Source: Candidatus Micrarchaeia archaeon (lineage in GTDB: Bacteria > Chloroflexota > Dormibacteria > Aeolococcales > Bog-877). Taken from it: a stretch of 64,000 nucleotides of DNA. The notes beneath the pieces were generated by a model. The model worked only from the letters and a program-made list of their open reading frames with translations, ran no database searches and was not told the origin of the DNA. The stretch spans positions 7,680 to 71,679 of the forward strand of contig DATLUG010000028.1 of the NCBI GenBank assembly GCA_035533215.1, given 5' to 3'. Made by a program: the position numbers and the translations under genes. Within the stretch, counting starts at the first letter, position 1. Each line of letters starts with the position of its first letter. Shown here piece by piece: positions 1 through 64,000 of this stretch.

Positions 1-1187
1 GTGAGCCGGTCGGGGAGGACGTCGCGGTAGCCGGGGAGGCGGCCGAGCCACGACCAGGGCAGTGGCACCCCCACCGGCCGGCCGCCGACGTGGAGGACGG
101 GCCCGAGCGCCAGCACCAGCGCGGCGGCTCCCACCGCGGCGGCCGCCCAGGCCCAGCCGCGGCGCAGGATCAGGGGCGCCGCCAGCGCCAGGGCCAGCAG
201 CGGCACCCCCAGGTACGCGTCCCACTCCGAGAGGTTGGCGGTGAACCGGGTGGTGAGGTGGACCGCGCCGGCGGGGGCGAAGTGGAGGACCGCGGTGGGG
301 ACGACCAGGCCGAGGAGGTCGGCGACGTACCGTCCCGACGGCTGCACCGGCCCTTGGCCGAGCCGGGCGGGCCCGTCCAGCTGGACGAGGAGCGGGAGGG
401 CGGCCAGCACCGCGAACGTCACCACCGCAACGGGCGCGGCGCCCAGACACCGCCCCGCGCCGCGTCGCACCGCCCCCGGATGGGTGAGGGCCAGCCAGGC
501 GCAGAGCAGAAGGCCCATCAGGGCCTCGGTGAGCAGCAGCTCCTCGCTGGTGAGGAGCTGGGCCGCCAGCACCACCCCGGCGGCGAGGCCCACCCGCCCC
601 GGCCGGGCCCGTCGCCGCGCCACCAGCTCGTGGACGCACAAGGCGAGGAGCGGCGGGCCGCAGATGGTGACGAGGGGGAGGTGAGCGCCGGTGGCCTGGG
701 CGACGACGTATGGGGAGAAGCCGTAGGCGAGGCCGGCGACGACGGCGGCCATCCGGTGGCGCACCAGCCGGGCGGCGAGGAGGTAGGCGGAGAAGGCGGA
801 GGCGACGACCGCGCCGGTGAGGAGGGCGGCGTAGGCGACGACCGCGCCCAGGGTGACGGTGAGGGGAGCCGCCAGCAGGGCCAGCAGGGGGGTGGCGTTG
901 TTCCACATCAGGTTGACCGGGCCGGGATGGTCGAGATAGCGGGTGAGCAGGGGGTCTCGGCCGTGGGCGAGGGCGAAGGGGAGCCAGCTGAGGAACCAGA
1001 CGTGCTGGATGGCGTCCTGGGCGGTGCCCACCAGCCGCCCCCCGGGGTCGCGCCAGGCTCCGATCGTGAGCAGGGCCGACAGCAGGAGATACGCGGCCAG
1101 GACCGCCGCGCCCCGAAGGGGGCTGCGGGGGACGGCGGCCCCGCGGCCCGGGGCGCCCGCCGTCGTCCGCGGAGCGGCGGGGATCAC
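1..1187 (-). CDS. Polytopic integral membrane protein, N-terminal ~395 aa only; the 3' end runs off the window start. Possibly a GT-C-like glycosyltransferase or other envelope protein.
   Basis: Hand translation of the minus strand from GTG at ~1187 gives a continuous hydrophobic reading frame (VIPAAPRTTAG...LLSALLTIGAWRDPGG...WFLSWLPFALAHGRDPLL...) with no stop down to position 1 and high GC3. The ORF track omits it because it lacks an in-window stop. The plus-strand ORF 90..1832 is its antisense artefact. Confidence 0.5.
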   Translation of the reverse strand, partial: MIPAAPRTTAGAPGRGAAVPRSPLRGAAVLAAYLLLSALLTIGAWRDPGGRLVGTAQDAIQHVWFLSWLPFALAHGRDPLLTRYLDHPGPVNLMWNNATPLLALLAAPLTVTLGAVVAYAALLTGAVVASAFSAYLLAARLVRHRMAAVVAGLAYGFSPYVVAQATGAHLPLVTICGPPLLALCVHELVARRRARPGRVGLAAGVVLAAQLLTSEELLLTEALMGLLLCAWLALTHPGAVRRGAGRCLGAAPVAVVTFAVLAALPLLVQLDGPARLGQGPVQPSGRYVADLLGLVVPTAVLHFAPAGAVHLTTRFTANLSEWDAYLGVPLLALALAAPLILRRGWAWAAAAVGAAALVLALGPVLHVGGRPVGVPLPWSWLGRLPGYRDVLPDRL

Positions 1188-1234
1188 CACGTCCGCCCCA
1201 TGATCGCGGGCGGAGGGCCGACGCCGCCCCGGCC

Positions 1235-1630
1235 TCAGAGACGAACGACCACGATCCCCGGGATCGCCTGGAAGTCACGATCCTGGGTGACGACGGGGAT
1301 GTCCCGGGCGCTGGCGGTGGCCGCGATCAGCGCGTCCAGGACCGGGACCCGGCGGCTCCGCGCGCGCAGCGACGCGACGATGCGGGCGAACGCCCGGGCG
1401 AACGCCCGGGCGACCTCGATGTCGACCGGGAGCGGTTCCCACCCCGACTCCACCGCGGCGAGGGTGGCGAGCCGGCGGTCCCGCCGTGACTCGTCGGCCA
1501 GCAGCACGCCCACCGTCAGCTCGGCCACGGTCACGACCGAGACCTCGGTCTCGTCGACGCCCGCCGGGGGTGAGATGGGCCGACCGGTCTCGGCGGCCAC
1601 GAAGAAGGAGGTGTCGAGGAGGGCTCTCAC
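1235..1630 (-). CDS. vapC: Type II toxin VapC (PIN-domain ribonuclease)
   Basis: 131 aa with the PIN-domain signature (N-terminal D in LLDTSFFV, the conserved E of AAETG, and C-terminal VVTQDRDF). It has a 4-nt overlap with the upstream antitoxin gene. Confidence 0.8.
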   Translation of the reverse strand: MRALLDTSFFVAAETGRPISPPAGVDETEVSVVTVAELTVGVLLADESRRDRRLATLAAVESGWEPLPVDIEVARAFARAFARIVASLRARSRRVPVLDALIAATASARDIPVVTQDRDFQAIPGIVVVRL

Positions 1631-1872
1631 ACGTCGTCGGTGGTGTCGGGCAGAGCCGCCCGCAGCTCCTCCAGCAGGCCCCGATCCGCGGCGGCGCGGT
1701 GGGCCACCGCCAGCGCCACCGCCATCGGAACGGTGGCGCGGCGGTGCAGCGGGGCGAGGGTGGCGACCGGCCGCCGCGCCACCGTCACCGTCAGCCGCTC
1801 CCCGGCCTCGACGCGGCGCAGCACCTGGCTGAGGTGGTTCCGGAGCTCGCGGACCGAGATCGCCACATCCAT
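1627..1872 (-). CDS. Type II antitoxin, Phd/YefM family (VapB partner)
   Basis: 81 aa; MDVAISVRELRNHLSQVLRRVEAGERLTVT is the typical Phd/YefM N-terminus. It sits immediately upstream of the PIN toxin and overlaps it. Confidence 0.7.
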   Translation of the reverse strand: MDVAISVRELRNHLSQVLRRVEAGERLTVTVARRPVATLAPLHRRATVPMAVALAVAHRAAADRGLLEELRAALPDTTDDV

Positions 1873-1921
1873 GAAATGGAGCGTAGCCTATGTGGCGACA
1901 TGGCGCCGTGTCGGGTGGGTC

Positions 1922-4099
1922 TCACCAACCTCGTTCGTCGGTGAGCTGGAGGGAGTCCCGGAGGGCGCCGGCCGCGGCCCGGACCGCGGCGGGGTCCGCG
2001 CCGTGGTCGGCGGCGGCCGCGTCCCGGGTGCGGCCCAGCCCCGCCCGCCTCGCGACCAGGGCGGCCAGGGCCGCGGCCACCACCGGGGCGGGCTGGTCCG
2101 GGAGCGCGGCCACCCCGCCGAGGCGCCCCCACGCGGCGAGGCAGCGGACCACCAGGGGGAGCCCGAAGCGGGGCAGCTCCACCTGCCAGAGGCGGTCCGC
2201 GACCGGGTCGAGCGGGATGCGGGGCGGCGGGGCTCCCGCGAAGAGCTGCGGGGCCACCCTTGGCCCCAGGTCCGGGCGCGGCAGGCGGGCGTCCTCCGCC
2301 CCCTCGAACGGGAGGACCTCGTCGATGGCGGGCCGGCCGGCCGCGAGGTGCCAGCGGAGGCTGAAGGGATAGACGACGCCGCCGGCGAGCAGCTCGCCGG
2401 TGGTGCACTGGAGGTACCCCGGCTCCGCCTCCAGGGTGACGAAGCCCCCCTCGCTGGGGAGGATGCCGACGGGTAGCCCGACCCCGATCAGCGGGCCCCC
2501 GCCGCCGTAGAGGCGGTAGAGGACCCGCAGCGGGGAGCCGGGGTCGGACCGCTTGCGCGGGGCCGGGTCGCCCCGGCTGACCGCGGCCCAGAAGTCGCCG
2601 GCCAGCTTGTGGCCGACCCGGCTGGCCCGCTCCTGGCGCACCTCGGCCTCGTGGAGCTGGCGGAGGTGGTCCATCACCTGGCGGACGGCTGCCGGCGCGC
2701 GGTCCGCCCGGTCCGCCCGCGTCTCGGGGTGGTGCGGTCCCCGCTCCGGGGTCGGCGGGAGTCGTCGGCCGGTCGGGGCCGGCGCCCGCCGCGCGGGCGG
2801 CCGCGCCCCTGGGGGCGGTGGCCCTGGGGGCGGTGGAGCCGCCACCGCCCCCAGGGCCAGGGTCAGCTGCGTCGCCGGGTCGGCCGCCGGCGGCGGCGCG
2901 GGCGCGGCCGCTGACGCCGGGCGGCGGCTGGCGTCGGTCCGCCGCGGCTCCGTGGCCGGCGGTGGCACCGGCTGGGCTGGGGGCGGGTCGGCCGTCCCGG
3001 GGGCGGCGGGTTCAGCCGGCGCCGCTTCCTGCCCCACCGCCGCGGCGGGCTGGGTGCGCGGCTCGACGCAGGTGCGGCAGCCGAGCCGGTCCCGGGCCGC
3101 CACCAGCGGGGACCCGGAGCCGCAGGCGGGGCAGCGCAGAGGGCTGAACTCGGCCGGGGTGAGCCACCAGGTGAGCGCCAACGGGAAGCGTCGATCCCCC
3201 CGCCGGACGGCGACCTCCAGCTGGAGCGCCGGGACGAACAGCAGGTGCAGCCGGATGGGTCGGATCGCGAACCGGGGCGCGGCCGCCTCGCGGATCGCGG
3301 CGAGGCGCCGGGACCGCTCCGCCCGGGTGACCTCGTCCTGCGCGTCGAGGAGCCGCTGGCGCTCGACCGGGGCCGTCTCCCGACGCCGCGCGATCGACTC
3401 CAGCTGGCCGGTGTAGTACGACTCGGCGAGGGCCAGCTCGTCGGCCGTGGCGGCCTCGGCCAGACGGGCCAGCTGGCGCAGGCGGAGGCGCACCCGCGCC
3501 TCCAGGCCGGCATGGGCAGCGGCCACCGCACGGGCCAGGTCGGGCTCGGCGGCCAGGTGCTGGGGGCGGCCCTCCAGCCGGTGCGCCTCCGAGAGGCGCC
3601 GGCCGAGCTCCATCCGCACCGGCAGCCCGGTGCGGGCGTCGACCCACACCTCCTCCCGCTCGTGGACGGGGTCGTGGACGGTGTAGGTCACCTGCACGCC
3701 GACCCGCAGGACCGGCGCGTAGCGGGGCACCGCCGCGCCCACCTGGTCGAGGCGGCCGTGATCCACCCCGATGCGGTCGCGGGCCTGGGCCAGCAGGGCC
3801 TCCGTCGTCGGCGGGACCTTGGCGGGCCAGTCGAGCCAGATCGTCCCCGCGTCGCCCTGCTCCAGGACGTGACCGGCGGCGGCGTCCATCACCGGGTGGC
3901 CGGGGATCAGCAGCAGGGCGCCCTCGTCGCGGGCGACCTCCGGGTCGGTGGTGGCGGCGATCGACTCGGGCAGGCCGAGGTGCTCCTGCATCGCCCGCGG
4001 CAGCACCAGCAGGGCATGGTCGCCGCGGGGCTCGGCGAGGGCACCCTCGCGCTCCGCGTACCGGAGCCAGAAGCGGAACGCCGGCTCCTCGGTCAGCAT
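1922..4099 (-). CDS. Helicase-associated hypothetical protein with a central C4 zinc ribbon (CPACGSG-x14-CRTC), a Pro-rich linker and a C-terminal globular domain
   Basis: 725-aa ORF with high GC3, 25 nt downstream of the SNF2 helicase on the same strand. Zinc-ribbon motif RCPACGSGSPLVAARDRLGCRTC. No family recognised; it is not a SWIM CxCxnCxH motif. Confidence 0.55.
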   Translation of the reverse strand: MLTEEPAFRFWLRYAEREGALAEPRGDHALLVLPRAMQEHLGLPESIAATTDPEVARDEGALLLIPGHPVMDAAAGHVLEQGDAGTIWLDWPAKVPPTTEALLAQARDRIGVDHGRLDQVGAAVPRYAPVLRVGVQVTYTVHDPVHEREEVWVDARTGLPVRMELGRRLSEAHRLEGRPQHLAAEPDLARAVAAAHAGLEARVRLRLRQLARLAEAATADELALAESYYTGQLESIARRRETAPVERQRLLDAQDEVTRAERSRRLAAIREAAAPRFAIRPIRLHLLFVPALQLEVAVRRGDRRFPLALTWWLTPAEFSPLRCPACGSGSPLVAARDRLGCRTCVEPRTQPAAAVGQEAAPAEPAAPGTADPPPAQPVPPPATEPRRTDASRRPASAAAPAPPPAADPATQLTLALGAVAAPPPPGPPPPGARPPARRAPAPTGRRLPPTPERGPHHPETRADRADRAPAAVRQVMDHLRQLHEAEVRQERASRVGHKLAGDFWAAVSRGDPAPRKRSDPGSPLRVLYRLYGGGGPLIGVGLPVGILPSEGGFVTLEAEPGYLQCTTGELLAGGVVYPFSLRWHLAAGRPAIDEVLPFEGAEDARLPRPDLGPRVAPQLFAGAPPPRIPLDPVADRLWQVELPRFGLPLVVRCLAAWGRLGGVAALPDQPAPVVAAALAALVARRAGLGRTRDAAAADHGADPAAVRAAAGALRDSLQLTDERGW

Positions 4100-4124
4100 C
4101 CGCTCGCCCCCGGCCCGGGGCGGC

Positions 4125-5843
4125 TCACTCAGCCGCCGCGCCGACCAGGGCGTCGGTGCGCTGGCGGCTCTCCAGGTACTCCTGGCGGCCGCGCGCCAGC
4201 TGGTCGCCGAGCACCTCCAGGCGTTCTGCGAACTCCTCGTCGTGAGCGCTCGCGACGTGGGCGTCGAAGACCGAGCTCTCGAAGTCGAACTCCTCGTCGA
4301 CCCGGCCCAGGATCATGTCGAGCTCGCCCACCACCAGCTCGAACAGGTTGATCCGCCGCTCCAGCACCCGTAGGATCCGGTCCTCGATGGTGCCGGAGCC
4401 GACCAGGTTGGCGAGGACGACCTCGTGGGCCTGGCCGATCCGATGGATGCGGCCGAGACGCTGCTCGATCCGCATCGGGTTCCAGGGCAGGTCGAAGTTG
4501 ATCATGGTGTGGCAGAACTGGAGGTTGCGGCCCTCGCCCCCGGCCTCGGTGCTGAGCAGGACCGGTCGCTCGACCTCGAAGCTGCGGATCGCGGCCTCCT
4601 TGTCGGCCCGCGGGAGGCTGCCGTGGTAGAGGGCGTGGGCGATGCCGGCCCCGTCGGCGACCGAGGACAGGAACGCCAGGGTGCGGCGGAAGCCGGTGAA
4701 GACGATCACCCGCTCCTCCCGCGCCAGGTGCCGCCTGAGCCGCTCCACCAGGACCTGCGCCTTCTCGGTGGTGGCGACCGCCGCCGCCCGGTTGGCGAGG
4801 TCGGGCCAGCCCACCGCCCGGAGCCCGGCCGCGAGCGCGGCGGGGCTGGACCCGGCCAGGCGCAGGACCTGGCGCAGGGCGAGCGAGCGGGCCGGCGGGG
4901 CCAGCCGGCCCTCCTCGCGGACCCGTTCCGAGACCAGCCGGTAGAGCTCGGCCTCCTCGGCCGCCGGCGCCACCCGCTGGGTCTCGGCCAGGCGGCGGGG
5001 GAGCATGAGGGCGACCTCGCTGCGCCGGTGCCGGACCATGACCGAGCGGGTCCGCCGCTGCAGCTCGGCGAGACGGCGGGCGGGCTCGGTCCCGTTGGCG
5101 GCGCCGTGCTGGCGACGGAACTCGCGCGCGGTGCCGAGGTGACCGGGGCGGACCAGGCTGACCAGGTGGAAGAGGTCATCGAGGCGGTTCTCGACCGGGG
5201 TGGCGGTGAGCAGGAGGAGGTAGCGGGTGCGCAGCTCGCGGGCCAGGCGGGCCGACCGGCTGGCGGGGTTCTTCAGGTGGTGGGCCTCGTCGGCGACGAC
5301 CAGGTCCCAGACGGTGCCGAGGAGCACCGGCCGGAGCGGGTCGCGGCGGGCCGACGCCAGCGAGACGATCACGACCGGATCGTCGCCGCCCTTCGACTCC
5401 AGGTCGCGGGCCCCGGCGCGGGGCACCAGCGACGGCAGGGCGAACTTGCGGTCGAGCTCGTCGCGCCACTGGTCGACGAGCCCGGCCGGGGTCAGGACCA
5501 GGACGCGGCGGGCCAGGCCGCGGAGGCGAAGCTCGCTCAGCACCAGGGCCGCCTCGATGGTCTTGCCGAGGCCCACCTCGTCGGCCAGGATCGCCCGTCC
5601 GCGCATGGTGCGCAGCGCCAGCTCGGCGGCGCGGAGCTGGTGGGGGAACGGCTCGAACCGCAGCCGCGGCAGGGAGATGAAGGTGTCGAACCCGTGTCGG
5701 GCCCACACCGCCAGCGCCTCCTCGACCAGGCTCGACGTCTGCGGGTCCGCGGCCAGCCCGCGCCGGAGGTGCGCCAGCAGCGGGTGGTAGCCGGCCAGGG
5801 GGTCGGCGGATGGAGCGCTGCCCTCTCCCATCGGAGTGCCCAT
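4125..5843 (-). CDS. SNF2/RapA-family DEAD/DEAH-box helicase (ATPase)
   Basis: Walker A motif DEVGLGKT, DEAH box (VVADEAHHLKN), SNF2 motifs TATPVENRLDDLF and helicase C-terminal motifs (QRLGRIHRIGQ). The track ORF extends to 6497, but the first ~218 codons are low-complexity with poor GC3. ATG at 5843 (MGTPMGEGS...) is the likely start. Confidence 0.85.
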   Translation of the reverse strand: MGTPMGEGSAPSADPLAGYHPLLAHLRRGLAADPQTSSLVEEALAVWARHGFDTFISLPRLRFEPFPHQLRAAELALRTMRGRAILADEVGLGKTIEAALVLSELRLRGLARRVLVLTPAGLVDQWRDELDRKFALPSLVPRAGARDLESKGGDDPVVIVSLASARRDPLRPVLLGTVWDLVVADEAHHLKNPASRSARLARELRTRYLLLLTATPVENRLDDLFHLVSLVRPGHLGTAREFRRQHGAANGTEPARRLAELQRRTRSVMVRHRRSEVALMLPRRLAETQRVAPAAEEAELYRLVSERVREEGRLAPPARSLALRQVLRLAGSSPAALAAGLRAVGWPDLANRAAAVATTEKAQVLVERLRRHLAREERVIVFTGFRRTLAFLSSVADGAGIAHALYHGSLPRADKEAAIRSFEVERPVLLSTEAGGEGRNLQFCHTMINFDLPWNPMRIEQRLGRIHRIGQAHEVVLANLVGSGTIEDRILRVLERRINLFELVVGELDMILGRVDEEFDFESSVFDAHVASAHDEEFAERLEVLGDQLARGRQEYLESRQRTDALVGAAAE

Positions 5844-6629
5844 CGTAGGGCGGGGGGGCCCGGCCCGGGGCGGCCGGGCTCCGACCGAAGGGAGGCCGAT
5901 GCGGAGGGCGGCGGCGCGCTGGGCCGCGTTGCCCGGCGCGAATCCGATGGCCTCCCCGGGGTCCGCCAGCCGGGGGGGTGCGAGCGACGACACCGGCCAG
6001 GTTCCAGGCGTCGAACGCCCGACCCACGTGGGCACGGAGCGGGCGCAGGGCCGCCGCCTCCACGCGCTCTGGGCCGGGTCCGACGACCGGCACCGGCCGG
6101 GCCGGCCGGTGCCGGGGTCCGCGTCCAAGGTCCCGGTGGTCATGGTCCGCTCCGGGTCGTCCAGCACCCCGGTGGACTCGGCGCGGCCGGTTCCTTGGGC
6201 CAGGTCGGCGCGGGCCAGCACCGGGGGGTCCGCGCAGCGGGTCACGGGGGGCCCGCCGCGGGTTGCGGCGACGGCGGGCGACGGGCGGCCGCCCCGGTTG
6301 GCCCCGCCGGCACCGACCCAAGGAGCCCTCGACCTGGCTCGCCGGCGCGTTGGTCGATCCGCGGGATCGGCGTCCTGGGCGGGGTCGAGATCCCTCCCGG
6401 GAGACGTCGACGCTCCGCCCGTCGCCGGCGGCGCAGGCCGCCAGGCGCGGTCCTCGGGTCGCGCCGGAGCCACGGCGTCATCCGCCCGGGCCGTCACGAG
6501 CCTCGCCGGCTCTCAGCCGGATCGCTCGGCGAAAGAGCCCCGCGCGGGCGGCCGGTATCCTGTCCCGGGGCAGGCGGAGGCGGGTGGTCCCGAGGGAGCG
6601 CATGCGGCGCCCCGTCCAGAGGCGTGTGC

Positions 6630-9600
6630 ATGGCGAAGGCCAGACGATCCGCGATCCAGTTCGGCACCATCATCGCCGGCAACTACCTGCCCTACGCGCG
6701 GGTGTTGGCGGCCTCGCTGGCGGTCTGGCATCCGGGCGCGCGGCTGCAGTGCCTCGTCATCGACGACCGCGAGGGCCGGGACCGGGGCGGCGAGCCGTCC
6801 TTCGACGTCCTCCACCTCGCCGACCTGGTCCGCGAGCCGGGCGAGCTGGAGCGGATGGCGATGTGCTACGACGTCATGGAGCTGGCCACCGCGGTCAAGC
6901 CGTGGCTGCTGCGGCACCTGCTCGAAAGGGGCGCCGCCGTCGCCGTCCACCTGGACCCCGACATCCTCTGCTTCGCCGAGCTCGACGAGGTGGAGGCCCT
7001 CGCGCGCGGCCACGGCATCGTCCTCACCCCCCACACCACCGAGCCGGTGCCCCGCGACGGGCGCAAGCCGACCGAGGCCGACCTGATGGAGACCGGCACC
7101 TACAACCTCGGCTTCGTCGCCGTCTCGCCGGCGGCGGCGCCGTTCCTCAGCTGGTGGCAGGTGCGGCTGCGGCGGGACGCGATCGTCGACCCCAAGGCGA
7201 TGCTGTTCACCGACCAGCGCTGGGTGGACCTGGTCCCCGGCTACTTCCCGGTGCACGTGCTGCGCGACCCCGGCTACAACGTGGCGTACTGGAACCTCGG
7301 CACCCGCACCATCGAACCGGCCGGGGACGGCTACACGGTGGGCGGCCGCCCGCTCCGGTTCCTCCACTTCAGCGGCTACGACCCCGACCGCCCCCACCTG
7401 CTCAGCCGCCACCAGGGCGAGCGCCCCCGGGTGCTCCTCTCCGAGCACCCGGTCCTGCGGCGGCTCTGCGACGACTACCGGCGGCGGCTCCTGCTGGCGG
7501 GCTACGGCGACCCCGACCTCCCCCGGTACGGGTACGGCCGGGTCCCCGGCGGCCCCCCCATCGACCGCCTGATGCGCCGGCTCTACCGCGTGGCCCTGCT
7601 CGCCAGCGAGGACGGCGGCCGCCCCGAGCCTCCCAACCCGTTCCGCCCCGGCGAGGCCCAGGCCTTCTGTGCCTGGCTGCGGGAGCCGGTGGGCGGCCCC
7701 GGCTCCCGCCTCACCCGCTACCTTGACTTCCTGTACCACGACCGGATCGACCTCCAGGTCGCGTTCAACGACGTGCCCGGCCCCGGGACCGAGTGGTTCC
7801 TCGGGTGGGCGCGCGACCACGGGGTCAGTGAGGAGGATCTGCCGGTGGAGCTGGTGCCGCCGCCGCTCGAGGCCGCGCCCGCCGACCCCGACGCCGCGTC
7901 CCTGCGGCGGCGTGCCGCCTCCTCGCGCGCCCCCCGCCCGGGGACCGCCGCGGCCGCCACCTGGCACGCGTTCGCGCCCCCCGGCCGCCGCCGGGCCGCC
8001 CCGGCGCGGCGGGTGCCGCCGACCGACGTCGGCGGCGGGGCCACCGGCCCCGACGACCCGGTCCAGGTGGAGGCGGACGGAGCGGTGGTGGCGACCGACC
8101 GGGGGCCGGGGCGGTCGTCCGCCCCCACCGTTCGCCGCCTCCCCGAGGGGGTCAACGTCGCCGGCTACCTGGAGGCCGACCTCGGTCTCGGGACGGCGGC
8201 CCGCGCGGTCCTCCGCGCGATCGAGCGGAGCGGGTCGGCGGTGGCGACGGTCGTGTACCGGGACACCCAGAGCCGCCAGTCGCGCCCGTTCGCCGCCCTG
8301 GTGGAGGGGGAGGCCCCCTACGACTGCAGCCTGGTCTGCATCAACGGCGACCTCCTCGGCAACTTCGCCCGCGATGCCGGCGCGGGCTTCTTCGAGGACC
8401 GCTACACGATCGCCCAGTGGCACTGGGAGACCGAGACCTTCCCGGCCTCGATGCGGGCCGGGCTCGGCTGGGTGGACGAGATCTGGGTCGCCAGCCGCTT
8501 CGAGCAGCAGGCGATGGAGCGCGAGACCGACAAGCCGGTGGTGGTGTTCCCGATGCCGGTGGTGGACGACGAGGCGGCGGCGCCGCTGGCCCTCCCCCGC
8601 GAGGCGCTCGGGCTGCCGCAGGGGTTCCTCTTCCTGTTCTGCTTCGACTTCCTCAGCGTCATGGAGCGCAAGAACCCGGTGGGGCTGGTGGAGGCCTTCG
8701 GCAGGGCCTTCCCGCCGGGGTCCGGCAGCCACCTGGTGATCAAGAGCATCAACGGGGAGCGCCGGCCGAACGAGCGCGAGCGGCTGCGGCTCGCCGCCGC
8801 GGCGCACACGGACGTCCGGCTGCTGGAGTCGTACCTGAGCGGGTCGGAGGTGCAGGCCCTCACCGCCACCTGCGACTGCTACGTCTCCCTCCACCGCTCC
8901 GAGGGGTTCGGGCTCACCCTGGCCGACGCGATGGCGGCGGGCAAGCCGGTCATCGCCACCCGGTACTCCGGCAACCTGGAGTTCATGTCCGACGAGACGG
9001 GCTACCTCGTCGACTGCACCCTGGTCCCGGTCGGGGACTCGGGCGCCCCCTACCCCCCCTCCCACCGCTGGGCTGAGCCCGACCTCGACGACGCCGCCCG
9101 GCTGATGCGCCTGGTGGTGGCCGACCCGGAGGCGGCCCGCGCCCGAGCCGCGCTCGGCCGGGCCGCCCTGCGCCGGCGCTTCACGACCGCGGCCTGCGCG
9201 GCGTTCGCGGCCGAGCGGCTGGCGGTGATCCGCGCCGCCCGGGCGCTGGCCCTGCCCCGAGAGCCGCTCGGGTGGCTGGACGCGGACGGCACCCGGCTCC
9301 CGGCCCCGCAGGAGCCGGCCCCGGCCGAGCCGGACCCGGCCGAGCCGGACCCGCCCGAGCCGGACCCGGGTGAGCCGGCTCCGCCCGACCGCTCCGAGGC
9401 CGACGGGCCGGCGGCTCCGGGTAACCCCGAGACCGCCGCGGCCGAGTCCTGGCCGGTGGGGGCCGGGCCGGTCGAGGAGGGAGAGCTGCCCGAGGTCGAG
9501 CCGGAGGGCGGCCGGCCGGACACGGTGGAGTCCGGGAGTCCGGAGGGGATGGGCGCCGACGGCCCTGAGATCCCGGAACCCGACGCCCTGCCGCCGGCTC

Positions 9601-10526
9601 CGGCCCCCGAGCCGCGGCCCGACCCCGAGCTCCCGCCCGAACCCGAGCCGGCGGCCGAGGACCGGGCCGCGGCTCCGGCTCCGGCGACCTCCGAGCCGAC
9701 CGCGGTCCCTCCGCTGCCGGTCGCCGAGGCGACCCAGCGGCTGGTCGCCTCGCGCGCGGTCGAGGCGGACCTCCCGCCCCGGGCGGGCCTGCGGGGCTGG
9801 GCGGCCGCCCTGGTCCGCCGCCGGGTGGACCGGCTGCTCGTCCCCTACGACCGCCGCCAGCGCGCGATCGCCGAGGCGCTGCTCACCTCGATCCGGGAGG
9901 TGGCGGGAACGGTGCCGGCGGCGGCCGACCTGGTGCACCGGCGGGTCGACGGCGCCGAAGCCCGCCGGGCGGCCCTGGGGGACCGGCTGGAGGGGTTGAC
10001 CGGCCAGCTCGACCGGCTCACCGGCCACGTCGACCGGCTCACCGGCCACGTCGGCGCGCTCGACCACGCCCTGGGCGGCCTCCGCGACGGCCTCAACGCA
10101 CGCATCGACGGCGTCGGCGGCCGGATCGACGGCCTCGGCGGCCGGATCGACGTGGCGACGGCGGGGCTGGGGACGATGACCGAGCACCTCGACCGGCTGA
10201 CCCGCCACGTCCAGGGGATCACGGTCCTGGTCGACCAGCTCAACGGCCGCACCGAGGGACTGGAGGCCCGCCAGGGCCGCATCCTGCTGCGGCACGACCG
10301 GCTCGCCAGCCGGGTCGATCGCACCGAGGACCTCGTCACCCACCTGGAGCGGGTCGAGCGCGAGCTGCTGCGGGCCCGGCGGGCGGCGGAGCGGCTGGTC
10401 GCCACGGCAGAGGCCGGGGGGTCCCTGCCGGCGCGTGGGGCGACCCCGGCGCCGCCCACGGGCGGCCCCCGGCCCCGCCGGCGGGCGCCGCGGCGGGGTC
10501 AGGGAGCGGGCCCCGACGCCAGCTGA
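6630..10526 (+). CDS. Giant bifunctional glycosyltransferase: an N-terminal GT-A-like domain with a DxD motif, a central GT4 (GT-B) domain, a Pro/Glu-rich linker and a C-terminal ~140-aa heptad-repeat coiled coil. Putative glycan polymerase.
   Basis: ATG at 6630 (MAKARRSAIQFG) preceded by GAGG. N-terminal domain has HLDPDILCF. GT4 signature EGFGLTLADAMAAGKPVIATRYSGNLEF. C-terminus is RLTGHVD/RLTGHVG/.../DGVGGRI/DGLGGRI heptads. The upstream part of track ORF 4425..10526 is antisense to the helicase and is non-coding. Confidence 0.85.
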   Translation: MAKARRSAIQFGTIIAGNYLPYARVLAASLAVWHPGARLQCLVIDDREGRDRGGEPSFDVLHLADLVREPGELERMAMCYDVMELATAVKPWLLRHLLERGAAVAVHLDPDILCFAELDEVEALARGHGIVLTPHTTEPVPRDGRKPTEADLMETGTYNLGFVAVSPAAAPFLSWWQVRLRRDAIVDPKAMLFTDQRWVDLVPGYFPVHVLRDPGYNVAYWNLGTRTIEPAGDGYTVGGRPLRFLHFSGYDPDRPHLLSRHQGERPRVLLSEHPVLRRLCDDYRRRLLLAGYGDPDLPRYGYGRVPGGPPIDRLMRRLYRVALLASEDGGRPEPPNPFRPGEAQAFCAWLREPVGGPGSRLTRYLDFLYHDRIDLQVAFNDVPGPGTEWFLGWARDHGVSEEDLPVELVPPPLEAAPADPDAASLRRRAASSRAPRPGTAAAATWHAFAPPGRRRAAPARRVPPTDVGGGATGPDDPVQVEADGAVVATDRGPGRSSAPTVRRLPEGVNVAGYLEADLGLGTAARAVLRAIERSGSAVATVVYRDTQSRQSRPFAALVEGEAPYDCSLVCINGDLLGNFARDAGAGFFEDRYTIAQWHWETETFPASMRAGLGWVDEIWVASRFEQQAMERETDKPVVVFPMPVVDDEAAAPLALPREALGLPQGFLFLFCFDFLSVMERKNPVGLVEAFGRAFPPGSGSHLVIKSINGERRPNERERLRLAAAAHTDVRLLESYLSGSEVQALTATCDCYVSLHRSEGFGLTLADAMAAGKPVIATRYSGNLEFMSDETGYLVDCTLVPVGDSGAPYPPSHRWAEPDLDDAARLMRLVVADPEAARARAALGRAALRRRFTTAACAAFAAERLAVIRAARALALPREPLGWLDADGTRLPAPQEPAPAEPDPAEPDPPEPDPGEPAPPDRSEADGPAAPGNPETAAAESWPVGAGPVEEGELPEVEPEGGRPDTVESGSPEGMGADGPEIPEPDALPPAPAPEPRPDPELPPEPEPAAEDRAAAPAPATSEPTAVPPLPVAEATQRLVASRAVEADLPPRAGLRGWAAALVRRRVDRLLVPYDRRQRAIAEALLTSIREVAGTVPAAADLVHRRVDGAEARRAALGDRLEGLTGQLDRLTGHVDRLTGHVGALDHALGGLRDGLNARIDGVGGRIDGLGGRIDVATAGLGTMTEHLDRLTRHVQGITVLVDQLNGRTEGLEARQGRILLRHDRLASRVDRTEDLVTHLERVERELLRARRAAERLVATAEAGGSLPARGATPAPPTGGPRPRRRAPRRGQGAGPDAS
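9981..10400 (+). repeat. Imperfect tandem 21-bp (7-codon) repeats encoding the C-terminal heptad array of the glycosyltransferase
   Basis: Consecutive 21-nt units, e.g. ggccagctcgaccggctcacc / ggccacgtcgaccggctcacc (19/21 identical) and gacggcgtcggcggccggatc / gacggcctcggcggccggatc (19/21 identical). At least 9 clear units span 9981..10170, with looser heptads continuing to ~10400. Confidence 0.7.
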
Positions 10527-10563
10527 GCCGTCCCGCCGCCCGGCCCCGGGCGGAGCCGGGCTG

Positions 10564-11241
10564 GTGATCGCCCTCAAGGCCCCGGTCGGCGCCAAGCAGC
10601 GGCTGGCGGGGGTCCTGACCCAGTCCCAGCGCCGCCTGGTGGCGCTCGCGCTCGGGGCCCGCTGCCTGCGGTGCGCGATGCGGACCTGGCCAACAGGGCG
10701 GGTCGTGGTGGTGGGGGCGGGGGAGGAGGTCGCCGAGCTGGCGGCCCGCCACGGCGTTGGCGCGGTCCTCAGCGACCCCGGGTCCGGCCAGAGCGCGGCG
10801 GTCGCGATCGGCGCCCGCTGGGTGGTGGGCCAGGGGCTGGACCGCCTGGTCACGGTGGCCGGCGACCTGCCGGACGTGCGGGAGGACGACCTCCGGTGGC
10901 TGCGCCGGCTCGCCGAGGACCTCGGCGGCCCCGGGGTGGTGGCGGTGCCGGACACGGCCGGGACCGGCACCAACGCCCTCGTCGTCCGACCCGCGACCGC
11001 CGACGTGCTCGCCTTCGGCCCCGACTCCATCGCCCGGCACCGGGCCCGGGCGATGGCCCTGGGGCTGCCGTTCTCGGTCGCGGGGCGCCCGACCCTGGCC
11101 CGCGACTGCGACCGTCCCGAGGACCTCCGGGCGATCCTCGCCGGCGGGGATGGGGCGCTGCGGGGCCTGATCGACGGCGGGGGGCCCCCTACACTCGGTC
11201 GTGTGGCAACCCCGCCGCCTCCCGGCCGCGACCACCCCTGA
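10564..11241 (+). CDS. cofC: 2-phospho-L-lactate guanylyltransferase CofC/FbiD (F420 biosynthesis)
   Basis: LVIALKAPVGAKQRLAGVL... matches the CofC/MobA-like fold. GTG at 10564 with GGAG 8 nt upstream. Track ORF 10435..11241 is in the same frame. Confidence 0.65.
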   Translation: MIALKAPVGAKQRLAGVLTQSQRRLVALALGARCLRCAMRTWPTGRVVVVGAGEEVAELAARHGVGAVLSDPGSGQSAAVAIGARWVVGQGLDRLVTVAGDLPDVREDDLRWLRRLAEDLGGPGVVAVPDTAGTGTNALVVRPATADVLAFGPDSIARHRARAMALGLPFSVAGRPTLARDCDRPEDLRAILAGGDGALRGLIDGGGPPTLGRVATPPPPGRDHP

Positions 11242-11243
11242 CC

Positions 11244-12044
11244 GTGGCTCCCACCGTCACCGCTGAGCGGCTCCAGTGCTGGGCCGTCGGCGGCGTGGGC
11301 GAGGTCCTTCCGGGCATCGACCTCGCGGCCCACCTGGCGGCCCCGATCCGGGCGGCCGGCGGTCTTCGCCCCTGGGACGTCGTGGTGGTGACCCACAAGA
11401 TCGTCTCCAAGGCGGAGGGGCGCCTGGTGGAGCTGGGCACGGTCGAGCCCGGACCGGACGCCCTGCGGCTGGCGGACCAGGTCGGCAGCGACCCCCGCCT
11501 GGTGGAGGTGATCCTGCGGGAGACGCGCCGGGTGGTGCGGGCGGTGCCCGGGCTGCTGGTGGCCGAGACCCACCAGGGGCTGGTGTGCGCCAACGCCGGG
11601 GTCGACCGCAGCAACGTCGGCGGCGGCGGCCTGGCGAGCCTCCTGCCCGAGGACCCCGATGCCAGCGCCGACCGGCTCCAGCGAGCCTGGCTGCCGCTCG
11701 CGGGCGGCGGTCCCCTCGGGGTCGTCGTCACCGACACCTTCGGCCGCCCCTTCCGGGACGGCGGGGTCAACGTCGCCATCGGGGTCGCCGGGATGCCGGC
11801 GATGAGCGACCACCGCGGCGTCGAGGACCCCTACGGGTACCAGCTGCGGGTCTCCACCCTCGCCACCGCCGACGAGATCGCCGGCCTGGGGGAGCTGGTC
11901 ATGGGCAAGGTGGAGGAGCGGCCGCTGGCCGTGGTCCGCGGGCTCAGATGGGAGAAGGGGGCGGGGGACGGCGACGGCGGCGGAGCCGCGGCCGGAGCCC
12001 GCGCGCTGCAGCGGGATCCCGCCCGCGACGTGTTCCGGTGGTAG
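11244..12044 (+). CDS. cofE: Coenzyme F420-0:L-glutamate ligase CofE
   Basis: C-terminal 267 aa of track ORF 10671..12044: VVVTHKIVSKAEGR...GLVCANAGVDRSNVGGGG...VVVTDTFGRPFRDGGVNVAIGVAG is the CofE signature. GTG start is 3 nt after the cofC stop. Confidence 0.7.
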   Translation: MAPTVTAERLQCWAVGGVGEVLPGIDLAAHLAAPIRAAGGLRPWDVVVVTHKIVSKAEGRLVELGTVEPGPDALRLADQVGSDPRLVEVILRETRRVVRAVPGLLVAETHQGLVCANAGVDRSNVGGGGLASLLPEDPDASADRLQRAWLPLAGGGPLGVVVTDTFGRPFRDGGVNVAIGVAGMPAMSDHRGVEDPYGYQLRVSTLATADEIAGLGELVMGKVEERPLAVVRGLRWEKGAGDGDGGGAAAGARALQRDPARDVFRW

Positions 12045-12736
12045 GGGGGACGGCCGCCGCGCCGATCACGGTGCTGCTCTTCGCCGGGCTGCGCGAGCAT
12101 GCGGGCCAGGACCGCCTGGCGCTGGAAGCGACCACCGCCCCCATCGACGCCGCCGGGTGCTGGGAGCGGTGCTGCGCCCGATTCCCGGGCCTGGAGGAGG
12201 CGGCCGGCTCCAGGGCCAGCCTCCGGGTCGCCCGCAACCGCGAGCTGGTGGGATGGGATGCGGCCGTGCTCCCCGGCGACGAGCTGGCCTTCATGCCCCC
12301 GGTCTCGGGCGGGCGCGGTGACGGGGCCGAGGCGGGGCCGGTTCGGGTGCGGGTGGGCCCGGACCCGATCGACGTCGCCCAGCTGGCGGCGAGCCTGCCG
12401 GCGACCGGGGCGGGGGCCCGGGTCACCTTCTGCGGCATCGTGCGCGACCCCGACGACGGCCGCAGCGTCCCGTACCTCGACTACGAGGCCTACCAGGCGA
12501 TGGCGGAGGCGGAGTGCCGCCGCCTGGCCGAGGCCGCCGTGCGCGAGTGCGGGGCCCTGGCGGTCGCGGTCCAGCACCGGACCGGCCGGGTGGCGGCGGG
12601 GGAGCCGTCGGTGGCGGTGGTGGCGGTGGCCGCGCACCGCGGGGCCGCCTTCGAGGCCTGCTCGCGGGTGATCGACCGCTTGAAGGCCGAGGCGCCGATC
12701 TGGAAGCGGGTCGGCCCCCCGGCCACCCCCTGCTAG
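12038..12736 (+). CDS. moaDE: Molybdopterin synthase MoaD-MoaE fusion (ThiS-like sulfur carrier ending GG, fused to the catalytic subunit)
   Basis: ITVLLFAGLREHAG...ELAFMPPVSGG (MoaD with C-terminal GG) followed by VTFCGIVRD...YLDYEAYQAMAE (MoaE). Start is approximate (a GTG overlapping the cofE stop). Same frame as track ORF 11276..12736. Confidence 0.65.
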   Translation: MVGGTAAAPITVLLFAGLREHAGQDRLALEATTAPIDAAGCWERCCARFPGLEEAAGSRASLRVARNRELVGWDAAVLPGDELAFMPPVSGGRGDGAEAGPVRVRVGPDPIDVAQLAASLPATGAGARVTFCGIVRDPDDGRSVPYLDYEAYQAMAEAECRRLAEAAVRECGALAVAVQHRTGRVAAGEPSVAVVAVAAHRGAAFEACSRVIDRLKAEAPIWKRVGPPATPC

Positions 12737-12748
12737 ACTCGCGGGATC

Positions 12749-13609
12749 GTGGCCACGAAGGAATTCCTGGCCGTGCCGTCCGTCGGCGGGCCGGCGCGCG
12801 TCCCCCCCAGCGGCGCCCTGGCGCGCAATCGCGAGCTCCTGACGGAGCTGGTCCGGCGCGATGTCAAGGCCCGCTACCGGGGCTCGGCCCTGGGCGTGCT
12901 CTGGTCGCTGCTCAACCCGCTCCTGTTCATGGCCGTCTACACGGTCGTGTTCTCGGTCCTGCTGGCCGCGGTCTACCCCGGCGGCGTCCCCGCCGCCGCC
13001 TACATCCTGACCGGTCTCCTGGTCTGGAACTTCTTCAGCCAGGCGGTGAGCTTCGCCACCTCCAGCGTGCTGAGCAACTCCGGCCTGGTGCGCAAGGTGG
13101 CGTTCCCCTGGGTGCTGCTCACGGTCTCCTCGGTGACCGCGGCCCTGGTCAACTACGTCATCAGCCTGGTCCTGCTGATCCCGATCTACATCATCTTCCA
13201 CCTGCCGGTGGGGCTGCCGATGCTGCTGCTGCCGGTGCTGGTGGTGATCCCGTACGTGCTGGCGCTGGGGGTGGGCCTGCTGCTGGCCGCCGGCAACGTG
13301 TTCTTCCGCGACCTGGAGCACCTGGTCCAGGTGGGCCTTTTGGTCTGGCTCTACCTCACCCCGATCGTGTATCCACCCAATCTGGTCGCCCAGCACGACC
13401 ACGGCCTCGGCGGTCACGTCTTCTCCCTCTTCTTCAAGTTCAACCCGATGACGTGGGTGATCGGCGCGATGGAGAACGTCGTCACCCGCGGGCTCTGGCC
13501 GATCCACTGGCACGGGCTGGTCTATGCGGCGTTCGTGGCGGCGGTGCTGCTGGCGCTCGGCATCGTGGTCTTCCAGCGCGCCCGGCGACGGTTCGCGGAG
13601 GAGGTCTGA
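12749..13609 (+). CDS. wzm: ABC-2 type polysaccharide export permease (Wzm/KpsM/TagG family)
   Basis: 286 aa with 6 predicted TM helices. Conserved N-terminal ELLTELVRRDVKARYRGSALGVLWSLLNPLL motif of ABC-2 permeases. Confidence 0.85.
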   Translation: MATKEFLAVPSVGGPARVPPSGALARNRELLTELVRRDVKARYRGSALGVLWSLLNPLLFMAVYTVVFSVLLAAVYPGGVPAAAYILTGLLVWNFFSQAVSFATSSVLSNSGLVRKVAFPWVLLTVSSVTAALVNYVISLVLLIPIYIIFHLPVGLPMLLLPVLVVIPYVLALGVGLLLAAGNVFFRDLEHLVQVGLLVWLYLTPIVYPPNLVAQHDHGLGGHVFSLFFKFNPMTWVIGAMENVVTRGLWPIHWHGLVYAAFVAAVLLALGIVVFQRARRRFAEEV

Positions 13610-14841
13610 TGGGCGCCCCCAGCGCGATCGAGGTGCGCGGGGTGCGCAAGCGCTTCCGCATCTACCACCAGCGCAACCAGACCCTGAAGCAGACCCTGGT
13701 CAACCGCGGCCGCGGCTCCTACGAGGAGTTCTGGGCGGTCCGCGACGTGAGCTGCACCATCCCTCCCGGATCCACCCTCGGCATCATCGGCGCCAACGGC
13801 TCGGGCAAGTCGACCCTGCTCAAGTGCATCGCCGGGATCCTCGTCCCCGACGCCGGCTCGGTCAAGGTGCGGGGACGGCTGGCAGCGCTGCTGGAGATCG
13901 GCTCCGGCTTCCATCCCGAGTACAGCGGCCGCGAGAACATCTACCTCAACGGCGCCCTGCTGGGGCTGCCCCGCCGCTACATCCAGTCGGTCTTCGCCGA
14001 GATCGTGGCCTTCTCCGAGCTGGAGCGGTTCATCGACAACCCGGTCAAGACCTACTCCTCCGGGCAGTACATGCGCCTCGGCTTCTCGGTCGCGGTCCAC
14101 CTCGACCCCGACGTGCTCCTGATCGACGAGGTGCTGGCGGTGGGCGACCAGGCCTTCCAGCGCCGCTGCCTCGACCGGATCGACCAGCTCAAGGCCCAGG
14201 GACGCACCATCGTGTTCGTCTCCCACGGCCTCGGCGCCGTCCGCGACCTCTGCGACACCGCCCTCTGGATGGACCACGGGGTGGCGCGCGCGCTGGGGCC
14301 CACCGAGCGGGTGGTGGGGGAGTACATCGCCAAGGTCAACCAGATGGAGGCGGCCCGGCTGGAGCAGGAGATGACCAGCCACCCCATCCTCCCCGGCGGC
14401 CGGGCCGGGGTCGGGATCACCGAGATCAGCTACGTGGGGCGGGACGGTCCCACCGCCCTGTTCGAGACCGGCGATCCCTTCGAGCTCCGGATCGCCTACA
14501 CGGCCCCGGTGCCGCTGGAGGGGGCGCGCTTCTACGTCAGCTTCGTGCGCGAGGACGGCGTCGTCGCCCTCACCGTCCCCACCGACGACCGCCTGCTCCA
14601 CGACAAGGTGCTGCCCGCCCAGGGGATGGCGCGGCTGGTGATCCCCCGGCTGCCCCTGCTGGAGGGGCTGTTCCGGGTCACCGTCGGGATCGCCGAGATC
14701 GCCACCGGCGAGTGGTACACGCTGCTCGACCGCATCTACCCGTTCCGGGTCAACACCACCGACCGCGCCGAGCGGGGGGTGGCCCTGCTGGGGCAGAGCT
14801 GGTCCCTGCCGCCGCCGCTGCGGCGAAGGCTCTCCGCCTGA
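13609..14841 (+). CDS. wzt: Polysaccharide ABC transporter ATP-binding protein, Wzt/TagH-like, with a ~160-aa C-terminal beta-rich extension (candidate glycan-binding domain)
   Basis: ATG overlaps the permease TGA (TGATG), with GGAGG upstream. Walker A GANGSGKST, signature YSSGQYMRLGF, Walker B LLIDEVLAVGD. About 160 residues follow the nucleotide-binding domain. Confidence 0.85.
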   Translation: MGAPSAIEVRGVRKRFRIYHQRNQTLKQTLVNRGRGSYEEFWAVRDVSCTIPPGSTLGIIGANGSGKSTLLKCIAGILVPDAGSVKVRGRLAALLEIGSGFHPEYSGRENIYLNGALLGLPRRYIQSVFAEIVAFSELERFIDNPVKTYSSGQYMRLGFSVAVHLDPDVLLIDEVLAVGDQAFQRRCLDRIDQLKAQGRTIVFVSHGLGAVRDLCDTALWMDHGVARALGPTERVVGEYIAKVNQMEAARLEQEMTSHPILPGGRAGVGITEISYVGRDGPTALFETGDPFELRIAYTAPVPLEGARFYVSFVREDGVVALTVPTDDRLLHDKVLPAQGMARLVIPRLPLLEGLFRVTVGIAEIATGEWYTLLDRIYPFRVNTTDRAERGVALLGQSWSLPPPLRRRLSA

Positions 14842-16187
14842 TGAGCGTCGCCACCCCCGCCGCCGCCTCCACCCGGGGCCAACGTGCCCCCGCCGCCACC
14901 CCCACCGTGAGCGCGGTGGTCCTCACCTACGAGCCCGAGGCGGCGATGCTGCGGCGCTGCCTGGACAGCCTGGTGGCCTCCAGCCACCGCCCCCTGGAGC
15001 TGGTCCTGGTCGACAACGGCTCCCGCGGGCGGGCGGCGGCGGCGGCCGCCGCCGGCTGGAGCCCTGGCCCGACCGACCCGGACGACCTCGCCGCGGGCGA
15101 GCTGGCCGCCCGCGACGGGGTGCCCGTGCGGTTCGTGCCGCTGGCGGCCAACCTCGGCTTCGCCGAGGGCACCAACCGGGGGATCGAGGCCGCCACCGGC
15201 GAGCTCTGCCTGCTCCTCAACCCCGACACCGAGATCGAGCCCGACACCATCAGCCACCTGGTGGCGGCCGCCCGCCGCCATCGGGAGGCGATCGGCTTCG
15301 CCCCCAAGATCCTCTTCGTCCACGACCGCCAGCTCATCGACAGCATCGGGCTGGTCTTCCACGACAACGGGGGCGCGGCCCAGCGCGGCCTCGGCAGCTA
15401 CGACGTCGGGCAGTACGACCGCGAGGAGCCGGTGTCCGGGGTGTGCTTCGGGGCCGCGCTCGTCCGCCGGGAGGCGTTCACCACCGACCGGGTCGGCTGG
15501 CTCGACCGGCGCTACTTCATGTTCTACGAGGACGTCGACTGGAGCCTGCGGGCGTTCCAGCGGGGGGAGTCGTTCTGGACCGTCCCCGAGGCCCGCGTCT
15601 ACCACGTCCACTCGGCCTCCACCCGCCATCGCCCCGACGGCTACAAGTACCACCTGATCCAGCGCAACCTGCTGCTCACGGTGTTCAAGAACTTCGAGCG
15701 GCAGCGGGTCCGCCCGGTGCTGATGCGGCGGGCCGCCTTTCTGCTCCGCAACGCCGCCCGAGGCCAGCACCGCTCCGCCTCGCTGCGGGCCCTGGCCGGG
15801 GCCGGGGTCGGCTTCTGCCGGGAGTGGGGCGCCCGCCGCGAGCAGCAGCAGCGCCGTCGCCGCTCCGACGCCGAGATCTTCCAGTACAACCTCGGGGAGC
15901 GCACCCACTTCGACGCCGCCGTCTACCGCCCGGTGCACACCTGGGAGACGCTGCGGGACATGGTCCGGCGCCTGTACGTGACCACCGCCGAGCCCCGCTG
16001 GGAGCGCGCCCACGCCTACGTGGAGGTGGCCGGCGGCACCGCCGCCCGCCACGACCCGCAGCTGCTGCGCTCCCGGCTGGAGGCGATCGCGGCCCCGCTG
16101 CCGGCGGGGCTGGTCCGCTTCCTCGACGAGATGGGCGGCCCCCCGGCGGCGTCGGTGCCGGGGACCGGGCGGAGGTCGGGCGGGTGA
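14841..16187 (+). CDS. Family 2 glycosyltransferase (GT-A)
   Basis: ATG overlaps the Wzt stop (TGATGA). VVLTYEPE...LVLVDNGS...NLGFAEGTNRGIE...LLNPDTE are GT2 hallmarks. Lies within track ORF 13524..16187. Confidence 0.8.
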   Translation: MSVATPAAASTRGQRAPAATPTVSAVVLTYEPEAAMLRRCLDSLVASSHRPLELVLVDNGSRGRAAAAAAAGWSPGPTDPDDLAAGELAARDGVPVRFVPLAANLGFAEGTNRGIEAATGELCLLLNPDTEIEPDTISHLVAAARRHREAIGFAPKILFVHDRQLIDSIGLVFHDNGGAAQRGLGSYDVGQYDREEPVSGVCFGAALVRREAFTTDRVGWLDRRYFMFYEDVDWSLRAFQRGESFWTVPEARVYHVHSASTRHRPDGYKYHLIQRNLLLTVFKNFERQRVRPVLMRRAAFLLRNAARGQHRSASLRALAGAGVGFCREWGARREQQQRRRRSDAEIFQYNLGERTHFDAAVYRPVHTWETLRDMVRRLYVTTAEPRWERAHAYVEVAGGTAARHDPQLLRSRLEAIAAPLPAGLVRFLDEMGGPPAASVPGTGRRSGG

Positions 16188-16217
16188 GATTGCGGGCGGC
16201 CGCCGCGTCCGGGGCAC

Positions 16218-18236
16218 GTGAGAGGTGCGTCGATGGCGGGGGCTGAGCCGCCGGCGGAGGAGCCGGACCCGGCGCCTGGGCCGCCCGACCAGCCCGTCGT
16301 GCTGCCGGCCTGGGCCGAGGCCAGCCTCGGCGCCTTTGGCCTGGAGGGGGAGGACCAGGGCTCGGCGCCCGAGCCCACACCGGGCGACGCCGTGCCGCCC
16401 CGCCCCAGAGGGCCGGCGGCGGAGGACCGTCCGGGCTCCGTGCCCGCGGCGGCGGCGACGCCGCCCTTGGCGCCGCGGCCGCCCGCGACCCCGCCGCTCC
16501 CAGCCCGCCCCCCGGCCGCGGAGGCCAACCCGTGGCCGGAGCCGGCGTCGACCCGGAAGGGGATGCGGGAGCCCACCCCGCCGCCGCCGGCGCCGGACCC
16601 GGCTCCGGTCCCGGCGCAGCCGCCCGCCGCTGCGCCCGCCACCCTGCTCGGGCGTGCCGCCTGGAGCGTGCGCACCCTCCCGGGCCCCGCCGCCACCCGG
16701 ACCGCGGCGCCGGGATCGCCGGCGGTGCCGGCGGCCGCGCCGACGGCCGCGCCGACGGCCGCCCCGCCCCGCCCCCACGGTGTTGCGCGCCCGCCGGTTG
16801 CGACACCGACGCCCCCGCGTGCGCCGAAGCCCGCGGCCCGCGAGCGGAGCGCTGCCCTGCGGGTGGCCCTGCCGGTGGCGCTGGCCCTGGCGGCGGCGGC
16901 CGGGGCGGTGGCGGCGCTCACCCGGTTCTGGGTCGACGTCACCGTCGGCCGCGACCTCACCCTGCTGCCCGTGCTCCGGCTGCAGGACGCCGGCACCCTC
17001 AGCCTCGCCGCCCTCTGGCACCCGATCGAGGGCAGCCGGATCCTCGCTCCGGAGCTGGTCGTGTTCGGTCTCCTGCCCGCCGTCCACCTGGACACCCGGG
17101 CGGAGATGCTGGTCGGCATCCTCCTCCTCATCGCCACCGCCTTCGCGCTCTTCGCCGTCTGGGGCGAGCCGGGACGGTGGCGGTGGTGGTGGTTCCTGCC
17201 GGCGGTCCCGCTGGTCTGCAGCCTGGTCCAGCTCCCGACCCTGCTGCTCGGCTTCCGGTTCGGCGACGCCCTGGCGCTGGCGGGGGTGGCGGCCGCCCTG
17301 GCGATGCTGAACCGCGACCAGCTCGAGCTCGGCGCCTTCCTCTTCGCGGTGCTGGGCGCCGGGATCGCCACCTGCTCCTCCTTCGAGGGCCTCTTCGTCT
17401 GGCCGGCGGGGCTGGTGGTCCTCGCCGGTCGACAGGGAAGCTGGATCGCCCGCGCGGGCTGGGCGCTCTGCGGGGCGGGGGCGGCGGTGGCGGTGCTCTG
17501 GCACCTCGACCTCGCCGGGCTCGGCGGGCCCGGGCTCCCCGTCTTCTGGGACCAGCCGGGTCGGGCCCTCGGCTTTCTCCTCACCTCGATCGGGTCGGTG
17601 CTGCCGGCCCCCGGCGGCGGGATCTTCGGGGTCTGGCAGGCCGAGGTGCTGGGCGGAGCGATCCTGCTCGCGGCGGTGCTGGTCGCCTGCTGCTGGCGGC
17701 TGCGCCGCCCCGACGACCGGCGGCTGGCCGGGGTGTCCGGGGTGGCCGCCTTCGCGATCCTGGTGGACCTCGCCGAGACCGCCGGCCACGCCCAGTTCGG
17801 GGTCGCCACCGCCATCGGGTCCCGCTACCTGGCGGTCAACCTCCTCCTGCTCGCCGCGGTCTACCTCGGGGTGGTGACGGCGCTGGGCGGGGCGCGGGCG
17901 CTCCCGCCCACCGCCGCCCCCGCCCCCGCCGGCGGCGCGCTCGGGAGGCGCGGCGGCGCCCTGGCCCGCGGCAGGGCCGCGTCGGCCACGATCGCCACCG
18001 GCGCGGCGGTCGCGCTGGTCCTGGCCGCGGTTGCGCTCGGGGTGCCGGCCGGCCTGCGCACCGGTGCCAGGGTGCGGACCCAGCGGCTCCGGTCGGCCGC
18101 CGTCCTCGCCGACTACCGGACCGCCTCCGCCCAGGCGATCCTGCGCACCCTCTACCCGTCGGCGCCCCGGCTCCGGGCCGACGCCGCGTTCCTCGCCGCC
18201 AACCGGCTCGGGATCTTCGCCGGCCCGACCCGGTAG
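16218..18236 (+). CDS. Polytopic membrane protein with an N-terminal Pro-rich region, function unknown; possibly an envelope glycan-related GT-C or ligase-type protein
   Basis: 672-aa ORF. The ~200-aa Pro/Ala-rich N-terminus is followed by ≥10 hydrophobic helices (e.g. WRWWWFLPAVPLVCSLVQLPTLLLGF). High GC3 in the membrane portion. Confidence 0.55.
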   Translation: MRGASMAGAEPPAEEPDPAPGPPDQPVVLPAWAEASLGAFGLEGEDQGSAPEPTPGDAVPPRPRGPAAEDRPGSVPAAAATPPLAPRPPATPPLPARPPAAEANPWPEPASTRKGMREPTPPPPAPDPAPVPAQPPAAAPATLLGRAAWSVRTLPGPAATRTAAPGSPAVPAAAPTAAPTAAPPRPHGVARPPVATPTPPRAPKPAARERSAALRVALPVALALAAAAGAVAALTRFWVDVTVGRDLTLLPVLRLQDAGTLSLAALWHPIEGSRILAPELVVFGLLPAVHLDTRAEMLVGILLLIATAFALFAVWGEPGRWRWWWFLPAVPLVCSLVQLPTLLLGFRFGDALALAGVAAALAMLNRDQLELGAFLFAVLGAGIATCSSFEGLFVWPAGLVVLAGRQGSWIARAGWALCGAGAAVAVLWHLDLAGLGGPGLPVFWDQPGRALGFLLTSIGSVLPAPGGGIFGVWQAEVLGGAILLAAVLVACCWRLRRPDDRRLAGVSGVAAFAILVDLAETAGHAQFGVATAIGSRYLAVNLLLLAAVYLGVVTALGGARALPPTAAPAPAGGALGRRGGALARGRAASATIATGAAVALVLAAVALGVPAGLRTGARVRTQRLRSAAVLADYRTASAQAILRTLYPSAPRLRADAAFLAANRLGIFAGPTR

Positions 18237-18281
18237 GGCGGCGGGGCGGTCGGGACTTGACCCCCCGGGCGGCGCGGGCGT

Positions 18282-18977
18282 ATGGTTGAGCAAATGCTCA
18301 AAGCATCCGCTCAACCCGGTGCCGCTGCCCCGCCGCTCGGGGGCGAGGTGGGCTCTAGCGAGGGGACCAGGCGGCGGATGGTCCGGGCCGCCCGGCTGAC
18401 CCTGGAGCGTGAGGGCTTCGCCGGCACCACCGCCCGGGCCATCGCCCGGACCGGGCACCTCAACCAGGCGCTGATCTTCTACCACTTCGGCTCCGTCCAC
18501 GCCTTGCTGCTGGCGGCCCTCGACGAGAGCAGCGAGCGCCGTCTGGCCCGCTACCGCGAGCAGCTGGCCGGCGTCGACTCGCCGACGGGGCTGGTCCGGG
18601 TGATGCGGAGCCTGTACGGGGAGGACCTCGCCGAGGGACACGTGGCGGTGGTCCAGGCACTGGCCGCGGGCGGGTCGTCCTCGACCGAGCTGGGCCGCGC
18701 CCTGGCGGCCCGGATGGAGCCCTGGGTCGACTTCGCCACCGAGGTGCTGTCCCGCCTGGTCGGGGCCACGCCGCTGGCGCCCTGGCTCCCGGTGCCGGAC
18801 CTGGCCTTCGCCATCGTGGCCTGCTACTTCGGGATGGAGACCGTCGCCCACCTGGACGGCGACCGCTCCCGGGCCGCGTCGCTGTTCGAGACCGCGGCCC
18901 GGCTCGCCCCGCTGGCGGACCAGCTCCTCGGTCGGGGCGCGGGCCCGGGGCCGGCCGCGACGGGGGCCGCACCGTGA
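18282..18977 (+). CDS. TetR-family transcriptional regulator
   Basis: N-terminal TetR helix-turn-helix: RMVRAARLTLEREGFAGTTARAIARTGHLNQALIFYHF. Confidence 0.85.
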   Translation: MVEQMLKASAQPGAAAPPLGGEVGSSEGTRRRMVRAARLTLEREGFAGTTARAIARTGHLNQALIFYHFGSVHALLLAALDESSERRLARYREQLAGVDSPTGLVRVMRSLYGEDLAEGHVAVVQALAAGGSSSTELGRALAARMEPWVDFATEVLSRLVGATPLAPWLPVPDLAFAIVACYFGMETVAHLDGDRSRAASLFETAARLAPLADQLLGRGAGPGPAATGAAP

Positions 18978-19867
18978 TCTGCGTCACCGGCGCGGGGGGG
19001 TTCGTCGGCCGCCACCTGGTGCGCCGGCTGGTGTCCCTCGGGCGACCGGTTCGGGCGGTGGTCCGCCACCCCGACGAGGCCGGCTTCCCCGCGGAGGTGG
19101 AGGTGGTGGTGGCGGACGTGACCCGGCCGGAGACCCTCGGCAGGGCCGTGGAGGGGGCAGGGGCACTGGTGCACGCCGCCGCCCTCGTCGCCAACCGCAC
19201 GGAGCCGTACCGGGGCGCCTACGACGCCGTGAACCGGGTCGGGACCGAGAACGTCGCCGCCGCCGCGAGGCGGGCCGGGGTGGGGCGCTGGGTCCTGCTG
19301 TCGGGGCTGGGGACCAGCCGCGGGCGCCCCGGGAGCTACCTGGCGACGCGCTGGGGGATGGAGGAGGCGGTGCGCCGCAGCCAGATCCCCTATGCGATCC
19401 TGCAGCCGTCGGTGTGCTTCGGGACCGGCGCGCCGTTCGTCACCGAGCTGGCCCGGCTGGCCCGGGCGCTGCCGGTGGTGCCGGCGATCGGGGGCGGCGG
19501 CCGCCGGTTCCAGCCGATCTGGGTCGAGGACCTCGCCCACTGCCTGGTGCTCTGCCTCGACGACGACGGCCTGCTGGGCGCGGCCCACCCGGTCGGGGGA
19601 GCCGAGCAGGTCACCTTCCGGGCGATCATCCAGGCGATCGGCCGGGCGATCGGCCGCCGCCGCACCACCGTCTTCGTGCCGGTGGCGGTCGCCCGGGCCG
19701 AGGCCCGTCTGATGGCGCGGGTGCTGGCCCGGCCGCCGCTCACCCCCGCCGCGGTCGAGCTGTTCACCCTCGACCAGACCACCCGGCTCGACGCCGTCGA
19801 GCATGCCTTCGGCTTCGTCCCGCGCGGCTTCACCGCCCACCTCGCCGCCCACGGCCTCGATGGCTGA
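18974..19867 (+). CDS. NAD(P)H-binding atypical short-chain dehydrogenase/reductase (NmrA or complex-I NDUFA9-like family)
   Basis: Rossmann motif ICVTGAGGFVGRHLVRRL at the N-terminus. Has a GTGA overlap with the TetR stop. Confidence 0.75.
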   Translation: MICVTGAGGFVGRHLVRRLVSLGRPVRAVVRHPDEAGFPAEVEVVVADVTRPETLGRAVEGAGALVHAAALVANRTEPYRGAYDAVNRVGTENVAAAARRAGVGRWVLLSGLGTSRGRPGSYLATRWGMEEAVRRSQIPYAILQPSVCFGTGAPFVTELARLARALPVVPAIGGGGRRFQPIWVEDLAHCLVLCLDDDGLLGAAHPVGGAEQVTFRAIIQAIGRAIGRRRTTVFVPVAVARAEARLMARVLARPPLTPAAVELFTLDQTTRLDAVEHAFGFVPRGFTAHLAAHGLDG

Positions 19868-20489
19868 TCGCGGGAGCGAGGCGTCCCCCCGCGCCCGTCG
19901 CCCGGCGCTGGTCGCCGCCATCCTGTTCGTCGTCGCCCTCGCCGGCTACCTCTGGCTGATCCGGCAGCAGGAGGTCGGCGGACCGCCGCCGTCGACCTGG
20001 GCGATCGCGGCCGCGCTGGCCGGCCTGGCCGCCGCCGCCGCCGGCGGCGCGGTGGCCCGCTCGCGCTCGCTCCGGCTGGCCCTGCTCAGCGCCAGCGCCG
20101 TCGCGGGCCTGATCCTCGGCGTGCTGGCGCTCTTCGACATCGGGCTGGCGGTGCTGGCGGGGGGGGTGCTCGCGCTCCGCGCCCACGCGCTGACCGGGCC
20201 CGGCGCGGGGCGGCGGGCCGGCGTCGTCGCCAGCCTGGCCGGGACCCTGGCGGCGCTGGCGGTGCTGGGGGTGGTCTTCGTCCCCTCGATGGTCCCCAGC
20301 GTCGGCTGCCAGGGCGGATCCCCCAGCTTCAGCAGCGGCTGGGGACCGTTGGCAGGCGGCGAGGGCACCGTGTCGGGCTCCGCTAGCCCGAACGGCCGGT
20401 CCGTCGCCACGATCACGCTCCAGGGCGGCAGGACCGTGCGGCTCACCTGCCGTAGCGGCCGTCCCCGGCGGGTGCGGGCCGCCGGATGA
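19860..20489 (+). CDS. Small integral membrane protein, hypothetical
   Basis: ATG at 19860 overlapping the preceding stop. Four hydrophobic helices (LVAAILFVVALAGYLWLI, etc.). The track ORF starts at 19803. Confidence 0.45.
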   Translation: MADRGSEASPRARRPALVAAILFVVALAGYLWLIRQQEVGGPPPSTWAIAAALAGLAAAAAGGAVARSRSLRLALLSASAVAGLILGVLALFDIGLAVLAGGVLALRAHALTGPGAGRRAGVVASLAGTLAALAVLGVVFVPSMVPSVGCQGGSPSFSSGWGPLAGGEGTVSGSASPNGRSVATITLQGGRTVRLTCRSGRPRRVRAAG

Positions 20490-20510
20490 CGGCGCTCCCG
20501 GGGGGGCCGG

Positions 20511-21023
20511 TCAGCCGGGAGGGGGAGGGGAGCCGGTCACGCCCCGCCTGGCGGCGGCACGGAAGGTGACCCGGTCGTTGGCGAGGTAGTTCCACAGGCT
20601 CGCCGACGCCGCCCCGCAGAGGCTGGCCACCAGGTAGTGGAGGCCCAGCACCGTCGCCGCGGTCAGCAGCACCGCCTCGTTGAGGCCGAGCCCGACCAGG
20701 CTCACCGCCTCGAAGGTGAGGAACCGCCGAGGGCCGGCGCTCCCCCCGGCCCGGTCGCGCCAGGTGATCCTGGAGTTGACCGTGAAGGTGACCAGGATGG
20801 CGGTCTGGATCGCCAGGCCCGATCCCAGCCAGAGGGGCAGGTGGAGCCGGCCGTACAGGAGCGCGGTCGCGCCCAGCTGGGTGCCGAGCCCCAGCAGCCC
20901 GGCGGTCACGAAGGCGGCCAGCCGGGTGGGGTGGGTCCGCGGCACCCGGCGGCCGGTGCGATCCGCGGGGGCCCCGATCCGGAGCGTCGGCTCGGGCAGG
21001 CGGGAGGTGGTGGGGGGCAGCAT
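20511..21023 (-). CDS. GtrA-family membrane protein (polyprenyl-phosphate-sugar translocation or glycosylation accessory)
   Basis: 170 aa with 4 TM helices. Matches the GtrA family pattern (AAFVTAGLLGLGTQLGATALLY ... NYLANDRVTFR). Confidence 0.75.
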   Translation of the reverse strand: MLPPTTSRLPEPTLRIGAPADRTGRRVPRTHPTRLAAFVTAGLLGLGTQLGATALLYGRLHLPLWLGSGLAIQTAILVTFTVNSRITWRDRAGGSAGPRRFLTFEAVSLVGLGLNEAVLLTAATVLGLHYLVASLCGAASASLWNYLANDRVTFRAAARRGVTGSPPPPG

Positions 21024-21452
21024 GGTGGGACCGGAGCCGGCGCGGCTCTCTGATCGAGCCTACCAAGCGGTAGCGAACCGGATGGCCGTTGCCGTGGTCA
21101 CACCTGGGTGGCAACCGGGTGGCGCCGGGATGACGGCGGCGGTGCCGGCGGCGGTGCCGGCGGTGCCGGTCGTGCACCGCGGGGCGGGCGTGCGCGAGGC
21201 TCGCCGATCATCCGTCGGTGACCGGCGAGGGCACGGTGAGCAGCCGCGAGGCGGATGGCGGAGCCGGGCGGCGGTCCCGTCCGCCGTGGGCGGCCACCCT
21301 GCGGATCCGGCCGACACGGGCGCCGGCGGGAGACGGTGGCGGGGGTGGCCCGTGGTCGGTCCGGCTCCCCGCACCCCTGGAGCCGCTCGCCCCTGCACCG
21401 CCGCCAGCCGGGAGACCCTCCCAGCACGCGCCGACGCGGCGGCCGGGATCGC

Positions 21453-21932
21453 TCACCGGGCGCTGCTGCAGGTGGCGGCGGGGTGCGATGGGGCCTCGTC
21501 CTGTCGCGCCCTGCCCGACGTCCGCTTGCAAGCCCCAGGCGTCAGTCGGGGCGTTGTCGGTCGAGCCTGAGGCGGGCGCACATGACCAGCCAGGCCGCCC
21601 GCGTGGTGCGGCGGTGTCCCGATCGCCGCACGGTTGGCGTATTCGTCCGCAATCGCAGCGCCATCAGCAGGGCTGTGCCACCCGACACGACAACGGAACT
21701 CCCTGAGGGTGCATGTGGCTTCAGTCATGATGACGGCCCCGAACGCGTCCTCGTGATGCCGATGCCATCCATCTCGCTCGTGCCACGCCTTCACCGTGAG
21801 ACGCCTCCTGTGATCAGGCATCTCGGCGAGCCCACCCCGGCGAGGCTTCCTGTCGGGATCCCCGGCGCCCCAGCATCGGGGTCGGACGAGGCGGATCCCT
21901 TCAGCGGCCAGTGCGCGGTGCACGCGGACCAC
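21453..21932 (-). CDS. Hypothetical protein in a low-GC islet; possibly a gene remnant
   Basis: 159-aa ORF whose GC3 is clearly lower (many NNT/NNA codons) than surrounding genes. No family recognised and no clear ribosome-binding site. Confidence 0.2.
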   Translation of the reverse strand: MVRVHRALAAEGIRLVRPRCWGAGDPDRKPRRGGLAEMPDHRRRLTVKAWHERDGWHRHHEDAFGAVIMTEATCTLREFRCRVGWHSPADGAAIADEYANRAAIGTPPHHAGGLAGHVRPPQARPTTPRLTPGACKRTSGRARQDEAPSHPAATCSSAR

Positions 21933-22149
21933 GTGGCTGCCACCGCGCCACGTCCAGGGCGTGCGCTGGGGGCGAAGGTGGCGGAGTCAGCGGTCTCGGT
22001 TCTGTCAGGCCCCGGTCACGGGCAGCATCCGAGTCCGGCCCGTGCTGAACCCACGCCTGCCAGAGGGAGATGCATCGGCGCAGCTGATGGCGATGGAAGC
22101 GCCCGACGGGGGTGAGGGAGCCAACGACCGAAGGAGCCATCGGATGCCC

Positions 22150-22178
22150 GAGGGGAGGGACATCGCATCCCTCCCCTC
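22150..22178 (-). terminator. Stem-loop 9 nt downstream of the collagen-like gene stop; candidate intrinsic terminator without a U-tract
   Basis: Perfect 11-bp inverted repeat gaggggaggga / tccctcccctc with a 7-nt loop (catcgca). No T-run follows. Confidence 0.4.
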
Positions 22179-22186
22179 GTGCCAGT

Positions 22187-22954
22187 TCAGCTTGCGACGA
22201 CCCAGGCGTCCAGCGTTCCGGGATAAAAGGCTGAGATGGAGACCATGTCGGCGGACCAGCAGTCGATGGTGACGGTGTGCGACCCAGCCGCAAGACCCGA
22301 TCGGCCGCCGGTGAGATTCAGGACGGCATCGTACGGTGCGGCGGACGACGTCTGACCCTGTGACTCCGCGATCGCCGTTCCATCGAGGTTCAGCGTGCAT
22401 GACACGGGTGCGCTCGGGAAGGACGGTGAGCCATTGCCAAAGCTGACGGTCGCTGTCGCCATGAGTGTGCCGGCAAAGGTGGGCGACAGGCTCACCGTGG
22501 CGACCTGGCTGCCCGGGGCCGTGGGCGGCAGAAGGAAGAACGGGAAGACCTGGCTCACGCCTCCGGAGGTCGGTCCGGGGGCTCCAGTCGGGCCTGGCGG
22601 CCCAGGAGGTCCGGCGATGCCAGCTCCCGAACGCCCAGCCGGTCCTTGCGGCCCCGGCGGCCCCGCCGGTCCCTGTGGACCCGCCTGGCCGTGAACGGCC
22701 TTGAGAGCGGCCGCCAACGCGGCTTCCGACGGGAACCGGATGACGGTGCCGGTTGGACACTGGGAGGCCACCGTCGCGTTGACCACGGTCAGCTGCCGCC
22801 CTGGTGCGTTCCAGCAGGCGGTGAGTATGGGTGCGGTGCTGATGGTGGTCTCCGGATGGACGGCCGCCGATGCGGCATAGGCTCCGCTTCCCAGGGCTAT
22901 GGCGGCGGCAGCGCCTACGGTCAGTCGCCGGGTCGGGATGAACGACAGTCTCAC
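22187..22954 (-). CDS. Secreted collagen-like (Gly-X-Y) triple-helix repeat protein with a C-terminal beta-rich domain
   Basis: GTG at 22954 with GGAGG 5 nt upstream. Signal peptide RLSFIPTRRLTVGAAAAIALGSGAYAASAAV, then GQAGPQGPAGPPGPQGPAGRSGAGIAGPPGPPGPTGAPGPT (about 13 G-X-Y triplets). The upstream part of the track ORF (to 23665) is not coding. Confidence 0.65.
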   Translation of the reverse strand: MRLSFIPTRRLTVGAAAAIALGSGAYAASAAVHPETTISTAPILTACWNAPGRQLTVVNATVASQCPTGTVIRFPSEAALAAALKAVHGQAGPQGPAGPPGPQGPAGRSGAGIAGPPGPPGPTGAPGPTSGGVSQVFPFFLLPPTAPGSQVATVSLSPTFAGTLMATATVSFGNGSPSFPSAPVSCTLNLDGTAIAESQGQTSSAAPYDAVLNLTGGRSGLAAGSHTVTIDCWSADMVSISAFYPGTLDAWVVAS

Positions 22955-23375
22955 ATGGTCCTCCGAAGCGATGGGTTGGGATTCGCCCACGCCCAGGGTA
23001 GGCGGCAGCTCAGCCCGCCCGCAACCACGGGTGGATGATGGCCGCTGCGGGGGCGGAGCCGACAGCGGACGACGAGATTGGGCACGTTGGATCATCTCGC
23101 GACGCACGAGACCGTTGGGGCCGCGTGGCATGCTGGCGGCATCTGGGCGGCCGCGGCGGGTCAGGAGTGGGCGTGCCTCTCCGACCACCCCGACCGCGGG
23201 CTGCCCGCGGTCGGGGCCGAGACGGGCGCACCGGGAGGCCGTCACCGAGGCGACCCCGTTGCCCTGCTGGCTCACCGCACCCCTAAAGTCGCGCGCCGGT
23301 GCTCGAGCCGCACCCAGCTGGGGTAGCCCGCCATCACGCGCCGAGCCCGGGGCCAGGATCGCTCCTCGTGCGCTG

Positions 23376-23738
23376 TTACACCGCCAGGCGACCGGCGATG
23401 GCGCCGTGTCCGGCGGTGCCCTGGGCGACGTCCATGACCGATCGAAACGCGTCGGCGTTGGTGACGCCCGGGCGGTGCCCGTGGAGACTGGGGAAGGCGT
23501 GCGTGGCCAGCCACGCCGGGCGCGTGTCGCCATCGACGAGGGCGCCGTGCAGCGCGACCGAATGGAGCAAGGCTGCACCCTTGCGGGCGAGATCACCGTA
23601 CGCGTCCTGGCCGAATGCGCGTGCTCGGGGCCGGGCCACCGCCGACTCCAGGGGGCCCAGGTCACGAATCGGCCCCACCCCCAGCACGTCGACCATCTCG
23701 AGCAGGTCTTCGAGATCGGGGTCCTCGACAGACGTCAC
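23376..23738 (-). CDS. doc: Doc (death-on-curing) / Fic-family toxin with a degenerate Fic motif
   Basis: 121 aa; collinear with P1 Doc (LESAVARPRARAF...LLHSVALHGALVDGDTRPAWLATHAF...) and the Fic-like H-x-x-x-D-G-x-x-R motif is retained. GTG overlaps the antitoxin stop (GTGA). Confidence 0.7.
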   Translation of the reverse strand: MTSVEDPDLEDLLEMVDVLGVGPIRDLGPLESAVARPRARAFGQDAYGDLARKGAALLHSVALHGALVDGDTRPAWLATHAFPSLHGHRPGVTNADAFRSVMDVAQGTAGHGAIAGRLAV

Positions 23739-23980
23739 GCCGTGCCGAGGCGATCCAGGGCCTCGTGCCACTCGCGCGGTCCCTCGCCCACGGCGGTACG
23801 CACGCGCGCTCGATGCTCGAACCGCGCCCAGCGCTCCAGCACGGCCCGGCGGATGACCTCCGGTCGAGACCGTCGCTCCGCCCCGGCCAGCCCGTCCCGT
23901 GCCCGCTCCACCGCATCGTCCGCTCGGAGGGTGAGCGCCAGGCGGACTCGCTCCCGCATTGGGACCACCGGCACGACCAT
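23735..23980 (-). CDS. Ribbon-helix-helix (CopG-like) antitoxin paired with Doc
   Basis: MRERVRLALTLRADDAVERARDGLAGAERRSRPEVIRRAVLERW has the RHH beta-strand and helices. Start is ambiguous (ATG at 23980 or 23959). Confidence 0.6.
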   Translation of the reverse strand: MVVPVVPMRERVRLALTLRADDAVERARDGLAGAERRSRPEVIRRAVLERWARFEHRARVRTAVGEGPREWHEALDRLGTA

Positions 23981-24095
23981 CTCGCTCGACCGCGAGGACG
24001 AGGCAGGAGCCCTCACCTCGCGAGGGCTGCACCCCATCCCGCCGATCCGGGTCTGCTCGGCCCCATCCAGAGATGCCGCCGAGCAGAGCCCGCGG

Positions 24096-25565
24096 TCAGG
24101 CGGCCGGCGGAGGGTGGTGCCGGCGCTTGGCCCGCCATCGCCTCGCCCCCCGCCGGATCCCGCCCAGCCCCTCGGTGCGCAGGATCACCACCGCCCGGCG
24201 GGTGAGCCGGCGCGCCTCCAGGCCGAGGCGTCCCAGCCGGCCCGCCCGGAGGCGCGCCGCCAGCCGGGCGCCGGCGAGGGCGAGCGCCCCCGGCCCGCTC
24301 CTGCGGGTGGTGACCACCCCGCCCTCCGCCACCACCAGCGCCAGCGAGACGGGGGCGTCGGCGCGGTCGGCGGCGGCCCTGGGCTCGGCGCAGAAGCGGA
24401 CCAGGGGCGCGGTGCAGCGGTCCCAGGTGAGGCGCTGGGCCTCGGCCCGCACCTGGTCGGCGCAGGCGCGCCGCAAAGCTGGGTCGCCGCCCAACCGTGC
24501 CAGCGCGGAGCTGGCCGCGTCGACGTCCTCGGGGGGAACGGTGAGCCCGAGCCCGGAGCGGCTCACCATCTCCGCCAGGGTGTCCCCGGCGGTGCAGAGG
24601 ATGGGCAGCCCGGCCCAGAGGTAGTCGAGGATCCGGGTGCGGAACGCGAAGCGGGTCTCGATGTGGTCGAAGTGGGTGGAGACCCCGATGTCGGCCTCCA
24701 GCAGCCAGTTGGCCCGCTCCGAATAGGGGACCCAGCTGTCGTTGAAGAAGACGTGCCGCCCGGTCAGGCCCAGCTCCTCGGCGAGGCGGCGCGCCGCCCC
24801 CAGCATCCACATCGCCGGGACGTTGGGGTTGGGGTGGGTGGTGGAGAGGAAGAGGAGGCGGAGCCGGGGGAGGGTCGGCGTCAGCCGGGCCACCGCCCGG
24901 ATCAGGGTGAGGGGGTCGAACCAGTTGTAGATGCCCCCGCCCCAGAGGAGCAGGAGGTCGCCGGGGGCGATCCCCGGGATGGTCCCGCGCGGCCCCGGGC
25001 CGGTCGCCACCGGGGCCGCCTCGGGGAGGCCGAAGGGCACGACGTCGATGAGGCGTCGGAGCCGGCGGTCGTCGGTGTGGGTGGCGGGGTTCACCCGTCC
25101 CATCGCGGTCAGTGCGCCCAGCCAGAAGTCGCGCTGCTGCTCGCTGGCGCAGAGGAAGAAGTCGCCGGCCCGAAGCTGGGTGTGGGCGGCGGCGAGGGTG
25201 CTGGTGTGCTCGCCCTGGCGGCGCGGCATCGGCTCGGCCGCGAACTGCTCCAGCAGCGCCAGCGGGAAGGGGTCGTAGAGGTCGACGACGAGGCGCAGGC
25301 CGGGGTGGCGGAGGGTCGGGAACTGCTCCAAGGCGAATCCCTGGACGACCGCCACGTCGTGGGTCGACCCCAGCTGCTGGATGCGCGCCCCGGTCGCCTC
25401 CACGATCGCGAACGGCTCGCCCTCGAGGTCGCCCCGGCCCGGCGCCGCCAGCGTCACCTGGTGGCCGCCGCCGGCGAGCTGGCGGGCGAACTCGAAGCAG
25501 CGGATGCCCGGCCCCGCCATCTGCCGCCCGACCACGTCGTTGGCGACGATCAGCACCCGGCTCAC
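24096..25565 (-). CDS. Family 4 glycosyltransferase (GT-B, retaining type)
   Basis: 489 aa with N-terminal MSRVLIVANDVVGRQMAGPGIRCFEFARQLA; a GT-B (GT4-like) two-Rossmann fold is inferred from overall similarity. Confidence 0.75.
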   Translation of the reverse strand: MSRVLIVANDVVGRQMAGPGIRCFEFARQLAGGGHQVTLAAPGRGDLEGEPFAIVEATGARIQQLGSTHDVAVVQGFALEQFPTLRHPGLRLVVDLYDPFPLALLEQFAAEPMPRRQGEHTSTLAAAHTQLRAGDFFLCASEQQRDFWLGALTAMGRVNPATHTDDRRLRRLIDVVPFGLPEAAPVATGPGPRGTIPGIAPGDLLLLWGGGIYNWFDPLTLIRAVARLTPTLPRLRLLFLSTTHPNPNVPAMWMLGAARRLAEELGLTGRHVFFNDSWVPYSERANWLLEADIGVSTHFDHIETRFAFRTRILDYLWAGLPILCTAGDTLAEMVSRSGLGLTVPPEDVDAASSALARLGGDPALRRACADQVRAEAQRLTWDRCTAPLVRFCAEPRAAADRADAPVSLALVVAEGGVVTTRRSGPGALALAGARLAARLRAGRLGRLGLEARRLTRRAVVILRTEGLGGIRRGARRWRAKRRHHPPPAA

Positions 25566-25890
25566 TGGCGGGAGTATAGGAGCGCCGGCGCGGGCCGCCC
25601 CCCGCGGCCCCCACCGGCCTCGGGGCCGGTCAGGGCCGTTCGGGCGGGGGAGCGGGCCCGGCCGCCCGAGGGCCCCGAACGTGCGCGGGGCGGCTAGACT
25701 GGGGGAGAGGCCGAGGCGGGTTCCCGCTCACGTTCTGGAGGCCCGCTCCCATGCGCGGTAGGACCCCCCGGCAGCTGACGATGCCCAACCCGGCGCGGGC
25801 GGCCGGCCTGGATGCGGCCAGCCGGGCGATCCCTGGGCCACCGCCGGACGGCCCACCCGCGTGGGGGCCCGCCATCCAGGCGGGGTGACC

Positions 25891-26739
25891 ATGCCGTCGC
25901 GGGAGCCGGGCCGGGGCGCCACGGCGGCGCCGGCCGCGCCGGGACGGGACCGCCGCCCCTCTCCGGTCCTCAGCGTGGTGGTCCCCGTCTACCACGAGGC
26001 GACGTCGATCGCGGCCAACCTCGCCCGCCTGCGGGCAGCCCTCGACGGGGCCGGGATGAGCTGGGAGGTGGTGGTGGTGGTCGATGGCGACCCCGCCACC
26101 CTGCGGGCCGGGCGGCAGTCCTGTCCCGACGGCTTCCAGGTGCTGGGCTACACCCGCAACCGGGGCAAGGGGTTCGCCATCCGCTACGGCATGGCCCGGA
26201 CCCGGGGCGAGCTGGTCACGATCATCGACGGCGACCTCGACATCGCCCCCGAGGAGATCGGCCGGATGGCGGCCCTCCTGCAGCTCTACGACGCGGACAT
26301 GGTGATCGGCAGCAAGCGGCACCCCCTCAGCGAGGTGACCTACCCCCGCCTGCGCCGCCTCCAGTCGTTCGCCTTCCAGGTGCTGGTCAGGATGCTGTTC
26401 CGGGTCAGGGTCCGCGACACCCAGACCGGCCTCAAGGTGATGCGGCGCGAGGTCGCCCTGCGGGTGCTGGACGTGGCCCTGGTGAAGCGCTTCGCCTTCG
26501 ACGTCGAGCTGATCGCGCTGGCCCGCCACTTCGGCTACCGCCGGATCCTGGAGGCCCCCGTCCGGATCGACTTCCAGTTCCGTTCGACCACCAACCTGCG
26601 AGCCGTCGCGGCCGTCCTCTGGGACACCGCCGCCATCTTCTATCGGCTCCAGATTCGCCACTGGTACGATCGGAGTCACCCCGGGGGACGCGACGCCCTG
26701 CTGGCGGCGGGCGCGGAAGCGGCCGCCACCGAGAGCTGA
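25891..26739 (+). CDS. GT2 polyprenyl-phosphate sugar synthase-like glycosyltransferase (Dpm1/GtrB/Ppm1-like)
   Basis: LSVVVPVYHEATSI...VVVVDGDP...RNRGKGFAIRYG...IDGDLD (DxD). ATG at 25891; the track ORF starts at 25861. Confidence 0.8.
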   Translation: MPSREPGRGATAAPAAPGRDRRPSPVLSVVVPVYHEATSIAANLARLRAALDGAGMSWEVVVVVDGDPATLRAGRQSCPDGFQVLGYTRNRGKGFAIRYGMARTRGELVTIIDGDLDIAPEEIGRMAALLQLYDADMVIGSKRHPLSEVTYPRLRRLQSFAFQVLVRMLFRVRVRDTQTGLKVMRREVALRVLDVALVKRFAFDVELIALARHFGYRRILEAPVRIDFQFRSTTNLRAVAAVLWDTAAIFYRLQIRHWYDRSHPGGRDALLAAGAEAAATES

Positions 26740-26830
26740 TGGGGCCCGGCCGACCGTGGCTCACGGACGGGGCGGCCGACCGCAGGGGGCCCCGCCCGGA
26801 GCGCCCGCCGCGGGCCTGGGCCCGGTCCCG

Positions 26831-27937
26831 ATGCGGATCCTGATCCTCAACTGGAAGCACCCCGCCGACCCGGCCGCCGGCGGGGCAGAGCGGTACGTCG
26901 CCCGGGTGGCCGTCAACTGGGCCCGCCTCGGTCACGCGATCACCCTGTTCGTGCCCCGGCCGGGCCCGGGCGGGGACCCGCGGGCGACGCCGATGGCGGG
27001 GGTGCGGGTCGTGACCCGGGGGACCCGGTCGACCGTGTTCGGTCACGCCCGCCGGTACCTGCGCCGCCGCGGCTCCGATTTCGACCGGGTGCTGGAGTCG
27101 GTCAGCACCCGGCCGTTCTTCGCCCACGAGCTGGTCGGCGACCGATCCCTGGTCCTCTACTACCAGCTCGCCGGCGAGGTGTGGGGCCAGGAGTTCCGGT
27201 TCCCGCTGAGCTGGCTCGGGCGGCGGGTGGTGGAGCCGCACTGGCTCCGTCGCCTCGCCCCGGCCAGGGTGGCCACGATCTCGGCCTCGACGGCGGCCGA
27301 CCTCCGGGCTCGGGGGATCGTCCCGGTCGCGATCGTCCCCCCCGGGGTCGACGAGGTGGGCGGCGCCTGGGACGGCGAGATCGGCACGTCCCCGCGGATC
27401 GCGTTCGTCGGTCGCCTGGTCCGCACCAAGCGGCCGCTGGACGCGCTCTCGGCCTTCGCGACCGTCCGCTCGGCCTTCCCGCTGGCCACCCTGGACGTCA
27501 TCGGCGACGGCTACCTGCACCGCCGGCTGCGCGCCCTGCGCGCGCCCGGGGTGACGGTCCACGGCTTCGTGCCCGAGGCGGCCAAGGTCGAGCTGCTGCG
27601 GCGGGCCCACCTCCTCCTCCTCCCCGGGACCAGGGAGGGATGGGGGATCGTCGCCATGGAGGCGGCGATGTGCGGTCGGCCGACCGTCGGGTACGACATC
27701 CCCGGGGTGCGGGACGCCGTCCAGGACGGGGTCACCGGGGTGCTGACCGAGCCCGGGCCCCGGCAGCTGGGCAACGCCGCCGCGGCGCTCCTGGCGGACC
27801 CCGCGCGCTGGCGGCAGCTGGCGCGGGCGGCCGCCGGGCGCGCGCGCGAGTTCACCTGGGACCACTCGGCCGAGCGCCTGCTGACCCTCCTGACCGCCGC
27901 GCCGGCGCCCCCGTCCCACTGCTCGCCGGCGGCGTGA
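26831..27937 (+). CDS. Family 4 glycosyltransferase
   Basis: MRILILNWKHPADPAAGGAERYV...REGWGIVAMEAAMCGRPTVGYDIPGVRDAV is the GT4 EX7E-type motif. ATG at 26831; the track ORF starts at 26756. Confidence 0.8.
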   Translation: MRILILNWKHPADPAAGGAERYVARVAVNWARLGHAITLFVPRPGPGGDPRATPMAGVRVVTRGTRSTVFGHARRYLRRRGSDFDRVLESVSTRPFFAHELVGDRSLVLYYQLAGEVWGQEFRFPLSWLGRRVVEPHWLRRLAPARVATISASTAADLRARGIVPVAIVPPGVDEVGGAWDGEIGTSPRIAFVGRLVRTKRPLDALSAFATVRSAFPLATLDVIGDGYLHRRLRALRAPGVTVHGFVPEAAKVELLRRAHLLLLPGTREGWGIVAMEAAMCGRPTVGYDIPGVRDAVQDGVTGVLTEPGPRQLGNAAAALLADPARWRQLARAAAGRAREFTWDHSAERLLTLLTAAPAPPSHCSPAA

Positions 27938-30900
27938 CCGGCACCGACGCGCCCGCCGCGGCCCCGGGGGCCGCCGGCAGCGGCCCCGGGCGGCCCGCCG
28001 CCTGGCTCCCCGGTCTGCGCTGGGTTCTCGGCACCGTCGGCGTGGTCAGCCTGCTGGCCCTCGGGGTGCTCCGGGCCACCGGGCTGACCGCACTCCTCGG
28101 CGCCGCCGCCCTCGTCGCCCTCGCCTCCCTGGCGCTCGCCGCGCTGGCCCAGGCGGTGGAGGCGGCGTCCGCCCGGCGGGGCGGCTTCCCCACCGCCATG
28201 CGACGCCACCGGGCCAGCCAGGGGACGAGCGCCCGGGCCTGGCGCCTCACCGCCCTCGCCGTCGGGCTGCTGGCGGCAGCCGCCTGCCAGACCTGGTTCC
28301 GCGCGGGCACGGTCATCGCCAGCGGCGACCTCACCCCGCCCGACGGCACCGGCTGGATCGTCCATCTGTTCTCGCCGTGGGCCTGGTCCGGGTCCAACCT
28401 CGGCGGCCCCAGCGCGCTGGCGACCCAGCTCCCCTGGGCGGCGGTGCTGGCGGTGGTCCATCACCTGGGCGGCTCCGCCGCGATCGCCCAGCGGGTGTGG
28501 CTGACGCTCCTCTTCACCGGGGCCGCCCTGGCGGCGCTCGGCTGCCTGCGGGCGCTGGGGCTGCTCCCGGTCCCGGCCGCGGTGGGCGCCTTCGTCTACG
28601 TCCTCAACCCCTATGTGCTGACCGAGGTGGGCGTGAACTCCGTCTACCTGGCGGCGCTGCTGCTGCTGCCGCTGCTGGTGGGCCTGGTCGTCAGCGCCGC
28701 CACCGGACGCCGGCGGATCCGCACCACCGCGGTGTGGATGGCGGCGACCGCCCCCCTGCTCGGGGTCGCCGACCTGAACCCGCCCCTGGTCGGCATGCTC
28801 GGACTGGCGGTGCTGGGCGCGGCCGGGCTCGCCCCCTGGCTGGGGGGCCGGCGGGCCGGGGCGCGGGCGGTGCGGCTGCTGGCGCTGGCGATCCCCCTGA
28901 CCGTGGTCAGCTCCGCCTACTGGCTGGTGCCGACCCTGCTCCAGCTCACCGCCGTCCCCACCGCATCCCTCGCCGGGGTCGCCGCCTGGGCCTGGACCGA
29001 GGGGCGGGCGACCGTGGCCAACGCCTTCTGGCTGAACACCACCTGGGCCTGGCCGTATCCCGAGTACTTCCCCTTCGCCCCCGGCTACGCCGAGGTCCCG
29101 CTGGTGGTGCTGAAGTTCCTCCTGCCGGCCACAGGGTTCGCCGCCCTGCTGGGACCCCGCCTCCGGCCGGGGACCGACGCGCGCGAGGTCCGCCGCCTCC
29201 GGCTCACCGCCGCCGCCGCGCTGGCGGCGCTCCTCGTCATCCTGCTGAGCACCGGCACCCAGCCCCCCGGGGCCCTCCTCTTCGACGCCCTCTACCGGCT
29301 GCCGTACGGCTGGCTCCTGCGCGAGCCGGGCCGCTTCCTGATGGTGGTGGGGCTGGCCTACGGGGTGCTGGTGGGGGCGGCGGTGCAGGTGCTCCTGCGC
29401 AGCCGCGTCCTCAGCTCCTGGCGCCTGTCCCTCTCCGCCGGCCGGCTGCTCCCGCCCGCGGTCGGGCTGGTCGCCGCCGCCGTGACCGCCGCCATCCCCG
29501 GATTCCCGCTCCTTCTCGGCAGCGTGGTGCCGGACCAGCGGCCGGTCCTCCCCCCCGCCCACGTCCGGGTCCCCGGCTGGTGGTACGGGATGGCGGCCTA
29601 CCTCAACCGGGGCGCCCCCCAGGGACGGGTGCTGATGCTCCCCCCCGACGACTTCTACCAGATGCCGTACACCTGGGGCTACTACGGCACCGACGGCTTC
29701 ATCACCGACATGGTGAGCCGGCCGGTCCTGGACCCGACCGGCCAGGGGTACACGCCCGCCACCGCCGACCTGCAGCAGGCGGTGGTGGCGGTGGCGACGA
29801 GCCTCGTCGACCACCGCTGGCGCACCGCCCGATCGCTCCTCGCGGCGCTCGGCACCCAGCTGGTCCTGGTGAGGGGCGACGTCGCCTTCCGGTTCCCGGG
29901 CCGGGACATCATCTCCCCGGTCCGCCTCGACGCCGCCCTGGCGCGGGACCCCCTGATGACGCTGGCACACCGCGACGGCGCGCTCCGCCTCTACGCGGCC
30001 GCGGCGACCGCCCTCGGCCCCAGCGTCGCGGCCCATCTCGCGACCGTCGACACCCGCTCGCCCGACCTGCGGGTGCTGCCGGTCCTGGCCGCGGGCACCG
30101 CGGTCGTCACCCACCGGCCGATCCCGGGGGTGGTCTCGGTCCGGCAGCTGCCGCCGTACCGCGACTGGACGGTCCGGGGGCGCAGCCCCGAGCTCACCGT
30201 GGCGACCCAGCCGGGACGCCGATACCGGCTGTGGGGCCTGGCCGGCGGCGGCCCGGAGGCGATCCCTCGGACCTCGCGGTCCGGCCCCCGCCGGGCTCGC
30301 ACCACCCTCGCCGCCACCTGGTCGCCGCATCGGTCCGTGCTGCGGCTGACCGTGTCCGGCGGCCCCGAGCTCCTCCGCGACGGCGGCTTCGCCCGCGGCC
30401 CGTGGCAGCGCCGGGTGGGCAGCTGCACGACGGCTCCCGGCGCTGCCACGAAGGAGCTCGCCGGGAGGGTCATCCCCGGCGGCGGCCCGGGCGGCAGCCC
30501 GGCCCTCCAGCTGCGGGCGCCGCCCTCAGCCGGGACGGCCTGCGAGGCGCAGCGCTTCCCGTGGTCGGGAGGGCCGCTGTGGGTCCGCCTCTGGGTGCGC
30601 CACCAGCAGGGCCGCGCCCCCCGCATCTGCCTGTGGCAGTACGTCAGCCGCCAGTGCACCGCGATGCCCGCCCTCCCCGCCGGCGGGGGCTGGCGCCGCT
30701 ACAGCACGGTGGTGGCGCCGACACCGGGAAACCGGCTGGGGCTCTTCCTGTATGCGGACGGGGTGCCGGGACGGTCGGCGACGGTCGCCGAGTACGCCCT
30801 CGTGTCGGTGACGCCGGTGGCGGCCCCCTCGGTGCTGGACCTGGTCGGCACCCCGGTGGCCCGGCCCTCCGCCCACCCGTCGCTTCTGGTCCAGCCCCAG

Positions 30901-31128
30901 GCATACAGCCGCCGCTGGACCGGCCCGAGCGGGTCCCGCCACGTCCTGGTCGACGGCCTCGTCAACGGCTGGCTGGAGCGGGGCCGGCCCCGGCGGGGAC
31001 CGGTCGCGTACCCGGCGGCGCGCCTCGTCCGCCTGGGCCAGTCCGCTTCCGCCCTCTGCTGGCTGGCGATCGCGCTCGCCGCCGGGCTCGCATCGGCGTG
31101 GTCCCGAAGGGGAGGCCGGTGGGGCTGA
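27934..31128 (+). CDS. Large (~1064 aa) polytopic membrane protein with a C-terminal soluble domain; candidate GT-C-type polymerising or branching glycosyltransferase (AftD/DUF3367-like architecture)
   Basis: GTG at 27934 with a GTGA overlap on the GT4 stop. At least 12 TM helices in the first ~600 aa, then a large extracytoplasmic domain. Part of track ORF 27181..31128; the AftD-like assignment rests on size and topology only. Confidence 0.6.
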   Translation: MTGTDAPAAAPGAAGSGPGRPAAWLPGLRWVLGTVGVVSLLALGVLRATGLTALLGAAALVALASLALAALAQAVEAASARRGGFPTAMRRHRASQGTSARAWRLTALAVGLLAAAACQTWFRAGTVIASGDLTPPDGTGWIVHLFSPWAWSGSNLGGPSALATQLPWAAVLAVVHHLGGSAAIAQRVWLTLLFTGAALAALGCLRALGLLPVPAAVGAFVYVLNPYVLTEVGVNSVYLAALLLLPLLVGLVVSAATGRRRIRTTAVWMAATAPLLGVADLNPPLVGMLGLAVLGAAGLAPWLGGRRAGARAVRLLALAIPLTVVSSAYWLVPTLLQLTAVPTASLAGVAAWAWTEGRATVANAFWLNTTWAWPYPEYFPFAPGYAEVPLVVLKFLLPATGFAALLGPRLRPGTDAREVRRLRLTAAAALAALLVILLSTGTQPPGALLFDALYRLPYGWLLREPGRFLMVVGLAYGVLVGAAVQVLLRSRVLSSWRLSLSAGRLLPPAVGLVAAAVTAAIPGFPLLLGSVVPDQRPVLPPAHVRVPGWWYGMAAYLNRGAPQGRVLMLPPDDFYQMPYTWGYYGTDGFITDMVSRPVLDPTGQGYTPATADLQQAVVAVATSLVDHRWRTARSLLAALGTQLVLVRGDVAFRFPGRDIISPVRLDAALARDPLMTLAHRDGALRLYAAAATALGPSVAAHLATVDTRSPDLRVLPVLAAGTAVVTHRPIPGVVSVRQLPPYRDWTVRGRSPELTVATQPGRRYRLWGLAGGGPEAIPRTSRSGPRRARTTLAATWSPHRSVLRLTVSGGPELLRDGGFARGPWQRRVGSCTTAPGAATKELAGRVIPGGGPGGSPALQLRAPPSAGTACEAQRFPWSGGPLWVRLWVRHQQGRAPRICLWQYVSRQCTAMPALPAGGGWRRYSTVVAPTPGNRLGLFLYADGVPGRSATVAEYALVSVTPVAAPSVLDLVGTPVARPSAHPSLLVQPQAYSRRWTGPSGSRHVLVDGLVNGWLERGRPRRGPVAYPAARLVRLGQSASALCWLAIALAAGLASAWSRRGGRWG

Positions 31129-32159
31129 GCGGCACCGGCGGCCCCGGCGGGGCCGCCCCCGGCCCCCCGGCGGTGTCGGTCATCATCGTCAACTTCGAGG
31201 GCGGTGACGACCTGCTGCGCTGTCTCGCCTCGCTGGAGCGGCAGAGCGGCGTCGCCGAGGTGGTGCTGGTCGACAACGGCTCCGAGGACGGGTCGTGCCG
31301 GCGGGCGCTGGCGCTCCACCCAGCGGTGCGGGTGGTGGGTGAGGGCGCCAACCGCGGGTTCGCCGGCGGGGCCAACCTGGGCGCCGCCCACGCCCACCAC
31401 GACGTGCTGCTGTTCCTCAACCCCGACGTGCGGCTCGAGGACGGCTGCGTCGCCGAGCTGGCGCGGGCGCTGGTCGCCCCGGTCGCGGTGGCGGGGCCGG
31501 TCCTGGCGGTCGAATCCAGTGGTGCCCGTGAGCACGGCGGCACGATCAACCATCTCGGCATGCCGATGGCGATCGCCCAGGGGGCGATGCCGCTGTATGT
31601 CTCCGGCTGCGCGCTGGCCACCCTCCGTGACACCTTCGTCCGCCTCGGCGGCTTCGACCAGCGGTACTTCCTGTTCGTGGAGGACGTCGAGTACTGCTGG
31701 CGTGCCCTCAACGCGGGTGGCGACGTGGTGGTCGCCCCCGCGGCTGCCGCCTGGCACCGGGGCGGGGGTTCGGCCCCGGGCGGCTACCTCCGCCCCGGCC
31801 GCGCCTATGTCACCTCCGAGCTGCGGATCGCCCTGCGCGAGCGCAACACCGTCGCCATGATGCTCGCCTGCGCGCCGTGGTGGTGGCTGCCGGTCGTCAT
31901 CCCCGCCCTGGTGGTGCGCGCGCTCGGCCTGGCGGCGGTGTCGGTGGGGCTCCGCCGGCCCGCCCTGGCCCGCTCCCTGGTCGGCGGCCTGGGCTGGAAC
32001 GCTAGCCAGCTGCCGGCCAGCTGGGGCCGCCGCCGCACCTCCCCGCGGCTCCGGGCGGGGGAGCGGGCGGGCCGCCGGCGGGTGGTCAGGCGGGCGCTCC
32101 TGCTCCGGACCCTGCTGGCCCACGGCCTGCCCCGGATCGCGAGGGGGAGCGGGGGGTGA
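31119..32159 (+). CDS. Family 2 glycosyltransferase
   Basis: VSVIIVNFEGGDDLLRCLASLERQ...VVLVDNGSEDGS...NRGFAGGANLGA...LFLNPDVRL. Start is uncertain: GTG at 31119 (GGAGG 3 nt upstream) or GTG at 31173. Confidence 0.7.
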   Translation: MGLSGTGGPGGAAPGPPAVSVIIVNFEGGDDLLRCLASLERQSGVAEVVLVDNGSEDGSCRRALALHPAVRVVGEGANRGFAGGANLGAAHAHHDVLLFLNPDVRLEDGCVAELARALVAPVAVAGPVLAVESSGAREHGGTINHLGMPMAIAQGAMPLYVSGCALATLRDTFVRLGGFDQRYFLFVEDVEYCWRALNAGGDVVVAPAAAAWHRGGGSAPGGYLRPGRAYVTSELRIALRERNTVAMMLACAPWWWLPVVIPALVVRALGLAAVSVGLRRPALARSLVGGLGWNASQLPASWGRRRTSPRLRAGERAGRRRVVRRALLLRTLLAHGLPRIARGSGG

Positions 32160-32192
32160 CCGGCACCGGTCCCGGCGATCGCTCCGCTGCGG

Positions 32193-33287
32193 TCATCGCC
32201 CGGTGCCGGGCCGCTGCGACGACTCCAGGATCGCGGCCGGCACGCCCGCGCCGTGGGGCCGGGCCAGGGTGAGGGTCGCGGCCAGGGACTCGGAGCTGCC
32301 CCGGGCGGCTGGCACCGCGCCGGACAGGTGCCGGAGGGCCGACAGCGCCCACGGCGCCGCCGGCGAGGAGAGCAGGCGGTCGCGCCACTCGGCGGTCGGC
32401 GCGACCGGGCGCAGGTCCTCCCCCAAGAGCGGCGGCCGGACCGCCGTCGGTCGATCCTCCGGGCTGGTGCGCCGCGACCAGCGGGTGTACCGGCTGAAGT
32501 CCACCTGGTGGAGGTCGCAGCCGGCCCGACGGGCCGCCGACGCCAGTCCCGCTTCGCTGATCCAATGGGCGTGGACGGGCGGGGGGTCGGTCTGCCAGAC
32601 TGCCCGCCCGGGCCACACCGAGCGGTTCGGCGTCGACAGCACCAGCTGGCCCTGGGGCGCCAGCCATCCCGCCAGCCGGGTGAGGAACGCCACCGGGTCC
32701 TCGACGTGCTCGACGATCTCCAGCGCGACGATGAGGTCGGGGGCCACCGGCAGCTGCGATGCGGGTCGGCTGAGGTCGGTGACGGCGTACCAGGGCCCGA
32801 AGACCCTGGTCGCCTCCGCCACCGCCACCGCCGAGACGTCGACGCCGTGGCTGGCGATCCCCTCGGCCCGCAGGGCGGCGGTGAGGTAGCCGAGCCCGCT
32901 GCCCACCTCCACCACCTGCAGCTGCCGGCGCCGGGGATGGGTGCGCACCACCTCGCGCACCGCCCAGTACATGTCCTCGCAGCGCGCCAGCGCCAGCAGG
33001 GGACGGCGACCGCGCCGCACCAGGGTGGCGTACCGCGCGTAGCGGTGATAGCCGGGCAGCCGCTCCCGGGTGCGATAGATGGCGTCGTACAGGCCGGGGA
33101 TGGCGGGCGCTCCGCGGGCGGACTGCGATCGGCAGGCCCGGCACTCCCACACCCGGGCCTCGCCGCCGGACACGTATGCGGGGATGCGGCCACGGGGTTC
33201 CAGGCGGTCGCCGCCGCACAGGGCGCAGGCAGCGGGTGCGCCCCCGCCGAGGGTGGCGTCTTCGCTCCCGCCCTCGTTCCGGGGCAC
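32193..33287 (-). CDS. Class I SAM-dependent methyltransferase with an N-terminal C4 zinc ribbon
   Basis: CALCGGDRLEPRG...WECRACRS is the zinc ribbon. LQVVEVGSGLGYLTAALRAEGIASHGVDVS is SAM-binding motif I, and LIVALEIVEHVEDP is the motif II region. Confidence 0.75.
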   Translation of the reverse strand: MPRNEGGSEDATLGGGAPAACALCGGDRLEPRGRIPAYVSGGEARVWECRACRSQSARGAPAIPGLYDAIYRTRERLPGYHRYARYATLVRRGRRPLLALARCEDMYWAVREVVRTHPRRRQLQVVEVGSGLGYLTAALRAEGIASHGVDVSAVAVAEATRVFGPWYAVTDLSRPASQLPVAPDLIVALEIVEHVEDPVAFLTRLAGWLAPQGQLVLSTPNRSVWPGRAVWQTDPPPVHAHWISEAGLASAARRAGCDLHQVDFSRYTRWSRRTSPEDRPTAVRPPLLGEDLRPVAPTAEWRDRLLSSPAAPWALSALRHLSGAVPAARGSSESLAATLTLARPHGAGVPAAILESSQRPGTGR

Positions 33288-33832
33288 CGCGCGAGGGTAC
33301 CAGGCGGGTCGGGCGCCGGCCGGCGCGGCCGGACAGCCCGACGATCGAGGCAGGCGGCCCCACCCGAGGCGGCCCCGTCGGGCGGCCGTCCCAGGAGCGC
33401 CCCGGTGGGCACGCTGGGGAACCCGGTCGACCGCACGGTCCAGGACCCCCCGCTCCCAGCGCCAGCGGTGCGTCCGCCGGCGGATGCGGATTCCGGGGTG
33501 AGTCGCGGCATCGGGCCCAAGCAGTGGGCGGTTCGCTCGCGCGCAGGCGGAGCGGGCTCGCGGCGTCGCCGACCCGGCGCCGGGTCGACCGCTCCGGTCC
33601 GGCGGCCGGCCCGACCCGGATCCGCTGGAGGCCGACGGGAATCAAGCCTGCCGGCCCGGGCCGACGCCCGGGCGGGGTGGGCGCAGCGATCCCGGTCGGC
33701 GCCTCCACCGCCGGGGTCCGCCACGATCCCGAGGAGGCGATCGGCGCGTTCGTGCCGAGCCGCCGCCGGGTCGGCCCCGCCCTGGTGTCGGTGGCGGCAG
33801 CGTCGAGCGGCCCAGCGTCGCGTGGTCGAGGT

Positions 33833-34264
33833 TCACAGCACCGAGAAATGCTCACCGCTGGCTCGGGGCACGGACAGAAGGGACAGGGATCGATCGAAGG
33901 TGACGAAGCGCCCCTCGTGCGCCACCGCCAGCGCGAGCAGGTAGGCGTCGGTGACCTGGCGCGGGCCGTGCAGGTGCCCGCGGTCGACGATCCGCGGGTC
34001 GAGCAGGCTGATGTCGCAGGGCCAGAACTCGTGACGATCGCCGGCGCGCGCCCGCCCGAGCAGGTCGATCGCCTCAGCCGGCGAGACGGGGCTCGGGTAG
34101 CGGGGCTGGCTGACGACCCGCACGAAGCCGTTCTCGGTGATCGCGCACGAGGCCCAGCCCGCGTCGATCTCCCTGTCGAGCCAGGCGTGGGCCCGGACGT
34201 GGTCGACGTGATCGCTGTCGAGCAGCGCGAGGAGGACGTTGATGTCCAGCAGCGCCCGCCTCAA
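33833..34264 (-). CDS. vapC: Type II toxin VapC (PIN domain)
   Basis: MRRALLDINVLLALLDSDHVDH...AITENGF...RFVTFD has the PIN acidic residues. It has a 4-nt overlap with the upstream RHH gene. Confidence 0.8.
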   Translation of the reverse strand: MRRALLDINVLLALLDSDHVDHVRAHAWLDREIDAGWASCAITENGFVRVVSQPRYPSPVSPAEAIDLLGRARAGDRHEFWPCDISLLDPRIVDRGHLHGPRQVTDAYLLALAVAHEGRFVTFDRSLSLLSVPRASGEHFSVL

Positions 34265-34500
34265 TCGGGTTCGTCCTCCCGCAGCCGGTCGATCAGCGCG
34301 TTGGAGACGGCGGCGCCCCGGCGGGGGAGGGGCCGGAAGCCGTGGTGCGCCGTTCCCTCATCCCCGCAGCGAGCATGTTGGCCGGTCAGCGCCTGGCGGG
34401 CGAGATCGGACAGCACCTGCCCGGTCGGACGGCGCTCGCGCCGGGCCCGCTCCTGGACGGCGAGCAGCACGTCCTCGTCGAGATTGAGCGTGGTGCGCAT
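34261..34500 (-). CDS. vapB: RHH/CopG-type VapB antitoxin
   Basis: MRTTLNLDEDVLLAVQERARRERRPTGQVLSDLARQAL is a ribbon-helix-helix. Confidence 0.7.
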   Translation of the reverse strand: MRTTLNLDEDVLLAVQERARRERRPTGQVLSDLARQALTGQHARCGDEGTAHHGFRPLPRRGAAVSNALIDRLREDEPD

Positions 34501-34834
34501 GCACGTGATGCTAGCGCATCACCCGTCTCGCAGGCGGCGCCTCCGCGGGGACGACCGGGCCGGGAGCCCCGAACCTGGCGGGGGCCGCTCGCGACGATCC
34601 CGGTGCCCGGTCCGAGCGGCTCCACTCCGACCCGGTCCGGCGGCCGGTCCGGCTGAGGGCGGGCGAGATCGGCTCCCTCGGGTGTCCGCCGCCGTCCGGG
34701 GAGGCGCCGGCCGGCTCCATGCCTCTCCTGCGCCCGGACCCGCGCGGCTCCGGGGCCGGCCACCGGCGAGTCCGGCCCGTGCGATCATGGGGCGGGCCGC
34801 CGGGGGGCGTGCCGCGGCGCGGGGAGGTGGCGGC

Positions 34835-35614
34835 ATGGTCCGACGTTCCGGAGGGATCGACGCGCCGGCGGGGCGGGTCGCGGTCGTGACCGGGGCCGGC
34901 CAGGGGATCGGCGCGGCGACGGCGCACCGCCTCGCCGCCGCCGGTGACCGGGTGGCGGTGGCGGACCTGGTCGAGGAGCGCGCCGAGCGGGTGGCCGGGG
35001 CGATCCGGGCCGCCGGCGGGGCCGCCTGCGGGGTCGCCTGCGATGTCAGCGACGAGGTCCAGGTCAAAGCCCTCTTCGCGTCCGTCGACGAGCGGCTGGG
35101 GCCGGTCGAGGTGCTGGTCAGCAACGCCGGCATCACCCGCGACAATCTGCTCCACCGGCTCACCCTTACGGAGTGGCGCCAGGTGATGGACGTGCACTGC
35201 CAGGGCGCCTTCCTCTGCGCCCGGGCGGCGGCGGCGCGGATGGTCCCGCGCCGGCGCGGCAAGATGGTGTTCCTCTCCTCGACCTCGGCCAAGGGCAACC
35301 GCGGCCAGGCCAACTACGCGACCGCCAAGGCCGGGCTCCAGGGGCTGGCCCGGACCCTCGCCCAGGAGCTCGGGCCCTTCAACATCAACGTCAACGCGGT
35401 CGCGCCCGGTTTCGTCGAGACCCCGATGACCGACGCGGTGGCGGAGCGGCTCCACCTCCCCCTGGAGGAGTTCCACCGCCAGGTGCGGGAGCGGATCCCG
35501 CTGCGGCGGCTGGGCCGGCCAGAGGACGTCGCCGCGGTCATCCACTTCCTCTGCTCGGAGGCGGCCGCCTACGTCAGCGGGCAGGTGCTCACGGTGGACG
35601 GGGCCCGCGGCTGA
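34835..35614 (+). CDS. Short-chain dehydrogenase/reductase, FabG-like (3-oxoacyl-ACP reductase family)
   Basis: VAVVTGAGQGIGAATAHRLAAAG is the TGxxxGxG motif; NAG is present (VSNAGITRDN) and YATAK matches the catalytic YxxxK. ATG at 34835 with GGAGG 7 nt upstream. Lies within track ORF 33176..35614. Confidence 0.85.
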   Translation: MVRRSGGIDAPAGRVAVVTGAGQGIGAATAHRLAAAGDRVAVADLVEERAERVAGAIRAAGGAACGVACDVSDEVQVKALFASVDERLGPVEVLVSNAGITRDNLLHRLTLTEWRQVMDVHCQGAFLCARAAAARMVPRRRGKMVFLSSTSAKGNRGQANYATAKAGLQGLARTLAQELGPFNINVNAVAPGFVETPMTDAVAERLHLPLEEFHRQVRERIPLRRLGRPEDVAAVIHFLCSEAAAYVSGQVLTVDGARG

Positions 35615-35630
35615 GCGACCCGCGCTGTGG

Positions 35631-36452
35631 TCATCTCCGGGCCCAGCCGGGCGGCCGCCGCTCCAGGAACGCCGCCACCCCCTCCTGCGCCTCCGCCGAG
35701 CCGAACAGCTCGCCCGAGAGCTCCGCCATCTCGGCGAAGTCCGCCGCCATCGAGGCTCCGGGCTCCCGGTGGAGGATGCGCTTGGCCTGGCCGAGGGCCC
35801 GCGGGCCTCCCCGCCACAGCTCCTCGACCAGGTCGGCCACGGCCCGGTCCAGCTCCGCGGGCGGGGCCAGCCGGTGGACCAGCCCGATCGCGAGGGCGCG
35901 CGCAGCGCTCATCACGCCGCCGGTGAGGAACGCCTCGGCCGCGGCCGCCGGGGCCAGCTTGCGCAGGCACACCACCGACACCACCGCCGGGGCGACCCCC
36001 AGGTGGACCTCGCTGAAGGCGAAGGAGGCGGTGTCGGCGGCGACCGCCAGGTCCGCGGCCGCGACCAGGCCCATCCCGCCGCCGCGGACGTGGCCGCCCA
36101 CCCGCGCCACCACCGGGACCGGCGCGTCCCAGAGCGCCTGCAGCACCGGGACCAGGCCGGCGACGCCGGGGCCGCCCGCCCGGCGCTGCTCGCGCAGGTC
36201 GGCCCCGGAGCAGAAGCAGGGGCCGGTGTGGCCGAGGAGCAGCACCCGCAGGCCGGGGTGGGCGAGGGCGCGCTGGAGCCGGTCCCGGAGCGCCGCCACC
36301 AGCGCCTCCGAGAGCGCGTTGCGGGTGTCGGGGGCGTCGAGGACGATGGTGGCGACGCCCCGCTCGAACGCGAGGTGCACGGTGTCGGGCTTCGCCAAGG
36401 CGGTCCTCCGGTGGCGGTCGGCGGCGAGCGTCATCTTGCCGCCCGGCCCCAC
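35631..36452 (-). CDS. Enoyl-CoA hydratase/isomerase (crotonase) family protein
   Basis: ATIVLDAPDTRNALS...GHTGPCFCSGADL...ARVGGHVRGGGMGL has the crotonase oxyanion-hole motifs. An alternative start is ATG at 36434. Confidence 0.8.
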   Translation of the reverse strand: MGPGGKMTLAADRHRRTALAKPDTVHLAFERGVATIVLDAPDTRNALSEALVAALRDRLQRALAHPGLRVLLLGHTGPCFCSGADLREQRRAGGPGVAGLVPVLQALWDAPVPVVARVGGHVRGGGMGLVAAADLAVAADTASFAFSEVHLGVAPAVVSVVCLRKLAPAAAAEAFLTGGVMSAARALAIGLVHRLAPPAELDRAVADLVEELWRGGPRALGQAKRILHREPGASMAADFAEMAELSGELFGSAEAQEGVAAFLERRPPGWARR

Positions 36453-36472
36453 GATGGCGCACGATCGCGGGC

Positions 36473-37651
36473 GTGCTCCCGCCGCGGCGCCCGCCCCCTC
36501 CCGCCCGTTCGACCCAAACCGCCGGCCCAGGTGGGGTGGGCGGGATCCTGGCGGCGGTGGCGGCGGTGGCGGTGCTGGCGGTGGCGATCGCGGGCCTCGT
36601 GACCGGGACGGCGCGGGGGGGTCGCCGGCCGTCCCGGGCCAGGACCCTCGCGGTCGCCGCGGCGGCGCTCCGGCTGCAGGGGCCGAAGGCGCTCCCGCCG
36701 CCGCGGGGCGACCTGCTGCCGCCCGGGCCGCTGGCCGAGGCGCTGGCCGCGCTGCAGGCCGCCTATGTCGACGTGGTGCGCCGGGTGGAGCCGAGCGTGG
36801 TCCAGATCACCACCGCCGGCGACCTCGGCTCGGGGGTGATCCTCGACCGCCGCGGCGACATCGTGACCAACAACCACGTCGTGAACGGGGCCCACCGGGT
36901 GACCGTCACCCTCTCGGACGGCCGCACCCTCCCCGGGCGGGTGCTGGGCACCGACCGGCCCGACGACCTCGCCGTGGTCCGGATCCGCGCCACCGGGCTG
37001 CGGCCGGCGCGCTTCGCCGGCCGAGGCGAGGCCCAGGCGGGTGCCATCGTCCTGGCGGTGGGCAATCCCCTCGGCTTCCAGAGCAGCGTCAGCGTCGGCA
37101 TCGTGAGCGCGGTCGGTCGCAGCGTCACCGAGCCGGACGGGGTGACGCTGACCAACGCGGTGCAGACCAGCGCCGAGATCAACCCCGGCAACAGCGGCGG
37201 GGCGCTGGTCGACCTCGCCGGTCGGGTGGTGGGGGTCCCGACCCTGGTCGCCCTCAACCAGCAGCAGGGTGGGGTGGCCCCCGGGATCGGCTTCGCGGTG
37301 CCGAGCGCCACCGTCACCGCGGTCGCCCTGGCGATCGTGCGCCACGGCCGGGTGGGCGCCCCGCCGCCGGCGTTCGCCGGGCTGGTGCTGGGTGACATCG
37401 TGGACGCCGCCGGGGCTCCGGCCGGAGTGCTGGTCACCGACGTCCAGAAGGGGAGCGCGGCGGCCCGGGCCGGGGTGCGGCCGCAGGACATCGTGGTGGC
37501 GGTGGGCGGCCACCCCACCCTCACCGCCGGCCAGCTGGTGCGGGCGCTGGCCGCCCTCGGCCCCGGCCGCGCCGCCCGGGTCACCGTCCTCACCCCGGGG
37601 GGTCGGCGGCGGCGGCTCATCCTCCGCCAGCCCGCCGGGCGGCGCGGCTGA
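36473..37651 (+). CDS. HtrA/DegP-family trypsin-like serine protease with a PDZ domain (membrane-anchored)
   Basis: N-terminal TM helix. Catalytic motifs TNNHVV (His), DDLAVVRI (Asp) and GNSGGALVD (Ser), followed by a C-terminal PDZ. Confidence 0.85.
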   Translation: MLPPRRPPPPARSTQTAGPGGVGGILAAVAAVAVLAVAIAGLVTGTARGGRRPSRARTLAVAAAALRLQGPKALPPPRGDLLPPGPLAEALAALQAAYVDVVRRVEPSVVQITTAGDLGSGVILDRRGDIVTNNHVVNGAHRVTVTLSDGRTLPGRVLGTDRPDDLAVVRIRATGLRPARFAGRGEAQAGAIVLAVGNPLGFQSSVSVGIVSAVGRSVTEPDGVTLTNAVQTSAEINPGNSGGALVDLAGRVVGVPTLVALNQQQGGVAPGIGFAVPSATVTAVALAIVRHGRVGAPPPAFAGLVLGDIVDAAGAPAGVLVTDVQKGSAAARAGVRPQDIVVAVGGHPTLTAGQLVRALAALGPGRAARVTVLTPGGRRRRLILRQPAGRRG

Positions 37652-37675
37652 GCACGCCTCCCGCGCGCTCATCGT

Positions 37676-38842
37676 TTGCTCAGCCAGGTCTCATCGGGGA
37701 CCCCGCACACTGTCGGGGTGAGGGCCCTCCCGCGCGGTCGCACCGGCTCCCGGCCGCTCTGGGCGGCGGCGGCGGCGGCCCTCTGTGTCGCCGTGGCGGC
37801 CTGCGGGCCGGCCACCGGCCCCACCCGCCCGCGCGCCACCCACCGGCCGCGGGCGGCGGCCAGCCCGGGCGGCGCGACCGCCGCGACCCTGCCTGCGGCC
37901 GCGGGCCGCGGGGTGCTCTCCCAGGCGCTGACGGCGCTCCAGGACGACTACGTCCGGGTGGTCAAGCGGGTGGCGCCGTCGGTGGTCCAGATCTCCACCA
38001 GCAGCGACCTGGGCTCGGGGATCGTCTTCGACGCCCGCGGCGACATCGTGACCAACAACCACGTGGTGAGCGGCCACCGCCACTTCACCGTCACCCTGGC
38101 CGACGGCACCGTCACCCACGGAACCCTGGTCAACACCTTCCGGGCCGACGACCTGGCCGTGATCCGGGTGCGGGCCAAAGGGCTCCACCCCGCCAGCTTC
38201 GCCGACTCCAGCCGCCTCCAGGTGGGCGACATCGTGATGGCGATCGGCAACCCCCTGGGCCTGCAGAGCAGCGTCAGCACCGGCATCATCAGCGCCACCG
38301 GGCGGACCGTCCAGGAGCCGAGCGGGGTCACCCTGCCGGACGTCCTCCAGACCAGTGCCGCGATCAACCCCGGCAACAGCGGCGGGGCGCTGGTGGACCT
38401 CGCCGGCCAGGTGGTGGGGATCCCCACCCTGGCCGCCCTCGACAGCAACCTCGGCGGCTCCCAGGCCCCCGGGATCGGCTTCGCCATCCCCAGTGACGTC
38501 GTCTCCGACATCGCCGGGCAGATCATCCGCCACGGGCGGGTGCTGAACAGCCACCGCGCCTTCCTCGGGGTCGACGTCGGCAACGTCCTCAGCGCCGACG
38601 GCAGCCCCGGCGGCGCCCAGGTGGCCAAGGTGGTGGCGGGAGACCCGGCCGCCAGGGCCGGCATCCGCGCCCAGGACATCATCGTCGCCGTCGACCACCG
38701 CCCCACCCTGTCCGTCGACGCCCTCACCTCGGTGCTGGCCCAGCTCCGCCCCGGAGAGCGGGTGCCGGTGGCGATCGTGACGCCGTCGGGCGTGCACGAG
38801 ACGGTGACCGTGCGCCTCGGCCAGGTGCCGTCGTCGGGCTGA
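37676..38842 (+). CDS. HtrA/DegP-family serine protease paralog, probable lipoprotein
   Basis: Lipobox-like LCVAVAAC. TNNHVV, DDLAVIRV, GNSGGALVD and a PDZ domain. Tandem with the upstream paralog. Confidence 0.85.
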   Translation: MLSQVSSGTPHTVGVRALPRGRTGSRPLWAAAAAALCVAVAACGPATGPTRPRATHRPRAAASPGGATAATLPAAAGRGVLSQALTALQDDYVRVVKRVAPSVVQISTSSDLGSGIVFDARGDIVTNNHVVSGHRHFTVTLADGTVTHGTLVNTFRADDLAVIRVRAKGLHPASFADSSRLQVGDIVMAIGNPLGLQSSVSTGIISATGRTVQEPSGVTLPDVLQTSAAINPGNSGGALVDLAGQVVGIPTLAALDSNLGGSQAPGIGFAIPSDVVSDIAGQIIRHGRVLNSHRAFLGVDVGNVLSADGSPGGAQVAKVVAGDPAARAGIRAQDIIVAVDHRPTLSVDALTSVLAQLRPGERVPVAIVTPSGVHETVTVRLGQVPSSG

Positions 38843-38937
38843 CCCGGGGCGGCTGCCCGATACCGGTCCGCCGGGGCGGTCCCCCACCCCGCGGACCGTA
38901 TGATCAGGGCCGCGGCACCAGCAGGGAGGCTCCTTCC

Positions 38938-39288
38938 ATGACCGACGATCCAGCGGGAACCCCGCCGGACGTAGAGGAGCGCGTCGCCTGGACCGCGACC
39001 CCGTACCACGCACCGGTGCTGGACCGGGACGGCGGGGCCATCGGCACCACCGAGTCGCTCCTCGGCGACGAGGCGTCGGACATCTTCCACGGCCTCGCCG
39101 TCCGCCGCCACGGCGGCGAGGTGGTGGAGCTGGCGGCGGACCGGGTGGAGCGCATCACCCGCACCGCCGTCCACACCTCGCTGGGCGCCGCCGACGCGGT
39201 CCAGCTTCCCGCCTACCGGCCCGAGCACTGGTTCCACCTGGGCTGGGGCGGGCTCTTCCGCAAGCGCCCGGAGTGGGAAGACAGCTGA
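38938..39288 (+). CDS. Small hypothetical protein, possibly PRC-barrel-like
   Basis: 116 aa with GGGAGG 7 nt upstream of the ATG. The domain assignment is tentative. Confidence 0.45.
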   Translation: MTDDPAGTPPDVEERVAWTATPYHAPVLDRDGGAIGTTESLLGDEASDIFHGLAVRRHGGEVVELAADRVERITRTAVHTSLGAADAVQLPAYRPEHWFHLGWGGLFRKRPEWEDS

Positions 39289-40958
39289 CCACGCCCGGGT
39301 CGGCGCCGCCCGCCCATCGCGGCCGGCGGCCGCCGCGCGGGGCCCTCGTCGCCGGGGCCGGCCTTCTGGTCCTGATCGCGGCCGCCGGCGGCTGGTGGGC
39401 GGCGGGGCGCCACCCCGCCCCGGCCCGCCGCGGGACGGTGCTGGTGGTGGCGACGGTGGCCCGGCCGGTCCCGACCCACGCCCAGATCGGGCTGGAGCCC
39501 ACCGGCCTCGCGCTCCACCCGGCCGGCCGGCCGTGGGCGGGCGGCTGGCGGCGGGCGGCGGTCCGGGTGGGCACGGTGGCGCTGCCCGGCCAGGCGGTGG
39601 CGCCGGGCGAGACCTCCCTGGTCCAGCTGCGGGTGCCGGTGGGCCGCTACGACGGGGTCGCGCTCAGCTGGCGGGACACCCCCGCCGGCCGGGTCGCCAC
39701 CACCAGGCGGCACGCCCTGGTGGTGGTGGGCCGGACCGGGCTGACCCCGGTCCTGGTGACCCTGCGCCTGGCAGCGGAGGGGAGCGCGCCGGTCGCCGTC
39801 ACCGCCGCCTACGGCGGCAACACCGCGCTCAACTTCGGCCTCCAGGTGGCGGCCGGCACCGTTCTCGCCGCGCCCACCCTGAAGCTGGTGGGGGCCGCCG
39901 GTCGGACGGCGTCCCTGCGCGACTACCGCGGCCAGGTGGTGGTGCTCGCCTCCTTCCTCACCCAGTGCCAGGAGAGCTGCCCGCTGGTGGACGCGGCCCT
40001 GCTCCAGGTCTGGCAGGCCATCCGCCGCCGCGGCCTCACCTCACGGGTGCGGGTGGTGATGGTCACCCAGGAGCCACAGGTGGACACCCCGGCGGCGGTC
40101 GCCCGCTACGCCCGCCACTTCGGGCTCCCCTTCACCCTCCTCACCGGCGGGGTGGCCACGGTCGACCGCTTCTGGCGCGAGCTGCACATCCCCCCGGGGG
40201 TGAACGCCCCGATCCGGGGGCGGGGGCCGGTCGACCCCTTCACCGGCCGCCGGGCGACGACCAACCCCCTCCACCCCTCGGCGGTGATCGTGATCGACCC
40301 CCGGGGGGAGGTGGTGTCGACCCTCCTCGGCCAGCCCACGATCCGAGGCGGCGTGCCCACCGTCGTCGCCCGCTACCTCGACGCCCAGGGGCGCGCGGAG
40401 CTGCGGGCGGGGGGGAGCTGGTCGCCGGCGACGGTCACCCGCTCCGTGCTGGGATTGCTGCAGAGCGAGGGGGTGGGAGCGGCCTTCCCCAAGCCCGCCG
40501 GCGCCAGGACGGTCGCCCGGGTCGGCAGCCTCGCCCCGCCCTTCACCCTGCGGAGCTCGGCGGGCGGGTGGACCAGCCTTGTGGGCCTGCGCGGGCACCC
40601 CGTGATCCTCGACTTCTGGGCCACCTGGTGCATCAACTGCCGCCGGGAGCTGCCGCTGCTGGACCGCACCGCCCGCCGCGACCGGGGCCACGGGCTGCGG
40701 CTGATCCTCGTCAACTACCAGCAGGGGCGGGCCACCGCCACGGCCTACCTGCGCCGCCTGGGCGTGCGCCGGCCCACCCTGCTCGACCCCCAGGGCGCGG
40801 TGGCGGCGCGGTACGGGGCGGTCGCCCTGCCCGTCAACGTGTTCCTGACCGCGGGCGGCAGGGTGGCCGGGATCCAGGTCGGGCAGCTGAGCCCCGCCAC
40901 CCTCTCCGCCCAGCTGCGCCCGATCCTGCCGAGGTCGGGGGCGGCTGCCCCCGGCTGA
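39273..40958 (+). CDS. Membrane-anchored protein with two thioredoxin folds: an SCO1/SenC-like domain (CxxxC) fused to a TlpA/ResA-like thiol-disulfide oxidoreductase domain (WCxxC)
   Basis: N-terminal TM segment (LVAGAGLLVLIAAAGGWW). LASFLTQCQESCP is the SCO-type motif. ILDFWATWCINCRRELP is the TlpA-type CxxC motif. Confidence 0.7.
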   Translation: MGRQLTTPGSAPPAHRGRRPPRGALVAGAGLLVLIAAAGGWWAAGRHPAPARRGTVLVVATVARPVPTHAQIGLEPTGLALHPAGRPWAGGWRRAAVRVGTVALPGQAVAPGETSLVQLRVPVGRYDGVALSWRDTPAGRVATTRRHALVVVGRTGLTPVLVTLRLAAEGSAPVAVTAAYGGNTALNFGLQVAAGTVLAAPTLKLVGAAGRTASLRDYRGQVVVLASFLTQCQESCPLVDAALLQVWQAIRRRGLTSRVRVVMVTQEPQVDTPAAVARYARHFGLPFTLLTGGVATVDRFWRELHIPPGVNAPIRGRGPVDPFTGRRATTNPLHPSAVIVIDPRGEVVSTLLGQPTIRGGVPTVVARYLDAQGRAELRAGGSWSPATVTRSVLGLLQSEGVGAAFPKPAGARTVARVGSLAPPFTLRSSAGGWTSLVGLRGHPVILDFWATWCINCRRELPLLDRTARRDRGHGLRLILVNYQQGRATATAYLRRLGVRRPTLLDPQGAVAARYGAVALPVNVFLTAGGRVAGIQVGQLSPATLSAQLRPILPRSGAAAPG

Positions 40959-41179
40959 GCTGGGGCCGGCGGCGCGGCCGGCCGGGGCCGCGGGACGGCT
41001 CTGGTACGATCGCCCGACGATGGTGAAGGCCCTGGGCCGGCGATGTACCGAGGCGCCCCGGCGCTGACCAGCACCCGCTGACCAGCGCCCGCTGCCCGCC
41101 CCGGTCGAGCCCGGCCGGCCGGACCTCCCGGGAGGCCGCGCCTCCCACCCTCCACCCGTCCCCATCCAAGGAGCCAACC

Positions 41180-42031
41180 ATGAGCGACTACGCCCGCCCG
41201 GACGTCCTGGTCACCACCGCCTGGCTCGCCGACCACCTCCAGGACCGAGACCTCGTCGTCATCGACGTCGACGAGGACACCACCGCCTACCAGCGCGGCC
41301 ACATCCCCGGGGCCAAGGGGGTGCACTGGCGCGACGACCTCCAGGACCCGATCCGGCGCGACTTCGTGGGACCGGAGGGCTTCAGCGCCCTGATGGACCG
41401 CCTCGGGGTGACCAGGGACACCCGGGTGGTCCTCTACGGCGGCAACAAGAACTGGTTCGCGGCCTATGCCTACTGGTACTTCACCTACTACGGCCACCCC
41501 CTGGTCCAGCTGCTCGACGGCGGCCGCAGGAAGTGGGAGCTGGAGGGCCGGCCGCTGACCGCGGAGGTGGCCCCGGCCAGCCCGGCCCATGGCTACCGGC
41601 CGGGCCCCGGCGACCCCGCCATCCGGATCTTCCGCGACGACGTCGCGGCTCAGGTCCTGGGCCGGCCCGACGCCACCCTGGTCGACGTCCGCTCCCCCGA
41701 GGAGTTCCGGGGCGAGCGCCTCACCCCCGACCACCTGCCCAACGAGGGGGCCCAGAAGGCGGGCCACATCCCGGGCGCCCGCAACATCCCCTGGAGCAAG
41801 GCGGTCGACGCCGAGCAGGAGACCTTCCTCCCCGCCGACCAGCTGCGCGCCCTCTACCAGGCCGAGGGGGTGACCCCCGACAAGGACGTGGTCGCCTACT
41901 GCCGGATCGGGGAGCGCTCGGCCCACACCTGGTTCGTGCTCCACGAGCTCCTCGGCTACCCCAAGGTCCGCAACTACGACGGCTCCTGGACCGAGTGGGG
42001 CAGCCTGGTGCGGGCCCCGATCGAGCGCTGA
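41180..42031 (+). CDS. Thiosulfate/3-mercaptopyruvate sulfurtransferase (tandem rhodanese domains)
   Basis: AAGGAG 6 nt upstream of the ATG. Active-site loop YCRIGERS in the second rhodanese domain. 283 aa. Confidence 0.9.
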   Translation: MSDYARPDVLVTTAWLADHLQDRDLVVIDVDEDTTAYQRGHIPGAKGVHWRDDLQDPIRRDFVGPEGFSALMDRLGVTRDTRVVLYGGNKNWFAAYAYWYFTYYGHPLVQLLDGGRRKWELEGRPLTAEVAPASPAHGYRPGPGDPAIRIFRDDVAAQVLGRPDATLVDVRSPEEFRGERLTPDHLPNEGAQKAGHIPGARNIPWSKAVDAEQETFLPADQLRALYQAEGVTPDKDVVAYCRIGERSAHTWFVLHELLGYPKVRNYDGSWTEWGSLVRAPIER

Positions 42032-42046
42032 GCGCCCTCCCCCGGC

Positions 42047-42106
42047 GGGGCCGAAAGGCCCCCGCGTGGGGGAGGGGGGGCACCGGGGGGCTCGGCCCCC
42101 CGGTGC
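42047..42106. terminator. Two GC-rich hairpins between the convergent rhodanese and solute-binding-protein genes; candidate bidirectional terminators
   Basis: ggggcc-gaaa-ggcccc (42047-42062) and gcaccgggggg-ctcgg-ccccccggtgc (42080-42106). Confidence 0.45.
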
Positions 42107-42113
42107 CACGGGC

Positions 42114-43995
42114 TCAGCCGGAGACGGACCAGGCCTGCGGGTAGATGTTGAGGTTGGGGTCCTGGGGCAGCGCACCCTTGAGGTGGGGGCTGATCACCGA
42201 GAGCTGGTAGTAGTAGTCGGGCTCCCAGATCACGGGCAGGTTCTTGGCGGCGTAGTTCTGCTCCGCGAAGAAGGGGGTGACGCCGGCGACCAGGCTGGTC
42301 TGCGCGATCAGGCGGTCCAGCTCGGGGCTCTTGTACCCGGCGGCGTTGTTGCTGCCGCCGCTGCCGATCCACATCGCGGCGGTGGGCAGGTACTGGGGGG
42401 AGTAGGTCGGGGTCGACCCCGGCTGGCCGAAGTTGGCGATCTGCCAGGAGCAGCCCGCCTTGGTCTGCTTGTTGCAGGGCACCAGCTCGGCGAAGAGGGT
42501 GGCCTCGGGGGTCTGGCTGATGGTGAGGTGGATCCCGGCCAGGGTCCAGTCGGACTGGATCACCGCCATCTCGGCGTTGAAGGCGACCGAGCCCGGTGAG
42601 CTGATCACGTTGAAGCTCATCGCGGCGCCGGCGGCGATCCCGGCCCCGCAGTCGCCGGTGCCGGTGCCGGCCTTGCGGCAGGTGTCGACGCCGTTGCGGT
42701 GGACCGACCAGCCGTGGCTGCTCAGCAGCCGGCGGGCGGCGCTGACGCTGAACGGGTACGGGTCGGACGCCTCGTAGCGGCTGAGGTAGGCGCTCTTGGG
42801 CAGGACCGGCACCGGCCCGTAGGTGGGATACGCCTGGCCGTGGTAGATGTCCTTGACGATGCGGTTCTGGTCCACCAGCCGCTGCATCGCCTGGCGCACG
42901 TAGAGCTGCTTGAAGATCGCCCCCACCTTGGGGTTGGTGTAGTTGATCCAGAAGTTGTTGAAGCCCCAGTCCACCCAGGGGTTGACGGTGTAGCCGCGGG
43001 AGGTGAAGTACGACTTCTGGTCGAGGTCCTGGGTGGGCAGGTAGCCGAAGTCGAGGGTGCCGGCCCGCAGGGCGTCGAACTCGGCGGTGTCGCTGGTGAA
43101 GGGGATCTCCTCGAAGCGGGCGATCCTGGGCTTCTGGGGCCCTGAGTAGTTGGGGTTGGGCACGAAGGCGGCGAAGCCGGTGGCGGGGGTGTAGGCCGCC
43201 AGCTTGAAGGGACCGTCGACCACCTTCCACATCGGGTTGGTGGTGTAGGTGGTCTCCTGCTTGGACTGGCCGTCGATGTACTTCCAGACCCGGGCCGCCC
43301 CCGGGGTGGTGCGGTCGTAGTTGCCGATCGGTCCCGCCGCCGAGGTGCGGTCCCAGGCGTGCTGGGGGATGGCGAAGATCATGCTGAGGTTGTTGTAGAG
43401 CAGCCAGGTCGAGCCGTAGGCGCGGTTGAAGGTGAGGCTGAAGGTCTCGGGGGTGGATTTGGGAAAGCTCATCGAGGTGATGTTGTCGGGGATGTCACCG
43501 GGGACGTAGCCCACCCACTGCGCCTTCTCCGCCATCAGGATGTGCATCCACAGCTCGATGTCGCGGTTGGTGACCGGCCGGCCGTCCGACCACAGGTAGT
43601 GCTTGAGGGTGATGGTGACGGTGCGGCCGTGGTTGGAGGAGACCGGCTTCTCCCCCATGCTGAGGTTGTAGTTGATGGTGAACTGACCGTGGTTGCCGAA
43701 CCAGTAGAGGGGGCGATAGAGGAAGTACTCGCACTGGAAGAGGTCGATGTTGTTGGACTCCGGGCCGTTGATGAAGGGGGAGATGTAGTTGCAGTACTCT
43801 CCCGGCGGCAGCGCGAAGGTGACGGTGCCGCGGGGGGCGGCCCGGGTGCCCACGCTGGCCAGGCCCACCAGGGCCGAGCCGAGGACGGCGGCCCCGGCCG
43901 CCGCCGCCGCCAGCGCCGCCCGCCACCGGCGGCGTCCGGGCCTGGGGCCGCCGGCCCCGATCCCGGTTCGGATGCGGTGCAGCGATGTCACCATC
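42114..43995 (-). CDS. ABC-transporter family 5 solute-binding protein (Opp/Dpp/Nik-like); orphan, with no adjacent permease or ATPase genes
   Basis: ATG at 43995 with GGGAGGGG upstream. Signal peptide RRRWRAALAAAAAGAAVLGSALVGLASVG. ~600-aa periplasmic-binding fold. The track ORF extends to 44069. Confidence 0.8.
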
Positions 43996-44148
43996 TCGGA
44001 TCCCCTCCCTCGGCGGCCCCCGTCTGGGTCGCGGCCGCCCCTGATCTGTGGATTGCATGGTGGCGACAATCGCCGCCCGGGTCAAGTCCCGCGGTGCCGG
44101 GATCGCGCCGGTTCCCGGCGGCCGCCGCCGGGGCGACCCGACGAGGGC

Positions 44149-44544
44149 TCAGCCGCCCTCGGCCGCGGCCGGGCTGCGCAGCCACCCCGCCAGGGTGGTG
44201 GGGAAGGTGGTGAGGTCGATGGGCTTGGTGAGGTAGCCGTCGAAGCCGGCTCGGAGACCGCGCCGGATGTCCCCGTCCATCGCGTGGGCGGTGAGGGCCA
44301 CCATCGGTCGGTCCCGCCAGTGGGGGTCCTGGCGCAGCCGGCGGACGAGGCTCCAGCCGTCCTCGCCAGGGAGGGACAGGTCGATGAGGAAGAGGTCGGG
44401 CTCGAGCCCGCCGCCCAGCTGCCGGTCGCAGCTGGGGGCGTCCTCGGCCACCGTCACCTGCCAGCCGGCGTCCCCCAGGACGGCCGACACCAGCACCCGG
44501 TTGTCGGGGTAGTCCTCGACCAGAAGGACGTGCGGTCGGCTCAC
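44149..44544 (-). CDS. Single-domain response regulator (CheY-like receiver)
   Basis: VSRPHVLLVEDYPDN...LFLIDLSLPGEDG...ALTAHAMDGD...GYLTKPI. GTG at ~44544, 35 nt after the kinase stop. The upstream part of the track ORF (to 46494) is an antisense artefact. Confidence 0.8.
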   Translation of the reverse strand: MSRPHVLLVEDYPDNRVLVSAVLGDAGWQVTVAEDAPSCDRQLGGGLEPDLFLIDLSLPGEDGWSLVRRLRQDPHWRDRPMVALTAHAMDGDIRRGLRAGFDGYLTKPIDLTTFPTTLAGWLRSPAAAEGG

Positions 44545-44579
44545 CACCGCCGCGCCCCCCCCCGGGCCGGCGCCCGCGC

Positions 44580-46526
44580 TCACGAGGCGGCCCGGGCCGT
44601 GTCGCGGCTGCGGCGGTGCTGGAGCAGGGCGGGGCGGAGGGCCTGCTCGGGCACCGGCCGGCGCAGGAAGCCGTCGGCCCCGGCCGCCCCCGCGGCCGCG
44701 GGGGCGGCGCCGCTGGTGACCAGCAGGACCGCCAGCTCGCGGGTGTCGGGCTGCTCTCTGAGCTGGTCGAGCAGGTGCTCGGCCCCCTCCCGGTCCAGGT
44801 CCGCGAGCAGCAGCACCACCGCCGGACGGAGCGCCGCCGCCGCCCGCAGCCCGGTGGGACCATCGGTGGTCCCGGCGAAGTCGAACCCGGCCGCGGTCGC
44901 CTGGACCTCCCAGCGGCCGAGCGCCTCCGGGTCCTGGGCGACGCCGAGGACCAGCGGGTGCTCCTGCCGCCCGGCGCGCAATCCCGCGCTCACCCGGGCC
45001 AGCGGCATCTGGATGGTGAAGCGGCTGCCGAACCCCACCTGGCTCTCCACCTCGATCCGGCCGCTCATGAGGGTCGCCAGCCGGCGCGAGATCGCCAGCC
45101 CCAGTCCGGTCGAGCCGAGCTCGTCGTGGATGCGGGCCGTCCCCCGGCGGAAGGCGTCGAAGATCGACTCCCGGTCCGCCTCGGGGATGCCGGGCCCGGT
45201 GTCGGCGACCGCGACCTGGATCGTGGTCGTCGTGGTCCGCAGCTCCACCGTCACCCCGCCCGCCTCGGTGAACTTGACCGCGTTGCCGACCAGGTTGGTG
45301 AGCACCTGGGTGAGGGCCCGGGGATCGGCGAGGGCCGCCGCCGGCTCCAGGCTGGGATGGAGGGTGAGCACCAGGGACTTCCGGTCGGCCACCGACCGGG
45401 CGTCCTCGACCACCTGTCGGACGATGACGTCCACCGCCGTGACGGCGCAGCCGACCTCCATCCGGCCGGCCTCCAGCCTGCTGAGGTCGAGGATGTCGCT
45501 GATCAGGCCGAGCAGGATGCGACCGTTGCGGATGACCCGATCGAGGTGGTCCTGGGCGGTCTCCGGGATGACCCCGGCGGCGCCGGTGCGGATCAGCTCG
45601 GCGAAGCCGAGGATGACGTTGAGCGGGGTCCGCAGCTCGTGGCTCATGGTGGCGAGGAACTCGCTCTTCACCTGGACCGCGCGGGCCAGCTCGGCGTTGC
45701 TGTCGCTGAGCCGCGCCTGCTTCTCCTGGAGGTGGAGCCCGGCGGTGGTGAGGTTGGCGTGGAGCTCGCGCAGCTCCGGGGTCCCCCGGGGCGGCTCCAG
45801 CCGGATGGGCCGGTCGTCGCCGAGGTCGCGGGCCATCTGCCCGAGGGCGGCCAGCGGCCGGAGGACCGACCGGGCGGTGAGCACGATCAGGGTGCCGGCC
45901 ACGACGCACCCGATCACCGACGTGAGCAGGACCAGGATGAAGATCTCGAGCTGGGCGGAGGCGGCCTGGCTGAGGTCCGCGGCGACCTGCGCCGAGGCCG
46001 CCCGCTTCAGCTGGCCGGCGGCGGTGTCGATGCGGTGGAAGAGCCGGTCGCCTTGGGGGAGCGCGGCCAGCAGCCCGGCCAGCGGGGTGGTGGCTCGGGC
46101 CCGGAGCTGGGGGGCGAGGTAGGCGCGCTCCCAGGTGCGGGCCCGCTGGCGCACCTGCGTCAGCGCCAGCACCAGGGCCCGGTCCCGCCGGGTGAGGCCG
46201 GCCAGGGTGGCCTCGTCGGCGGTGGCGGCGGCGAGGTTGTGGTGGACGGCGGCGAGCGAGCTCGCGTCGCCGGTGACGAGCGTCTCGCCGAGGGCGGTCT
46301 GGGCGCCGAGGAGATGGTTGAAGAGCCCGTCGGTGCTGGCCTGCAGCGGCAGGTCCCGGTGCCGCAGCTGGTTGTTGGCGGCCTGCATCGCGGTCAGCTG
46401 GGGCACCGCCGCCACCAGGTTGAGGACCAGCACCCCGACCAGGAGGAGGAGTCCCCCCGCCAGGCGCTGTCCGATGGAGGCGCTCCCGGGCCACCCGCGG
46501 CGGCGGCCGGCGACCGGCGCGCTCAC
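44580..46526 (-). CDS. Hybrid sensor histidine kinase: TM helix, ~170-aa extracytoplasmic helical sensor (CHASE3-like), TM helix, HisKA, HATPase_c and a C-terminal receiver-like domain
   Basis: H-box ATMSHELRTPLN. N, G1 and G2 boxes (LVGNAVKF, DTGPGI, GLGLAI). GTG at 46526 with a GTGA overlap on the EAL gene stop. The track ORF extends to 47927 (antisense artefact). Confidence 0.85.
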   Translation of the reverse strand: MSAPVAGRRRGWPGSASIGQRLAGGLLLLVGVLVLNLVAAVPQLTAMQAANNQLRHRDLPLQASTDGLFNHLLGAQTALGETLVTGDASSLAAVHHNLAAATADEATLAGLTRRDRALVLALTQVRQRARTWERAYLAPQLRARATTPLAGLLAALPQGDRLFHRIDTAAGQLKRAASAQVAADLSQAASAQLEIFILVLLTSVIGCVVAGTLIVLTARSVLRPLAALGQMARDLGDDRPIRLEPPRGTPELRELHANLTTAGLHLQEKQARLSDSNAELARAVQVKSEFLATMSHELRTPLNVILGFAELIRTGAAGVIPETAQDHLDRVIRNGRILLGLISDILDLSRLEAGRMEVGCAVTAVDVIVRQVVEDARSVADRKSLVLTLHPSLEPAAALADPRALTQVLTNLVGNAVKFTEAGGVTVELRTTTTTIQVAVADTGPGIPEADRESIFDAFRRGTARIHDELGSTGLGLAISRRLATLMSGRIEVESQVGFGSRFTIQMPLARVSAGLRAGRQEHPLVLGVAQDPEALGRWEVQATAAGFDFAGTTDGPTGLRAAAALRPAVVLLLADLDREGAEHLLDQLREQPDTRELAVLLVTSGAAPAAAGAAGADGFLRRPVPEQALRPALLQHRRSRDTARAAS

Positions 46527-47815
46527 GCCTGCCGCCTCAGGCCCCGGAGCGGGTGCCCCGCCGCCTGGCGGAGGGCCGCCAGGCCAGAGCCGGTGAGCGG
46601 CGGCGGATCCTCCGCCGGGCAGGCGAGCAGGAAGCCCTGGCCGTAGTCGACCCCCAGGCGTCGCAGCATCAGCAGCTGGGCGCGGGTCTCCACCCCCTCG
46701 GCGATCACCTCGGCCCCGATGCTGCGGGCGAGGTGGACCAGAGCGCTCACCACCGACTGGCGCACGGGGTCCTCCTCGCAGCCCTGGACCAGGTGCATGT
46801 CCACCTTGATGAACTCGGGGGCGAGCAGGGCCAGGGTGCCGAGCCCGGCATAGCCGGAGCCGACGTCGTCGAGCGCGTAGCGGTAGCCGCGTCGGCGGTA
46901 GCGGTCGGTGTGACGTCGGAAGGTGGTGAGGTCGGCGATCGGGCGCCGCTCGGTGACCTCGGCGACGATCTGGTCCTCCGGCCAGAGGTCGGGGCGATCC
47001 CAGTCGTGGCGGCGGGGCGGGGGGGCGTCGCCGAGCTCGCGGGGTTCGACGTTGACGAAGAGCAGCAGGTCCGGGCTGGCGAAGCGCTGGCCGGCCCGCA
47101 GCCGGGCCAGCCACACCAGCTCCCAGTGGAGCCCGCCCAGCAGGCCGGCCTGGTCGGCCGCCTCGAAGAGCCGACTCGGCATCTCCAGGGGGTGGTCGAC
47201 CGGCCCGCGGCAGAGCGCCTCGTAGCCGACGATCGCGCGGCGCTCCAGGTGGACGATCGGCTGGAAGAGGATCCGCAGGCGCTGGTGCTCCAGCAGGCTC
47301 GCCACCTGCTGGAGATGGGCGCGGCCGCGCGCCAGCACCGCCGCCCGGTCGCCCAGGGTGTTGAGCATGGCCCGCACCATGAGGGCCACCTTGGGCTCCA
47401 GGCCGACGGCCTCGGAGCCCGCCACCACGCTGACCCCGCACTGGGGGTGGCCGGCGGCCTGCAGCCGGGCGCCGATCTCGACCTCCAGGGTCTGGGCGGT
47501 GCGGAGGTCGTTGATGCGCCGGCAGGCGCCCTCGGCGCCGCCCAGGACCACCGCGGTGAGGACCGGGTCGCAGCGTCCGATCGCCGCCACCCCGTGGGCG
47601 CCGACCAGGGCGGTCGCCGCCTCGCGGACGGCGCCGGCGGTCACCGCCTCCGGGGCCGGGGGGTCGACCCCGACCAGGAGGACCCGGGTCGGGCGGCCCG
47701 CGAGGATGCGGCGGGTGACCTCGCGCTCCGCGCCGGCGCGGTCGAGCGGCGCGGCCGCGGGCACCGGGGGTGCCGCGGCGCGCTGCGGCTCGGCTGCGGG
47801 CATCGTCGTCCTCAT
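46523..47815 (-). CDS. EAL-domain protein (putative c-di-GMP phosphodiesterase) with an uncharacterised N-terminal domain
   Basis: IVGYEALCRG (EAL motif), DDVGSGYAGL and EGVETRAQL, which are conserved in EAL domains. Confidence 0.8.
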   Translation of the reverse strand: MRTTMPAAEPQRAAAPPVPAAAPLDRAGAEREVTRRILAGRPTRVLLVGVDPPAPEAVTAGAVREAATALVGAHGVAAIGRCDPVLTAVVLGGAEGACRRINDLRTAQTLEVEIGARLQAAGHPQCGVSVVAGSEAVGLEPKVALMVRAMLNTLGDRAAVLARGRAHLQQVASLLEHQRLRILFQPIVHLERRAIVGYEALCRGPVDHPLEMPSRLFEAADQAGLLGGLHWELVWLARLRAGQRFASPDLLLFVNVEPRELGDAPPPRRHDWDRPDLWPEDQIVAEVTERRPIADLTTFRRHTDRYRRRGYRYALDDVGSGYAGLGTLALLAPEFIKVDMHLVQGCEEDPVRQSVVSALVHLARSIGAEVIAEGVETRAQLLMLRRLGVDYGQGFLLACPAEDPPPLTGSGLAALRQAAGHPLRGLRRQA

Positions 47816-47966
47816 GGGTGTGGATCGCGGCCCGCGCCCGACCTGGAAGGCAAGCCCGGGCGCTCCAGCTGTGAGTGTGGCCGCCCGCTGTCACGGGGCC
47901 ATCGCGCCCGGGCGATGACCCGGTCACGCCTCGCCGTGGGCCGCGCCGGCCGTCCGGCGGCCCCGC

Positions 47967-48617
47967 TCAGAAGTGGCGGCCGCGCACCCGGGCGATGTCG
48001 AAGCGGGCCGTCCCCGCCACCGCCATCACCGCCATCACCCCGGCCTGGATCGGGTCCGTGACCACGAGGTCCACCGCGTCCACCACCGAGCCGGCCTGGT
48101 GCAGCGAGATCACCGTGATCCCATGTCCCCGCACCTCCCGGACCGCCTCGGTGATGGCCCCCCCCATCAGCGAGCCGGCCAGGACCAGGATCACCGCCCG
48201 CGGCAGCCGTCGGACCGCCCGCACCGCCTGGGCGATCTCCTGCTCGCCCACCAGCGGGATGGTGTCGACGCTGATGCGCTCCCCGCGGATGTTGTGGCGG
48301 TCGGCCTCGTTCACCGCTCCCTGGGCCACGATCGCCACCTGGGCCCCGCCGCCGATGACGATCACGCGCTTGCCGAAGATCGTTAGCTGGGTGGGCACCC
48401 GCTCGACCCCGAGGACGCCCAGGGCCCCCCCCAGGTCCAGCGCCACCCGGTCCGGGTCCGGGCCGTCCTCGATCTCGAAGTGGAGGAACACGGTGTCGGG
48501 GTCCTCGCGGGTGAGGGCCACGTCGCGGATGTCGGCCCCCGCCCCGGCCAGGCTGGTCGCCACCCGGGCGAGGGTGCCGGGGGCGTCGCGGCAGCGGCAG
48601 GCGATCGCCCAGGTCAT
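47967..48617 (-). CDS. ACT-domain protein (amino-acid-binding regulatory fold) with a C-terminal uncharacterised domain; last gene of the leu cluster
   Basis: N-terminal ACT-like beta-alpha-beta-beta-alpha-beta pattern (AIACRCRDAPGTLARVATSLAGAGADIRDVAL). Confidence 0.55.
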   Translation of the reverse strand: MTWAIACRCRDAPGTLARVATSLAGAGADIRDVALTREDPDTVFLHFEIEDGPDPDRVALDLGGALGVLGVERVPTQLTIFGKRVIVIGGGAQVAIVAQGAVNEADRHNIRGERISVDTIPLVGEQEIAQAVRAVRRLPRAVILVLAGSLMGGAITEAVREVRGHGITVISLHQAGSVVDAVDLVVTDPIQAGVMAVMAVAGTARFDIARVRGRHF

Positions 48618-48710
48618 GGCGGGTGAGTGTACCGGCGGCCCGCACGGCCGCCGGCGGGGCGGGCGTTCGCCGGGCGGGTGCCCCAGCGGCCGCCGGCGGC
48701 GGCGGGAGGC

Positions 48711-49331
48711 TCAGGCGTCGAGCCCGACCGTCACCGGCAGGAGCGGGGAGCGCTCCTGCTCGTGGGCCGCGATGGCGGCCTCGCGCTGGAGCGCCATCCC
48801 CACCGGGTCGCGTCCCTCCAGCAGGCAGGCCCGCCAGAAGGGGTCGACGGTGAACGGCGCGGTGAGGCCCTCGCGGTCGCGCAGCTCGCCGGCGGCGAGG
48901 TCGACCACCAGCCGGTACCCGTCGCGGCGGCCGCCGCGCTCCATCAGCCGGGCGACGGTCGGGGCCGGCAGGGTCACCGGCAGGAGGCCGTTCTGGAGCG
49001 CGTTGACGGTGAAGATGTCGCCGAACGAGCTGGCCACCACCACCCGGACGCCGGCGTCGAGCAGGGCCCAGGCGGCGTGCTCCCGGGAGGAGCCGCAGCC
49101 GAAGTTGCGCCCGGCCACCAGCACGCTGGCGCCGCTGAAGGCCGGGTGGTTCAGCTCGAAGTCGGCCCGCGGCCGGCCGGCGGCGTCGACCCGCCAGCCG
49201 AAGAAGCAGCCCTCCGCGTAGCCGTCGCGGCCGGTGCGGCCCAGGAACTGCTTGGGGATGATCTGGTCGGTGTCGACATCGTCGCGGGGCAGGATGGCGA
49301 CCAGGCCCTCGTGAGCGGTGAAGGTGCGCAC
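48711..49331 (-). CDS. leuD: 3-isopropylmalate dehydratase small subunit
   Basis: HEGLVAILPRDDVDTDQIIPKQFL...GRNFGCGSSREHAAWAL are LeuD hallmarks. Confidence 0.9.
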   Translation of the reverse strand: MRTFTAHEGLVAILPRDDVDTDQIIPKQFLGRTGRDGYAEGCFFGWRVDAAGRPRADFELNHPAFSGASVLVAGRNFGCGSSREHAAWALLDAGVRVVVASSFGDIFTVNALQNGLLPVTLPAPTVARLMERGGRRDGYRLVVDLAAGELRDREGLTAPFTVDPFWRACLLEGRDPVGMALQREAAIAAHEQERSPLLPVTVGLDA

Positions 49332-49341
49332 CGCCTCGGCC

Positions 49342-50784
49342 TCAGCCCGCGCCCGTCGGCGATGCGCTCGCCAGGGTTGCCGTCTCCAGCTCGCGCACGT
49401 CGACGAAGTGGCCGTGGAGGGCGGCGGCGGCGGCCATCGCCGGGCTGACCAGGTGGGTGCGGCCGCCCGCTCCCTGGCGACCCTCGAAGTTGCGGTTCGA
49501 GGTGGAGGCGCACCGCTCCCCCGGTCCCAGGACGTCGGGGTTCATCCCGAGGCACATCGAGCAGCCCGCCTCGCGCCACTCGAAGCCGGCGTCGCGGAAG
49601 ATGCGGTCCAGGCCCTCCGCCTCCGCCAGGCGCTTGACCGTCTGCGACCCCGGCACCACCATCGCGCGGACCCGGGGATGGGCCCGCCGTCCGGCCACCA
49701 CCGCCGCCGCCGCGCGCAGGTCCTCCAGGCGGCCGTTGGTGCAGGAGCCGATGAACACCCGGTCCACCCCGATGGAGGTGATCGGGGTGCCCTCGGCGAG
49801 GTCCATGTAGGCGAGGGCGCGGACCGCCGCCGCACGCTCGGCCTCGGTCGCCATCCCGGCCAGGGTGGGGACGCTGGCCGTCACCGGCACCACCATCTCG
49901 GGGTTGGTCCCCCAGGTCACGTAGGGGACCAGCTGGGCGGCGTCCAGGAGCTCGGTGCGGTCGAACACCGCCCCCTGGTCGGTGGCGAATCCCAGCCACC
50001 GCTCGGCGGCCCGGGCGAAGTCGGCGCCGGCGGGGACCGCGGGACGCCCCCGCAGGTAGCGGACGGTGGTGTCGTCGGGGGAGACCAGCCCGGCCCGCGC
50101 CCCCGCCTCGATGGTCATGTTGCAGAGGGTCATCCGGCCCTCCATGGAGAGGGCCCGGACGGCGTCGCCGGTGTACTCGACGACCGTGCCCCGGCCGCCG
50201 CCGACCCCGATCCGTCCGATCACCCCGAGGGCGATGTCCTTGGCCGTCACCCCCTGCGGCAGCACCCCGTCGATGCGCAGCTCCAGGGTCGGCGCCACCA
50301 GCTGCCAGCAGCACTGGGTCGCCAGCACCTGCTCCACCTCGGAGGTGCCGATCCCGAAGGCCAGCGCCCCCAGCGCGCCGTGGGTGCCGGTGTGGGAGTC
50401 GCCGCAGACGATCGTCATCCCCGGCTGGGACACCCCCAGCTCGGGGCCGATCACGTGCACGATCCCCTGGCGGGCGTGGTGGAGGCCGAGGAGCGGGATC
50501 CCGGCCTCCCGGCAGTTGGCGTCGAGCTGGCGCAGCTGCTCGCGGGCGACGGGGTCCGGGGTCGGCCGCGACCGCTCCCAGGTGGGGACGTTGTGGTCCA
50601 TCGTCGCCAGGGTGAGGTCCGGGCGTCGGACCCGGCGCCCGGACGCGCGCAGCCCGCTGAACGCCTGCGGCGAGGTGACCTCGTGGACGAGGTGGCAGTC
50701 GACGTAGAGGAGGACACGCGCGCCGGGGTCGCCGTCCACCACGTGGGCGTCCCAGATCTTGGCGTAGGCGGTGCGGGCGCTCAC
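49342..50784 (-). CDS. leuC: 3-isopropylmalate dehydratase large subunit
   Basis: [12 protein letters not shown]...[14 protein letters not shown]...[11 protein letters not shown]...[10 protein letters not shown] are aconitase-family motifs. GTG at 50784 with GGAG 10 nt upstream. The track ORF extends to 50913. Confidence 0.9.
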
Positions 50785-52406
50785 GCGCCCAGCTCCATCC
50801 GGGGCGACCGCAGCTGGCCGGCTCCGCGGTGGCGCGCGGCCCACTCGTAGCCGTCCACCAGGGCCAGCGCGGAGGCGTGGAGGATGTTGCCGGAGCAGCC
50901 CACCGTGGTCCACAGCGCCTCCCCGTCGCTGGAGTCGATGCCGACCCGGACGGTGGCGCCGGTGCCACGGTCGCCGTCGATGACCCGGACCCGGTAGTCG
51001 ACCAGCCGGACCTGGGCCAGCTGGGGGACGTGCGGCACCAGGGCGCGGCGGAGGGCGAGGTCGAGCGCCTCCACCGGTCCCGCGCCCTCGGCGGCGGTGT
51101 GGACCAGCGCCCCCCGCACCTCCAGCTTGACGCTGGTCTCGACCGACTGCCGGGCCGGGAGATCGGGGCGGGTCTCCTGGCGCGCGACCACCAGCACCTC
51201 GCGGAGGGCGAACGGGGGCTGGTCCCCGGGCTGCTCCCGGCGCACCAGCAGCTCGAAGGAGGCGTCGGCGTCCTCGAACGCCCAGCCCGCGGCCTCCAGC
51301 CCCTTCAGCCGGTGCACCAGTCGCCCGCGCGCCTCCGGGTCGAGGTCGGCGAGACCGAGCTCCCGCAGCTTGGCCGCGATGTTGCTCCGCCCGCTCTGGT
51401 CCGAGACCACGGTGCGCGAGCGGTTGCCCACCCGCAGGGGGTCCACGTGCTGGTAGGCGAGGGGGTGGCGGGCCATGCCCTGGGCGTGGAGGCCGCCCTT
51501 GTGCAGGAAGGCCGCCGGGCCCACGTAGGGGCGGTGGGGGTCGGGGGCGCGGTTGACCAGGGCGTCGAACGTCCGGGAGACCGCCACCAGCTCGGCCGCG
51601 TGGCCGGCGGGCAGCGCCGGTCGCCCCAGCTTCAGCTCGCAGTTGGCCGCGACCACGACGAGGTCGGCGTTGCCGCAGCGCTCCCCGCAGCCGTTGAGGG
51701 TGCCCTGGACCATCCGCGCGCCCGCCTCGACCGCGGCCAGCGAGGCCGCCACCGCCAGGCCGCAGTCGTTGTGGCAGTGGATCCCGAGCCGGTCGCCGAC
51801 CCGCTCGCGGGCGGCGGCGACCCCCCGGGCCACCGCCGGGACCAGCTGGCCGCCGTTGGTGTCGCAGAGGACCAGCCAGGCGGCCCCGGCCGCCAGGGCC
51901 GCTTCCAGGACCGCCAGCGCGTAGGCGGCGTCGCCGCGCTCACCGGCGACGCCGTCGAAGAAGTGCTCGGCGTCGAAGACCACGTGGTGGCCCCGGGCGA
52001 CCGCATGGGCGACGCTGTCGTGGACCATCCGCAGGTTCTCCCCCGCGGTGGTCCGCAGCACCGTCTCCGCCTGCCAGCGCGACGCCTTGCCGACCAGGGT
52101 CACCACCTCCGCCCCGGCGTCGAGGGTGAGGCGCAGCCCGCTGTCCTCCTCGGCGCGGGCGCCGGGGCGGCAGGTGGCGCCGAACGCCGCCAGCCGGGCG
52201 GTGGCGAGCGGGGCCCGGCGGAGCCGCTCGAACAGGGCGGTGTCCCGGGGGTTGGCTCCCGGCCAGCCGCCCTCGACGTAGGCCACCCCGAGCCGGTCCA
52301 GGCGGCGGGCGAGCTGGAGCTTCTGGTCGACGCTGAGCTGCATCCCGAAGCCCTGCATGCCGTCGCGCAGGGTGGTGTCGTAGAGGACGACGGCCGGCTC
52401 CGTCAC
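50781..52406 (-). CDS. cimA: (R)-citramalate synthase CimA (LeuA-related, with a C-terminal LeuA-dimer regulatory domain)
   Basis: [14 protein letters not shown]...[15 protein letters not shown] is the CimA-subfamily motif. 541 aa including the C-terminal regulatory domain. GTG at 52406. The track ORF extends to 52661. Confidence 0.75.
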
Positions 52407-53509
52407 GCCGCCACGTCCCGCTCCACCGACTCCACCACCGCGGCCGTCACGGCGGCGGTGCCGGCGGTGCCGTCGAGGTCGGGGGTGAGCGGTCCGGTGC
52501 GGATCACCGCGGCGACCGCCGCCTCCACCCGGCGGGCGAGGTCGTCGCGGCCGAGGGTGTGGCGCAGGAGCATGGCGACGGTGGCGATGGCGCCGAGGGG
52601 GTTGGCGATCCCGCGGCCGGCGAGGTCCGGTGCCGACCCGTGCACCGGCTCGTAGAGCCACGGCCCCGTCCCCCCGCCGCTCGCCGACGGCAGGGTCCCG
52701 AGGGTCCCGGTCAGGGCCGCCGCCTCGTCGGTGAGGATGTCGCCGAAGAGGTTCTCGGTGACGACCACGTCGTAGGCGCGCGGCTCCTGCAGCAGCCGCA
52801 GGGCGAAGCTGTCGACGAGGCAGTGCTCGACGTGCACCTGGGGGTGCTCCGGGGCGACCTCCTCCACCACCGCCCGCCAGAGCCTGGAGGTGGCGAGGAC
52901 GTTGGCCTTGTCCACCGAGGTGAGTCGGCGCCGCCGCCGCTCCGCGGCCGCGAAGGCGACCGCCAGCACCCGCCGGACCTCGGCCTCCCCGTACTCCATC
53001 GAGTCGATCGCGCGGCGGTTGGGCGCGGTGCCGGCGACCCCCTTGGGCCGGCCGAAGTAGGCCCCCCCGGTCAGCTCGCGGACGAAGAGGATGTCGGCGC
53101 CCTGCAGGCGCTCCGGCCGGAGCGGGCTGTGCGCCTCCAGTCCCAGATGGACGACCACCGGCCGGAGGTTGGCGAAGGCGCCCAGCCCGCGCCGGAGGGC
53201 GAGCAGGCCGGCCTCGGGCCGCACCGGCGCCGCATCCCAGCGCGGGCCGCCGACGGCGCCGAGGAGGACCGCGTCGGCGGCCTGGGCCGCCGCCAGGGTG
53301 GCCGCCGGGAGGGGCTCGCCGCAGGCGTCGAGGGCGGCGCCCCCGATCAGGTGGGTCGTGACCTCGCAGCGCAGCCCGGCCGGTCCCAGCACCGCTCGGA
53401 GGACCGTGAGCCCGGCCGCGATCACCTCCGGCCCGATCCCGTCCCCGGGGAGGGCGGCGATGCGGACGGCGCCGCCCTCCCCGGTGGCCGGCCGGTCGCG
53501 ATCGGTCAT
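52403..53509 (-). CDS. leuB: 3-isopropylmalate dehydrogenase
   Basis: IAALPGDGIGPEV...NLRP...DSMEYGE...LFGDILTDEAAALTGTLG are isocitrate/isopropylmalate dehydrogenase motifs. ATG at 53509. The track ORF extends to 54022. Confidence 0.9.
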   Translation of the reverse strand: MTDRDRPATGEGGAVRIAALPGDGIGPEVIAAGLTVLRAVLGPAGLRCEVTTHLIGGAALDACGEPLPAATLAAAQAADAVLLGAVGGPRWDAAPVRPEAGLLALRRGLGAFANLRPVVVHLGLEAHSPLRPERLQGADILFVRELTGGAYFGRPKGVAGTAPNRRAIDSMEYGEAEVRRVLAVAFAAAERRRRRLTSVDKANVLATSRLWRAVVEEVAPEHPQVHVEHCLVDSFALRLLQEPRAYDVVVTENLFGDILTDEAAALTGTLGTLPSASGGGTGPWLYEPVHGSAPDLAGRGIANPLGAIATVAMLLRHTLGRDDLARRVEAAVAAVIRTGPLTPDLDGTAGTAAVTAAVVESVERDVAA

Positions 53510-54759
53510 CCCGGGAGGGCGGTGGGGGCCGCGCCGGCGGCCGCCTGCTCGTCCATCACGGCGTGGGCGATCGCGGCCAGCTCGGCGTCCTCGACCGCCT
53601 TGGCGGTGTCGGCCACGGCCAGGAACCGCTCCCAGCACAGCTGGAACGACTCCGGCGGGAGCTGCACCCCGATCTGGCCGAGGCGGTGGCGGAGGGCGTG
53701 CCGCCCGGAGCGGGCGGTGAGCACGATCCGGGTGCCGTCGGCGCCCACGTCGGCGGCCGACATGATCTCGTAGGTGCGGCGGTCGCGGAGCACCCCGTGC
53801 TGGTGGACGCCCGACGCGTGCGCGAAGGCGTTGGCGCCCACCACCGGCTTGTTGGGGGGGACCGGGATCCCGGTGAGGCGCTCGACCAGGCGACTGGTGG
53901 GGACCAGCTCCTCGGTGCGCAGGTGGTCGAGGAGGTGGAGGACCGGGCGGCGGACCCGCAGGGCCATCACCACCTCCTCGATCGCGGCGTTGCCGGCGCG
54001 CTCGCCGAGGCCGTTGATGCACCCCTCGACCCGGCGCGCGCCGGCCTCGATGCCGGCGAGCGAGTTGGCGGTGGCGAGGCCGAGGTCGTCGTGGCAGTGG
54101 ACGCTGACCAGGACCCGCTCCATGCCCCGGACCTCGCGCCGGACGGTGGCGACCAGGTCGCGGAACTCCGCCGGCAGGCAGTAGCCGGTGGTGTCGGGGA
54201 TGTTGACGACCGCGGCCCCGGCGTCGACCGCGACCTGCACCACCTCGCAGAGGTAGTCGGGGTCGGTCCGCCCCGCGTCCTCGGGCGAGAACTCCACCGC
54301 GTCGCAGAGCGAGCGGGCGTGGGCGATGGCCTCACCGGTGCGCTCCAGCACGGTCCGGCGGTCGAGCCCGAGCTTGTGGGTGATGTGGATGTCGGAGACG
54401 CTGATGAAGACGTGGATGAGCGGCCGCTGGGCCTCCCGCACCGCGGCGTGGACCGCCTCGATGTCGCCCCGGGTGGCGCGCGCCAGGCCGGTCACGCTCG
54501 GCCCCTCCACCTCGCGGGCGATCCGCTGCACCGCCTCGAAGTCGCCCGGCGAGGAGGCCGGGAAGCCGGCCTCGATGACGTCGACGCCCAGGCGGGCGAG
54601 CTGGTGCGCGACCAGGAGCTTGTCGGCCAGGTGCAGGGTGGCCCCCGGCGACTGCTCGCCGTCGCGCAGGGTGGTGTCGAAGAACTGGACCAGCCGAGCG
54701 GGGGCGCCCGCCACCGCCTCCGATACGTCGGGGTTGGCGCTCGCGGGCGGCGCGCTCAT
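53506..54759 (-). CDS. leuA: 2-isopropylmalate synthase, short form lacking the C-terminal LeuA-dimer regulatory domain
   Basis: [19 protein letters not shown]...[20 protein letters not shown]...[22 protein letters not shown] is type-1 LeuA. Only 417 aa, whereas regulated LeuA is 510 aa or more. Has an ATGA overlap with leuB. Confidence 0.8.
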
Positions 54760-55808
54760 CCGCCGCTCCCGGACGGGGTCGCGGCGACGGGCTCGGTCTC
54801 GGCGGTGGGGATGTGGGCCACCGGCACGATCCAGGGCATGTGGTCGCGCAGGCGCTGACCGACCTCCTCCAGCGGCTGGCGCCGCTCCTCGGCCCGCCGC
54901 CGCAGGAAGGCCGCCCGCCCGGAGCGGTTCTCGTCGATCCAGCGCTCCGCGAAGCTGCCGTCCTGGATCCGTCCCAGCACCTCGCGCATCCGGTCGCGGA
55001 CGTGCTGGTCGATGATGAGAGGGCCGCTCTCGTAGTCACCGAACTCGGCGGTGTCGCTGACGCTGTAGCGCATCAGGGAGAGGCCGCCCTGGTACATGAG
55101 GTCGACGATGAGCTTGAGCTCGTGGAGGCATTCGAAGTAGGCGAGCTCGGGCTGGTAGCCGGCCTCGACCAGGGTCTCGAAGCCGGCCTTCACCAGCTGG
55201 GCGACGCCGCCGCAGAGCACCGCCTGCTCCCCGAAGAGGTCGGTCTCGGTCTCCTCGCGGAAGGTGGTGCGCAGGACCCCGGCCCGGGTGGCGCCGAGGG
55301 CCCTGGCGTAGGCGAGGGTGCGGGCCAGCGCCCGACCGGTCGGGTCCTGGTGGATCGCCAGCAGCGCCGGGCAGCCGATGCCGGCCTGATAGGTGGAGCG
55401 GACCATGTGGCCGGGCGCCTTGGGAGCGACCATCGCCACGTCGCAGCCGGCGGGCGGCTGGACGGTTCCGAAGTGAATGGCGAAGCCGTGGGCGAAGAGC
55501 AGCAGGGCGCCGGGACGGAGGCCGTCGCCCAGGCCCTGCTGGAAGAGCGCCGCCTGGTCGTGGTCCGGGATCAGCACCATCACGACGTCGGCATCGCGGG
55601 CGGCCTCGACCGGGTCCAGGACCTGGAAGCCGTCGCGGGTCGCCTGCTCCCGGGAGCGGCTGCCGGGACGCAGGCCGACGACCACCTGGTGGCCGCTGTC
55701 GCGCAGGTTCTGGGCGTGGGCGTGGCCCTGGCTGCCGTAGCCGAGGACCGCGATCCGCGCCCCCTCGAGCGCCGAGGGGTCGCAGTCGGCGTCGTAGTAC
55801 ATCTCCAT
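54756..55808 (-). CDS. ilvC: Ketol-acid reductoisomerase
   Basis: [10 protein letters not shown]...[21 protein letters not shown]...[11 protein letters not shown] are IlvC class I motifs. ATG at 55808. The track ORF extends to 56099. Confidence 0.9.
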
Positions 55809-55813
55809 CCCGG

Positions 55814-56428
55814 TCACTGTCCTCGCTGCTGGGTCGTCGGGGGGGCGCCGGCGGCGGTACCGGCCATTGTCACAGGCTGGCCGGGGGCACAGGCGAGCGG
55901 CCCGCTGCAGACCCAGTCGGCGCCCGGCAGCGGGCGCAGCGCCTCCAGCCGGGTCGCCAACTCGGCCGGCGGTCCCGCCACCGCCACCACCACCCGGTCG
56001 GCGTCGCGGTGGAGGATCTGGCCGTCGAGCCGGGCCACGGCGGGATCGACGATGGCCTCCGCGCCGCGCCGGTCGATGGTCACCAGCGCGGTGGTCCACT
56101 CCACCCGGGGGGTGTCGGTGATGTCCTCGACGCTGACCACGTCGATCAGCTTGGCCAGCTGCTTCACCACCTGGTCGGGCGGCTGGTAGCCGGGGTCGAC
56201 GCGCAGGGTGAGGCCGGCGATGCCGGGCTCCGGCGTCGGGCCGACCGCGCAGGTCTCGAGCCGGAAGCCCCGCCGCTGGATGCAGTTGGTCACCCGCTGC
56301 ATCACCCCGGAGCGGTCCTCCAGCCGCATCGAGACCACCCGCACCCGCCTCCCGGTCGGCTCCGGGATCGGCCGGGGGGCGAGATGGGCATGGGGGGCCT
56401 CGTGGGCGCCCCCCTCGGCCAGGGTCAC
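55814..56428 (-). CDS. ilvN: Acetolactate synthase small (regulatory) subunit
   Basis: ACT domain [45 protein letters not shown] at 56428 with a GTGA overlap on the ilvB stop. Carved from track ORF 55814..58096. Confidence 0.75.
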
Positions 56429-58164
56429 GACGGGTCCGGGCATTCGACGAAGTCCGCCAGCCCCTTCCCGAGCGGCACGATGGGGTAGATGTTGGCCTCG
56501 GGGTCGATCCAGACGTCGACGATGGCCGGACCGGGGTGGGCCAGCGCCGCGTCCAGGGCCGGGCCGACCTGGTCCAAGCGCTCGACCTGGGCGCCGAAGC
56601 ACCCGTAGGCCTTGGCGAACAGGGTGAAGTCGGGGGTCGCCGCGAGGTCGACCTGGGATCGGACCCCGCCGTAGAAGTCGTCCTGGAATTGGCGCACCAT
56701 CCCCAGGCTGTGGTTGTTGAGGATGAGGACCTTGACCGGCAGGCCCGCGTCCACCGCCGTCGCCAGCTCCTGGGCCGTCATCACGAATCCGCCCTCGCCG
56801 GTCACGCAGAAGACCCGTCGGCGGGGGTGGGCCGCCTGCGCACCCAGGGCGGCCGGAAAGGCGAACCCCATCGTCCCCTGGCCCCCGGAGTTGAGGAACT
56901 GACCGGGCGCGTCGCCGGTCCAGCTGGTCGCGGCCCACATCTGATTCAGCCCGACATCGGCGACCGTGATGTCCTCCGGGCGACGACGGAGGTAGAGCTC
57001 CGCCAGCGCCTCTTGCGGCTGCAGGCGACCGTTGCGCGGATAGCGGGGGGGATGACGCTCGCGCCACCCCTGCACCTGCGCCCGCCAGGCGGGCCGCGGT
57101 CGCGGCGCCAGTCGCGCCAGCAGGGCGTCCAGGGCCAGGCCGGCGTCGCCGACGATCTGGCAGTCGGCCTGCACCGTCTTGCCCAGCTCGGCGGGATCGA
57201 TGTTCACGTGAACCATGTGCTGGGCCCGGGGCGCGAAGCCGTCGATCCGGCAGGTGACCCGGTCGTCGGCTCGCATGCCGACCATCAGGAGGCAGTCGCA
57301 GTCGGTCACCGCGCGGTTGCACGCCCCGGTGCCCATGAAGCCGACCAGCCCCAGCGCCAGCGGGTGGGTGCTGGGGAACACGCCGGTGCCGAGCAGGGTG
57401 GTGCCGACCGGGGCGTCGAGCGCCTCGGCGAGCTGGCGCAGGGCGTCCTCGGCCTGGGCGATGGCGACCCCGCGCCCGGCCAGGATCACCGGCCGCTCCG
57501 CCGCCGCCAGGTGGGCGGCGGCCTGGTCCAGCAGGCCGGGCTCCGGCGGCGGCGGCGCCTGGTGGGCCCGGGCGCGTGTGATCGCGCCGAGCGGGTTCGC
57601 GACCAGCGCCTGCTGGACGTCCTTGGGGATGTCGATCAGCACCACCCCGGGACGTCCGGTGGTGGCCACGTGGAAGGCCTCCGCCACCACCGCCGGGAGC
57701 TCGCGGGCGTCGTGGATCTGGTAGCTGTGCTTGGTCACCGACAGGCTGGAGCCGATCACGTCCGACTCCTGGAACGCATCGGTGCCGATCTGGTGGGTGG
57801 CGACCTGGCCGGTGATCGCGACGACCGGCACCGAGTCGTAGTGGGCGGTTGCCAGCCCGGTGATGAGGTTGAGCGCTCCGGGCCCGGAGGTGGCGAGGCA
57901 GACGCCGACCCGGCCGCTGGCACGCGCGTAGCCGTCGGCCATGTGCGCCGCCCCCTGCTCGTGGCGGACGAGGACGTGGCGGAGCGGGAAGTTGGGCAGG
58001 AACTGGTAGATGGGGAGATTGGCACCGCCGGGGAACCCGAAGATCGTCGTCACCCCGTGGTCGACCAGGGCCTGGAGGAGCAGCTCGGCGCCGCACGGGT
58101 CGGTGGCCACCGCCCGGGTGGGGTCGTCGGCTTCTCGCAGAGCGGCGGCGGGCAGCGCTGCCAT
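56425..58164 (-). CDS. ilvB: Acetolactate synthase large subunit (ThDP-dependent)
   Basis: [23 protein letters not shown]...[22 protein letters not shown]...[16 protein letters not shown] (ThDP motif). GAGGG 7 nt upstream of the ATG. Confidence 0.9.
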
Positions 58165-58368
58165 GACGCCGCCCTCACCCGGCCTGGTAGGTGGCGTCGA
58201 TCGCGGCCGTCAGGGCGGCGTCGGCGGCCAGCTCGCGGATCGGGCGCCCCGGCTCGGCGGCGCGCAGATGGTCGAGCCGATTGCGGGGGCCCTCCCCGAG
58301 GGCGACGTCGTCCGGGACCCGGTCGGGCCCGGATGCGGGATCGGAGGGGGAGTCGGGCGTGGGGATGC

Positions 58369-58598
58369 TCACGGGGTGGTCTCCTCGAGGCGGGTGGGGC
58401 CGGCGGCACGCAGTCGCTGCCGGCAGGGGGCGCAGAGGAGCGCTCCCGATCCGGCCCGGGTCAGGAAGTGGCGGTGGCAGGCGACGCACTCGATCGAGCG
58501 CGCCGGCGCGCGGTGGGGGTGCTGGGCCCGGTCGGTGGGGTCGGCGGGACTCCGACGGGCCGGGATCGACTGGGTGGGATCGGGGCTCGGGGTGGGCA
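58369..58598 (-). CDS. Small (76 aa) zinc-ribbon protein candidate between the attenuator and ilvB
   Basis: ATG with GGAG 4-5 nt upstream. High GC3. Motif ECVACHRHF...LLCAPCRQRL (CxxC-x16-CxxC). No family recognised. Confidence 0.35.
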
Positions 58599-58687
58599 TG
58601 ACGCTCCGGTGGGGCGGGTGATCACGTGGGGGATGGGCGCTTCGGAGGGGTCGTGCGGCAGGCACCCGGTCCCGGCGTCCGGAGGGG

Positions 58688-58728
58688 AAAAAAAGAACCG
58701 GCCCCCCGGGGATGTCGGGGGGCCGGTT
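58688..58728 (-). terminator. Rho-independent terminator (attenuator) of the ilv-leu leader: 13-bp perfect GC-rich hairpin followed by U7
   Basis: On the minus strand: AACCGGCCCCCCG-acauccc-CGGGGGGCCGGUU followed by CUUUUUUU. It lies ~24 nt after the leader-peptide stop and ~520 nt upstream of ilvB. Confidence 0.75.
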
Positions 58729-58751
58729 GCCTTCGCCGTCGTGACCTGGCG

Positions 58752-58835
58752 TTAGCTGAGCGGCCCCCCGCTAATAAGGAGTACGAGGACCCGGAGGTCC
58801 CCCGCGCTCAGCTGGACGGCGAGGTTGGCGCTCAC
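58752..58835 (-). CDS. ilv-leu leader peptide (27 aa), VSANLAVQLSAGDLRVLVLLISGGPLS, with six consecutive branched-chain codons
   Basis: The start is GTG 3-4 nt from the predicted transcription start (leaderless-type). Codons GUC CUC GUA CUC CUU AUU; GUA, CUU and AUU are rare in this GC-rich context. The segment GGGGGGCCG right after the Ile codon is complementary to the 5' arm of the terminator. Confidence 0.6.
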   Translation of the reverse strand: MSANLAVQLSAGDLRVLVLLISGGPLS

Positions 58836-58845
58836 AGTGCGTCCA

Positions 58846-58874
58846 CTTATACCGTGGGATCGTTGCACTGTCAA
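58846..58874 (-). promoter_or_regulatory. Sigma-70-type promoter of the ilv-leu leader transcript (TTGACA-17 nt-TATAAG)
   Basis: On the minus strand: -35 TTGACA (58874-58869), a 17-nt spacer, and -10 TATAAG (58851-58846). This is a near-consensus match. Confidence 0.6.
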
Positions 58875-59442
58875 GCGAAGCGGTGCGCACTTCCCTCGGG
58901 GACGGATGGGTCGGGGAGCGAGACGACGGGCCGAGCGGGCGCTCCACCCGTCCAGGGGCGGCCTGAGGTAGCGCCCGCGATCGTGGAGGTTGGGGGGAGT
59001 CGCACCCGTCGACACCGGGTGAGGGTGTGGGAGCAGGGCTGGAGACCTCGGCGGCCGGCGACGACGCAGGCTCCGCCGGCCACGATGAGTGCCTGGAAGG
59101 AGGCCACCGCGCCGGGCGATGGCCGCGATCGACCAGCCCTGTCGGTGCCGGGCCGTGATGCCCACGTCGTCCTCCCTGCGACCAGGGGGGGAGGCTCCCG
59201 GTGAACTGCGTCACCCCGCCCCAGCACCCCGGAAGCGCGGCGCCCGGTGGGTCCTGATCGTCTTCCCAGGCGAGAGGGCGGCCCACTCCGAGACCCTCAC
59301 CCGTCGACGACGAGGCAGCCACGGTCGGCGAGCGGCTCTGGCCAGATTCGCCCGAGCGCCGTCTGGGACGCAGGCCCGTCCCTGAGCGCCGCATGCGCAG
59401 GACGAGCGTTGGCTCCAGGCAGGCGCCGAGCCCCGAGATGGG

Positions 59443-59808
59443 TCAGCGGATCTGCCGGATGATCTCACTGGACCCCCAACGACTGTCCGCCGTCCACACG
59501 GTGGCATGCAGACGGTGGCCGAGCGCGATGCACAAGCGGTCGGCGAGTGACAGACCACTGCCAGCCGCCCCGTGGACGGCCGCCTGCTCGGCATCAGCGA
59601 CCGTCACGGGTTCGAGGCGAAGGCCATAGCTCCCGAGCAGCGCGCGAGCCAGGCCCCAGTCGCGGCCGTGCGCCCGGACCTTCTGGGCGACCTCGGACCA
59701 GGTGGCGGTGCCGCAGGCGCCCCCGGCGTGCAGGCCGTCCTCCACGGCAGCGGCGCCGTGCTCGCCCTGGAGGAAGGCGAGCAGGGCCGAGGCGTCGAAG
59801 ACGTTCAC
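59443..59808 (-). CDS. vapC: Type II toxin VapC (PIN domain)
   Basis: MNVFDASALLAFLQGE...TWSEV...VHGAAGSGLSLADRLCIAL; PIN-fold acidic residues are retained. 4-nt overlap with the antitoxin. Confidence 0.75.
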   Translation of the reverse strand: MNVFDASALLAFLQGEHGAAAVEDGLHAGGACGTATWSEVAQKVRAHGRDWGLARALLGSYGLRLEPVTVADAEQAAVHGAAGSGLSLADRLCIALGHRLHATVWTADSRWGSSEIIRQIR

Positions 59809-60048
59809 TCCGCGTCGTCAGCGGCGGCCTGGCGCCTCCGATCGGCGAGCAGCTCACCCACCAGGTCGAGGCCCGCCAGATCGGCCCGGACGACCGCCTT
59901 CAGCTGCTCGCGCCCGACGAGCAGCACCCCGCCGGGTGTCTCGACGAGGAGGAGCGGAGTGCCTTCGGCGAAGCCAGCCCGAGCCCGGAGCTCGGCCGGG
60001 ATGACGAGTCGGCCGCGGTTGCCCATCTTCGCCTGATATGTCCCACCC
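59805..60048 (-). CDS. vapB: AbrB/MazE (SpoVT-AbrB fold) type antitoxin, VapB partner
   Basis: MGGTYQAKMGNRGRLVIPAELRARAGFAEGTPLLLVETPGGVLLV is a swapped-hairpin AbrB domain. ATG at 60048. The track ORF extension to 60110 runs into an AT-rich promoter region. Confidence 0.65.
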
Positions 60049-60749
60049 ATCTGTACAAGGTACCACCTGAAATATATTGGTGGGACAATGGGAACGACCA
60101 CGCAGCCCACAAGCGCGGCGGCCCACTGCCGGTCGGTCCTCCCGCTGCCGCGCGAGCCTGGCCGCGTCCCAACGCCATCCCTCGCTCACCCGTCAGCTCC
60201 GACCCGGAATCGTCCCGGTCGAGCGGGGGCAATCAACCACGAGACGCACTCGGGCCCTCCACCTGCCCGGATGGGAGTCAGAGCCGCGGGCTGGCCCCCT
60301 CCCGCGACGACCCCACCAGGACGGCGTCGTTCGAGGCCGGCTGGACGCCTCCCACCGGAAGGCCGGCAGGCAGCGTCGAATGGGATCGCCCCAGGGGTGG
60401 CGGGCCAGCGGCCGGGTCGAGATCCGGCGCCGCGGTCCCCGACGCTGGCGCGCAGCGCGGCGGCGTCGACGTGCGCCCACGTCGACGTGGGGAAAGACGT
60501 CGAGCCGGCGGTCTCGCCCAGCGCGCCCCAAGGGTCCCCGCTGTCATTGGGACGCGCTCGCCATCCCAACGCGGCTCGATGGCACGGACGACCGCGTGGA
60601 ACCTCGCCGGAGATGGGCCCCGACGTGGCGGCAACCCCGCTCGGCGGGAGTCCTGGGGAAAGTCGTCCTGAGCGCGCACCGATTGCGCGCGATGGCGGCC
60701 CCGCGTATGCTCAAAGAAGTTTGTGATTCAAAGTTTGGGAAGAGACGGG

Positions 60750-61448
60750 ATGCCGAGGGATGGGCTGCCGGTGGACGACGGGCATCGCGGCGGAACTCGC
60801 CCGGCCAGCCTTGGCGACAACCGCCCCCTCTCGCCCCGCACATCCCTGGATCTGATCCGGGCGCAGGGCGGCGACGCCGCCAGCCGCCTCTGGGTCGATC
60901 CGGCGCCGATCCTGGCGGGGTGGGGGCTCGCATGGGTGGTGGGCTTCGGTGCGTTGTACCTGGCCTCGACGCGGCATCCCCTGGTCACAGGCTGGGACTG
61001 GGTGGCGGTCCTCCTCGCAGTGCTCGTGATGGCGGCGGCGGTGTCGGTGCGCCAGACCTGGTGGCGCGGGAGAGGGGTGGCGGGGCCGTCGCGGCAGACG
61101 GAGGCGATGTACGCATGGGCCGCCGTCCTCGGACTCGGCAGCGCGTTCGGCGTCGACCTGGGGCTCACCCATCAGGGACTGCCGGCGACACTCGCGCCGC
61201 TGCTGTGGCCGGCGAGCGCGCTGGTCGTGGTCGGGCTGCTGTACCTGACCGCCGGGATCGTGTGGCGTGACCGGGTGCAGTACGGACTCGGGGTGTGGAC
61301 ACTCGTCACCGGGGCGGCCAGCACCTCCGCCGGCGTGCCCGGCAACTTTGCGGTCCTGGCACTGGCCGGCGGAGGCGGCCTCCTGGTGGCAGCGAGCCTG
61401 GCGCACGCGCGGACCCGCCGCCGCCGAGGGGCTGGGCGACCGGCATGA
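60750..61448 (+). CDS. Small membrane protein (4 TM helices), hypothetical
   Basis: ORF downstream of an AT-rich segment (60700-60745). Hydrophobic helices (ILAGWGLAWVVGFGALYL, etc.). Its stop overlaps the next gene's start (ATGA). Confidence 0.45.
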   Translation: MPRDGLPVDDGHRGGTRPASLGDNRPLSPRTSLDLIRAQGGDAASRLWVDPAPILAGWGLAWVVGFGALYLASTRHPLVTGWDWVAVLLAVLVMAAAVSVRQTWWRGRGVAGPSRQTEAMYAWAAVLGLGSAFGVDLGLTHQGLPATLAPLLWPASALVVVGLLYLTAGIVWRDRVQYGLGVWTLVTGAASTSAGVPGNFAVLALAGGGGLLVAASLAHARTRRRRGAGRPA

Positions 61449-61912
61449 TCGTCCCGGCCGATCCGCCATCGCTCGACCCCGTGATCCATGCCCAGGCCCG
61501 CCTGCGAGTGACGGTCACGCTCTCCGTCCTCAATTCCGGCGACCGGATCACGTTTCCCCGCCTTCAGCAGCTCCTGGGCATGACCGCCGGCAACCTCTCG
61601 ACGCACCTCCGAAAGCTGGAGGAGGCTGGGTACGTGGCGGTGACCAAGGCTCACCGCCGGCGCACCCCGGTGACCTACGTGGCGCTGACGCGGAGCGGGC
61701 GTCGGGCCTTCGTGGACTACACGGCGGCCCTGCGTGCCCTGCTCGGCCCCACGCCGCCGAGCCGACTCAGGGACATCGTGGAGCCCCTGCCTGCTCTCGC
61801 CGAAGCGGAGGTCGCCGCCCCCGCACCATCCCGACCCCGGAGCCGTCCTCACACCGGTGCGCCGGTCACGACCCACCCCGGCCGCGGGCGCATCCTGGGG
61901 GCGGGCAGCTGA
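61445..61912 (+). CDS. Winged-helix transcriptional regulator (ArsR/MarR/PadR-like HTH) with a disordered C-terminal tail
   Basis: HAQARLRVTVTLSVLNSGDRITFPRLQQLLGMTAGNLSTHLRKLEEAGYVAVTK is a wHTH. Lies within track ORF 61295..61912. Confidence 0.6.
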   Translation: MIVPADPPSLDPVIHAQARLRVTVTLSVLNSGDRITFPRLQQLLGMTAGNLSTHLRKLEEAGYVAVTKAHRRRTPVTYVALTRSGRRAFVDYTAALRALLGPTPPSRLRDIVEPLPALAEAEVAAPAPSRPRSRPHTGAPVTTHPGRGRILGAGS

Positions 61913-61944
61913 GGCCGCCGCGCCCGGAGGCCGGCCGGCCAGCG

Positions 61945-62868
61945 GTGTCGGTCAGTGGGCTGAGCAAGCGCTACGGCACGGTGCAGGCCGTCGATGACGT
62001 GAGCTTCGAGGTGGCCCACGGGGAGGTGTTCGCTCTGCTCGGGCCCAACGGTGCCGGAAAGACGACGACGGTCGAGCTGCTGGAGGGGTTCGGACGTCCC
62101 GATGCCGGCCGCATCGAGGTGCTCGGGTTCGACCCGGCCGCGCGGACGACCAGCCGGCAGCTGCGGGAGCGGCTCGGGATCGTCCTCCAGGAGCTTTCGG
62201 TCGAGCCGTTCCTCACCGTCCGTCAGGTGCTTCAGCGCAACGCCGGCTACTACCGCTCACCGCGGCCCGTCGCCGAGGTGATCGAGCTGATCGGCCTCGC
62301 CGACAAGGCCGACACCCGGGTCAAACGACTCTCCGGCGGCCAGCTGCGCCGCCTCGACCTCGGCGTGGGGGTCGTCGGCCGCCCCCAGCTCCTGTTCCTG
62401 GACGAACCGACGACCGGGTTCGACCCCTCGGCGCGGCGCGACTTCTGGGCGCTGGTGCGATCGCTCGGCGCCGAGGGCACCACCGTGCTCCTCACCACCC
62501 ACTACATGGAGGAGGCCGAGGCCCTGGCCGACCGGGTCGCGGTCATGAAGAGCGGGCGCATCGTCGCCCAGGGCCTTCCCACCTCCCTCGCGGGGCGCGA
62601 CCTCGCCGAGGCGAGGATCCGCTTCCGCCTCCCGCCCGGAACCGCCCCCGCCACCCTGCCGCTCCAACTCAGCTCGCTGGACGGCGACGTCTGCGAGATC
62701 CGCACCTCCACCGAGATCACCGTGCTGCGGCTCCTCACCACCTGGTCGGCGGAGCGCAACGTCGACATCTCCGGGCTCACCGTGGACCGGCTCACGCTGG
62801 AGGACGTCTATCTCACGCTCACCGGCGGCCGGCCGGGGACCCCCTCGCAGACCGAGGCCGACCGGTGA
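61945..62868 (+). CDS. ABC transporter ATP-binding protein (ABC-2 / DrrA-like exporter family)
   Basis: Walker A GPNGAGKTT, signature LSGGQLRRLDLG, Walker B LLFLDEPTTGFD. GTG at ~61945. Lies within track ORF 61267..62868. Confidence 0.85.
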   Translation: MSVSGLSKRYGTVQAVDDVSFEVAHGEVFALLGPNGAGKTTTVELLEGFGRPDAGRIEVLGFDPAARTTSRQLRERLGIVLQELSVEPFLTVRQVLQRNAGYYRSPRPVAEVIELIGLADKADTRVKRLSGGQLRRLDLGVGVVGRPQLLFLDEPTTGFDPSARRDFWALVRSLGAEGTTVLLTTHYMEEAEALADRVAVMKSGRIVAQGLPTSLAGRDLAEARIRFRLPPGTAPATLPLQLSSLDGDVCEIRTSTEITVLRLLTTWSAERNVDISGLTVDRLTLEDVYLTLTGGRPGTPSQTEADR

Positions 62869-63686
62869 ACGCTGGGCTGGTCCGCCCCGAGCCGGCGGCC
62901 GCCGGGCTGCGGCAGGCCGCGCGCGACCTCCTCCTGGTGGCGAGGCAGCTCTACTACGAGCAGATCAGCTTCTGGCGCAACCCGGTCGGGGCCGTGTTCA
63001 GCGTCGGCTTCTCGGTCGTGTTCCTGGTGCTGCTCGCGGCCGCCGGCGGGACCACGAAGGTGGCCTCCCTCGGCGGCATCCGAGCGATCCAGTACTACGT
63101 GCCGAGCTTCTGCGCCTACGGGGTGATGTCGATGTGCTTCAACACCATCGCCATTGTGCTGGTGGTGCGCCGAGAGACCCGGTTGCTCAAGCGCCTGCGG
63201 CTCTCCCCCCTGCCGACCTGGGTCATCTTCGTCGCCACCGTCCTCCACGCCCTGGTGATCTCGCTGGTGGAGGTCGCCGTGCTGCTCGTCATCGGCCGGC
63301 TCGCGTTCGACGTGCAGCTCCCCAAAGATCCGATCGCCCTGGTCCTCGCCCTGGTGGTCGGAGTCGCCTGCTTCACCGCGCTGGGGGTGGCCGTCAGCAC
63401 CGCCATCCCCAATCAGGAGTCCGCCGGCCCGATCGTGAGCGTGATGTTCTTCGTGCTGCTGTTCGTATCGGGCCTCTGGTACCCCTTGCCGCCGCGCTCG
63501 CTGATGGCGTCCGTCTCCGACTGGTTCCCGGTGCGGCACATGATCACCGCCGTCTTCGCCCCGTTCGACCAGCACCCCGGCGTCGCCCCGATCCGGTGGG
63601 GTGACCTCCTGGTGATGGCGATCTGGGGAAGCGCGGGAGCGCTCGTCGCCGTCCGCCGGTTCCGGTGGGAGCCGCGGCGCCGGTGA
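62865..63686 (+). CDS. ABC-2 family transporter permease
   Basis: 273 aa with 6 TM helices. GTGA overlap with the ATPase gene stop. Confidence 0.85.
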   Translation: MNAGLVRPEPAAAGLRQAARDLLLVARQLYYEQISFWRNPVGAVFSVGFSVVFLVLLAAAGGTTKVASLGGIRAIQYYVPSFCAYGVMSMCFNTIAIVLVVRRETRLLKRLRLSPLPTWVIFVATVLHALVISLVEVAVLLVIGRLAFDVQLPKDPIALVLALVVGVACFTALGVAVSTAIPNQESAGPIVSVMFFVLLFVSGLWYPLPPRSLMASVSDWFPVRHMITAVFAPFDQHPGVAPIRWGDLLVMAIWGSAGALVAVRRFRWEPRRR

Positions 63687-64000
63687 GGCTGCCGCTCTCG
63701 GGTGGGTCCCGCGCCCGTGCTCCGGAGGGGCCGCGGTCGGTCGGTCGGGGAGCGACTCGGCCCGGGGATCTTTCGGCAGCGGGACTCTCGTGGCCGCTGA
63801 TGACCGAAAGGCGGACCGAGGTCCGCCGCCGGATCGCCATCGATCGGCCGGCGCGACCCTGGCCGTCAGGCCTCGCCGCCGCCGGGGGCCCCGGCCCGGT
63901 CCACCGAGGACCGGCGGCGACGGCGTCGCTGACCGTGACGGACGACGCGGGCGTGCTTCAGATCGTAGCGTCGGCGGGCGAGCGCGTAGGCGGCGCCGCC

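Follow-up and report, generated by a model that had tools for sequence, protein, structure and literature searches.

The RapA-type SNF2 motors described so far each consist of one polypeptide. They act as the factor that recycles RNA polymerase in Proteobacteria or as defence helicases of the BREX, DISARM or ARMADA type. RapA itself occurs chiefly in Proteobacteria; HelD is found in Actinobacteria and Firmicutes (PMC8666675). In RapA, a tandem Tudor domain at the N-terminus (residues 1-107) regulates the ATPase and contacts RNA polymerase. The residues of the E. coli protein that contact RNA polymerase comprise L216, V217, L220, L229, I540, I541, R226, R502, R524, E527 and R545 (PMC8501970). 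RapA-like SNF2 helicases with this C-terminal architecture operate in BREX type 3, BREX-related systems, DISARM and ARMADA (PMC12839542, PMC13463889), where BrxHII, the BREX-related helicases, DrmD and ArmA follow the RapA-like domain plan (PMC12839542). All these helicases are single polypeptides of about 900-1050 aa with a Tudor domain, always belonging to multi-gene systems (methyltransferases, PglZ, DrmABC); in BrxHII, the Tudor, SNF2, inactive REase and C-terminal alpha+beta domains reside in one protein.

We analysed a DNA stretch of 64,000 nucleotides (the window) in which a SNF2 gene is followed by the gene of a large partner protein. This pair is a RapA/BrxHII/DrmD-type enzyme split into two genes and devoid of the Tudor N-terminal domain, as opposed to the one-piece, Tudor-containing enzymes described so far. 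Nor are the genes that accompany the defence helicases found with it: among 136 immediate neighbours of the pair at related loci there is no drmA, drmB, drmC or methyltransferase gene, and the flanks hold no BREX gene (PglX, PglZ, BrxC etc.). The features of the locus are the following.

Positions 1235-1630, minus strand: PIN-domain (VapC-like) toxin, 131 aa (Pfam PIN, 47.8 bits; cut-off 23.6)
Positions 1627-1872, minus strand: Phd/YefM-family antitoxin, 81 aa (Pfam PhdYeFM_antitox, 30.0 bits, cut-off 29.8; TIGR01552, 34.2 bits)
Positions 1922-4099, minus strand: partner protein, 725 aa
Positions 1940-2212, minus strand: five-helix domain resembling one TFIIB/TFB cyclin repeat, partner residues ~630-720 (Foldseek against PDB and BFVD)
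Positions 2300-2722, minus strand: long helix followed by an NTF2-like alpha+beta domain, partner residues ~460-600 (model of the C-terminal half, weak Foldseek matches)
Positions 2735-3052, minus strand: disordered Pro/Ala-rich linker, partner residues ~350-455 (pLDDT below 50; gappy, unconserved alignment columns)
Positions 3059-3148, minus strand: C4 zinc ribbon, partner residues ~318-347 (invariant C323, C326, C341 and C344)
Positions 3164-4099, minus strand: RapA C-terminal-like module, partner residues 1-312 (AF2 model, Foldseek, hhalign)
Positions 4100-4124, minus strand: intergenic gap, exactly 25 nt from the stop codon of the SNF2 gene to the start of the partner gene
Positions 4125-5843, minus strand: SNF2/Swi2 ATPase subunit, 572 aa, ATG at 5843 (Pfam SNF2-rel_dom and Helicase_C)
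Positions 4170-4361, minus strand: C-terminal helical tail of the SNF2 protein, residues ~495-558 (BLASTP alignment with RapA 626-690)

An earlier reading of the sequence alone (hereafter the sequence-only reading) had described a SNF2 ATPase with a DEAH box and a Walker A motif, lying 25 nt from a 725-aa partner, and both statements proved correct. Indeed, the Pfam matches of the SNF2 protein are SNF2-rel_dom with 119.8 bits and Helicase_C with 79.4 bits, and motifs I, II, III and VI are all preserved: the Walker A sequence GLGKT occupies residues 91-95, the DEAH box residues 185-188, the TATP motif residues 213-216 and motif VI, QRLGRIHRIGQ, residues 461-471. By BLASTP, residues 66-558 align with E. 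coli RapA 155-690 (28% identity over 555 columns, E 3e-36). Just 65 residues lie ahead of the point aligned with RapA 155, and no additional N-terminal domain was detected there with Pfam. The protein is thus the counterpart of RapA ~155-704, that is, of the motor core and the helical post-core tail, and has no Tudor-like N-terminal domain. Its tail corresponds to the part of RapA that leads into the Spacer/C-terminal module; this module is absent from the SNF2 polypeptide and has its structural counterpart on the partner. In profile searches, the motor scores 179.8 bits against the NCBIfam RapA model (NF003426), below the equivalog cut-off of 576, and slightly higher against the PADLOC and NCBIfam models of BrxHI/BrxHII (249 bits, over the SNF2 core only) and DrmD (234-237 bits). 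Against the individual DrmD models NF038317 and NF038318, the scores are 220.6 and 237.5 for cut-offs of 610 and 950, respectively.

The start of the SNF2 gene deserves a comment. Codon-like GC3 periodicity in the SNF2 frame runs on upstream to about position 6240, and one public gene call gives a longer protein of 706 aa. We kept the start at 5843 because the orthologues, present at all related loci with 59-72% identity, are 537-595 aa long. GC3 frame analysis supports the coding status of the SNF2, partner, antitoxin and toxin genes alike.

The partner had been thought to belong to no recognisable family. This holds as far as profile-HMMs are concerned: the protein matches no Pfam, NCBIfam or PADLOC model, the same model sets yield only weak zinc-ribbon matches for 39 members of its family, and a profile search of PDB sequences returned nothing beyond coiled-coil and zinc-ribbon noise. 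It does not hold for the N-terminal ~310 residues, which are the RapA C-terminal module. The AF2 model of the partner (overall pLDDT 84.6, mostly above 90 in residues 1-312), in which the N- and C-terminal parts are both folded, has E. coli RapA as its sole significant PDB match by Foldseek (8spg and 8so8, E 9e-6 and 1e-5, probability 1.0, 310 columns). The module consists of an alpha/beta region followed by a beta-sheet bearing a long Arg-rich coiled-coil hairpin, whose helices (residues 188-242 and 245-272) are inserted ahead of the last strands, in agreement with the published topology of the RapA/BrxHII C-terminal alpha+beta domain (PMC12839542). Five hairpin arginines (R206, R239, R247, R264 and R265) are invariant in the alignment of partner homologues, as are D83, H114, R116, D118 and E147 elsewhere in the N-terminal half, residues that might form a PD-(D/E)xK-type active site. 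At the level of profiles, hhalign places partner residues 4-241(287) onto RapA 712-944(965) with a P value of 0.004. Since this score was marginal, control alignments with reversed and shuffled columns were run: the score of 29.9 was the highest of 13 comparisons (12 of them controls), one shuffled control reaching 25.9, so that the link at sequence level is weak. Pfam RapA_C was detected in none of the 39 partners. The claim of homology rests mainly on the structural match and on colinearity with RapA.

Beyond the module, the zinc ribbon, Pro-rich linker and folded terminal domains anticipated by the sequence-only reading were all recovered in the alignment and the model. The ribbon has the form CPAC(323-326)...CRTC(341-344), i.e. 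C-x2-C-x14-C-x2-C, its four cysteines are invariant in the 39 homologues, and many family members give weak zinc-ribbon matches in Pfam. The linker differs in length among homologues. Modelled separately, the C-terminal half is confidently predicted (pLDDT 93, pTM 0.88) and comprises two domains. The former, in which a helix packs against a curved sheet of four strands, weakly matches NTF2-like proteins (Foldseek E 0.2-0.8). For the latter, in which the last three helices resemble a helix-turn-helix, the top Foldseek matches in both PDB and BFVD are TFIIB/TFB/Brf proteins, with about 90-100 residues aligned at an rmsd of about 3 A; these matches are weak (E 0.03-0.3, probability ~1.0) and concern a single repeat, at the level of fold only. 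A profile search of PDB sequences gave no sequence-level match of this domain to the TFIIB family. Note that a homologue search with the C-terminal half alone retrieved one fragment, low-complexity words having probably swamped the index.

In the partner, a C4 zinc ribbon comes first, then a flexible linker and then a five-helix domain that resembles a cyclin repeat, an order reminiscent of TFIIB/TFB/Brf. The partner differs from these factors in that it has one cyclin-like repeat, an inserted NTF2-like domain, no detectable sequence similarity to them and a bacterial host, and in that its arm sits on a module of the RapA C-terminal type; the likeness may be convergent. The sequence-only reading had also considered that the partner might be the SWIM zinc-finger companion of a HelZ-like helicase, the actinobacterial HelZ pairs likewise consisting of a SNF2 helicase gene beside that of a zinc-binding protein. 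We rejected this possibility: the metal site is the C-x2-C-x14-C-x2-C ribbon, none of the 39 partners matches the Pfam SWIM domain (CxCxnCxH), and the other domains are unrelated.

Taken together, the SNF2 protein (RapA 155-690) and the partner (RapA ~712-968) align with consecutive parts of RapA in the same order, which identifies the pair as a RapA-type enzyme split in two, the split point falling at RapA ~705-712. RapA and the pair have in common an SNF2 motor of the same subfamily, the order of the parts (motor, helical tail, alpha/beta region, C-terminal beta-sheet with a long coiled-coil hairpin) and a local motif, T-x-D-x-E-V-A...R-E-D...H-P...G-D-x-G. They differ in that the pair consists of two polypeptides, lacks the tandem Tudor domain and carries, on the partner, a zinc ribbon, a ~100-residue disordered linker and the NTF2-like and TFIIB-cyclin-like domains. 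That the N-terminal half of the partner is the RapA C-terminal module, and hence that the two genes encode one enzyme, comes close to what the sequence-only reading had named as counting against an uncharacterised defence pair, namely a partner matching a known family.

The pairing of the two genes is far beyond chance: an SNF2 orthologue lies immediately upstream of the partner gene in all 47 related loci that hold upstream DNA, and in about 22 of 45 loci the stop and start codons overlap by 4 nt. The sequence-only reading was therefore right that this is a conserved, uncharacterised helicase-partner pair. The partner family numbers 738 representatives at 50% identity, and a genome scan with one pattern found at least 43 loci, a lower bound that is no measure of prevalence within phyla. 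The hosts are uncultured soil bacteria falling into Actinomycetota, Dormibacterota and Chloroflexota-type metagenome bins, and not Proteobacteria as for RapA. Clustering of flanking ORFs revealed no third gene conserved with the pair, and we rejected the idea of a larger unit on that basis. The flanks vary among loci, so that the universally conserved, syntenic housekeeping context contemplated by the sequence-only reading was not found either. The 136 immediate neighbours, drawn from 42 loci, are mostly metabolic genes; only PIN toxins recur (9/136), and a few loci have type I R-M, Wadjet-like, Fic or UvrD genes nearby. In a Solirubrobacterales subclade (loci L009, L022, L023, L025, L046 and L052), the partner gene is followed, after about 40 nt and on the same strand, by the start of a UvrD-like helicase gene; being confined to that subclade, it was rejected as a general component.

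The fusion of motor and C-terminal module in RapA, BrxHII and related helicases (PMC12839542) provides a Rosetta-stone argument for physical association of the two proteins, and our leading reading, which we hold with about even confidence, is that they are the subunits of one RapA-type Swi2/Snf2 ATPase, a heterodimer with a targeting arm directed to RNA polymerase or a DNA-bound complex and with a cellular role. The SNF2 protein, equivalent to RapA 155-704, would be the ATP-driven translocase on double-stranded nucleic acid, and partner residues 1-~310 would provide the C-terminal alpha+beta/coiled-coil module, whose counterpart in RapA (712-968) packs against the motor. The two would form an obligate heterodimer, produced in step through tight or overlapping translation. 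In place of the Tudor domain, the zinc ribbon, flexible linker, NTF2-like and TFIIB-cyclin-like domains may constitute an arm that docks the motor on its substrate, the likeliest being RNA polymerase or some other protein complex bound to DNA, to be remodelled or displaced by the motor with ATP, as RapA does on post-termination or stalled RNA polymerase. The RapA residues that contact RNA polymerase speak against that target, since almost none of them is conserved. In the BLASTP alignment, the SNF2 protein has R, D, D, V, R and A at the positions of RapA L216, V217, L220, L229, I540 and I541, and P, A and A at those of R226, E527 and R545; R524 lies opposite a gap and only R502 is kept. As RapA is mainly proteobacterial and HelD is found in Actinobacteria and Firmicutes, a RapA-like factor in the phyla that host the pair would fill a plausible niche. 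The analysis shows directly how the genes are ordered, that the pair is conserved, which folds the domains resemble and that the pair is colinear with RapA; from this we infer a heterodimer, its target and a cellular, non-defence role, our best guess being a remodeller with two subunits that acts on transcription complexes or on proteins bound to DNA.

The sequence-only reading had raised the possibility of defence, pointing to helicase-plus-partner genes beside a toxin-antitoxin operon as a signature of anti-phage systems, and had allowed equally for a housekeeping pair. The pair would then be a stand-alone two-gene system against phages or mobile elements, its motor translocating on invading DNA and the partner domains sensing or binding a phage component. 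The highest SNF2 scores are indeed those of BrxHII and DrmD, helicases that share the C-terminal architecture and work in defence; these scores lie far under the family cut-offs (237 vs 950, 220 vs 610) and reflect a generic SNF2 core only, and the partner has no PADLOC match. The DUF1998 domain is Cys-rich and zinc-binding. In DISARM, a helicase core and a DUF1998 C-terminal domain are likewise distributed over two proteins, DrmA and DrmB, which are encoded by adjacent genes and form a complex (PMC13463889), a precedent for such a split; these proteins belong to the YprA/DExH family rather than to SNF2 and carry other accessory folds, so that the analogy is one of organisation only. As to genomic context, individual loci lie beside a type I R-M system (L003), beside Wadjet-like DUF3323/DUF2399, an integrase and toxins (L052) or beside Fic and a recombinase (L004), PIN toxins recur and the flanks differ between loci. 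Against this, the pair has no conserved companion that is recognisable as an effector (a nuclease, an NADase or a protein that forms pores or otherwise disrupts membranes) or as a methyltransferase. Searches of IMG/VR viral contigs, PLSDB plasmids and GenBank phages yielded no relatives, and the SNF2 tree groups by taxon and largely agrees with taxonomy, as would not be expected of a defence cassette that is often exchanged. The defence-island signature is therefore weak: with mostly metabolic neighbours, no third conserved gene, no copies in phages, plasmids or viral contigs and a tree that follows taxonomy, the defence reading is weakly supported and no longer the leading one; we consider it rather unlikely.

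Another possibility is that the pair is a factor in DNA repair or in replication-transcription conflicts which, together with UvrD-type helicases, clears stalled complexes or remodels damaged DNA instead of recycling RNA polymerase in the manner of RapA. SNF2 motors are common in repair, and the UvrD-like gene of the Solirubrobacterales subclade, a Y-family polymerase gene adjoining the pair in L031 and a RecQ-like gene in L052 are consistent with such a function. However, the UvrD link is seen among closely related genomes only, neither the window nor the majority of loci showing it, and no repair gene accompanies the pair as a general rule. We regard a repair role as quite improbable, bearing in mind that its mechanism overlaps with that of a split RapA-type enzyme to the point where sequence alone cannot separate the two. 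That the genes are merely adjacent, the partner having a function unrelated to the helicase, is hardly credible given adjacency in 47/47 loci from several phyla, frequent 4-nt overlaps and an N-terminal half of the partner that is the very part of RapA missing from the SNF2 protein. A more specific proposal, which is unlikely in our view, is that the partner is a bacterial TFIIB-like adaptor whose zinc ribbon, flexible linker and cyclin-fold domain tether the split RapA-type motor to RNA polymerase, or that the two-protein machine is a minimal, nuclease-free anti-phage system acting on transcription or replication complexes.

As a split RapA-type enzyme, the pair is new in its clean division into a motor subunit and a C-terminal-module subunit, in the absence of the Tudor domain and in the added zinc ribbon/NTF2-like/TFIIB-like arm. 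The split site marks the boundary of an independently foldable module, and the pair is a natural two-piece system in which to study the C-terminal domain of RapA, whose function is little understood. A family of at least several hundred soil-metagenome 'hypothetical proteins' also receives a fold and a likely partner. Should the arm dock on RNA polymerase, the pair would represent a novel type of transcription-complex remodeller in phyla believed to lack RapA; if the partner were a TFIIB-like adaptor, this would be an unrecognised remodelling or recycling factor for transcription complexes in two phyla, Actinomycetota and Dormibacterota, that are assumed to depend on HelD. As a defence system, the pair would be unusual in being so minimal and in having no effector.

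On either side of the pair, two observations complete the description of the locus. The toxin-antitoxin operon said to adjoin the pair is present at 1235-1872, as judged from the Pfam and NCBIfam matches, and conforms to a type II VapBC-like organisation, the small antitoxin gene lying directly upstream of the PIN toxin gene and overlapping it by 4 nt. Its supposed membership in the system did not stand: the VapBC genes are absent beside the pair at other loci and therefore lie outside the conserved unit. On the other side, Rfam and promoter/terminator scans of positions 1-8000, including the long spacer upstream of the SNF2 gene, found nothing, and a six-frame reading of that spacer gave no convincing ORF. 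The sequence-only reading had called it ~785 nt of non-coding DNA. The spacer between the SNF2 gene and the glycosyltransferase gene, which starts at about 6645, is real, but not cleanly non-coding, owing to the coding-like GC3 periodicity that reaches ~6240.

At about 77% G+C, the window yields raw ORF lists that are therefore noisy; in this background, four consecutive minus-strand genes are backed by codon-position G+C analysis:

4125-5843, minus strand: SNF2 ATPase, 572 aa, starting at an ATG at 5843 (codon-position G+C, Pfam)
1922-4099, minus strand: partner, 725 aa, 25 nt after SNF2 (codon-position G+C)
1627-1872, minus strand: Phd/YefM-type antitoxin, 81 aa
1235-1630, minus strand: PIN toxin, 131 aa, overlapping the antitoxin by 4 nt

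SNF2 matches Pfam SNF2-rel_dom and Helicase_C, with the motifs GLGKT, DEAH, TATP and QRLGRIHRIGQ all intact; partner has no match in Pfam, PADLOC or NCBIfam. The arrangement described in the sequence-only reading (SNF2, then a protein in which a CPAC...CRTC zinc ribbon and a Pro-rich linker separate folded N- and C-terminal regions) was confirmed, and its interpretation, a possible defence or DNA-transaction pair, is partly supported overall.

The identity of partner emerged from comparison with RapA, the RNA polymerase-associated Swi2/Snf2 ATPase of E. coli. An AlphaFold2 model of partner built from 39 homologues (mean pLDDT 84.6; confident outside the linker) had only two significant matches in the PDB, 8spg (E 9e-6) and 8so8 (E 1e-5), over 310 aligned columns, both being crystal structures of N-terminally truncated RapA. 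In the predicted fold, an alpha/beta region leads into long beta-strands, and two helices of ~30-55 residues are inserted ahead of the last strands. SNF2 66-558 aligns with RapA 155-690 (28% identity, E 3e-36), past the helicase core and into the RapA helical tail, and partner 8-91 aligns with RapA 716-803 (28% identity), with which it shares the motif T-x-D-x-E-V-A...R-E-D...H-P...G-D-x-G. Profile-profile alignment paired partner 4-241(287) with RapA 712-944(965); since the score is marginal (29.9, P 0.004, as against 12-26 for twelve controls with reversed columns, shuffled columns or the wrong domain), the claim of RapA-likeness rests on the structure match and on colinearity. Indeed, as judged from the alignments, the SNF2 and partner genes are colinear with RapA. 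Partner therefore starts with a RapA-type portion that is absent from the 572-aa SNF2, as in a RapA-type enzyme split at about RapA residue 705-712, and the label of unknown protein given to it earlier no longer fits its N-terminal part. An active site may lie around D83, H114, D118 and E147 of partner. Only 65 residues of SNF2 precede the position aligned to RapA 155: the Tudor-like N-terminal domain present in RapA is thus absent here.

The RapA-like module is followed by the zinc ribbon, in which all four cysteines are invariant, and by a disordered linker of variable length. Modelled separately and with very high confidence (pLDDT 93, pTM 0.88), partner 455-725 starts with a long helix. 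There follow an NTF2-like domain, made up of a helix and a curved sheet, whose structural matches are weak (E 0.2-0.8), and a domain of five helices. In the PDB and in a viral structure library alike, this last domain matches best the cyclin repeats of TFIIB, archaeal TFB and Brf (~90-100 residues, rmsd ~3 A, E 0.03-0.3, probability ~1.0). TFIIB has the same order of parts as partner, from zinc ribbon through flexible linker to cyclin-like domain; partner, however, has one repeat only and no sequence similarity, and the statistics are weak, so that we treat the modelled likeness as a lead and not as an assignment. Some genomes carry short forms of ~360 aa (350-370) that end after the ribbon, without the NTF2-like and TFIIB-like half (loci L035, L036, L041 and L049; proteins P0146, P0154 and P0155 among them), and fragments of 226-274 aa comprising the C-terminal half alone occur among the partner representatives. 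The two halves behave as separable modules and, since the short forms stop after the ribbon, the RapA-like module and ribbon form the conserved core and the C-terminal half an accessory arm.

Partner is one of a family of 'hypothetical proteins' about 650 aa long, of which a word-indexed search returned 68 relatives and an exhaustive profile search 738 representatives at 50% identity (263 with E <= 1e-30). A one-pattern scan in which each GTDB species was represented by one genome found at least 43 loci, a lower bound and no measure of prevalence, all in metagenome bins, for which taxonomy is coarse: Solirubrobacterales and other Thermoleophilia, Acidimicrobiales, Egibacteraceae, Candidatus Dormibacteria and Chloroflexota, with one bin labelled Acidobacteria. 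The pair is also present in a Frankia nodule assembly. In all 47 loci holding upstream DNA, an SNF2 orthologue (59-72% identity) lies directly upstream of partner on the same strand, and in about 22 of 45 the SNF2 stop and partner start overlap by 4 nt. Clustering of all flanking ORFs did not reveal a third conserved gene. The Phd/PIN module, whose place beside the pair had been read as typical of anti-phage systems, accompanies it in the window only, PIN genes elsewhere being different and in other positions; the module thus does not belong to the conserved unit. Here it begins 49 nt downstream of the partner stop with no terminator-like site in between, so that module and pair may share a transcript, though in this organism alone. 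One source bin (L005, GCA_035534555.1; protein P0004) is labelled 'Candidatus Micrarchaeaceae archaeon' at NCBI. It is probably misassigned or contaminated, because the locus content (66% GC, bacterial TA genes, MoxR, transglutaminase) and the SNF2 tree point to Dormibacteria-like bacteria.

We consider it very probable that the pair is a two-gene split RapA/BrxHII-type Swi2/Snf2 enzyme that lacks the N-terminal domain and whose second subunit carries a new arm (zinc ribbon, NTF2-like and TFIIB-like domains). With middling confidence, we extend this to a mechanism: SNF2 and partner would form a heterodimer, the arm would dock the motor on a DNA-bound complex, be it RNA polymerase or another, and the motor would remodel that complex with ATP. 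Almost all RNA polymerase contact residues of E. coli RapA are replaced in SNF2, which counts against a strictly RapA-like role. Published work assigns RapA chiefly to Proteobacteria, and HelD to Firmicutes and Actinobacteria (PMC8666675); a RapA-derived factor in the phyla of the pair, as yet unproven, would therefore be noteworthy.

That the pair is instead a stand-alone defence system seems unlikely. RapA-like helicases are employed by BREX type 3, BREX-related systems, DISARM and ARMADA (PMC12839542, PMC13463889), and the best HMM scores of SNF2 are to BrxHII and DrmD, but these fall far under the family cut-offs and reflect the generic core only. The flanks vary from locus to locus, as a defence role would allow, with the scan giving a floor on the number of loci; some adjoin type I restriction-modification genes, Wadjet-like genes, integrase and toxins, or Fic and a recombinase, and of 136 immediate neighbours, 9 are PIN toxins. 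Most neighbours, however, are ordinary metabolic genes (CTP synthase, catalase-peroxidase, L,D-transpeptidase, ribonucleotide reductase, F420 and menaquinone genes), no effector or methyltransferase is conserved alongside the pair, partner is unmatched in PADLOC, and no relatives were found in IMG/VR, plasmid or phage collections. Moreover, the SNF2 neighbour-joining tree groups by taxon (Solirubrobacterales, Acidimicrobiales and a Dormibacteria-like clade including the window), pointing to descent that was mostly vertical. Of the contexts seen, that of the Frankia sp. CiP1_Cm_nod1 contig most resembles a defence island, with a complete type I restriction-modification operon (HsdR, HsdS, HsdM; L003:890-7520) immediately upstream of the pair and a Uma2 nuclease-like gene and a MazE/PIN pair downstream.

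Less likely still is a UvrD-linked repair or conflict factor. In five Solirubrobacterales loci that are close relatives, and in a sixth, L052, the pair is followed by a gene for a UvrD-like helicase, the next largest flanking cluster, recalling ARMADA, which combines a RapA-like SNF2 (ArmA) with a UvrD-like protein (ArmD); a three-gene variant in this one subclade is possible. In these loci (L009, L022, L023, L025, L046, L052) the gene starts ~40 nt past the partner stop on the same strand, for example:

L046:10038-12125, same strand as partner: UvrD-like helicase

Two further genes flank the four in the window:

3-1187, minus strand: gene downstream of VapC, 597 aa in the public gene call, 395 aa within the window
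6645-10526, plus strand: glycosyltransferase-domain protein, 1293 aa, divergent from SNF2

The product of the former is unannotated apart from a match to DUF2079, a family of predicted membrane proteins, that stays below threshold at 22.3 bits. The latter is not kept beside the pair in other loci; its glycosyltransferase domain, with ~670 unannotated residues upstream and ~440 downstream, scores 48 bits against Pfam 'GT4-conflict' as well, a family that takes its name from conflict systems. The spacer between it and SNF2 (5844-6644), which had been described as long and non-coding, is long but not cleanly non-coding, as GC3-type periodicity in the SNF2 frame runs on to ~6240. It has no Rfam match and no promoter or terminator consensus. 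One public gene call lengthens SNF2 to 706 aa (start ~6245); against this, orthologues measure 537-595 aa and the translated extension is W/C/R-rich and junk-like. The spacer may represent coding sequence in decay, or else a disordered extension at the N-terminus of SNF2.

Follow-up and report, generated by a model that had tools for sequence, protein, structure and literature searches.

A predicted glycan polymerase with a long coiled-coil arm and no terminator domain, encoded near a Wzm/Wzt-type export locus

The window, a 64-kb stretch of DNA (64,000 nucleotides), carries on its + strand a gene whose product combines two glycosyltransferase (GT) domains with a long C-terminal arm. A GC3 frame plot indicated that the + frame is coding from ~6721 to 10560 and supported the open reading frame as a real gene; it consists of 1298 codons plus a stop and not of 1299 residues, as proposed in the first-pass annotation. 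The 1298-aa product is identical in sequence to NCBI HVA21654.1 (exact match, protein collection). Its features are as follows.

6630-10526, +: whole gene, GT8-like domain, GT4 domain, linker and coiled coil (translation, GC3 frame plot)
6630-7874, +: N-terminal GT-A-like (distant GT8-like) domain, aa 1-415 (AF2, DPD motif, profile match)
6954-6962, +: DPD motif, aa 109-111 (strand directly before DPD in the AF2 model)
7875-8144, +: poorly conserved, disordered interdomain stretch, aa ~416-505 (AF2)
8145-9248, +: GT4 (GT-B) glycosyltransferase domain, aa ~506-873 (Pfam, structure search)
9249-9707, +: Pro/Glu-rich disordered linker, aa ~874-1026 (composition, TRF)
9789-9929, +: conserved pre-coil module, aa ~1054-1100, RGWAAALVRRRVDRLLVPYDRRQRAIAEALL... 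(HMM, lineage conservation)
9927-10415, +: heptad coiled-coil region, aa 1100-1262, ~21-23 heptads (periodicity, shuffles, AF2)
9999-10061, +: 21-bp tandem array 1, LDRLTGH / VDRLTGH units, 3 copies (TRF)
10085-10152, +: 21-bp tandem array 2, IDGVGGR / IDGLGGR units, 3.2 copies (TRF)
10416-10523, +: disordered Gly/Pro/Arg-rich C-terminal tail, aa 1263-1298 (AF2 pLDDT <50, composition)

The AF2 model of the N-terminal domain displayed a GT-A-like fold with a pLDDT >90 across most of the domain, and D109-P110-D111 was found without variation in 121/121 aligned sequences. A 7-sequence profile of this domain matched the GT8 structure 3tzt (E 0.012) with the DPD aligned, and one of the seven profile members matched Pfam Glyco_transf_8 (1.3e-4); the window protein's own N-domain gave no Pfam match. 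These similarities weakly suggest a placement in GT8. Together with the Pfam and structure matches for GT4, they bear out the pairing of a DxD-containing GT-A-like domain with a GT4 domain described at first pass. The two domains would form a bifunctional polymerase, most likely building a polyprenol-linked polysaccharide. The stretch between them has a pLDDT <50 over aa 425-500, and the assemblies of one relative break within it (L002/L004).

Further downstream, the window contains genes for a predicted export system.

12749-13609, +: Wzm-type ABC-2 permease (Pfam ABC2_membrane, E 9e-19)
13609-14841, +: Wzt-type ATPase with a C-terminal Wzt_C carbohydrate-binding-type module (Pfam ABC_tran, Wzt_C)
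14841-16187, +: GT2 glycosyltransferase, part of the same conserved gene string (Pfam Glycos_transf_2)
16218-18236, +: polytopic membrane protein, Pro-rich at the N-terminus (sequence; no Pfam match; kept downstream of GT2 in L001 and L002)

The top NCBIfam matches were a galactan-export permease Wzm/RfbD for the permease and TagH/Wzt-type exporters for the ATPase, all under the curated cutoffs. wzm and wzt lie 2.2 kb downstream of the polymerase gene; the cofC start is 38 nt past the polymerase stop, and F420 and molybdopterin genes occupy the interval. The functional link therefore rests on conserved gene order and not on a demonstrated operon. The order wzm, wzt, GT2 is kept in L001, L002 and L003, and the homologue loci examined usually adjoin wzm/wzt, directly so for homologues P0025, P0045, P0048 and P0119 (loci L010, L011, L014 and L016). 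This arrangement agrees with the earlier assignment of the dual-GT enzyme to an ABC-transporter-dependent pathway, and the nearby Wzm/Wzt pair would most likely export its polysaccharide.

The Wzt_C module scored 37.4 bits against a Pfam cutoff of 30.4. In characterised systems Wzt_C binds the terminal cap (PMC11231755). Since Wzt carries this module, the glycan is expected to be capped and a terminator to exist. Neither the 64-kb window nor the 10-kb flanks examined in three relatives yielded a candidate terminator partner; the methyltransferase motif typical of the family was absent anywhere in the 64 kb, none of the other proteins of the window showed an extended coil, and a sequence search detected no similarity to WbdD for any protein in the window. 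The nearby methyltransferases were limited to two generic enzymes: g22 (32193-33173), without a coil, and a small one present near the locus in L003 only.

The catalytic domains are separated from the arm by the linker, which was indeed Pro/Glu-rich, as first described: aa 866-1026 (161 aa) comprised 42 Pro, 29 Ala and 25 Glu, corresponding to 26% Pro. Part of it is encoded by 15-bp tandem repeats at 9300-9388 (EPxPx, 5-6 units; TRF period 15, 5.9 copies). This linker is specific to the clade of the window protein.

The arm opens with a module homologous to the LLRxLRPYWWxQR module found at the same position in relatives. Residues 1056-1100 scored 14.3 bits against an HMM from 49 relatives, compared with best-domain scores of <=5.4 bits for the few top-scoring sequences inspected out of 2000 shuffles, and the module was almost invariant across four lineages. 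The arm is the one conserved in the family, an RPYWW-type module leading into a coiled coil, and not a new appendage. At period 3.5 the hydrophobic power of aa ~1100-1262 was 4.83, with 1.39 as the highest value among 1000 shuffles; a heptad window score, home-made and not a calibrated coiled-coil predictor, gave 11.75, and the shuffles reached at most 10.05. The heptad tail noted at first pass is thus well founded, but its periodicity is not strict: the coil contains 13.5% Gly and a stutter at the 4-residue unit LNAR (aa 1155-1158), which corresponds to a 3-residue deletion relative to P0002. Structure prediction of the region yielded two extended helices, aa 1054-1162 and aa 1170-1262, with a break at a Gly-rich IDGLGGR unit (aa 1163-1169); this low-confidence AF2 monomer (pLDDT 65.5, pTM 0.27, 4-sequence alignment) fits a parallel oligomer and an antiparallel hairpin equally. 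The arm helix is ~160-210 aa long, and the coil region gave weak matches to generic coiled-coil families and proteins. Residues 1055-1140 and 1186-1260 were nearly invariant among lineages 66-73% identical overall. Translation and AF2 placed no further domain after the coil, only 36 disordered residues to the protein end, and this tail (aa 1263-1298) was poorly conserved and had diverged among lineages.

The position of the helix break, near the middle of the arm and between helices of 109 and 93 aa, raises the possibility that the two helices fold back into an antiparallel hairpin whose tip is formed by the Gly-rich repeats, and that the arm acts as a localisation or membrane-/cytoskeleton-binding module and not as an extended parallel coil. 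Such a fold would fit the variable Gly-rich units at the midpoint, flanked by conserved parts, and the 3-residue deletion 8 residues ahead of the break. We consider it highly unlikely, given the low confidence of the AF2 model, the absence of Foldseek matches to the tail model and the ~100-aa arms of relatives, which look continuous by heptad score.

TRF analysis of the coil sequence identified a 21-bp period in two arrays only, of ~3 units each. The coil had been described as encoded by 21-bp tandem repeats, several pairs of them 19/21 identical; the arrays are real, but the coil as a whole is not encoded in this way. Among 21 heptad-sized units, only three pairs were at least 19/21 identical: two adjacent pairs at 20/21 (units at 10008 and 10029 in array 1, and at 10104 and 10125 in array 2) and one non-adjacent pair at 19/21. 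Array 2 sits in a stretch of lineage-variable length, measuring 80, 90, 76 and 97 aa in four lineages; in three of these the differences are exact multiples of 7. At this position every lineage carries a 21-bp array of its own (3-4.2 copies, 80-96% match). Given these different coil lengths and separate arrays, turnover of the repeats occurs from lineage to lineage: 21-bp heptad units are gained and lost in the mid-coil, which does not behave as a fast switch. In 10 near-identical sequences (5 + 5) from separate assemblies the heptad region was identical, with no change in heptad number, and the sole indel was one 15-bp linker unit (PAEPD, aa 898-902), missing in 4 assemblies.

These counts bear on the first-pass proposal of a built-in ruler, in which slippage or recombination of 21-bp units alters the coil and, through it, makes polymer length differ among cells or strains. 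Length differences in heptad multiples and homogenised, lineage-specific arrays are compatible with it, and coil length does set chain length in characterised systems (PMC11231755). We nevertheless regard this model as very doubtful. The coil end bears no terminator, whereas all known rulers hold the polymerase apart from a terminator (PMC11231755). The arrays contain just 2-3 similar units each, and the only length change among the near-identical sequences fell in the linker array and not in the heptads, leaving the switch unsupported. A ruler acting inside the one polypeptide is unlikely; a rigid one is hard to reconcile with a 161-aa disordered linker that splits the catalytic domains from the coil.

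The two-GT core is common to >1,800 homologues in an uncharacterised family ranging over Acidimicrobiales, Gaiellaceae, Vicinamibacteria, Dormiibacterota and other MAGs. Other members share the full core with the window protein at 41-53% identity, together with the RPYWW-type module; its clade is isolated, with a core identity of 82% inside and <=53% to all others. Sorting the top 120 homologues by a SAM-motif regex gave 55 with an extension and a methyltransferase, 30 with the core only and 28 with a coil only. An FExxFRG motif occurred in 60/121 aligned sequences, at the far end of an arm measuring 61-305 aa from the PY motif (median 158). In about half of the relatives the arm holds a SAM methyltransferase, presumably a chain terminator. 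At L012 and L017, a standalone protein made of module, coil and methyltransferase is encoded directly downstream of a methyltransferase-less polymerase. At ~190 aa, the window arm is of a size also seen among methyltransferase-bearing arms and measures roughly double the other coil-only arms (55-102 aa); the 433-aa extension of the window protein is the longest coil-only one in the family.

The logic of polymerase, coil and terminator has been described in published work (PMC11231755), and the family layout is a WbbB/WbdD-type design with its order reversed, split versions included. WbbB (Raoultella terrigena / Klebsiella pneumoniae O12) and K. pneumoniae O7 ORF6 join a terminator, a coiled-coil ruler and two GT modules in a single polypeptide (PMC11231755), so the fusion of a coil to a polymerase, remarked on at first pass, is already known. 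The window protein shares with them an ABC-transporter-dependent pathway and two GT modules with an extended coil in one polypeptide, and its methyltransferase-fused relatives hold all three elements. Unlike WbbB and O7 ORF6, the family places the polymerase at the N-terminus and the terminator at the C-terminus and uses GT8-like and GT4 modules instead of GT102/GT103 or GT2, and the window protein itself lacks a terminator domain and has 161 disordered linker residues ahead of its coil. The comparison with rulers is apt for the family, ~half of the top 120 having a methyltransferase at the far end of a homologous arm. The split loci resemble WbdD/WbdA (E. coli O8, O9a / K. pneumoniae O3, O5), where a methyl-type terminator on a coiled-coil ruler works with a separate multi-GT polymerase and, as in the window, Wzt has a cap-recognising module. 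In that system the coil forms part of WbdD, the terminator, and recruits the polymerase through its membrane-proximal end; in the window the coil is on the polymerase, followed by the disordered tail and not by an amphipathic membrane helix.

The arm could be a remnant of methyltransferase loss and would then have no specific role today, except perhaps in solubility or spacing. The family includes fused, split and coil-only proteins side by side, indicating frequent domain gain and loss, and the arm is similar in length to those of methyltransferase-fused relatives. However, the module and distal coil are kept almost residue for residue in four lineages while linkers and tails diverged freely, which argues for purifying selection on the arm and makes this explanation improbable.

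We therefore favour, with a probability of about 0.55, a predicted polymerase with an orphan arm, served by Wzm/Wzt export, in which the arm acts as a scaffold or oligomerisation element, perhaps also as a dock for a terminator, and not as an in-chain ruler. In the clade of the window protein the long arm (~190 aa of helix) is tethered by the 161-aa linker and lacks a catalytic domain. Because it carries no such domain and hangs on a disordered linker, its role is most likely oligomerisation or scaffolding of an assembly complex, and it may offer a docking site for a partner. In such complexes, coiled-coil proteins are known to serve as rulers and also as scaffolds associated with the membrane (PMC11231755).

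Docking could also make the arm a ruler between proteins, an inverted WbdD/WbdA in which a cap-adding terminator encoded elsewhere in the genome binds the distal coil (aa 1186-1260) or pairs with it by a coil of its own. Coil length would then determine how long a chain must at least become before it is capped, and the cap would be read by the Wzt module. The Wzt_C match above the Pfam cutoff agrees with this, as do a near-invariant distal coil behind a middle varying in heptad-sized steps, the pattern of a spacer plus binding site, and an arm of methyltransferase-bearing length, ~2x that of other coil-only proteins. At L012, the polymerase has its own module and short coil in front of the standalone methyltransferase protein. 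We judge such a ruler possible but rather unlikely, since the window and the three relatives' flanks offered no partner candidate, the nearby methyltransferases are only generic and the disordered linker would blur a distance measurement.

A comparable fusion occurs in WsaE of the Geobacillus stearothermophilus S-layer glycan pathway, which is Gram-positive-type and ABC-transporter-dependent. A methyltransferase is fused there to two rhamnosyltransferase domains, so that a single protein unites polymerase and methyl-capping activities, an arrangement shared with the methyltransferase-fused relatives. WsaE is not known to have a long coiled coil; its GT families and domain order differ from those described here, and the window protein differs in turn by having no methyltransferase. 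The clade of the window protein consists of MAGs mostly binned as Dormiibacterota.

The open reading frame at 6630-10526 on the + strand encodes a 1298-aa protein identical in sequence to the NCBI entry HVA21654.1. A codon-position G+C plot indicated that this frame is coding from ~6721 to 10560. An upstream start at 4425, proposed by a GC3 gene call, was rejected because it arises spuriously from the strand opposite the SNF2 gene; homologues begin at the Met encoded at 6630. Pfam recognised GT4-type domains only (aa ~680-860). The presence of a Glycos_transf_1 domain and a GT-B fold agreed with the definition of CAZy family GT4 (retaining GT-B): an AlphaFold2 model of aa 1-880 built from a 53-sequence alignment (pLDDT 87.7, pTM 0.85) contained an N-terminal alpha/beta domain, a disordered segment (aa 425-500) and a GT-B domain (aa 508-873). 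The N-terminal domain of the window sequence had no Pfam match of its own. Its D109-P110-D111 motif was invariant among 121 homologues and preceded by a beta-strand in the model, the topology of which was consistent with GT-A. A 7-sequence profile of this domain weakly matched the GT8 crystal structure 3tzt (E 0.012) with the DPD motif aligned, and one of seven relatives matched Pfam Glyco_transf_8 (PF01501, 1.3e-4). Structure searches were dominated by matches to the GT-B domain. The modelled N-terminal domain can reasonably be described as GT-A-like with a DxD motif. Both glycosyltransferase modules were confidently modelled, and the dual-domain architecture proposed by the first-pass annotation was upheld; remote homology supported the GT4/GT-B assignment, but the relationship of the N-terminal domain to GT8 was weak. 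We infer that the protein is a polymerase.

The GT4 domain is followed by a 161-aa linker (26% Pro, 15% Glu), a conserved helical module (aa ~1054-1100), a heptad region (aa ~1100-1262) and a 36-aa Gly/Pro/Arg tail; the module and the coil are referred to here as the arm. Hydrophobic power at period 3.5 across aa 1100-1262 was 4.83; among 1000 shuffles it never exceeded 1.39. A simple, home-made a/d heptad window score reached 11.75 and exceeded all 500 shuffles (maximum 10.05); aa ~1100-1262 was the sole high-scoring segment in the protein and among all proteins of the window. A low-confidence monomer model of the tail (AlphaFold2, pLDDT 65.5, pTM 0.27, 4 sequences) displayed two helices (aa 1054-1162 and aa 1170-1262) separated at the Gly-rich unit IDGLGGR. 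The periodicity far above that of shuffled sequences and the long predicted helices point to an extended coil. The claim of strict heptad regularity had to be relaxed, since a 4-residue unit, LNAR (aa 1155-1158), corresponds to a 3-residue deletion as compared to the regular heptads of the homologue P0002, and the helix is interrupted at IDGLGGR. The Gly content of the coil was unusually high (13.5%). A hairpin in which the arm folds back for localisation appears very improbable. Foldseek returned no matches with the tail model. In a search of 1.8 billion representatives, the whole tail (aa 1040-1298) was covered only by its own 50% cluster; nine of the other 138 matches were sampled and corresponded to generic coiled-coil proteins (DUF7310, P10 and LPP-like families), none of them informative as a partner.

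The genes that follow the polymerase gene are listed below.

10564-12736: cofC, cofE and a moaD-moaE fusion, directly downstream of the polymerase gene
12749-13609: Wzm-type permease (ABC2_membrane)
13609-14841: Wzt-type ATPase (ABC_tran) with a Wzt_C domain above the Pfam cutoff
after the Wzt gene: GT2 gene
after the GT2 gene: polytopic membrane protein

A Wzm/Wzt ABC transporter is thus encoded together with the polymerase, starting 2.2 kb downstream, and this gene order was kept in three loci of relatives (L001-L003). The Wzt_C match, located at aa 631-756 of the long ORF, scored 37.4 bits (cutoff 30.4) and corresponds to a C-terminal carbohydrate-binding module with predicted cap binding, which would tie export to a terminal cap. 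Among the more distant family loci examined, the polymerase gene was directly beside wzm/wzt in L010, L011, L014 and L016, and no wzm/wzt genes were found within 10 kb in L012, L013, L015 and L017. An odd feature of this order, kept in three relatives, is that F420 genes (cofC-like and cofE-like) and the MoaD-MoaE fusion separate the polymerase gene from wzm/wzt; L001 has an additional insertion of a solute-binding protein gene. The 442-aa Wzt of L010 (13621-14949, - strand), encoded beside the methyltransferase-fused homologue P0025, has a C-terminal extension with weak methyltransferase-family matches in place of Wzt_C and unrelated to the C-terminus of the window Wzt. This difference indicates that transporters of the family carry different accessory modules.

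Coiled-coil rulers are the established means of length control in ABC-transporter-dependent polysaccharide pathways. To our knowledge, all those studied come from Proteobacteria and have the terminator on the coil. For O antigens of Klebsiella and E. coli, the characteristic marker of this assembly strategy is an extended coiled-coil protein, which is a membrane-associated scaffold; its coil serves as a molecular ruler in both O9a (WbdD) and O12 (WbbB), and the polymerase modules are either fused to the coil protein (O12, O7) or separate (O3/O9, O4) (PMC11231755). A search of 5.8 billion proteins with the window protein gave at least 1,840 matches at E <= 1e-5 among 8,000 candidates scored. 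The best 120 homologues, classified by motif regexes and heptad score, all shared the two-domain core. A C-terminal extension with a SAM methyltransferase, identified by a SAM-motif regex, was found in 55 of these 120, so that about half of them have a putative terminator on the coil; ~28 had a coil-containing extension without methyltransferase and ~30 consisted of the core only. FExxFRG, a motif of the relatives' methyltransferase, was present in 60 of 121 aligned sequences. The methyltransferase-fused relatives fit the WbbB/WbdD design, but with a reversed order (polymerase first) and different GT families.

The extensions of the relatives open with a conserved module, LLRxLRPYWWxQR. An HMM built for it from 49 relatives matched aa 1056-1100 of the window protein with 14.3 bits; best-domain scores were at most 5.4 bits in the inspected shuffled tails, which were the few with the highest scores out of 2000. 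This match indicates that the window arm is homologous to the family arm and is not a new addition. The arm, measured from the PY motif to FExxFRG, spanned 61-305 aa (median 158) in 34 methyltransferase-fused relatives and 55-102 aa in ten coil-only relatives; that of the window protein comprises ~190 aa of helix. Standalone proteins made of the same module (KLxWPxLxHQ), a ~150-aa coiled coil and an FExxFRG SAM methyltransferase were encoded directly downstream of methyltransferase-less family polymerases in L012 (12866-14131) and L017 (12622-13959), indicating that the family has both fused and split forms. Two or three paralogous two-GT genes were found side by side in L012, L016 and L017. 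Within this large family, in which the polymerase precedes the coil and the methyltransferase, the window protein is a member with a long arm and no terminator. The ruler logic appears in a very large, uncharacterised family of soil phyla, with reversed domain order and fused, split and coil-only forms. Core nearest neighbours were uninformative about methyltransferase loss in the clade, relatives outside it being about equidistant (51-53%).

As compared to the WbbB/WbdD design, the window protein shares all structural features except the decisive one, a terminator on the coil: beyond the coil the protein has only 36 disordered residues, and cofC is the gene that comes next. No family-type methyltransferase was found in the 64 kb by tblastn with the extensions of four homologues (P0025, P0115, P0010 and P0045) or by scanning for FExxFRG, and none was found in the flanks of relatives. 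A weak match at 42897-43115 was a solute-binding protein. The nearest methyltransferase (32193-33173) was rejected as a generic class I enzyme with neither a coil nor similarity to WbdD. In L003, a small UbiE-like SAM methyltransferase (8785-9453, - strand) lies between the DUF2079 gene and the polymerase; it was not found in the window, L001 or L004.

The window protein is most likely the polymerase of a glycan exported by Wzm/Wzt, and its arm would serve in oligomerisation or as a scaffold. Three observations favour this reading. A ruler within one polypeptide is disfavoured by the lack of a distal domain after the coil, and a rigid one by the 161-aa disordered linker; the built-in ruler put forward by the first-pass annotation is regarded as unlikely. 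Aa 1055-1140 and 1186-1260 were almost invariant across lineages. This strong conservation of the module and the distal coil argues for a function of the arm and contradicts its interpretation as a remnant without function, which we regard as improbable. The Wzt_C module suggests that the glycan is capped and leaves room for a terminator encoded elsewhere that docks on the arm, an arrangement that we consider doubtful, the family-type enzyme being absent from the window and from the relatives' flanks. The most novel interpretation is an inverted ruler: in this clade the measuring coil would be carried by the polymerase and not by the terminator, the invariant distal coil would be the docking site of a putative cap-adding enzyme, and gains or losses of heptads in the Gly-rich mid-coil would tune glycan length between lineages. 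This proposal is rather doubtful; if true, it would be the first case in which ruler and terminator reside on separate proteins and the polymerase bears the ruler. A long arm without terminator has been retained, with strong conservation, in one clade, although its Wzt has a module of the cap-reading type; this combination prompts two questions, namely what caps the glycan and to what the arm binds.

The coil had also been described as encoded by tandem 21-bp repeats, with several pairs of units identical at 19 of 21 positions, and proposed to act as a length-variation switch. Tandem Repeats Finder placed the 21-bp period in just two arrays of ~3 units each with 85-94% match: 3 copies at 9999-10061 and 3.2 copies at 10085-10152. 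Comparison of 21 heptad-sized units revealed two adjacent pairs at 20/21 and one distant pair at 19/21, the others being at most 18/21. The description of several 19/21 pairs is therefore correct, but tandem repetition at the DNA level does not extend over the whole coil. The linker holds a better array (9300-9388), in which 15-bp units encoding EPxPx are present in 5-6 copies.

Strain-level variation was judged on a small sample of ten assembled sequences: five from separate assemblies in the 90%-identity cluster of the window protein and five in a sister cluster. Sequences of the former differed in length only by a single 15-bp unit (PAEPD, aa 898-902) that the window allele has and the other four lack, a difference that could be an assembly artefact; all members of the sister cluster were 1295 aa long. 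Heptad regions were identical within each cluster, and these ten sequences gave no sign of heptad-number variation at the strain or population level. A contingency locus would have a long array of near-identical units and unit-number polymorphism among close genomes; here, the arrays have ~3 similar units, three pairs reach at least 19/21, and the 5 + 5 near-identical sequences have the same heptad regions. The proposed switch is unsupported, and we regard it as quite improbable; nor does the locus represent a new principle.

Heptad number was constant within the two clusters, but coil length differed between four lineages with 66-73% identity. The stretch from VDGAEARR to HLDRLTRH, both invariant motifs, was 80, 90, 76 and 97 aa long, with three of the four lengths differing by exact multiples of 7. 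Each lineage had its own 21-bp array in this stretch (3.0-4.2 copies, 80-96% match) with differing unit sequences. Lengths differing by sevens, lineage-specific arrays and near-invariant flanks indicated that heptad units have been gained and lost in the mid-coil during evolution. With coil lengths that differ by whole heptads, the four lineages provide a natural series suited to testing the ruler idea beyond Enterobacteria. In the relative clean280 (start of L002, end of L004), the assembly is broken inside the polymerase gene, at the low-complexity stretch between the domains (aa ~392-463). This break suggests that repeat-rich regions are fragile in short-read assembly, and repeat counts from MAGs need caution.

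The region between the DUF2079 gene and the polymerase (1235-6497) contains genes found in the window only: a toxin-antitoxin pair of the PIN/Phd type (1235-1872), a 725-aa protein carrying a Cys-rich, Zn-ribbon-like motif (1922-4099, - strand) and an SNF2-family helicase (4125-6497, - strand). In L001, L003 and L004 the DUF2079 gene lies ~1-2 kb upstream instead. The region looks like a strain-specific inserted island, possibly with a role in defence. A second cell-envelope glycan cluster is encoded at 20511-33173, parts of which directly follow the first cluster in the relative L002.

20511-21023: GtrA-like protein
24096-25565: GT4, followed by a GT2 and a GT4
27934-31128: AftD-like GT-C (1064 aa), followed by a GT2
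32193-33173: Zn-ribbon methyltransferase

Taxonomic labels differed between database entries: the identical NCBI protein is assigned to Candidatus Micrarchaeia archaeon, and relatives to Candidatus Dormiibacterota (two MAGs) or Verrucomicrobiia/Verrucomicrobiae. The G+C content of the window (~77%) and its bacterial-type genes indicate that the archaeal label is probably a binning error, a bacterial, high-G+C origin being evident from the gene content.

Follow-up and report, generated by a model that had tools for sequence, protein, structure and literature searches.

Core genes of the locus

The window, a 64,000-nucleotide stretch of DNA whose closest genomes are Candidatus Dormibacterota MAGs, carries between positions 6630 and 33287 genes for a giant glycosyltransferase, a Wzm/Wzt exporter, further glycosyltransferases and membrane proteins, and a five-gene cassette (coordinates are on the plus strand unless marked otherwise). 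Nearly everything that an earlier sequence-only reading listed lies where it was placed, as Pfam and NCBIfam searches bear out. The three GT4 genes that it counted are two stand-alone genes (24096-25565, minus strand; 26756-27937) and a domain of the giant protein, and the genes of the ~27-kb locus are not contiguous but interspersed with cofC, cofE, a MoaD-MoaE fusion, a TetR regulator, an epimerase and a 4-TM ORF. The actinobacterial frame that it implied was wrong, given the Dormibacterota affiliation.

The giant protein (6630-10526, 1298-1300 aa) is a two-module glycosyltransferase and, judging from its Pfam GT4 match, homologues and synteny, a candidate polymerase. Of its four parts, the N-terminal GT8/GT24-like domain of retaining type (6630-7830), which has no Pfam model, shows a GT-A fold, a DxD motif and, further along, a His; together with the GT4 domain at aa 683-860 (Pfam), it agrees with the multi-module polymerase that had been proposed. 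These are followed by a low-complexity Pro/Glu-rich linker (aa ~881-1030, 9264-9713), evident from the translation and from 15/30-nt tandem repeats at 9300-9388 (Pro+Gly fraction 0.34-0.41), and by a heptad-repeat coiled coil of ~180 aa (aa ~1077-1260, 9852-10403), with a hydrophobic periodicity of 3.5 residues (z up to 13 relative to shuffled sequences), tandem repeats of 21 nt (7 aa) at 9999-10061 and 10085-10152, and weak matches to coiled-coil families. The homologues number more than 1840; members of the family directly adjoin ABC-2/ABC_tran pairs in unrelated phyla, and orthologues in Dormibacterota contigs (66-69% identity) hold the corresponding position in their loci. Among the 120 best homologues, at least 54, or about half, have a Methyltransf_23/MetW methyltransferase after the coiled coil. 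Such a coiled coil marks ruler-controlled, terminated ABC pathways, the terminator lying at its distal end (PMC11231755), a rule that the arrangement in these homologues fits. Length control is thereby more strongly supported than the earlier reading knew, and overall a length-controlled, cap-gated ABC route is supported. The giant protein of the window has no terminator or methyltransferase domain distal to its coiled coil, and the ruler logic is therefore incomplete here.

Wzm (12749-13609) is an ABC-2 permease (PF01061, 68 bits) with the galactan Wzm/RfbD permease as its best NCBIfam match, below cut-off. Wzt (13609-14841) joins an ABC_tran ATPase to a C-terminal extension of ~165 aa (aa 246-410, 14344-14838). 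The carbohydrate-binding domain (CBD) predicted for this extension is genuine: Wzt_C matches above threshold (39.5 bits, cut-off 30.4, aa 266-391; Pfam), and a profile of nine orthologues matches the Aquifex Wzt CBD (8dky/6o14, E 1.6e-14) and, more weakly, those of Raoultella (5hno, 0.019) and E. coli O9a (2r5o, 0.057). The closest solved relatives of the Wzm/Wzt pair are TarH/TagH and Aquifex Wzt, the nucleotide-binding domain matching TarH 6jbh (E 3e-65) and Aquifex Wzt 8dku (E 2e-62), which upholds the ABC-transporter-dependent route. The wzm stop overlaps the wzt start, and an in-frame ATG at 14841 overlaps the wzt stop and couples GT2a translationally to wzt; these overlaps, previously read as ATGA, are both TGATG.

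GT2a (14841-16187, PF00535), a soluble Leloir GT2 and candidate adaptor or chain glycosyltransferase, gives weak rhamnosyltransferase/MftF/EpsD-like NCBIfam matches and is conserved in four contigs (L001, L003, L089 and L093). The protein of 672 aa encoded downstream (16218-18236), which combines a Pro-rich N-terminus with a ~10-TM domain and belongs to an unannotated family, had been overlooked and proves to be a GT-C. Its best structural match is AftB, with about equal resemblance to Pmt and STT3; the two most conserved loop motifs of the family are altered in the three Dormibacterota orthologues, which makes its activity uncertain. The GtrA-like protein (20511-21023, minus strand; PF04138, 74.8 bits) is, as had been claimed, a small membrane protein of that family and a candidate lipid-linked sugar flippase or synthase partner, kept beside the GT4 gene in both L089 and L093. 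That gene, GT4w (24096-25565, minus strand; PF13692, 29.9 bits), encodes a divergent core GT4 with orthologues 79-81% identical in L089 and L093; two copies stand beside Wzt in L004, and a hairpin (24049-24090) lies past the stop in the window.

Two relatives, L089 and L093, keep the core: the giant gene, cofC-cofE-moaDE, wzm, wzt with its CBD, GT2a, the 672-aa GT-C gene, GtrA and GT4, Wzt being 85-88% and its CBD 79-84% identical to those of the window. The core is conserved in L001 as well, and since its order recurs in three other contigs, the clustering is not due to chance. The embedded housekeeping genes cofC, cofE and the moaD-moaE fusion (10564-12736; NCBIfam, Pfam MoaE and ThiS) are not glycan genes; by NCBIfam equivalog models CofC (106.4 bits, cut-off 105) and CofE (235 bits, cut-off 181) are true F420 proteins, and the three genes occur in identical order in L001, L002, L005, L089 and L093. 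The presence of F420 and molybdopterin genes between the giant gene and wzm counts against a glycan locus as the best explanation. An accessory insert of a TetR regulator, an NAD-dependent epimerase/reductase (HpnA-like) and a 4-TM ORF (18282-20489; Pfam, NCBIfam, hydropathy) is missing at the corresponding position in L089 and L093. A further insert of ~3 kb (21.0-24.1 kb), without a clear codon-position signal, contains a gene for a secreted collagen-like protein (22187-22954, minus strand; signal-peptide-like N-terminus, GPxGPx repeats), whose counterpart in the sister contig L085 is a called gene of 255 aa; in the window a hairpin (22146-22182) lies directly past the stop. The N-terminal module of the protein is common to a 337-aa collagen-like protein adjoining the GT4 gene in L093.

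A strain-variable cassette

The cassette opens with a GT2 (25861-26739; PF00535, 68.5 bits) whose best NCBIfam matches are PpgS, ArnC, AglJ and PgfS, all far below cut-off, in line with its proposed likeness to polyprenyl-phosphate sugar synthases. GT4b follows (26756-27937; Glycos_transf_1, 93.7 bits, and Glyco_transf_4), and its stop overlaps the start of the third gene as GTGA, here as earlier described. This gene (27934-31128) encodes a 1064-aa protein that had been likened to AftD and is a GT-C of that family (PF11847, 38.8 bits, cut-off 26, aa 167-653), with 11 N-terminal TM segments, a soluble domain of ~500 aa and one C-terminal TM segment by hydropathy. It has no match among PDB sequences at E<=1 and was found solely in a 99% sister contig and in identical JGI fragments. 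GT2b (31098-32159), an MftF/EpsD/rhamnosyltransferase-like Leloir GT2 with a hydrophobic C-terminal part (Pfam, NCBIfam, hydropathy), completes the three GT2 genes of the earlier reading. The fifth gene (32193-33287, minus strand) encodes the zinc-ribbon class I SAM methyltransferase of that reading (Methyltransf_23, Pfam); its family, 16 detectable members in an incomplete protein search, conserves the ribbon (CxxC..CxxC) and the motifs LYDAIY, GSGLGYLT and STPNR. The syntenic stretch has neither the AftD-like operon nor the methyltransferase gene in L089 and L093, and the variability foreseen for the glycosyltransferase set is borne out. We infer that the cassette is an accessory module with which this strain decorates or extends the polymer by means of lipid-linked sugar donors.

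Comparison with known systems

The locus resembles the systems of E. coli O9a and Klebsiella O3, O12, O4 and O7 (WbdD, WbbB, ORF6-O7) in its ABC-2 exporter, ATPase with Wzt_C, multi-module glycosyltransferase, extended coiled coil in a biosynthesis protein and overlapping wzm-wzt-GT genes. It departs from them in that the coiled-coil protein has two GT modules (GT8-like and GT4) and no terminator domain, the kinase and Kdo transferase are absent from the locus, and the CBD matches well to Aquifex but weakly to E. coli O9a (E 0.06) and Raoultella (0.02). The host is probably a monoderm of Terrabacteria (PMC10608941) and would hence, unlike these organisms, lack LPS. The S-layer cluster of Geobacillus stearothermophilus (wzm-wzt-wsaE) is likewise an ABC-dependent glycan system, of Gram-positive type, with overlapping codons of wzm, wzt and the next GT gene. 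WsaE unites a methyltransferase with two GT domains, equivalent to modules combined in relatives of the giant protein, although in these relatives the methyltransferase is C-terminal, past the coiled coil, and in the window protein it is absent; the window also lacks a Wzy_C-type O-oligosaccharyltransferase and rml genes. The GT8-like module recurs in Klebsiella O2a WbbM, a bifunctional galactan polymerase; the partner module in the window is GT4 rather than GT111/DUF4422, and O2a has neither CBD nor ruler, whereas the window has a CBD and a coiled coil.

Mycobacterial arabinogalactan assembly (Wzm/Wzt RfbD/RfbE, GlfT1/2, AftA-D/Emb, PpgS-Rv3632-Rv3779) shares the order of cytoplasmic polymerisation, ABC export and extracytoplasmic GT-C elaboration with polyprenyl-phosphate sugars, as well as an AftD-family GT-C, a second GT-C with AftB as best structural match, and a PpgS-like GT2 with a GtrA-family partner. 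The window host, however, is not an actinobacterium, DPA pathway genes and a GlfT-type galactofuranosyltransferase are missing from the window, its AftD-like protein has no sequence match to solved AftD, mycobacterial Wzt (RfbE) has no CBD, and the GT-C cassette is accessory here and essential in mycobacteria. Three-component systems of extracytoplasmic glycosylation (GtrA/B/V, GacI-L, CsbB-GtcA-YfhO, GT136) have in common with the window a GT2 resembling lipid-sugar synthases, a small membrane protein of the GtrA family and a transferase of GT-C type, in a set that varies among strains. The cassette differs from them by its additional GT4, second GT2 and methyltransferase, by a GtrA encoded 5 kb away in the conserved core, and by a GT-C that is of the large AftD type and includes a soluble domain of ~500 aa.

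Assembly model and alternative explanations

The locus is a fairly ordinary surface sugar-polymer gene cluster, but a genuine one. It probably represents a chromosomal cell-envelope glycan locus of an uncultured soil Candidatus Dormibacterota bacterium, with a conserved core, a strain-variable cassette and export by the ABC route. Domain identities, folds, gene order, and conservation as against variability emerge directly from the analysis, and from these we infer the substrates, the sequence of reactions, the role of the coiled coil as ruler and what forms the cap, taking the core mechanism from the characterised ABC-transporter-dependent pathway. The glycan would be assembled on a polyprenol carrier at the cytoplasmic face by the giant enzyme (GT8-like retaining GT-A and GT4), GT2a and the divergent GT4, with the ~180-aa coiled coil as a putative scaffold or ruler. 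Wzm/Wzt would export the completed chain, the CBD admitting solely chains whose end bears a specific epitope. On the outer side of the membrane, the 672-aa GT-C and GtrA may modify the exported product or the acceptor, and the cassette (the PpgS/ArnC-like GT2, GT4b, AftD-family GT-C, GT2b and methyltransferase) may decorate or extend it from lipid-linked donors, much as three-component systems do in serotype conversion and GT-C enzymes in the assembly of the mycobacterial wall. Domain searches of the window found no initiating phosphoglycosyltransferase, no LCP or WaaL-type ligase, and no sugar-nucleotide pathway save one epimerase-like gene; these absences are points against the best explanation.

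In the sequence-only reading, the zinc-ribbon methyltransferase was a candidate terminator, which would O-methylate the non-reducing end to give a methyl cap read by the Wzt CBD. A CBD on Wzt does imply a terminal cap (PMC11231755), stand-alone or fused methyltransferase terminators are known (WsaE, PMC2943079; WbdD, PMC3482155), and the family usually lies near glycan genes. The enzyme could also act in trans, docked on the terminator-less coiled coil, filling the gap where about half of the close giant homologues have a fused domain. We nevertheless consider this role unlikely, since the enzyme belongs to the accessory cassette rather than to the core, it is missing at the syntenic locus of L089 and L093 despite their closely similar Wzt and CBD, and none of the 16 family members found comes from these assemblies (the relatives are MAG contigs, and beyond the syntenic stretch the absence is that of the incomplete protein search). 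None of the other contexts recovered for the family shows Wzm/Wzt among its called genes; one is a Wzx/Bac_transf locus and one is devoid of glycan genes. Moreover, its similarity to the domain fused to giant homologues is at superfamily level only (26-28% identity over ~114 aa), it has no coiled coil of its own, and the solved structures nearest to it are those of O-methyltransferases acting on small molecules, UbiG for example, with no WbdD chain among the 60 matches listed. The substrate of the methyltransferase is most likely a sugar that the cassette makes or adds, and a core glycosyltransferase more likely supplies the residue that the CBD reads as the conserved cap.

Alternatively, the locus could combine two pathways that are independent of each other, the core polymer leaving through Wzm/Wzt and the cassette making a separate glycolipid or lipoglycan like mycobacterial LM/LAM, primed by GT4 at the cytoplasmic face and extended outside by the GT-C. 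The cassette is indeed a self-contained overlapping operon, gained or lost en bloc when compared with L089 and L093, with its own cytoplasmic GT4 and GT2, which a simple side-chain three-component system would not need. It is inserted, however, within the glycan locus, flanked by the core GT4 on one side and housekeeping genes on the other, a typical site for a modification cassette, and it brings no flippase with it, the sole GtrA being a core gene; we regard this scheme as possible but improbable. Less probable still than a methyl cap is protein glycosylation, in which the 672-aa GT-C would transfer the exported glycan or single sugars to the secreted collagen-like protein, in the manner of S-layer or BclA-type glycoproteins. 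Collagen-like proteins with the common N-terminal module adjoin the core GT4 in the window and in L093, the GT-C is as similar to Pmt and STT3 as to AftB, and an ABC-exported, capped S-layer glycan in a monoderm provides precedent (PMC2943079); yet the argument is one of co-location, L089 has no collagen-like gene at the corresponding place, and those O-oligosaccharyltransferases that are known from such systems belong to the Wzy_C rather than the GT-C type (PMC2943079). Finally, the slightly better match of the nucleotide-binding domain to TarH/TagH than to Wzt could point to a TagGH-type exporter of a teichoic-acid-like polyol-phosphate polymer. This is very improbable, as the window has no CDP-glycerol, CDP-ribitol or TagF-type genes, the C-terminal domain belongs with the Wzt-type CBDs, and the linked enzymes are all sugar transferases.

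Gene content of the locus

The proposal made from sequence alone, that an envelope glycan is polymerised, capped and exported here by an ABC transporter, is partly supported: the ABC route, the carbohydrate-binding domain (CBD), the polymerase and the variability stand, and the methyl-cap terminator does not. Because the window has a G+C content of ~76%, raw ORF lists are mostly noise, and genes were called via codon-position G+C and cross-checked with Pfam and NCBIfam. The genes named in the sequence-only reading were found in this way at 6.6-33.3 kb. They comprise the gene for a giant protein of 1300 aa with a GT4 domain (6630-10526), an ABC-2 permease (wzm, 12749-13609; PF01061), an ABC ATPase with a C-terminal Wzt_C domain (wzt, 13609-14841; PF00005, Wzt_C 39.5 bits against a cut-off of 30.4), three GT2 genes identified by Pfam or NCBIfam (GT2a, 14841-16187; a second at 25861-26739; GT2b, 31098-32159), GtrA (20511-21023, minus strand), a 1064-aa GT-C_AftD protein above the Pfam threshold (27934-31128), and a Methyltransf_23 protein with an N-terminal CxxC...CxxC ribbon (32193-33287, minus strand). 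Two of the three GT4 genes that had been counted stand alone by Pfam (24096-25565, minus strand, and 26756-27937), but a third stand-alone GT4 is absent, the remaining GT4 being a domain of the giant protein. Overlooked at that stage were a 672-aa membrane protein directly after GT2a (16218-18236) and, at 18.3-20.5 kb, a TetR gene, an epimerase-like gene and a 4-TM ORF.

The overlaps put forward as translational coupling exist, but not all with the sequence claimed: GT4b (26756-27937) and the AftD-like gene do overlap by GTGA, whereas the wzm/wzt junction, where the genes share 1 nt, and the wzt/GT2a junction read TGATG and not ATGA, the latter only if GT2a is taken to start at an in-frame ATG, position 14841. 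The stretch from the giant gene to wzm is occupied by cofC and cofE, both of which exceed their NCBIfam equivalog cut-offs, and a MoaD-MoaE fusion gene. This block (10564-12736) is found immediately 5' of wzm-wzt in all Dormibacterota contigs examined (L001, L002, L005, L089 and L093), a linkage that is stable down to 61% Wzt identity and places F420/molybdopterin genes beside a glycan exporter. Within the 64-kb window, Pfam and NCBIfam revealed neither an initiating transferase nor a ligase nor a sugar-nucleotide pathway, and scans for Rfam families and tRNAs gave no matches.

A Wzm/Wzt exporter with a carbohydrate-binding domain

The ATPase core resembles TarH (E 3e-65) and Aquifex Wzt (E 2e-62) about equally among solved structures; export of a teichoic acid by a TagGH system was considered and rejected, there being no polyol-phosphate genes in the window. 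An ABC-2 permease adjoining, and here overlapping, a Wzt/TagH-clade ATPase is a feature of Wzm/Wzt export and supports the proposed ABC-transporter-dependent route. The 165-aa extension of the Wzt protein returned only noise when searched alone against the PDB as a single sequence. A profile built from nine orthologous extensions, in turn, matched the CBD of Aquifex aeolicus Wzt (8dky/6o14) with an E value of 1.6e-14, the Raoultella CBD (5hno) at 0.019 and the E. coli O9a CBD (2r5o) at 0.057. Together with the Pfam Wzt_C match, this similarity to known CBDs confirms that the extension is of the carbohydrate-binding type, as had been suggested, and the first of the outcomes named as refuting the proposal, a lack of such similarity, did not arise. 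In all characterised terminated systems the Wzt CBD binds the terminal residue, and only capped chains are admitted (PMC11231755); by analogy, the CBD predicts that the Wzt encoded here is a cap-gated exporter.

The giant protein as a candidate polymerase

Pfam recognises only the central GT4 domain of the giant protein and has no match for its N-terminal ~400 residues (6630-7830), a domain that is conserved in more than 1840 proteins (P0017-P0136 among them). An AlphaFold2 model of this domain (pLDDT 91) adopts a GT-A fold and is predicted to be closest to the retaining GT8/GT24 enzymes. The family has an invariant DPD motif with an HFSG motif downstream, and the features of a retaining GT8-like GT-A enzyme, namely the fold, a DxD and a downstream His, are all present. 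The GT4 domain is followed by a Pro/Glu-rich linker of ~150 aa and then by ~180 residues of heptad repeats (aa ~1077-1260), which appear in the DNA as 21-nt tandem repeats and in the protein as a 3.5-residue hydrophobic periodicity (z up to 13 relative to shuffled sequence). No terminating enzyme lies distal to this coiled coil, and the protein finishes with a short basic tail.

Among the 120 best homologues of the giant protein, at least 54 carry a C-terminal class I methyltransferase after the helical region (P0029, P0046, P0052 and P0022 are examples), and others either have an extra GT4 at the end or stop once the two GT modules are complete. In Dormibacterota, all four orthologues, that of the window among them, keep the coiled coil and have nothing beyond it. 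The family thus occurs as GT8-like-GT4, with an added coiled coil, with a coiled coil and a methyltransferase, or with a second GT4. Its genes adjoin ABC-2/ABC_tran pairs in a Gaiellaceae contig and one further contig, and two more neighbourhoods are rhamnose-type glycan loci. According to a published generalisation, terminated ABC-dependent pathways involve a coiled-coil protein whose terminator sits at the end remote from the polymerase modules (PMC11231755), and Geobacillus WsaE joins a methyltransferase to two GT domains (PMC2943079), a combination comparable to that of the giant family. Since the architectures in the family agree with both, it is reasonable to regard the giant protein as the polymerase, its activity being assigned by analogy, and the wider GT8-like-GT4-coiled coil(-methyltransferase) family looks like a widespread polymerase, ruler and terminator in one polypeptide. 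The earlier suggestion of a multi-module polymerase therefore holds, with a predicted GT8-like GT-A fold, a GT4 domain and a coiled coil in one protein, and length control is better supported by the ~180-residue coiled coil than by any evidence originally cited for it.

On contig L087, a Wzt-like ATPase of 442 aa (13621-14949) lies next to a methyltransferase-bearing homologue of the giant gene; its C-terminal extension gives weak methyltransferase-family matches and not Wzt_C.

A conserved core and a variable cassette

Two contigs with related loci, L089 (GCA_035532155.1) and L093 (GCA_027313425.1), have the same ordered core as the window, consisting of the giant gene, cofC, cofE, moaDE, wzm, wzt with Wzt_C, GT2a, the 672-aa protein, GtrA and a divergent GT4, and downstream of it the SDR, enoyl-CoA hydratase and trypsin-PDZ genes that also follow it in the window. 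Identity to the window's protein is 85% and 88% for Wzt, and 79% and 84% for the CBD. The syntenic stretch in both contigs lacks the TetR-epimerase block, the GT2-GT4-AftD-like-GT2 operon and the zinc-ribbon methyltransferase. The absence of this operon matches the variability of the glycosyltransferase set that had been predicted.

The window also has ~3 kb between GtrA and the core GT4 (21030-24090, G+C 71%) with no clear codon-position signal, the corresponding spacing in L089 and L093 being 114-144 bp. A repeat search found no terminal repeats of a mobile element around 21.0-24.1 kb. Inside the stretch is a gene for a collagen-like secreted protein (22187-22954, minus strand), after which comes a hairpin (22146-22182); in L093 this N-terminal module recurs in a collagen-like protein of 337 aa, encoded on the opposite side of the GT4 gene.

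The zinc-ribbon methyltransferase and the chain terminator

The zinc-ribbon methyltransferase (32193-33287) had been proposed to make the chain-terminating methyl cap, which now seems unlikely. In the WbdD/WsaE class of terminators the methyltransferase is joined to a coiled coil or to polymerase modules, whereas this enzyme is a stand-alone protein of 364 aa without a coiled coil or a polymerase fusion. Its nearest solved relatives, whether searched as a single sequence or as a family profile, are UbiG-type small-molecule O-methyltransferases, and no WbdD chains occur among the PDB matches listed for either search. The strongest argument comes from comparison: the enzyme is missing from the L089 and L093 loci despite the conserved CBD. 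Its family, which numbers 16 proteins at E<=1e-5 and shares a conserved zinc ribbon and the motifs LYDAIY, GSGLGYLT and STPNR, was seen in four other contexts: once with GT2 and transposase genes nearby, once adjoining GT2 and epimerase genes, once in a Bac_transf/Wzx-type polysaccharide locus, and once in a neighbourhood with no glycan genes. Wzm/Wzt was absent from the called genes in all four, so that the methyltransferase is not co-conserved with a CBD-bearing exporter. A CBD as well conserved as that of Wzt should recognise a cap whose enzyme is conserved too, and the most fitting place for the methyltransferase is therefore in the strain-variable cassette. Because its family accompanies glycan genes, it could well methylate sugars.

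A "Rosetta stone" relationship, in which the methyltransferase would be a C-terminal domain split off from the giant family, was rejected, as the identity to the domain fused to giant homologues is 26-28% over ~114 aa, reflecting similarity of the core fold only. The methyltransferases near giant homologues in contig L095 are unrelated to the zinc-ribbon enzyme, and a Methyltransf_11 gene at the equivalent junction of L089 has no counterpart in the window.

Predicted GT-C enzymes and proposed extracytoplasmic steps

The 672-aa protein has no sequence match in Pfam, NCBIfam or the PDB, and its family profile finds none in the PDB either. A word-indexed search yielded three homologues, and an exhaustive HMMER search with the membrane domain (16830-18233) yielded at least 752 cluster representatives (P0140-P0287 among them), in none of which a Pfam family covers this domain. 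The AlphaFold2 model (pLDDT 92) is predicted to have a GT-C fold, and the family shares the motifs VNVxxxD(Q/E)W, LWAQHNENR, SS(L/F)QGLxxWPxG and SRY(T). In the first outer loop, the family Asp (48 of 51 sequences) aligns to an Arg in the 672-aa protein, with an Asp one position on, and the HNEN motif is replaced; the two loop motifs that the wider family conserves best are both altered in the three Dormibacterota orthologues. The protein is thus a predicted GT-C that, given these altered motifs, may or may not be catalytically active. The GT-C fold and the conserved nearby GtrA (PF04138, 74.8 bits) indicate that the core already has the predicted membrane parts for extracytoplasmic glycosylation, and GtrA and the two GT-C proteins of the locus would provide the small membrane protein and the transferase of a three-component extracytoplasmic glycosylation system.

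The second of these, the AftD-like protein, matches PF11847 with 38.8 bits (cut-off 26), aa 167-653 corresponding to profile positions 56-513 of 661, and its hydropathy gives a polytopic N-terminus, a large soluble domain and a C-terminal TM, as in the AftD family. With the profile above threshold and the topology as expected, the AftD-type assignment could be retained. The protein matches no PDB sequence, solved AftD included, at E<=1, DPA-pathway genes are absent from the window, and a metagenome scan for relatives returned two 100%-identical fragments and nothing else. The GT2 at 25861-26739, in the same operon as the AftD-like gene, resembles hexose/HexNAc lipid-sugar synthases, its best NCBIfam matches being the sub-threshold PpgS (46 bits against a cut-off of 370), ArnC and AglJ. 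Judged by these similarities, the cassette supplies an AftD-family GT-C and a candidate polyprenyl-phosphate sugar synthase.

Host lineage and proposed pathway

A scan of the genome collection with Wzt returned Candidatus Dormibacterota MAGs as the closest relatives (82, 61, 60 and 55% identity), with remoter matches in Actinomyces, Acidimicrobiales and Chloroflexota, and the same locus was found on a 164-kb ENA contig at 99% protein identity. The actinobacterial frame implied by the original comparison with AftD is therefore wrong. Dormibacterota are a sister lineage to Chloroflexota, inside the largely monoderm Terrabacteria (PMC10608941), which makes a wall-, lipid- or protein-linked glycan more likely as the product of the locus than an LPS O antigen. 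One protein of L089 (GCA_035532155.1, DATKRN010000059.1) carries the NCBI label Verrucomicrobiae; the contig is nonetheless syntenic with Dormibacterota contigs at 65-90% protein identity, and the label may reflect misassigned taxonomy or faulty binning.

The analysis establishes domain identities, folds and the division into core and accessory genes, and analogy with the Klebsiella/E. coli, Geobacillus and mycobacterial systems suggests substrates and an order of steps. The giant protein, GT2a and the core GT4 would assemble the glycan on a cytoplasmic polyprenol carrier, some conserved activity would cap the chain, and Wzm/Wzt would export it, gated by the CBD. Outside the membrane the 672-aa GT-C and GtrA would then act, and in the strain of the window the cassette might decorate or extend the product further. 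A bolder version appears very improbable to us, namely that the core is an undescribed Dormibacterota pathway in which a terminator-less coiled-coil polymerase is capped in trans (a split ruler and terminator), the 672-aa GT-C, from a new family, transfers the product, or sugars, to the collagen-like protein or the wall, and the AftD-type cassette gives serotype-like variation outside Actinobacteria.

Candidatus Dormibacterota is an abundant soil phylum without cultured members, and to our knowledge nothing is known experimentally about its cell envelope. As the first dissected envelope-glycan locus for this uncultured phylum, the region offers a gene-level picture of the envelope, in which a putatively cap-gated, ABC-exported glycan would be acted upon by GT-C enzymes outside the membrane and would vary between strains. 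It also brings out two large families missing from domain libraries, the GT8-like domain of the giant protein (>1840 homologues) and the GT-C family (at least 750 cluster representatives). The underlying principles are all known already from Klebsiella, E. coli, Geobacillus and mycobacteria, and the value of the locus thus lies in annotation and comparison and not in new concepts.

Flanks of the locus

The locus is flanked on the left by an SNF2 helicase and on the right by a PIN toxin, beyond which come genes for fatty-acid metabolism and proteases; the remainder of the window holds housekeeping genes. A partial DUF2079 gene at the left edge gives a weak Pfam match below threshold, and in L001 a DUF2079 homologue lies ~2 kb upstream of the giant gene. 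The interval between the DUF2079-like and giant genes (1235-6497) contains a PIN/Phd toxin-antitoxin pair, a 725-aa orphan protein and the SNF2-family helicase, none with a counterpart in L001, where the interval is shorter; PADLOC gave generic BrxH/DrmD/ZorD-like matches for the helicase and nothing more. Toxin-antitoxin pairs are also found at further variable junctions, at 33.8-34.3 kb in the window and between the GT-C and GtrA genes in L093. Two trypsin-PDZ (HtrA-like) paralogues are in tandem at 36536-38842, as they are in L089. The longest ORFs at 58200-61900 (~3.7 kb) have no Pfam matches, and the codon-position caller found no genes there; beyond them, at the right end of the window (61945-63686), is a second ABC-2 pair (ABC_tran and ABC2_membrane, ATPase first) that is unrelated to the glycan locus.
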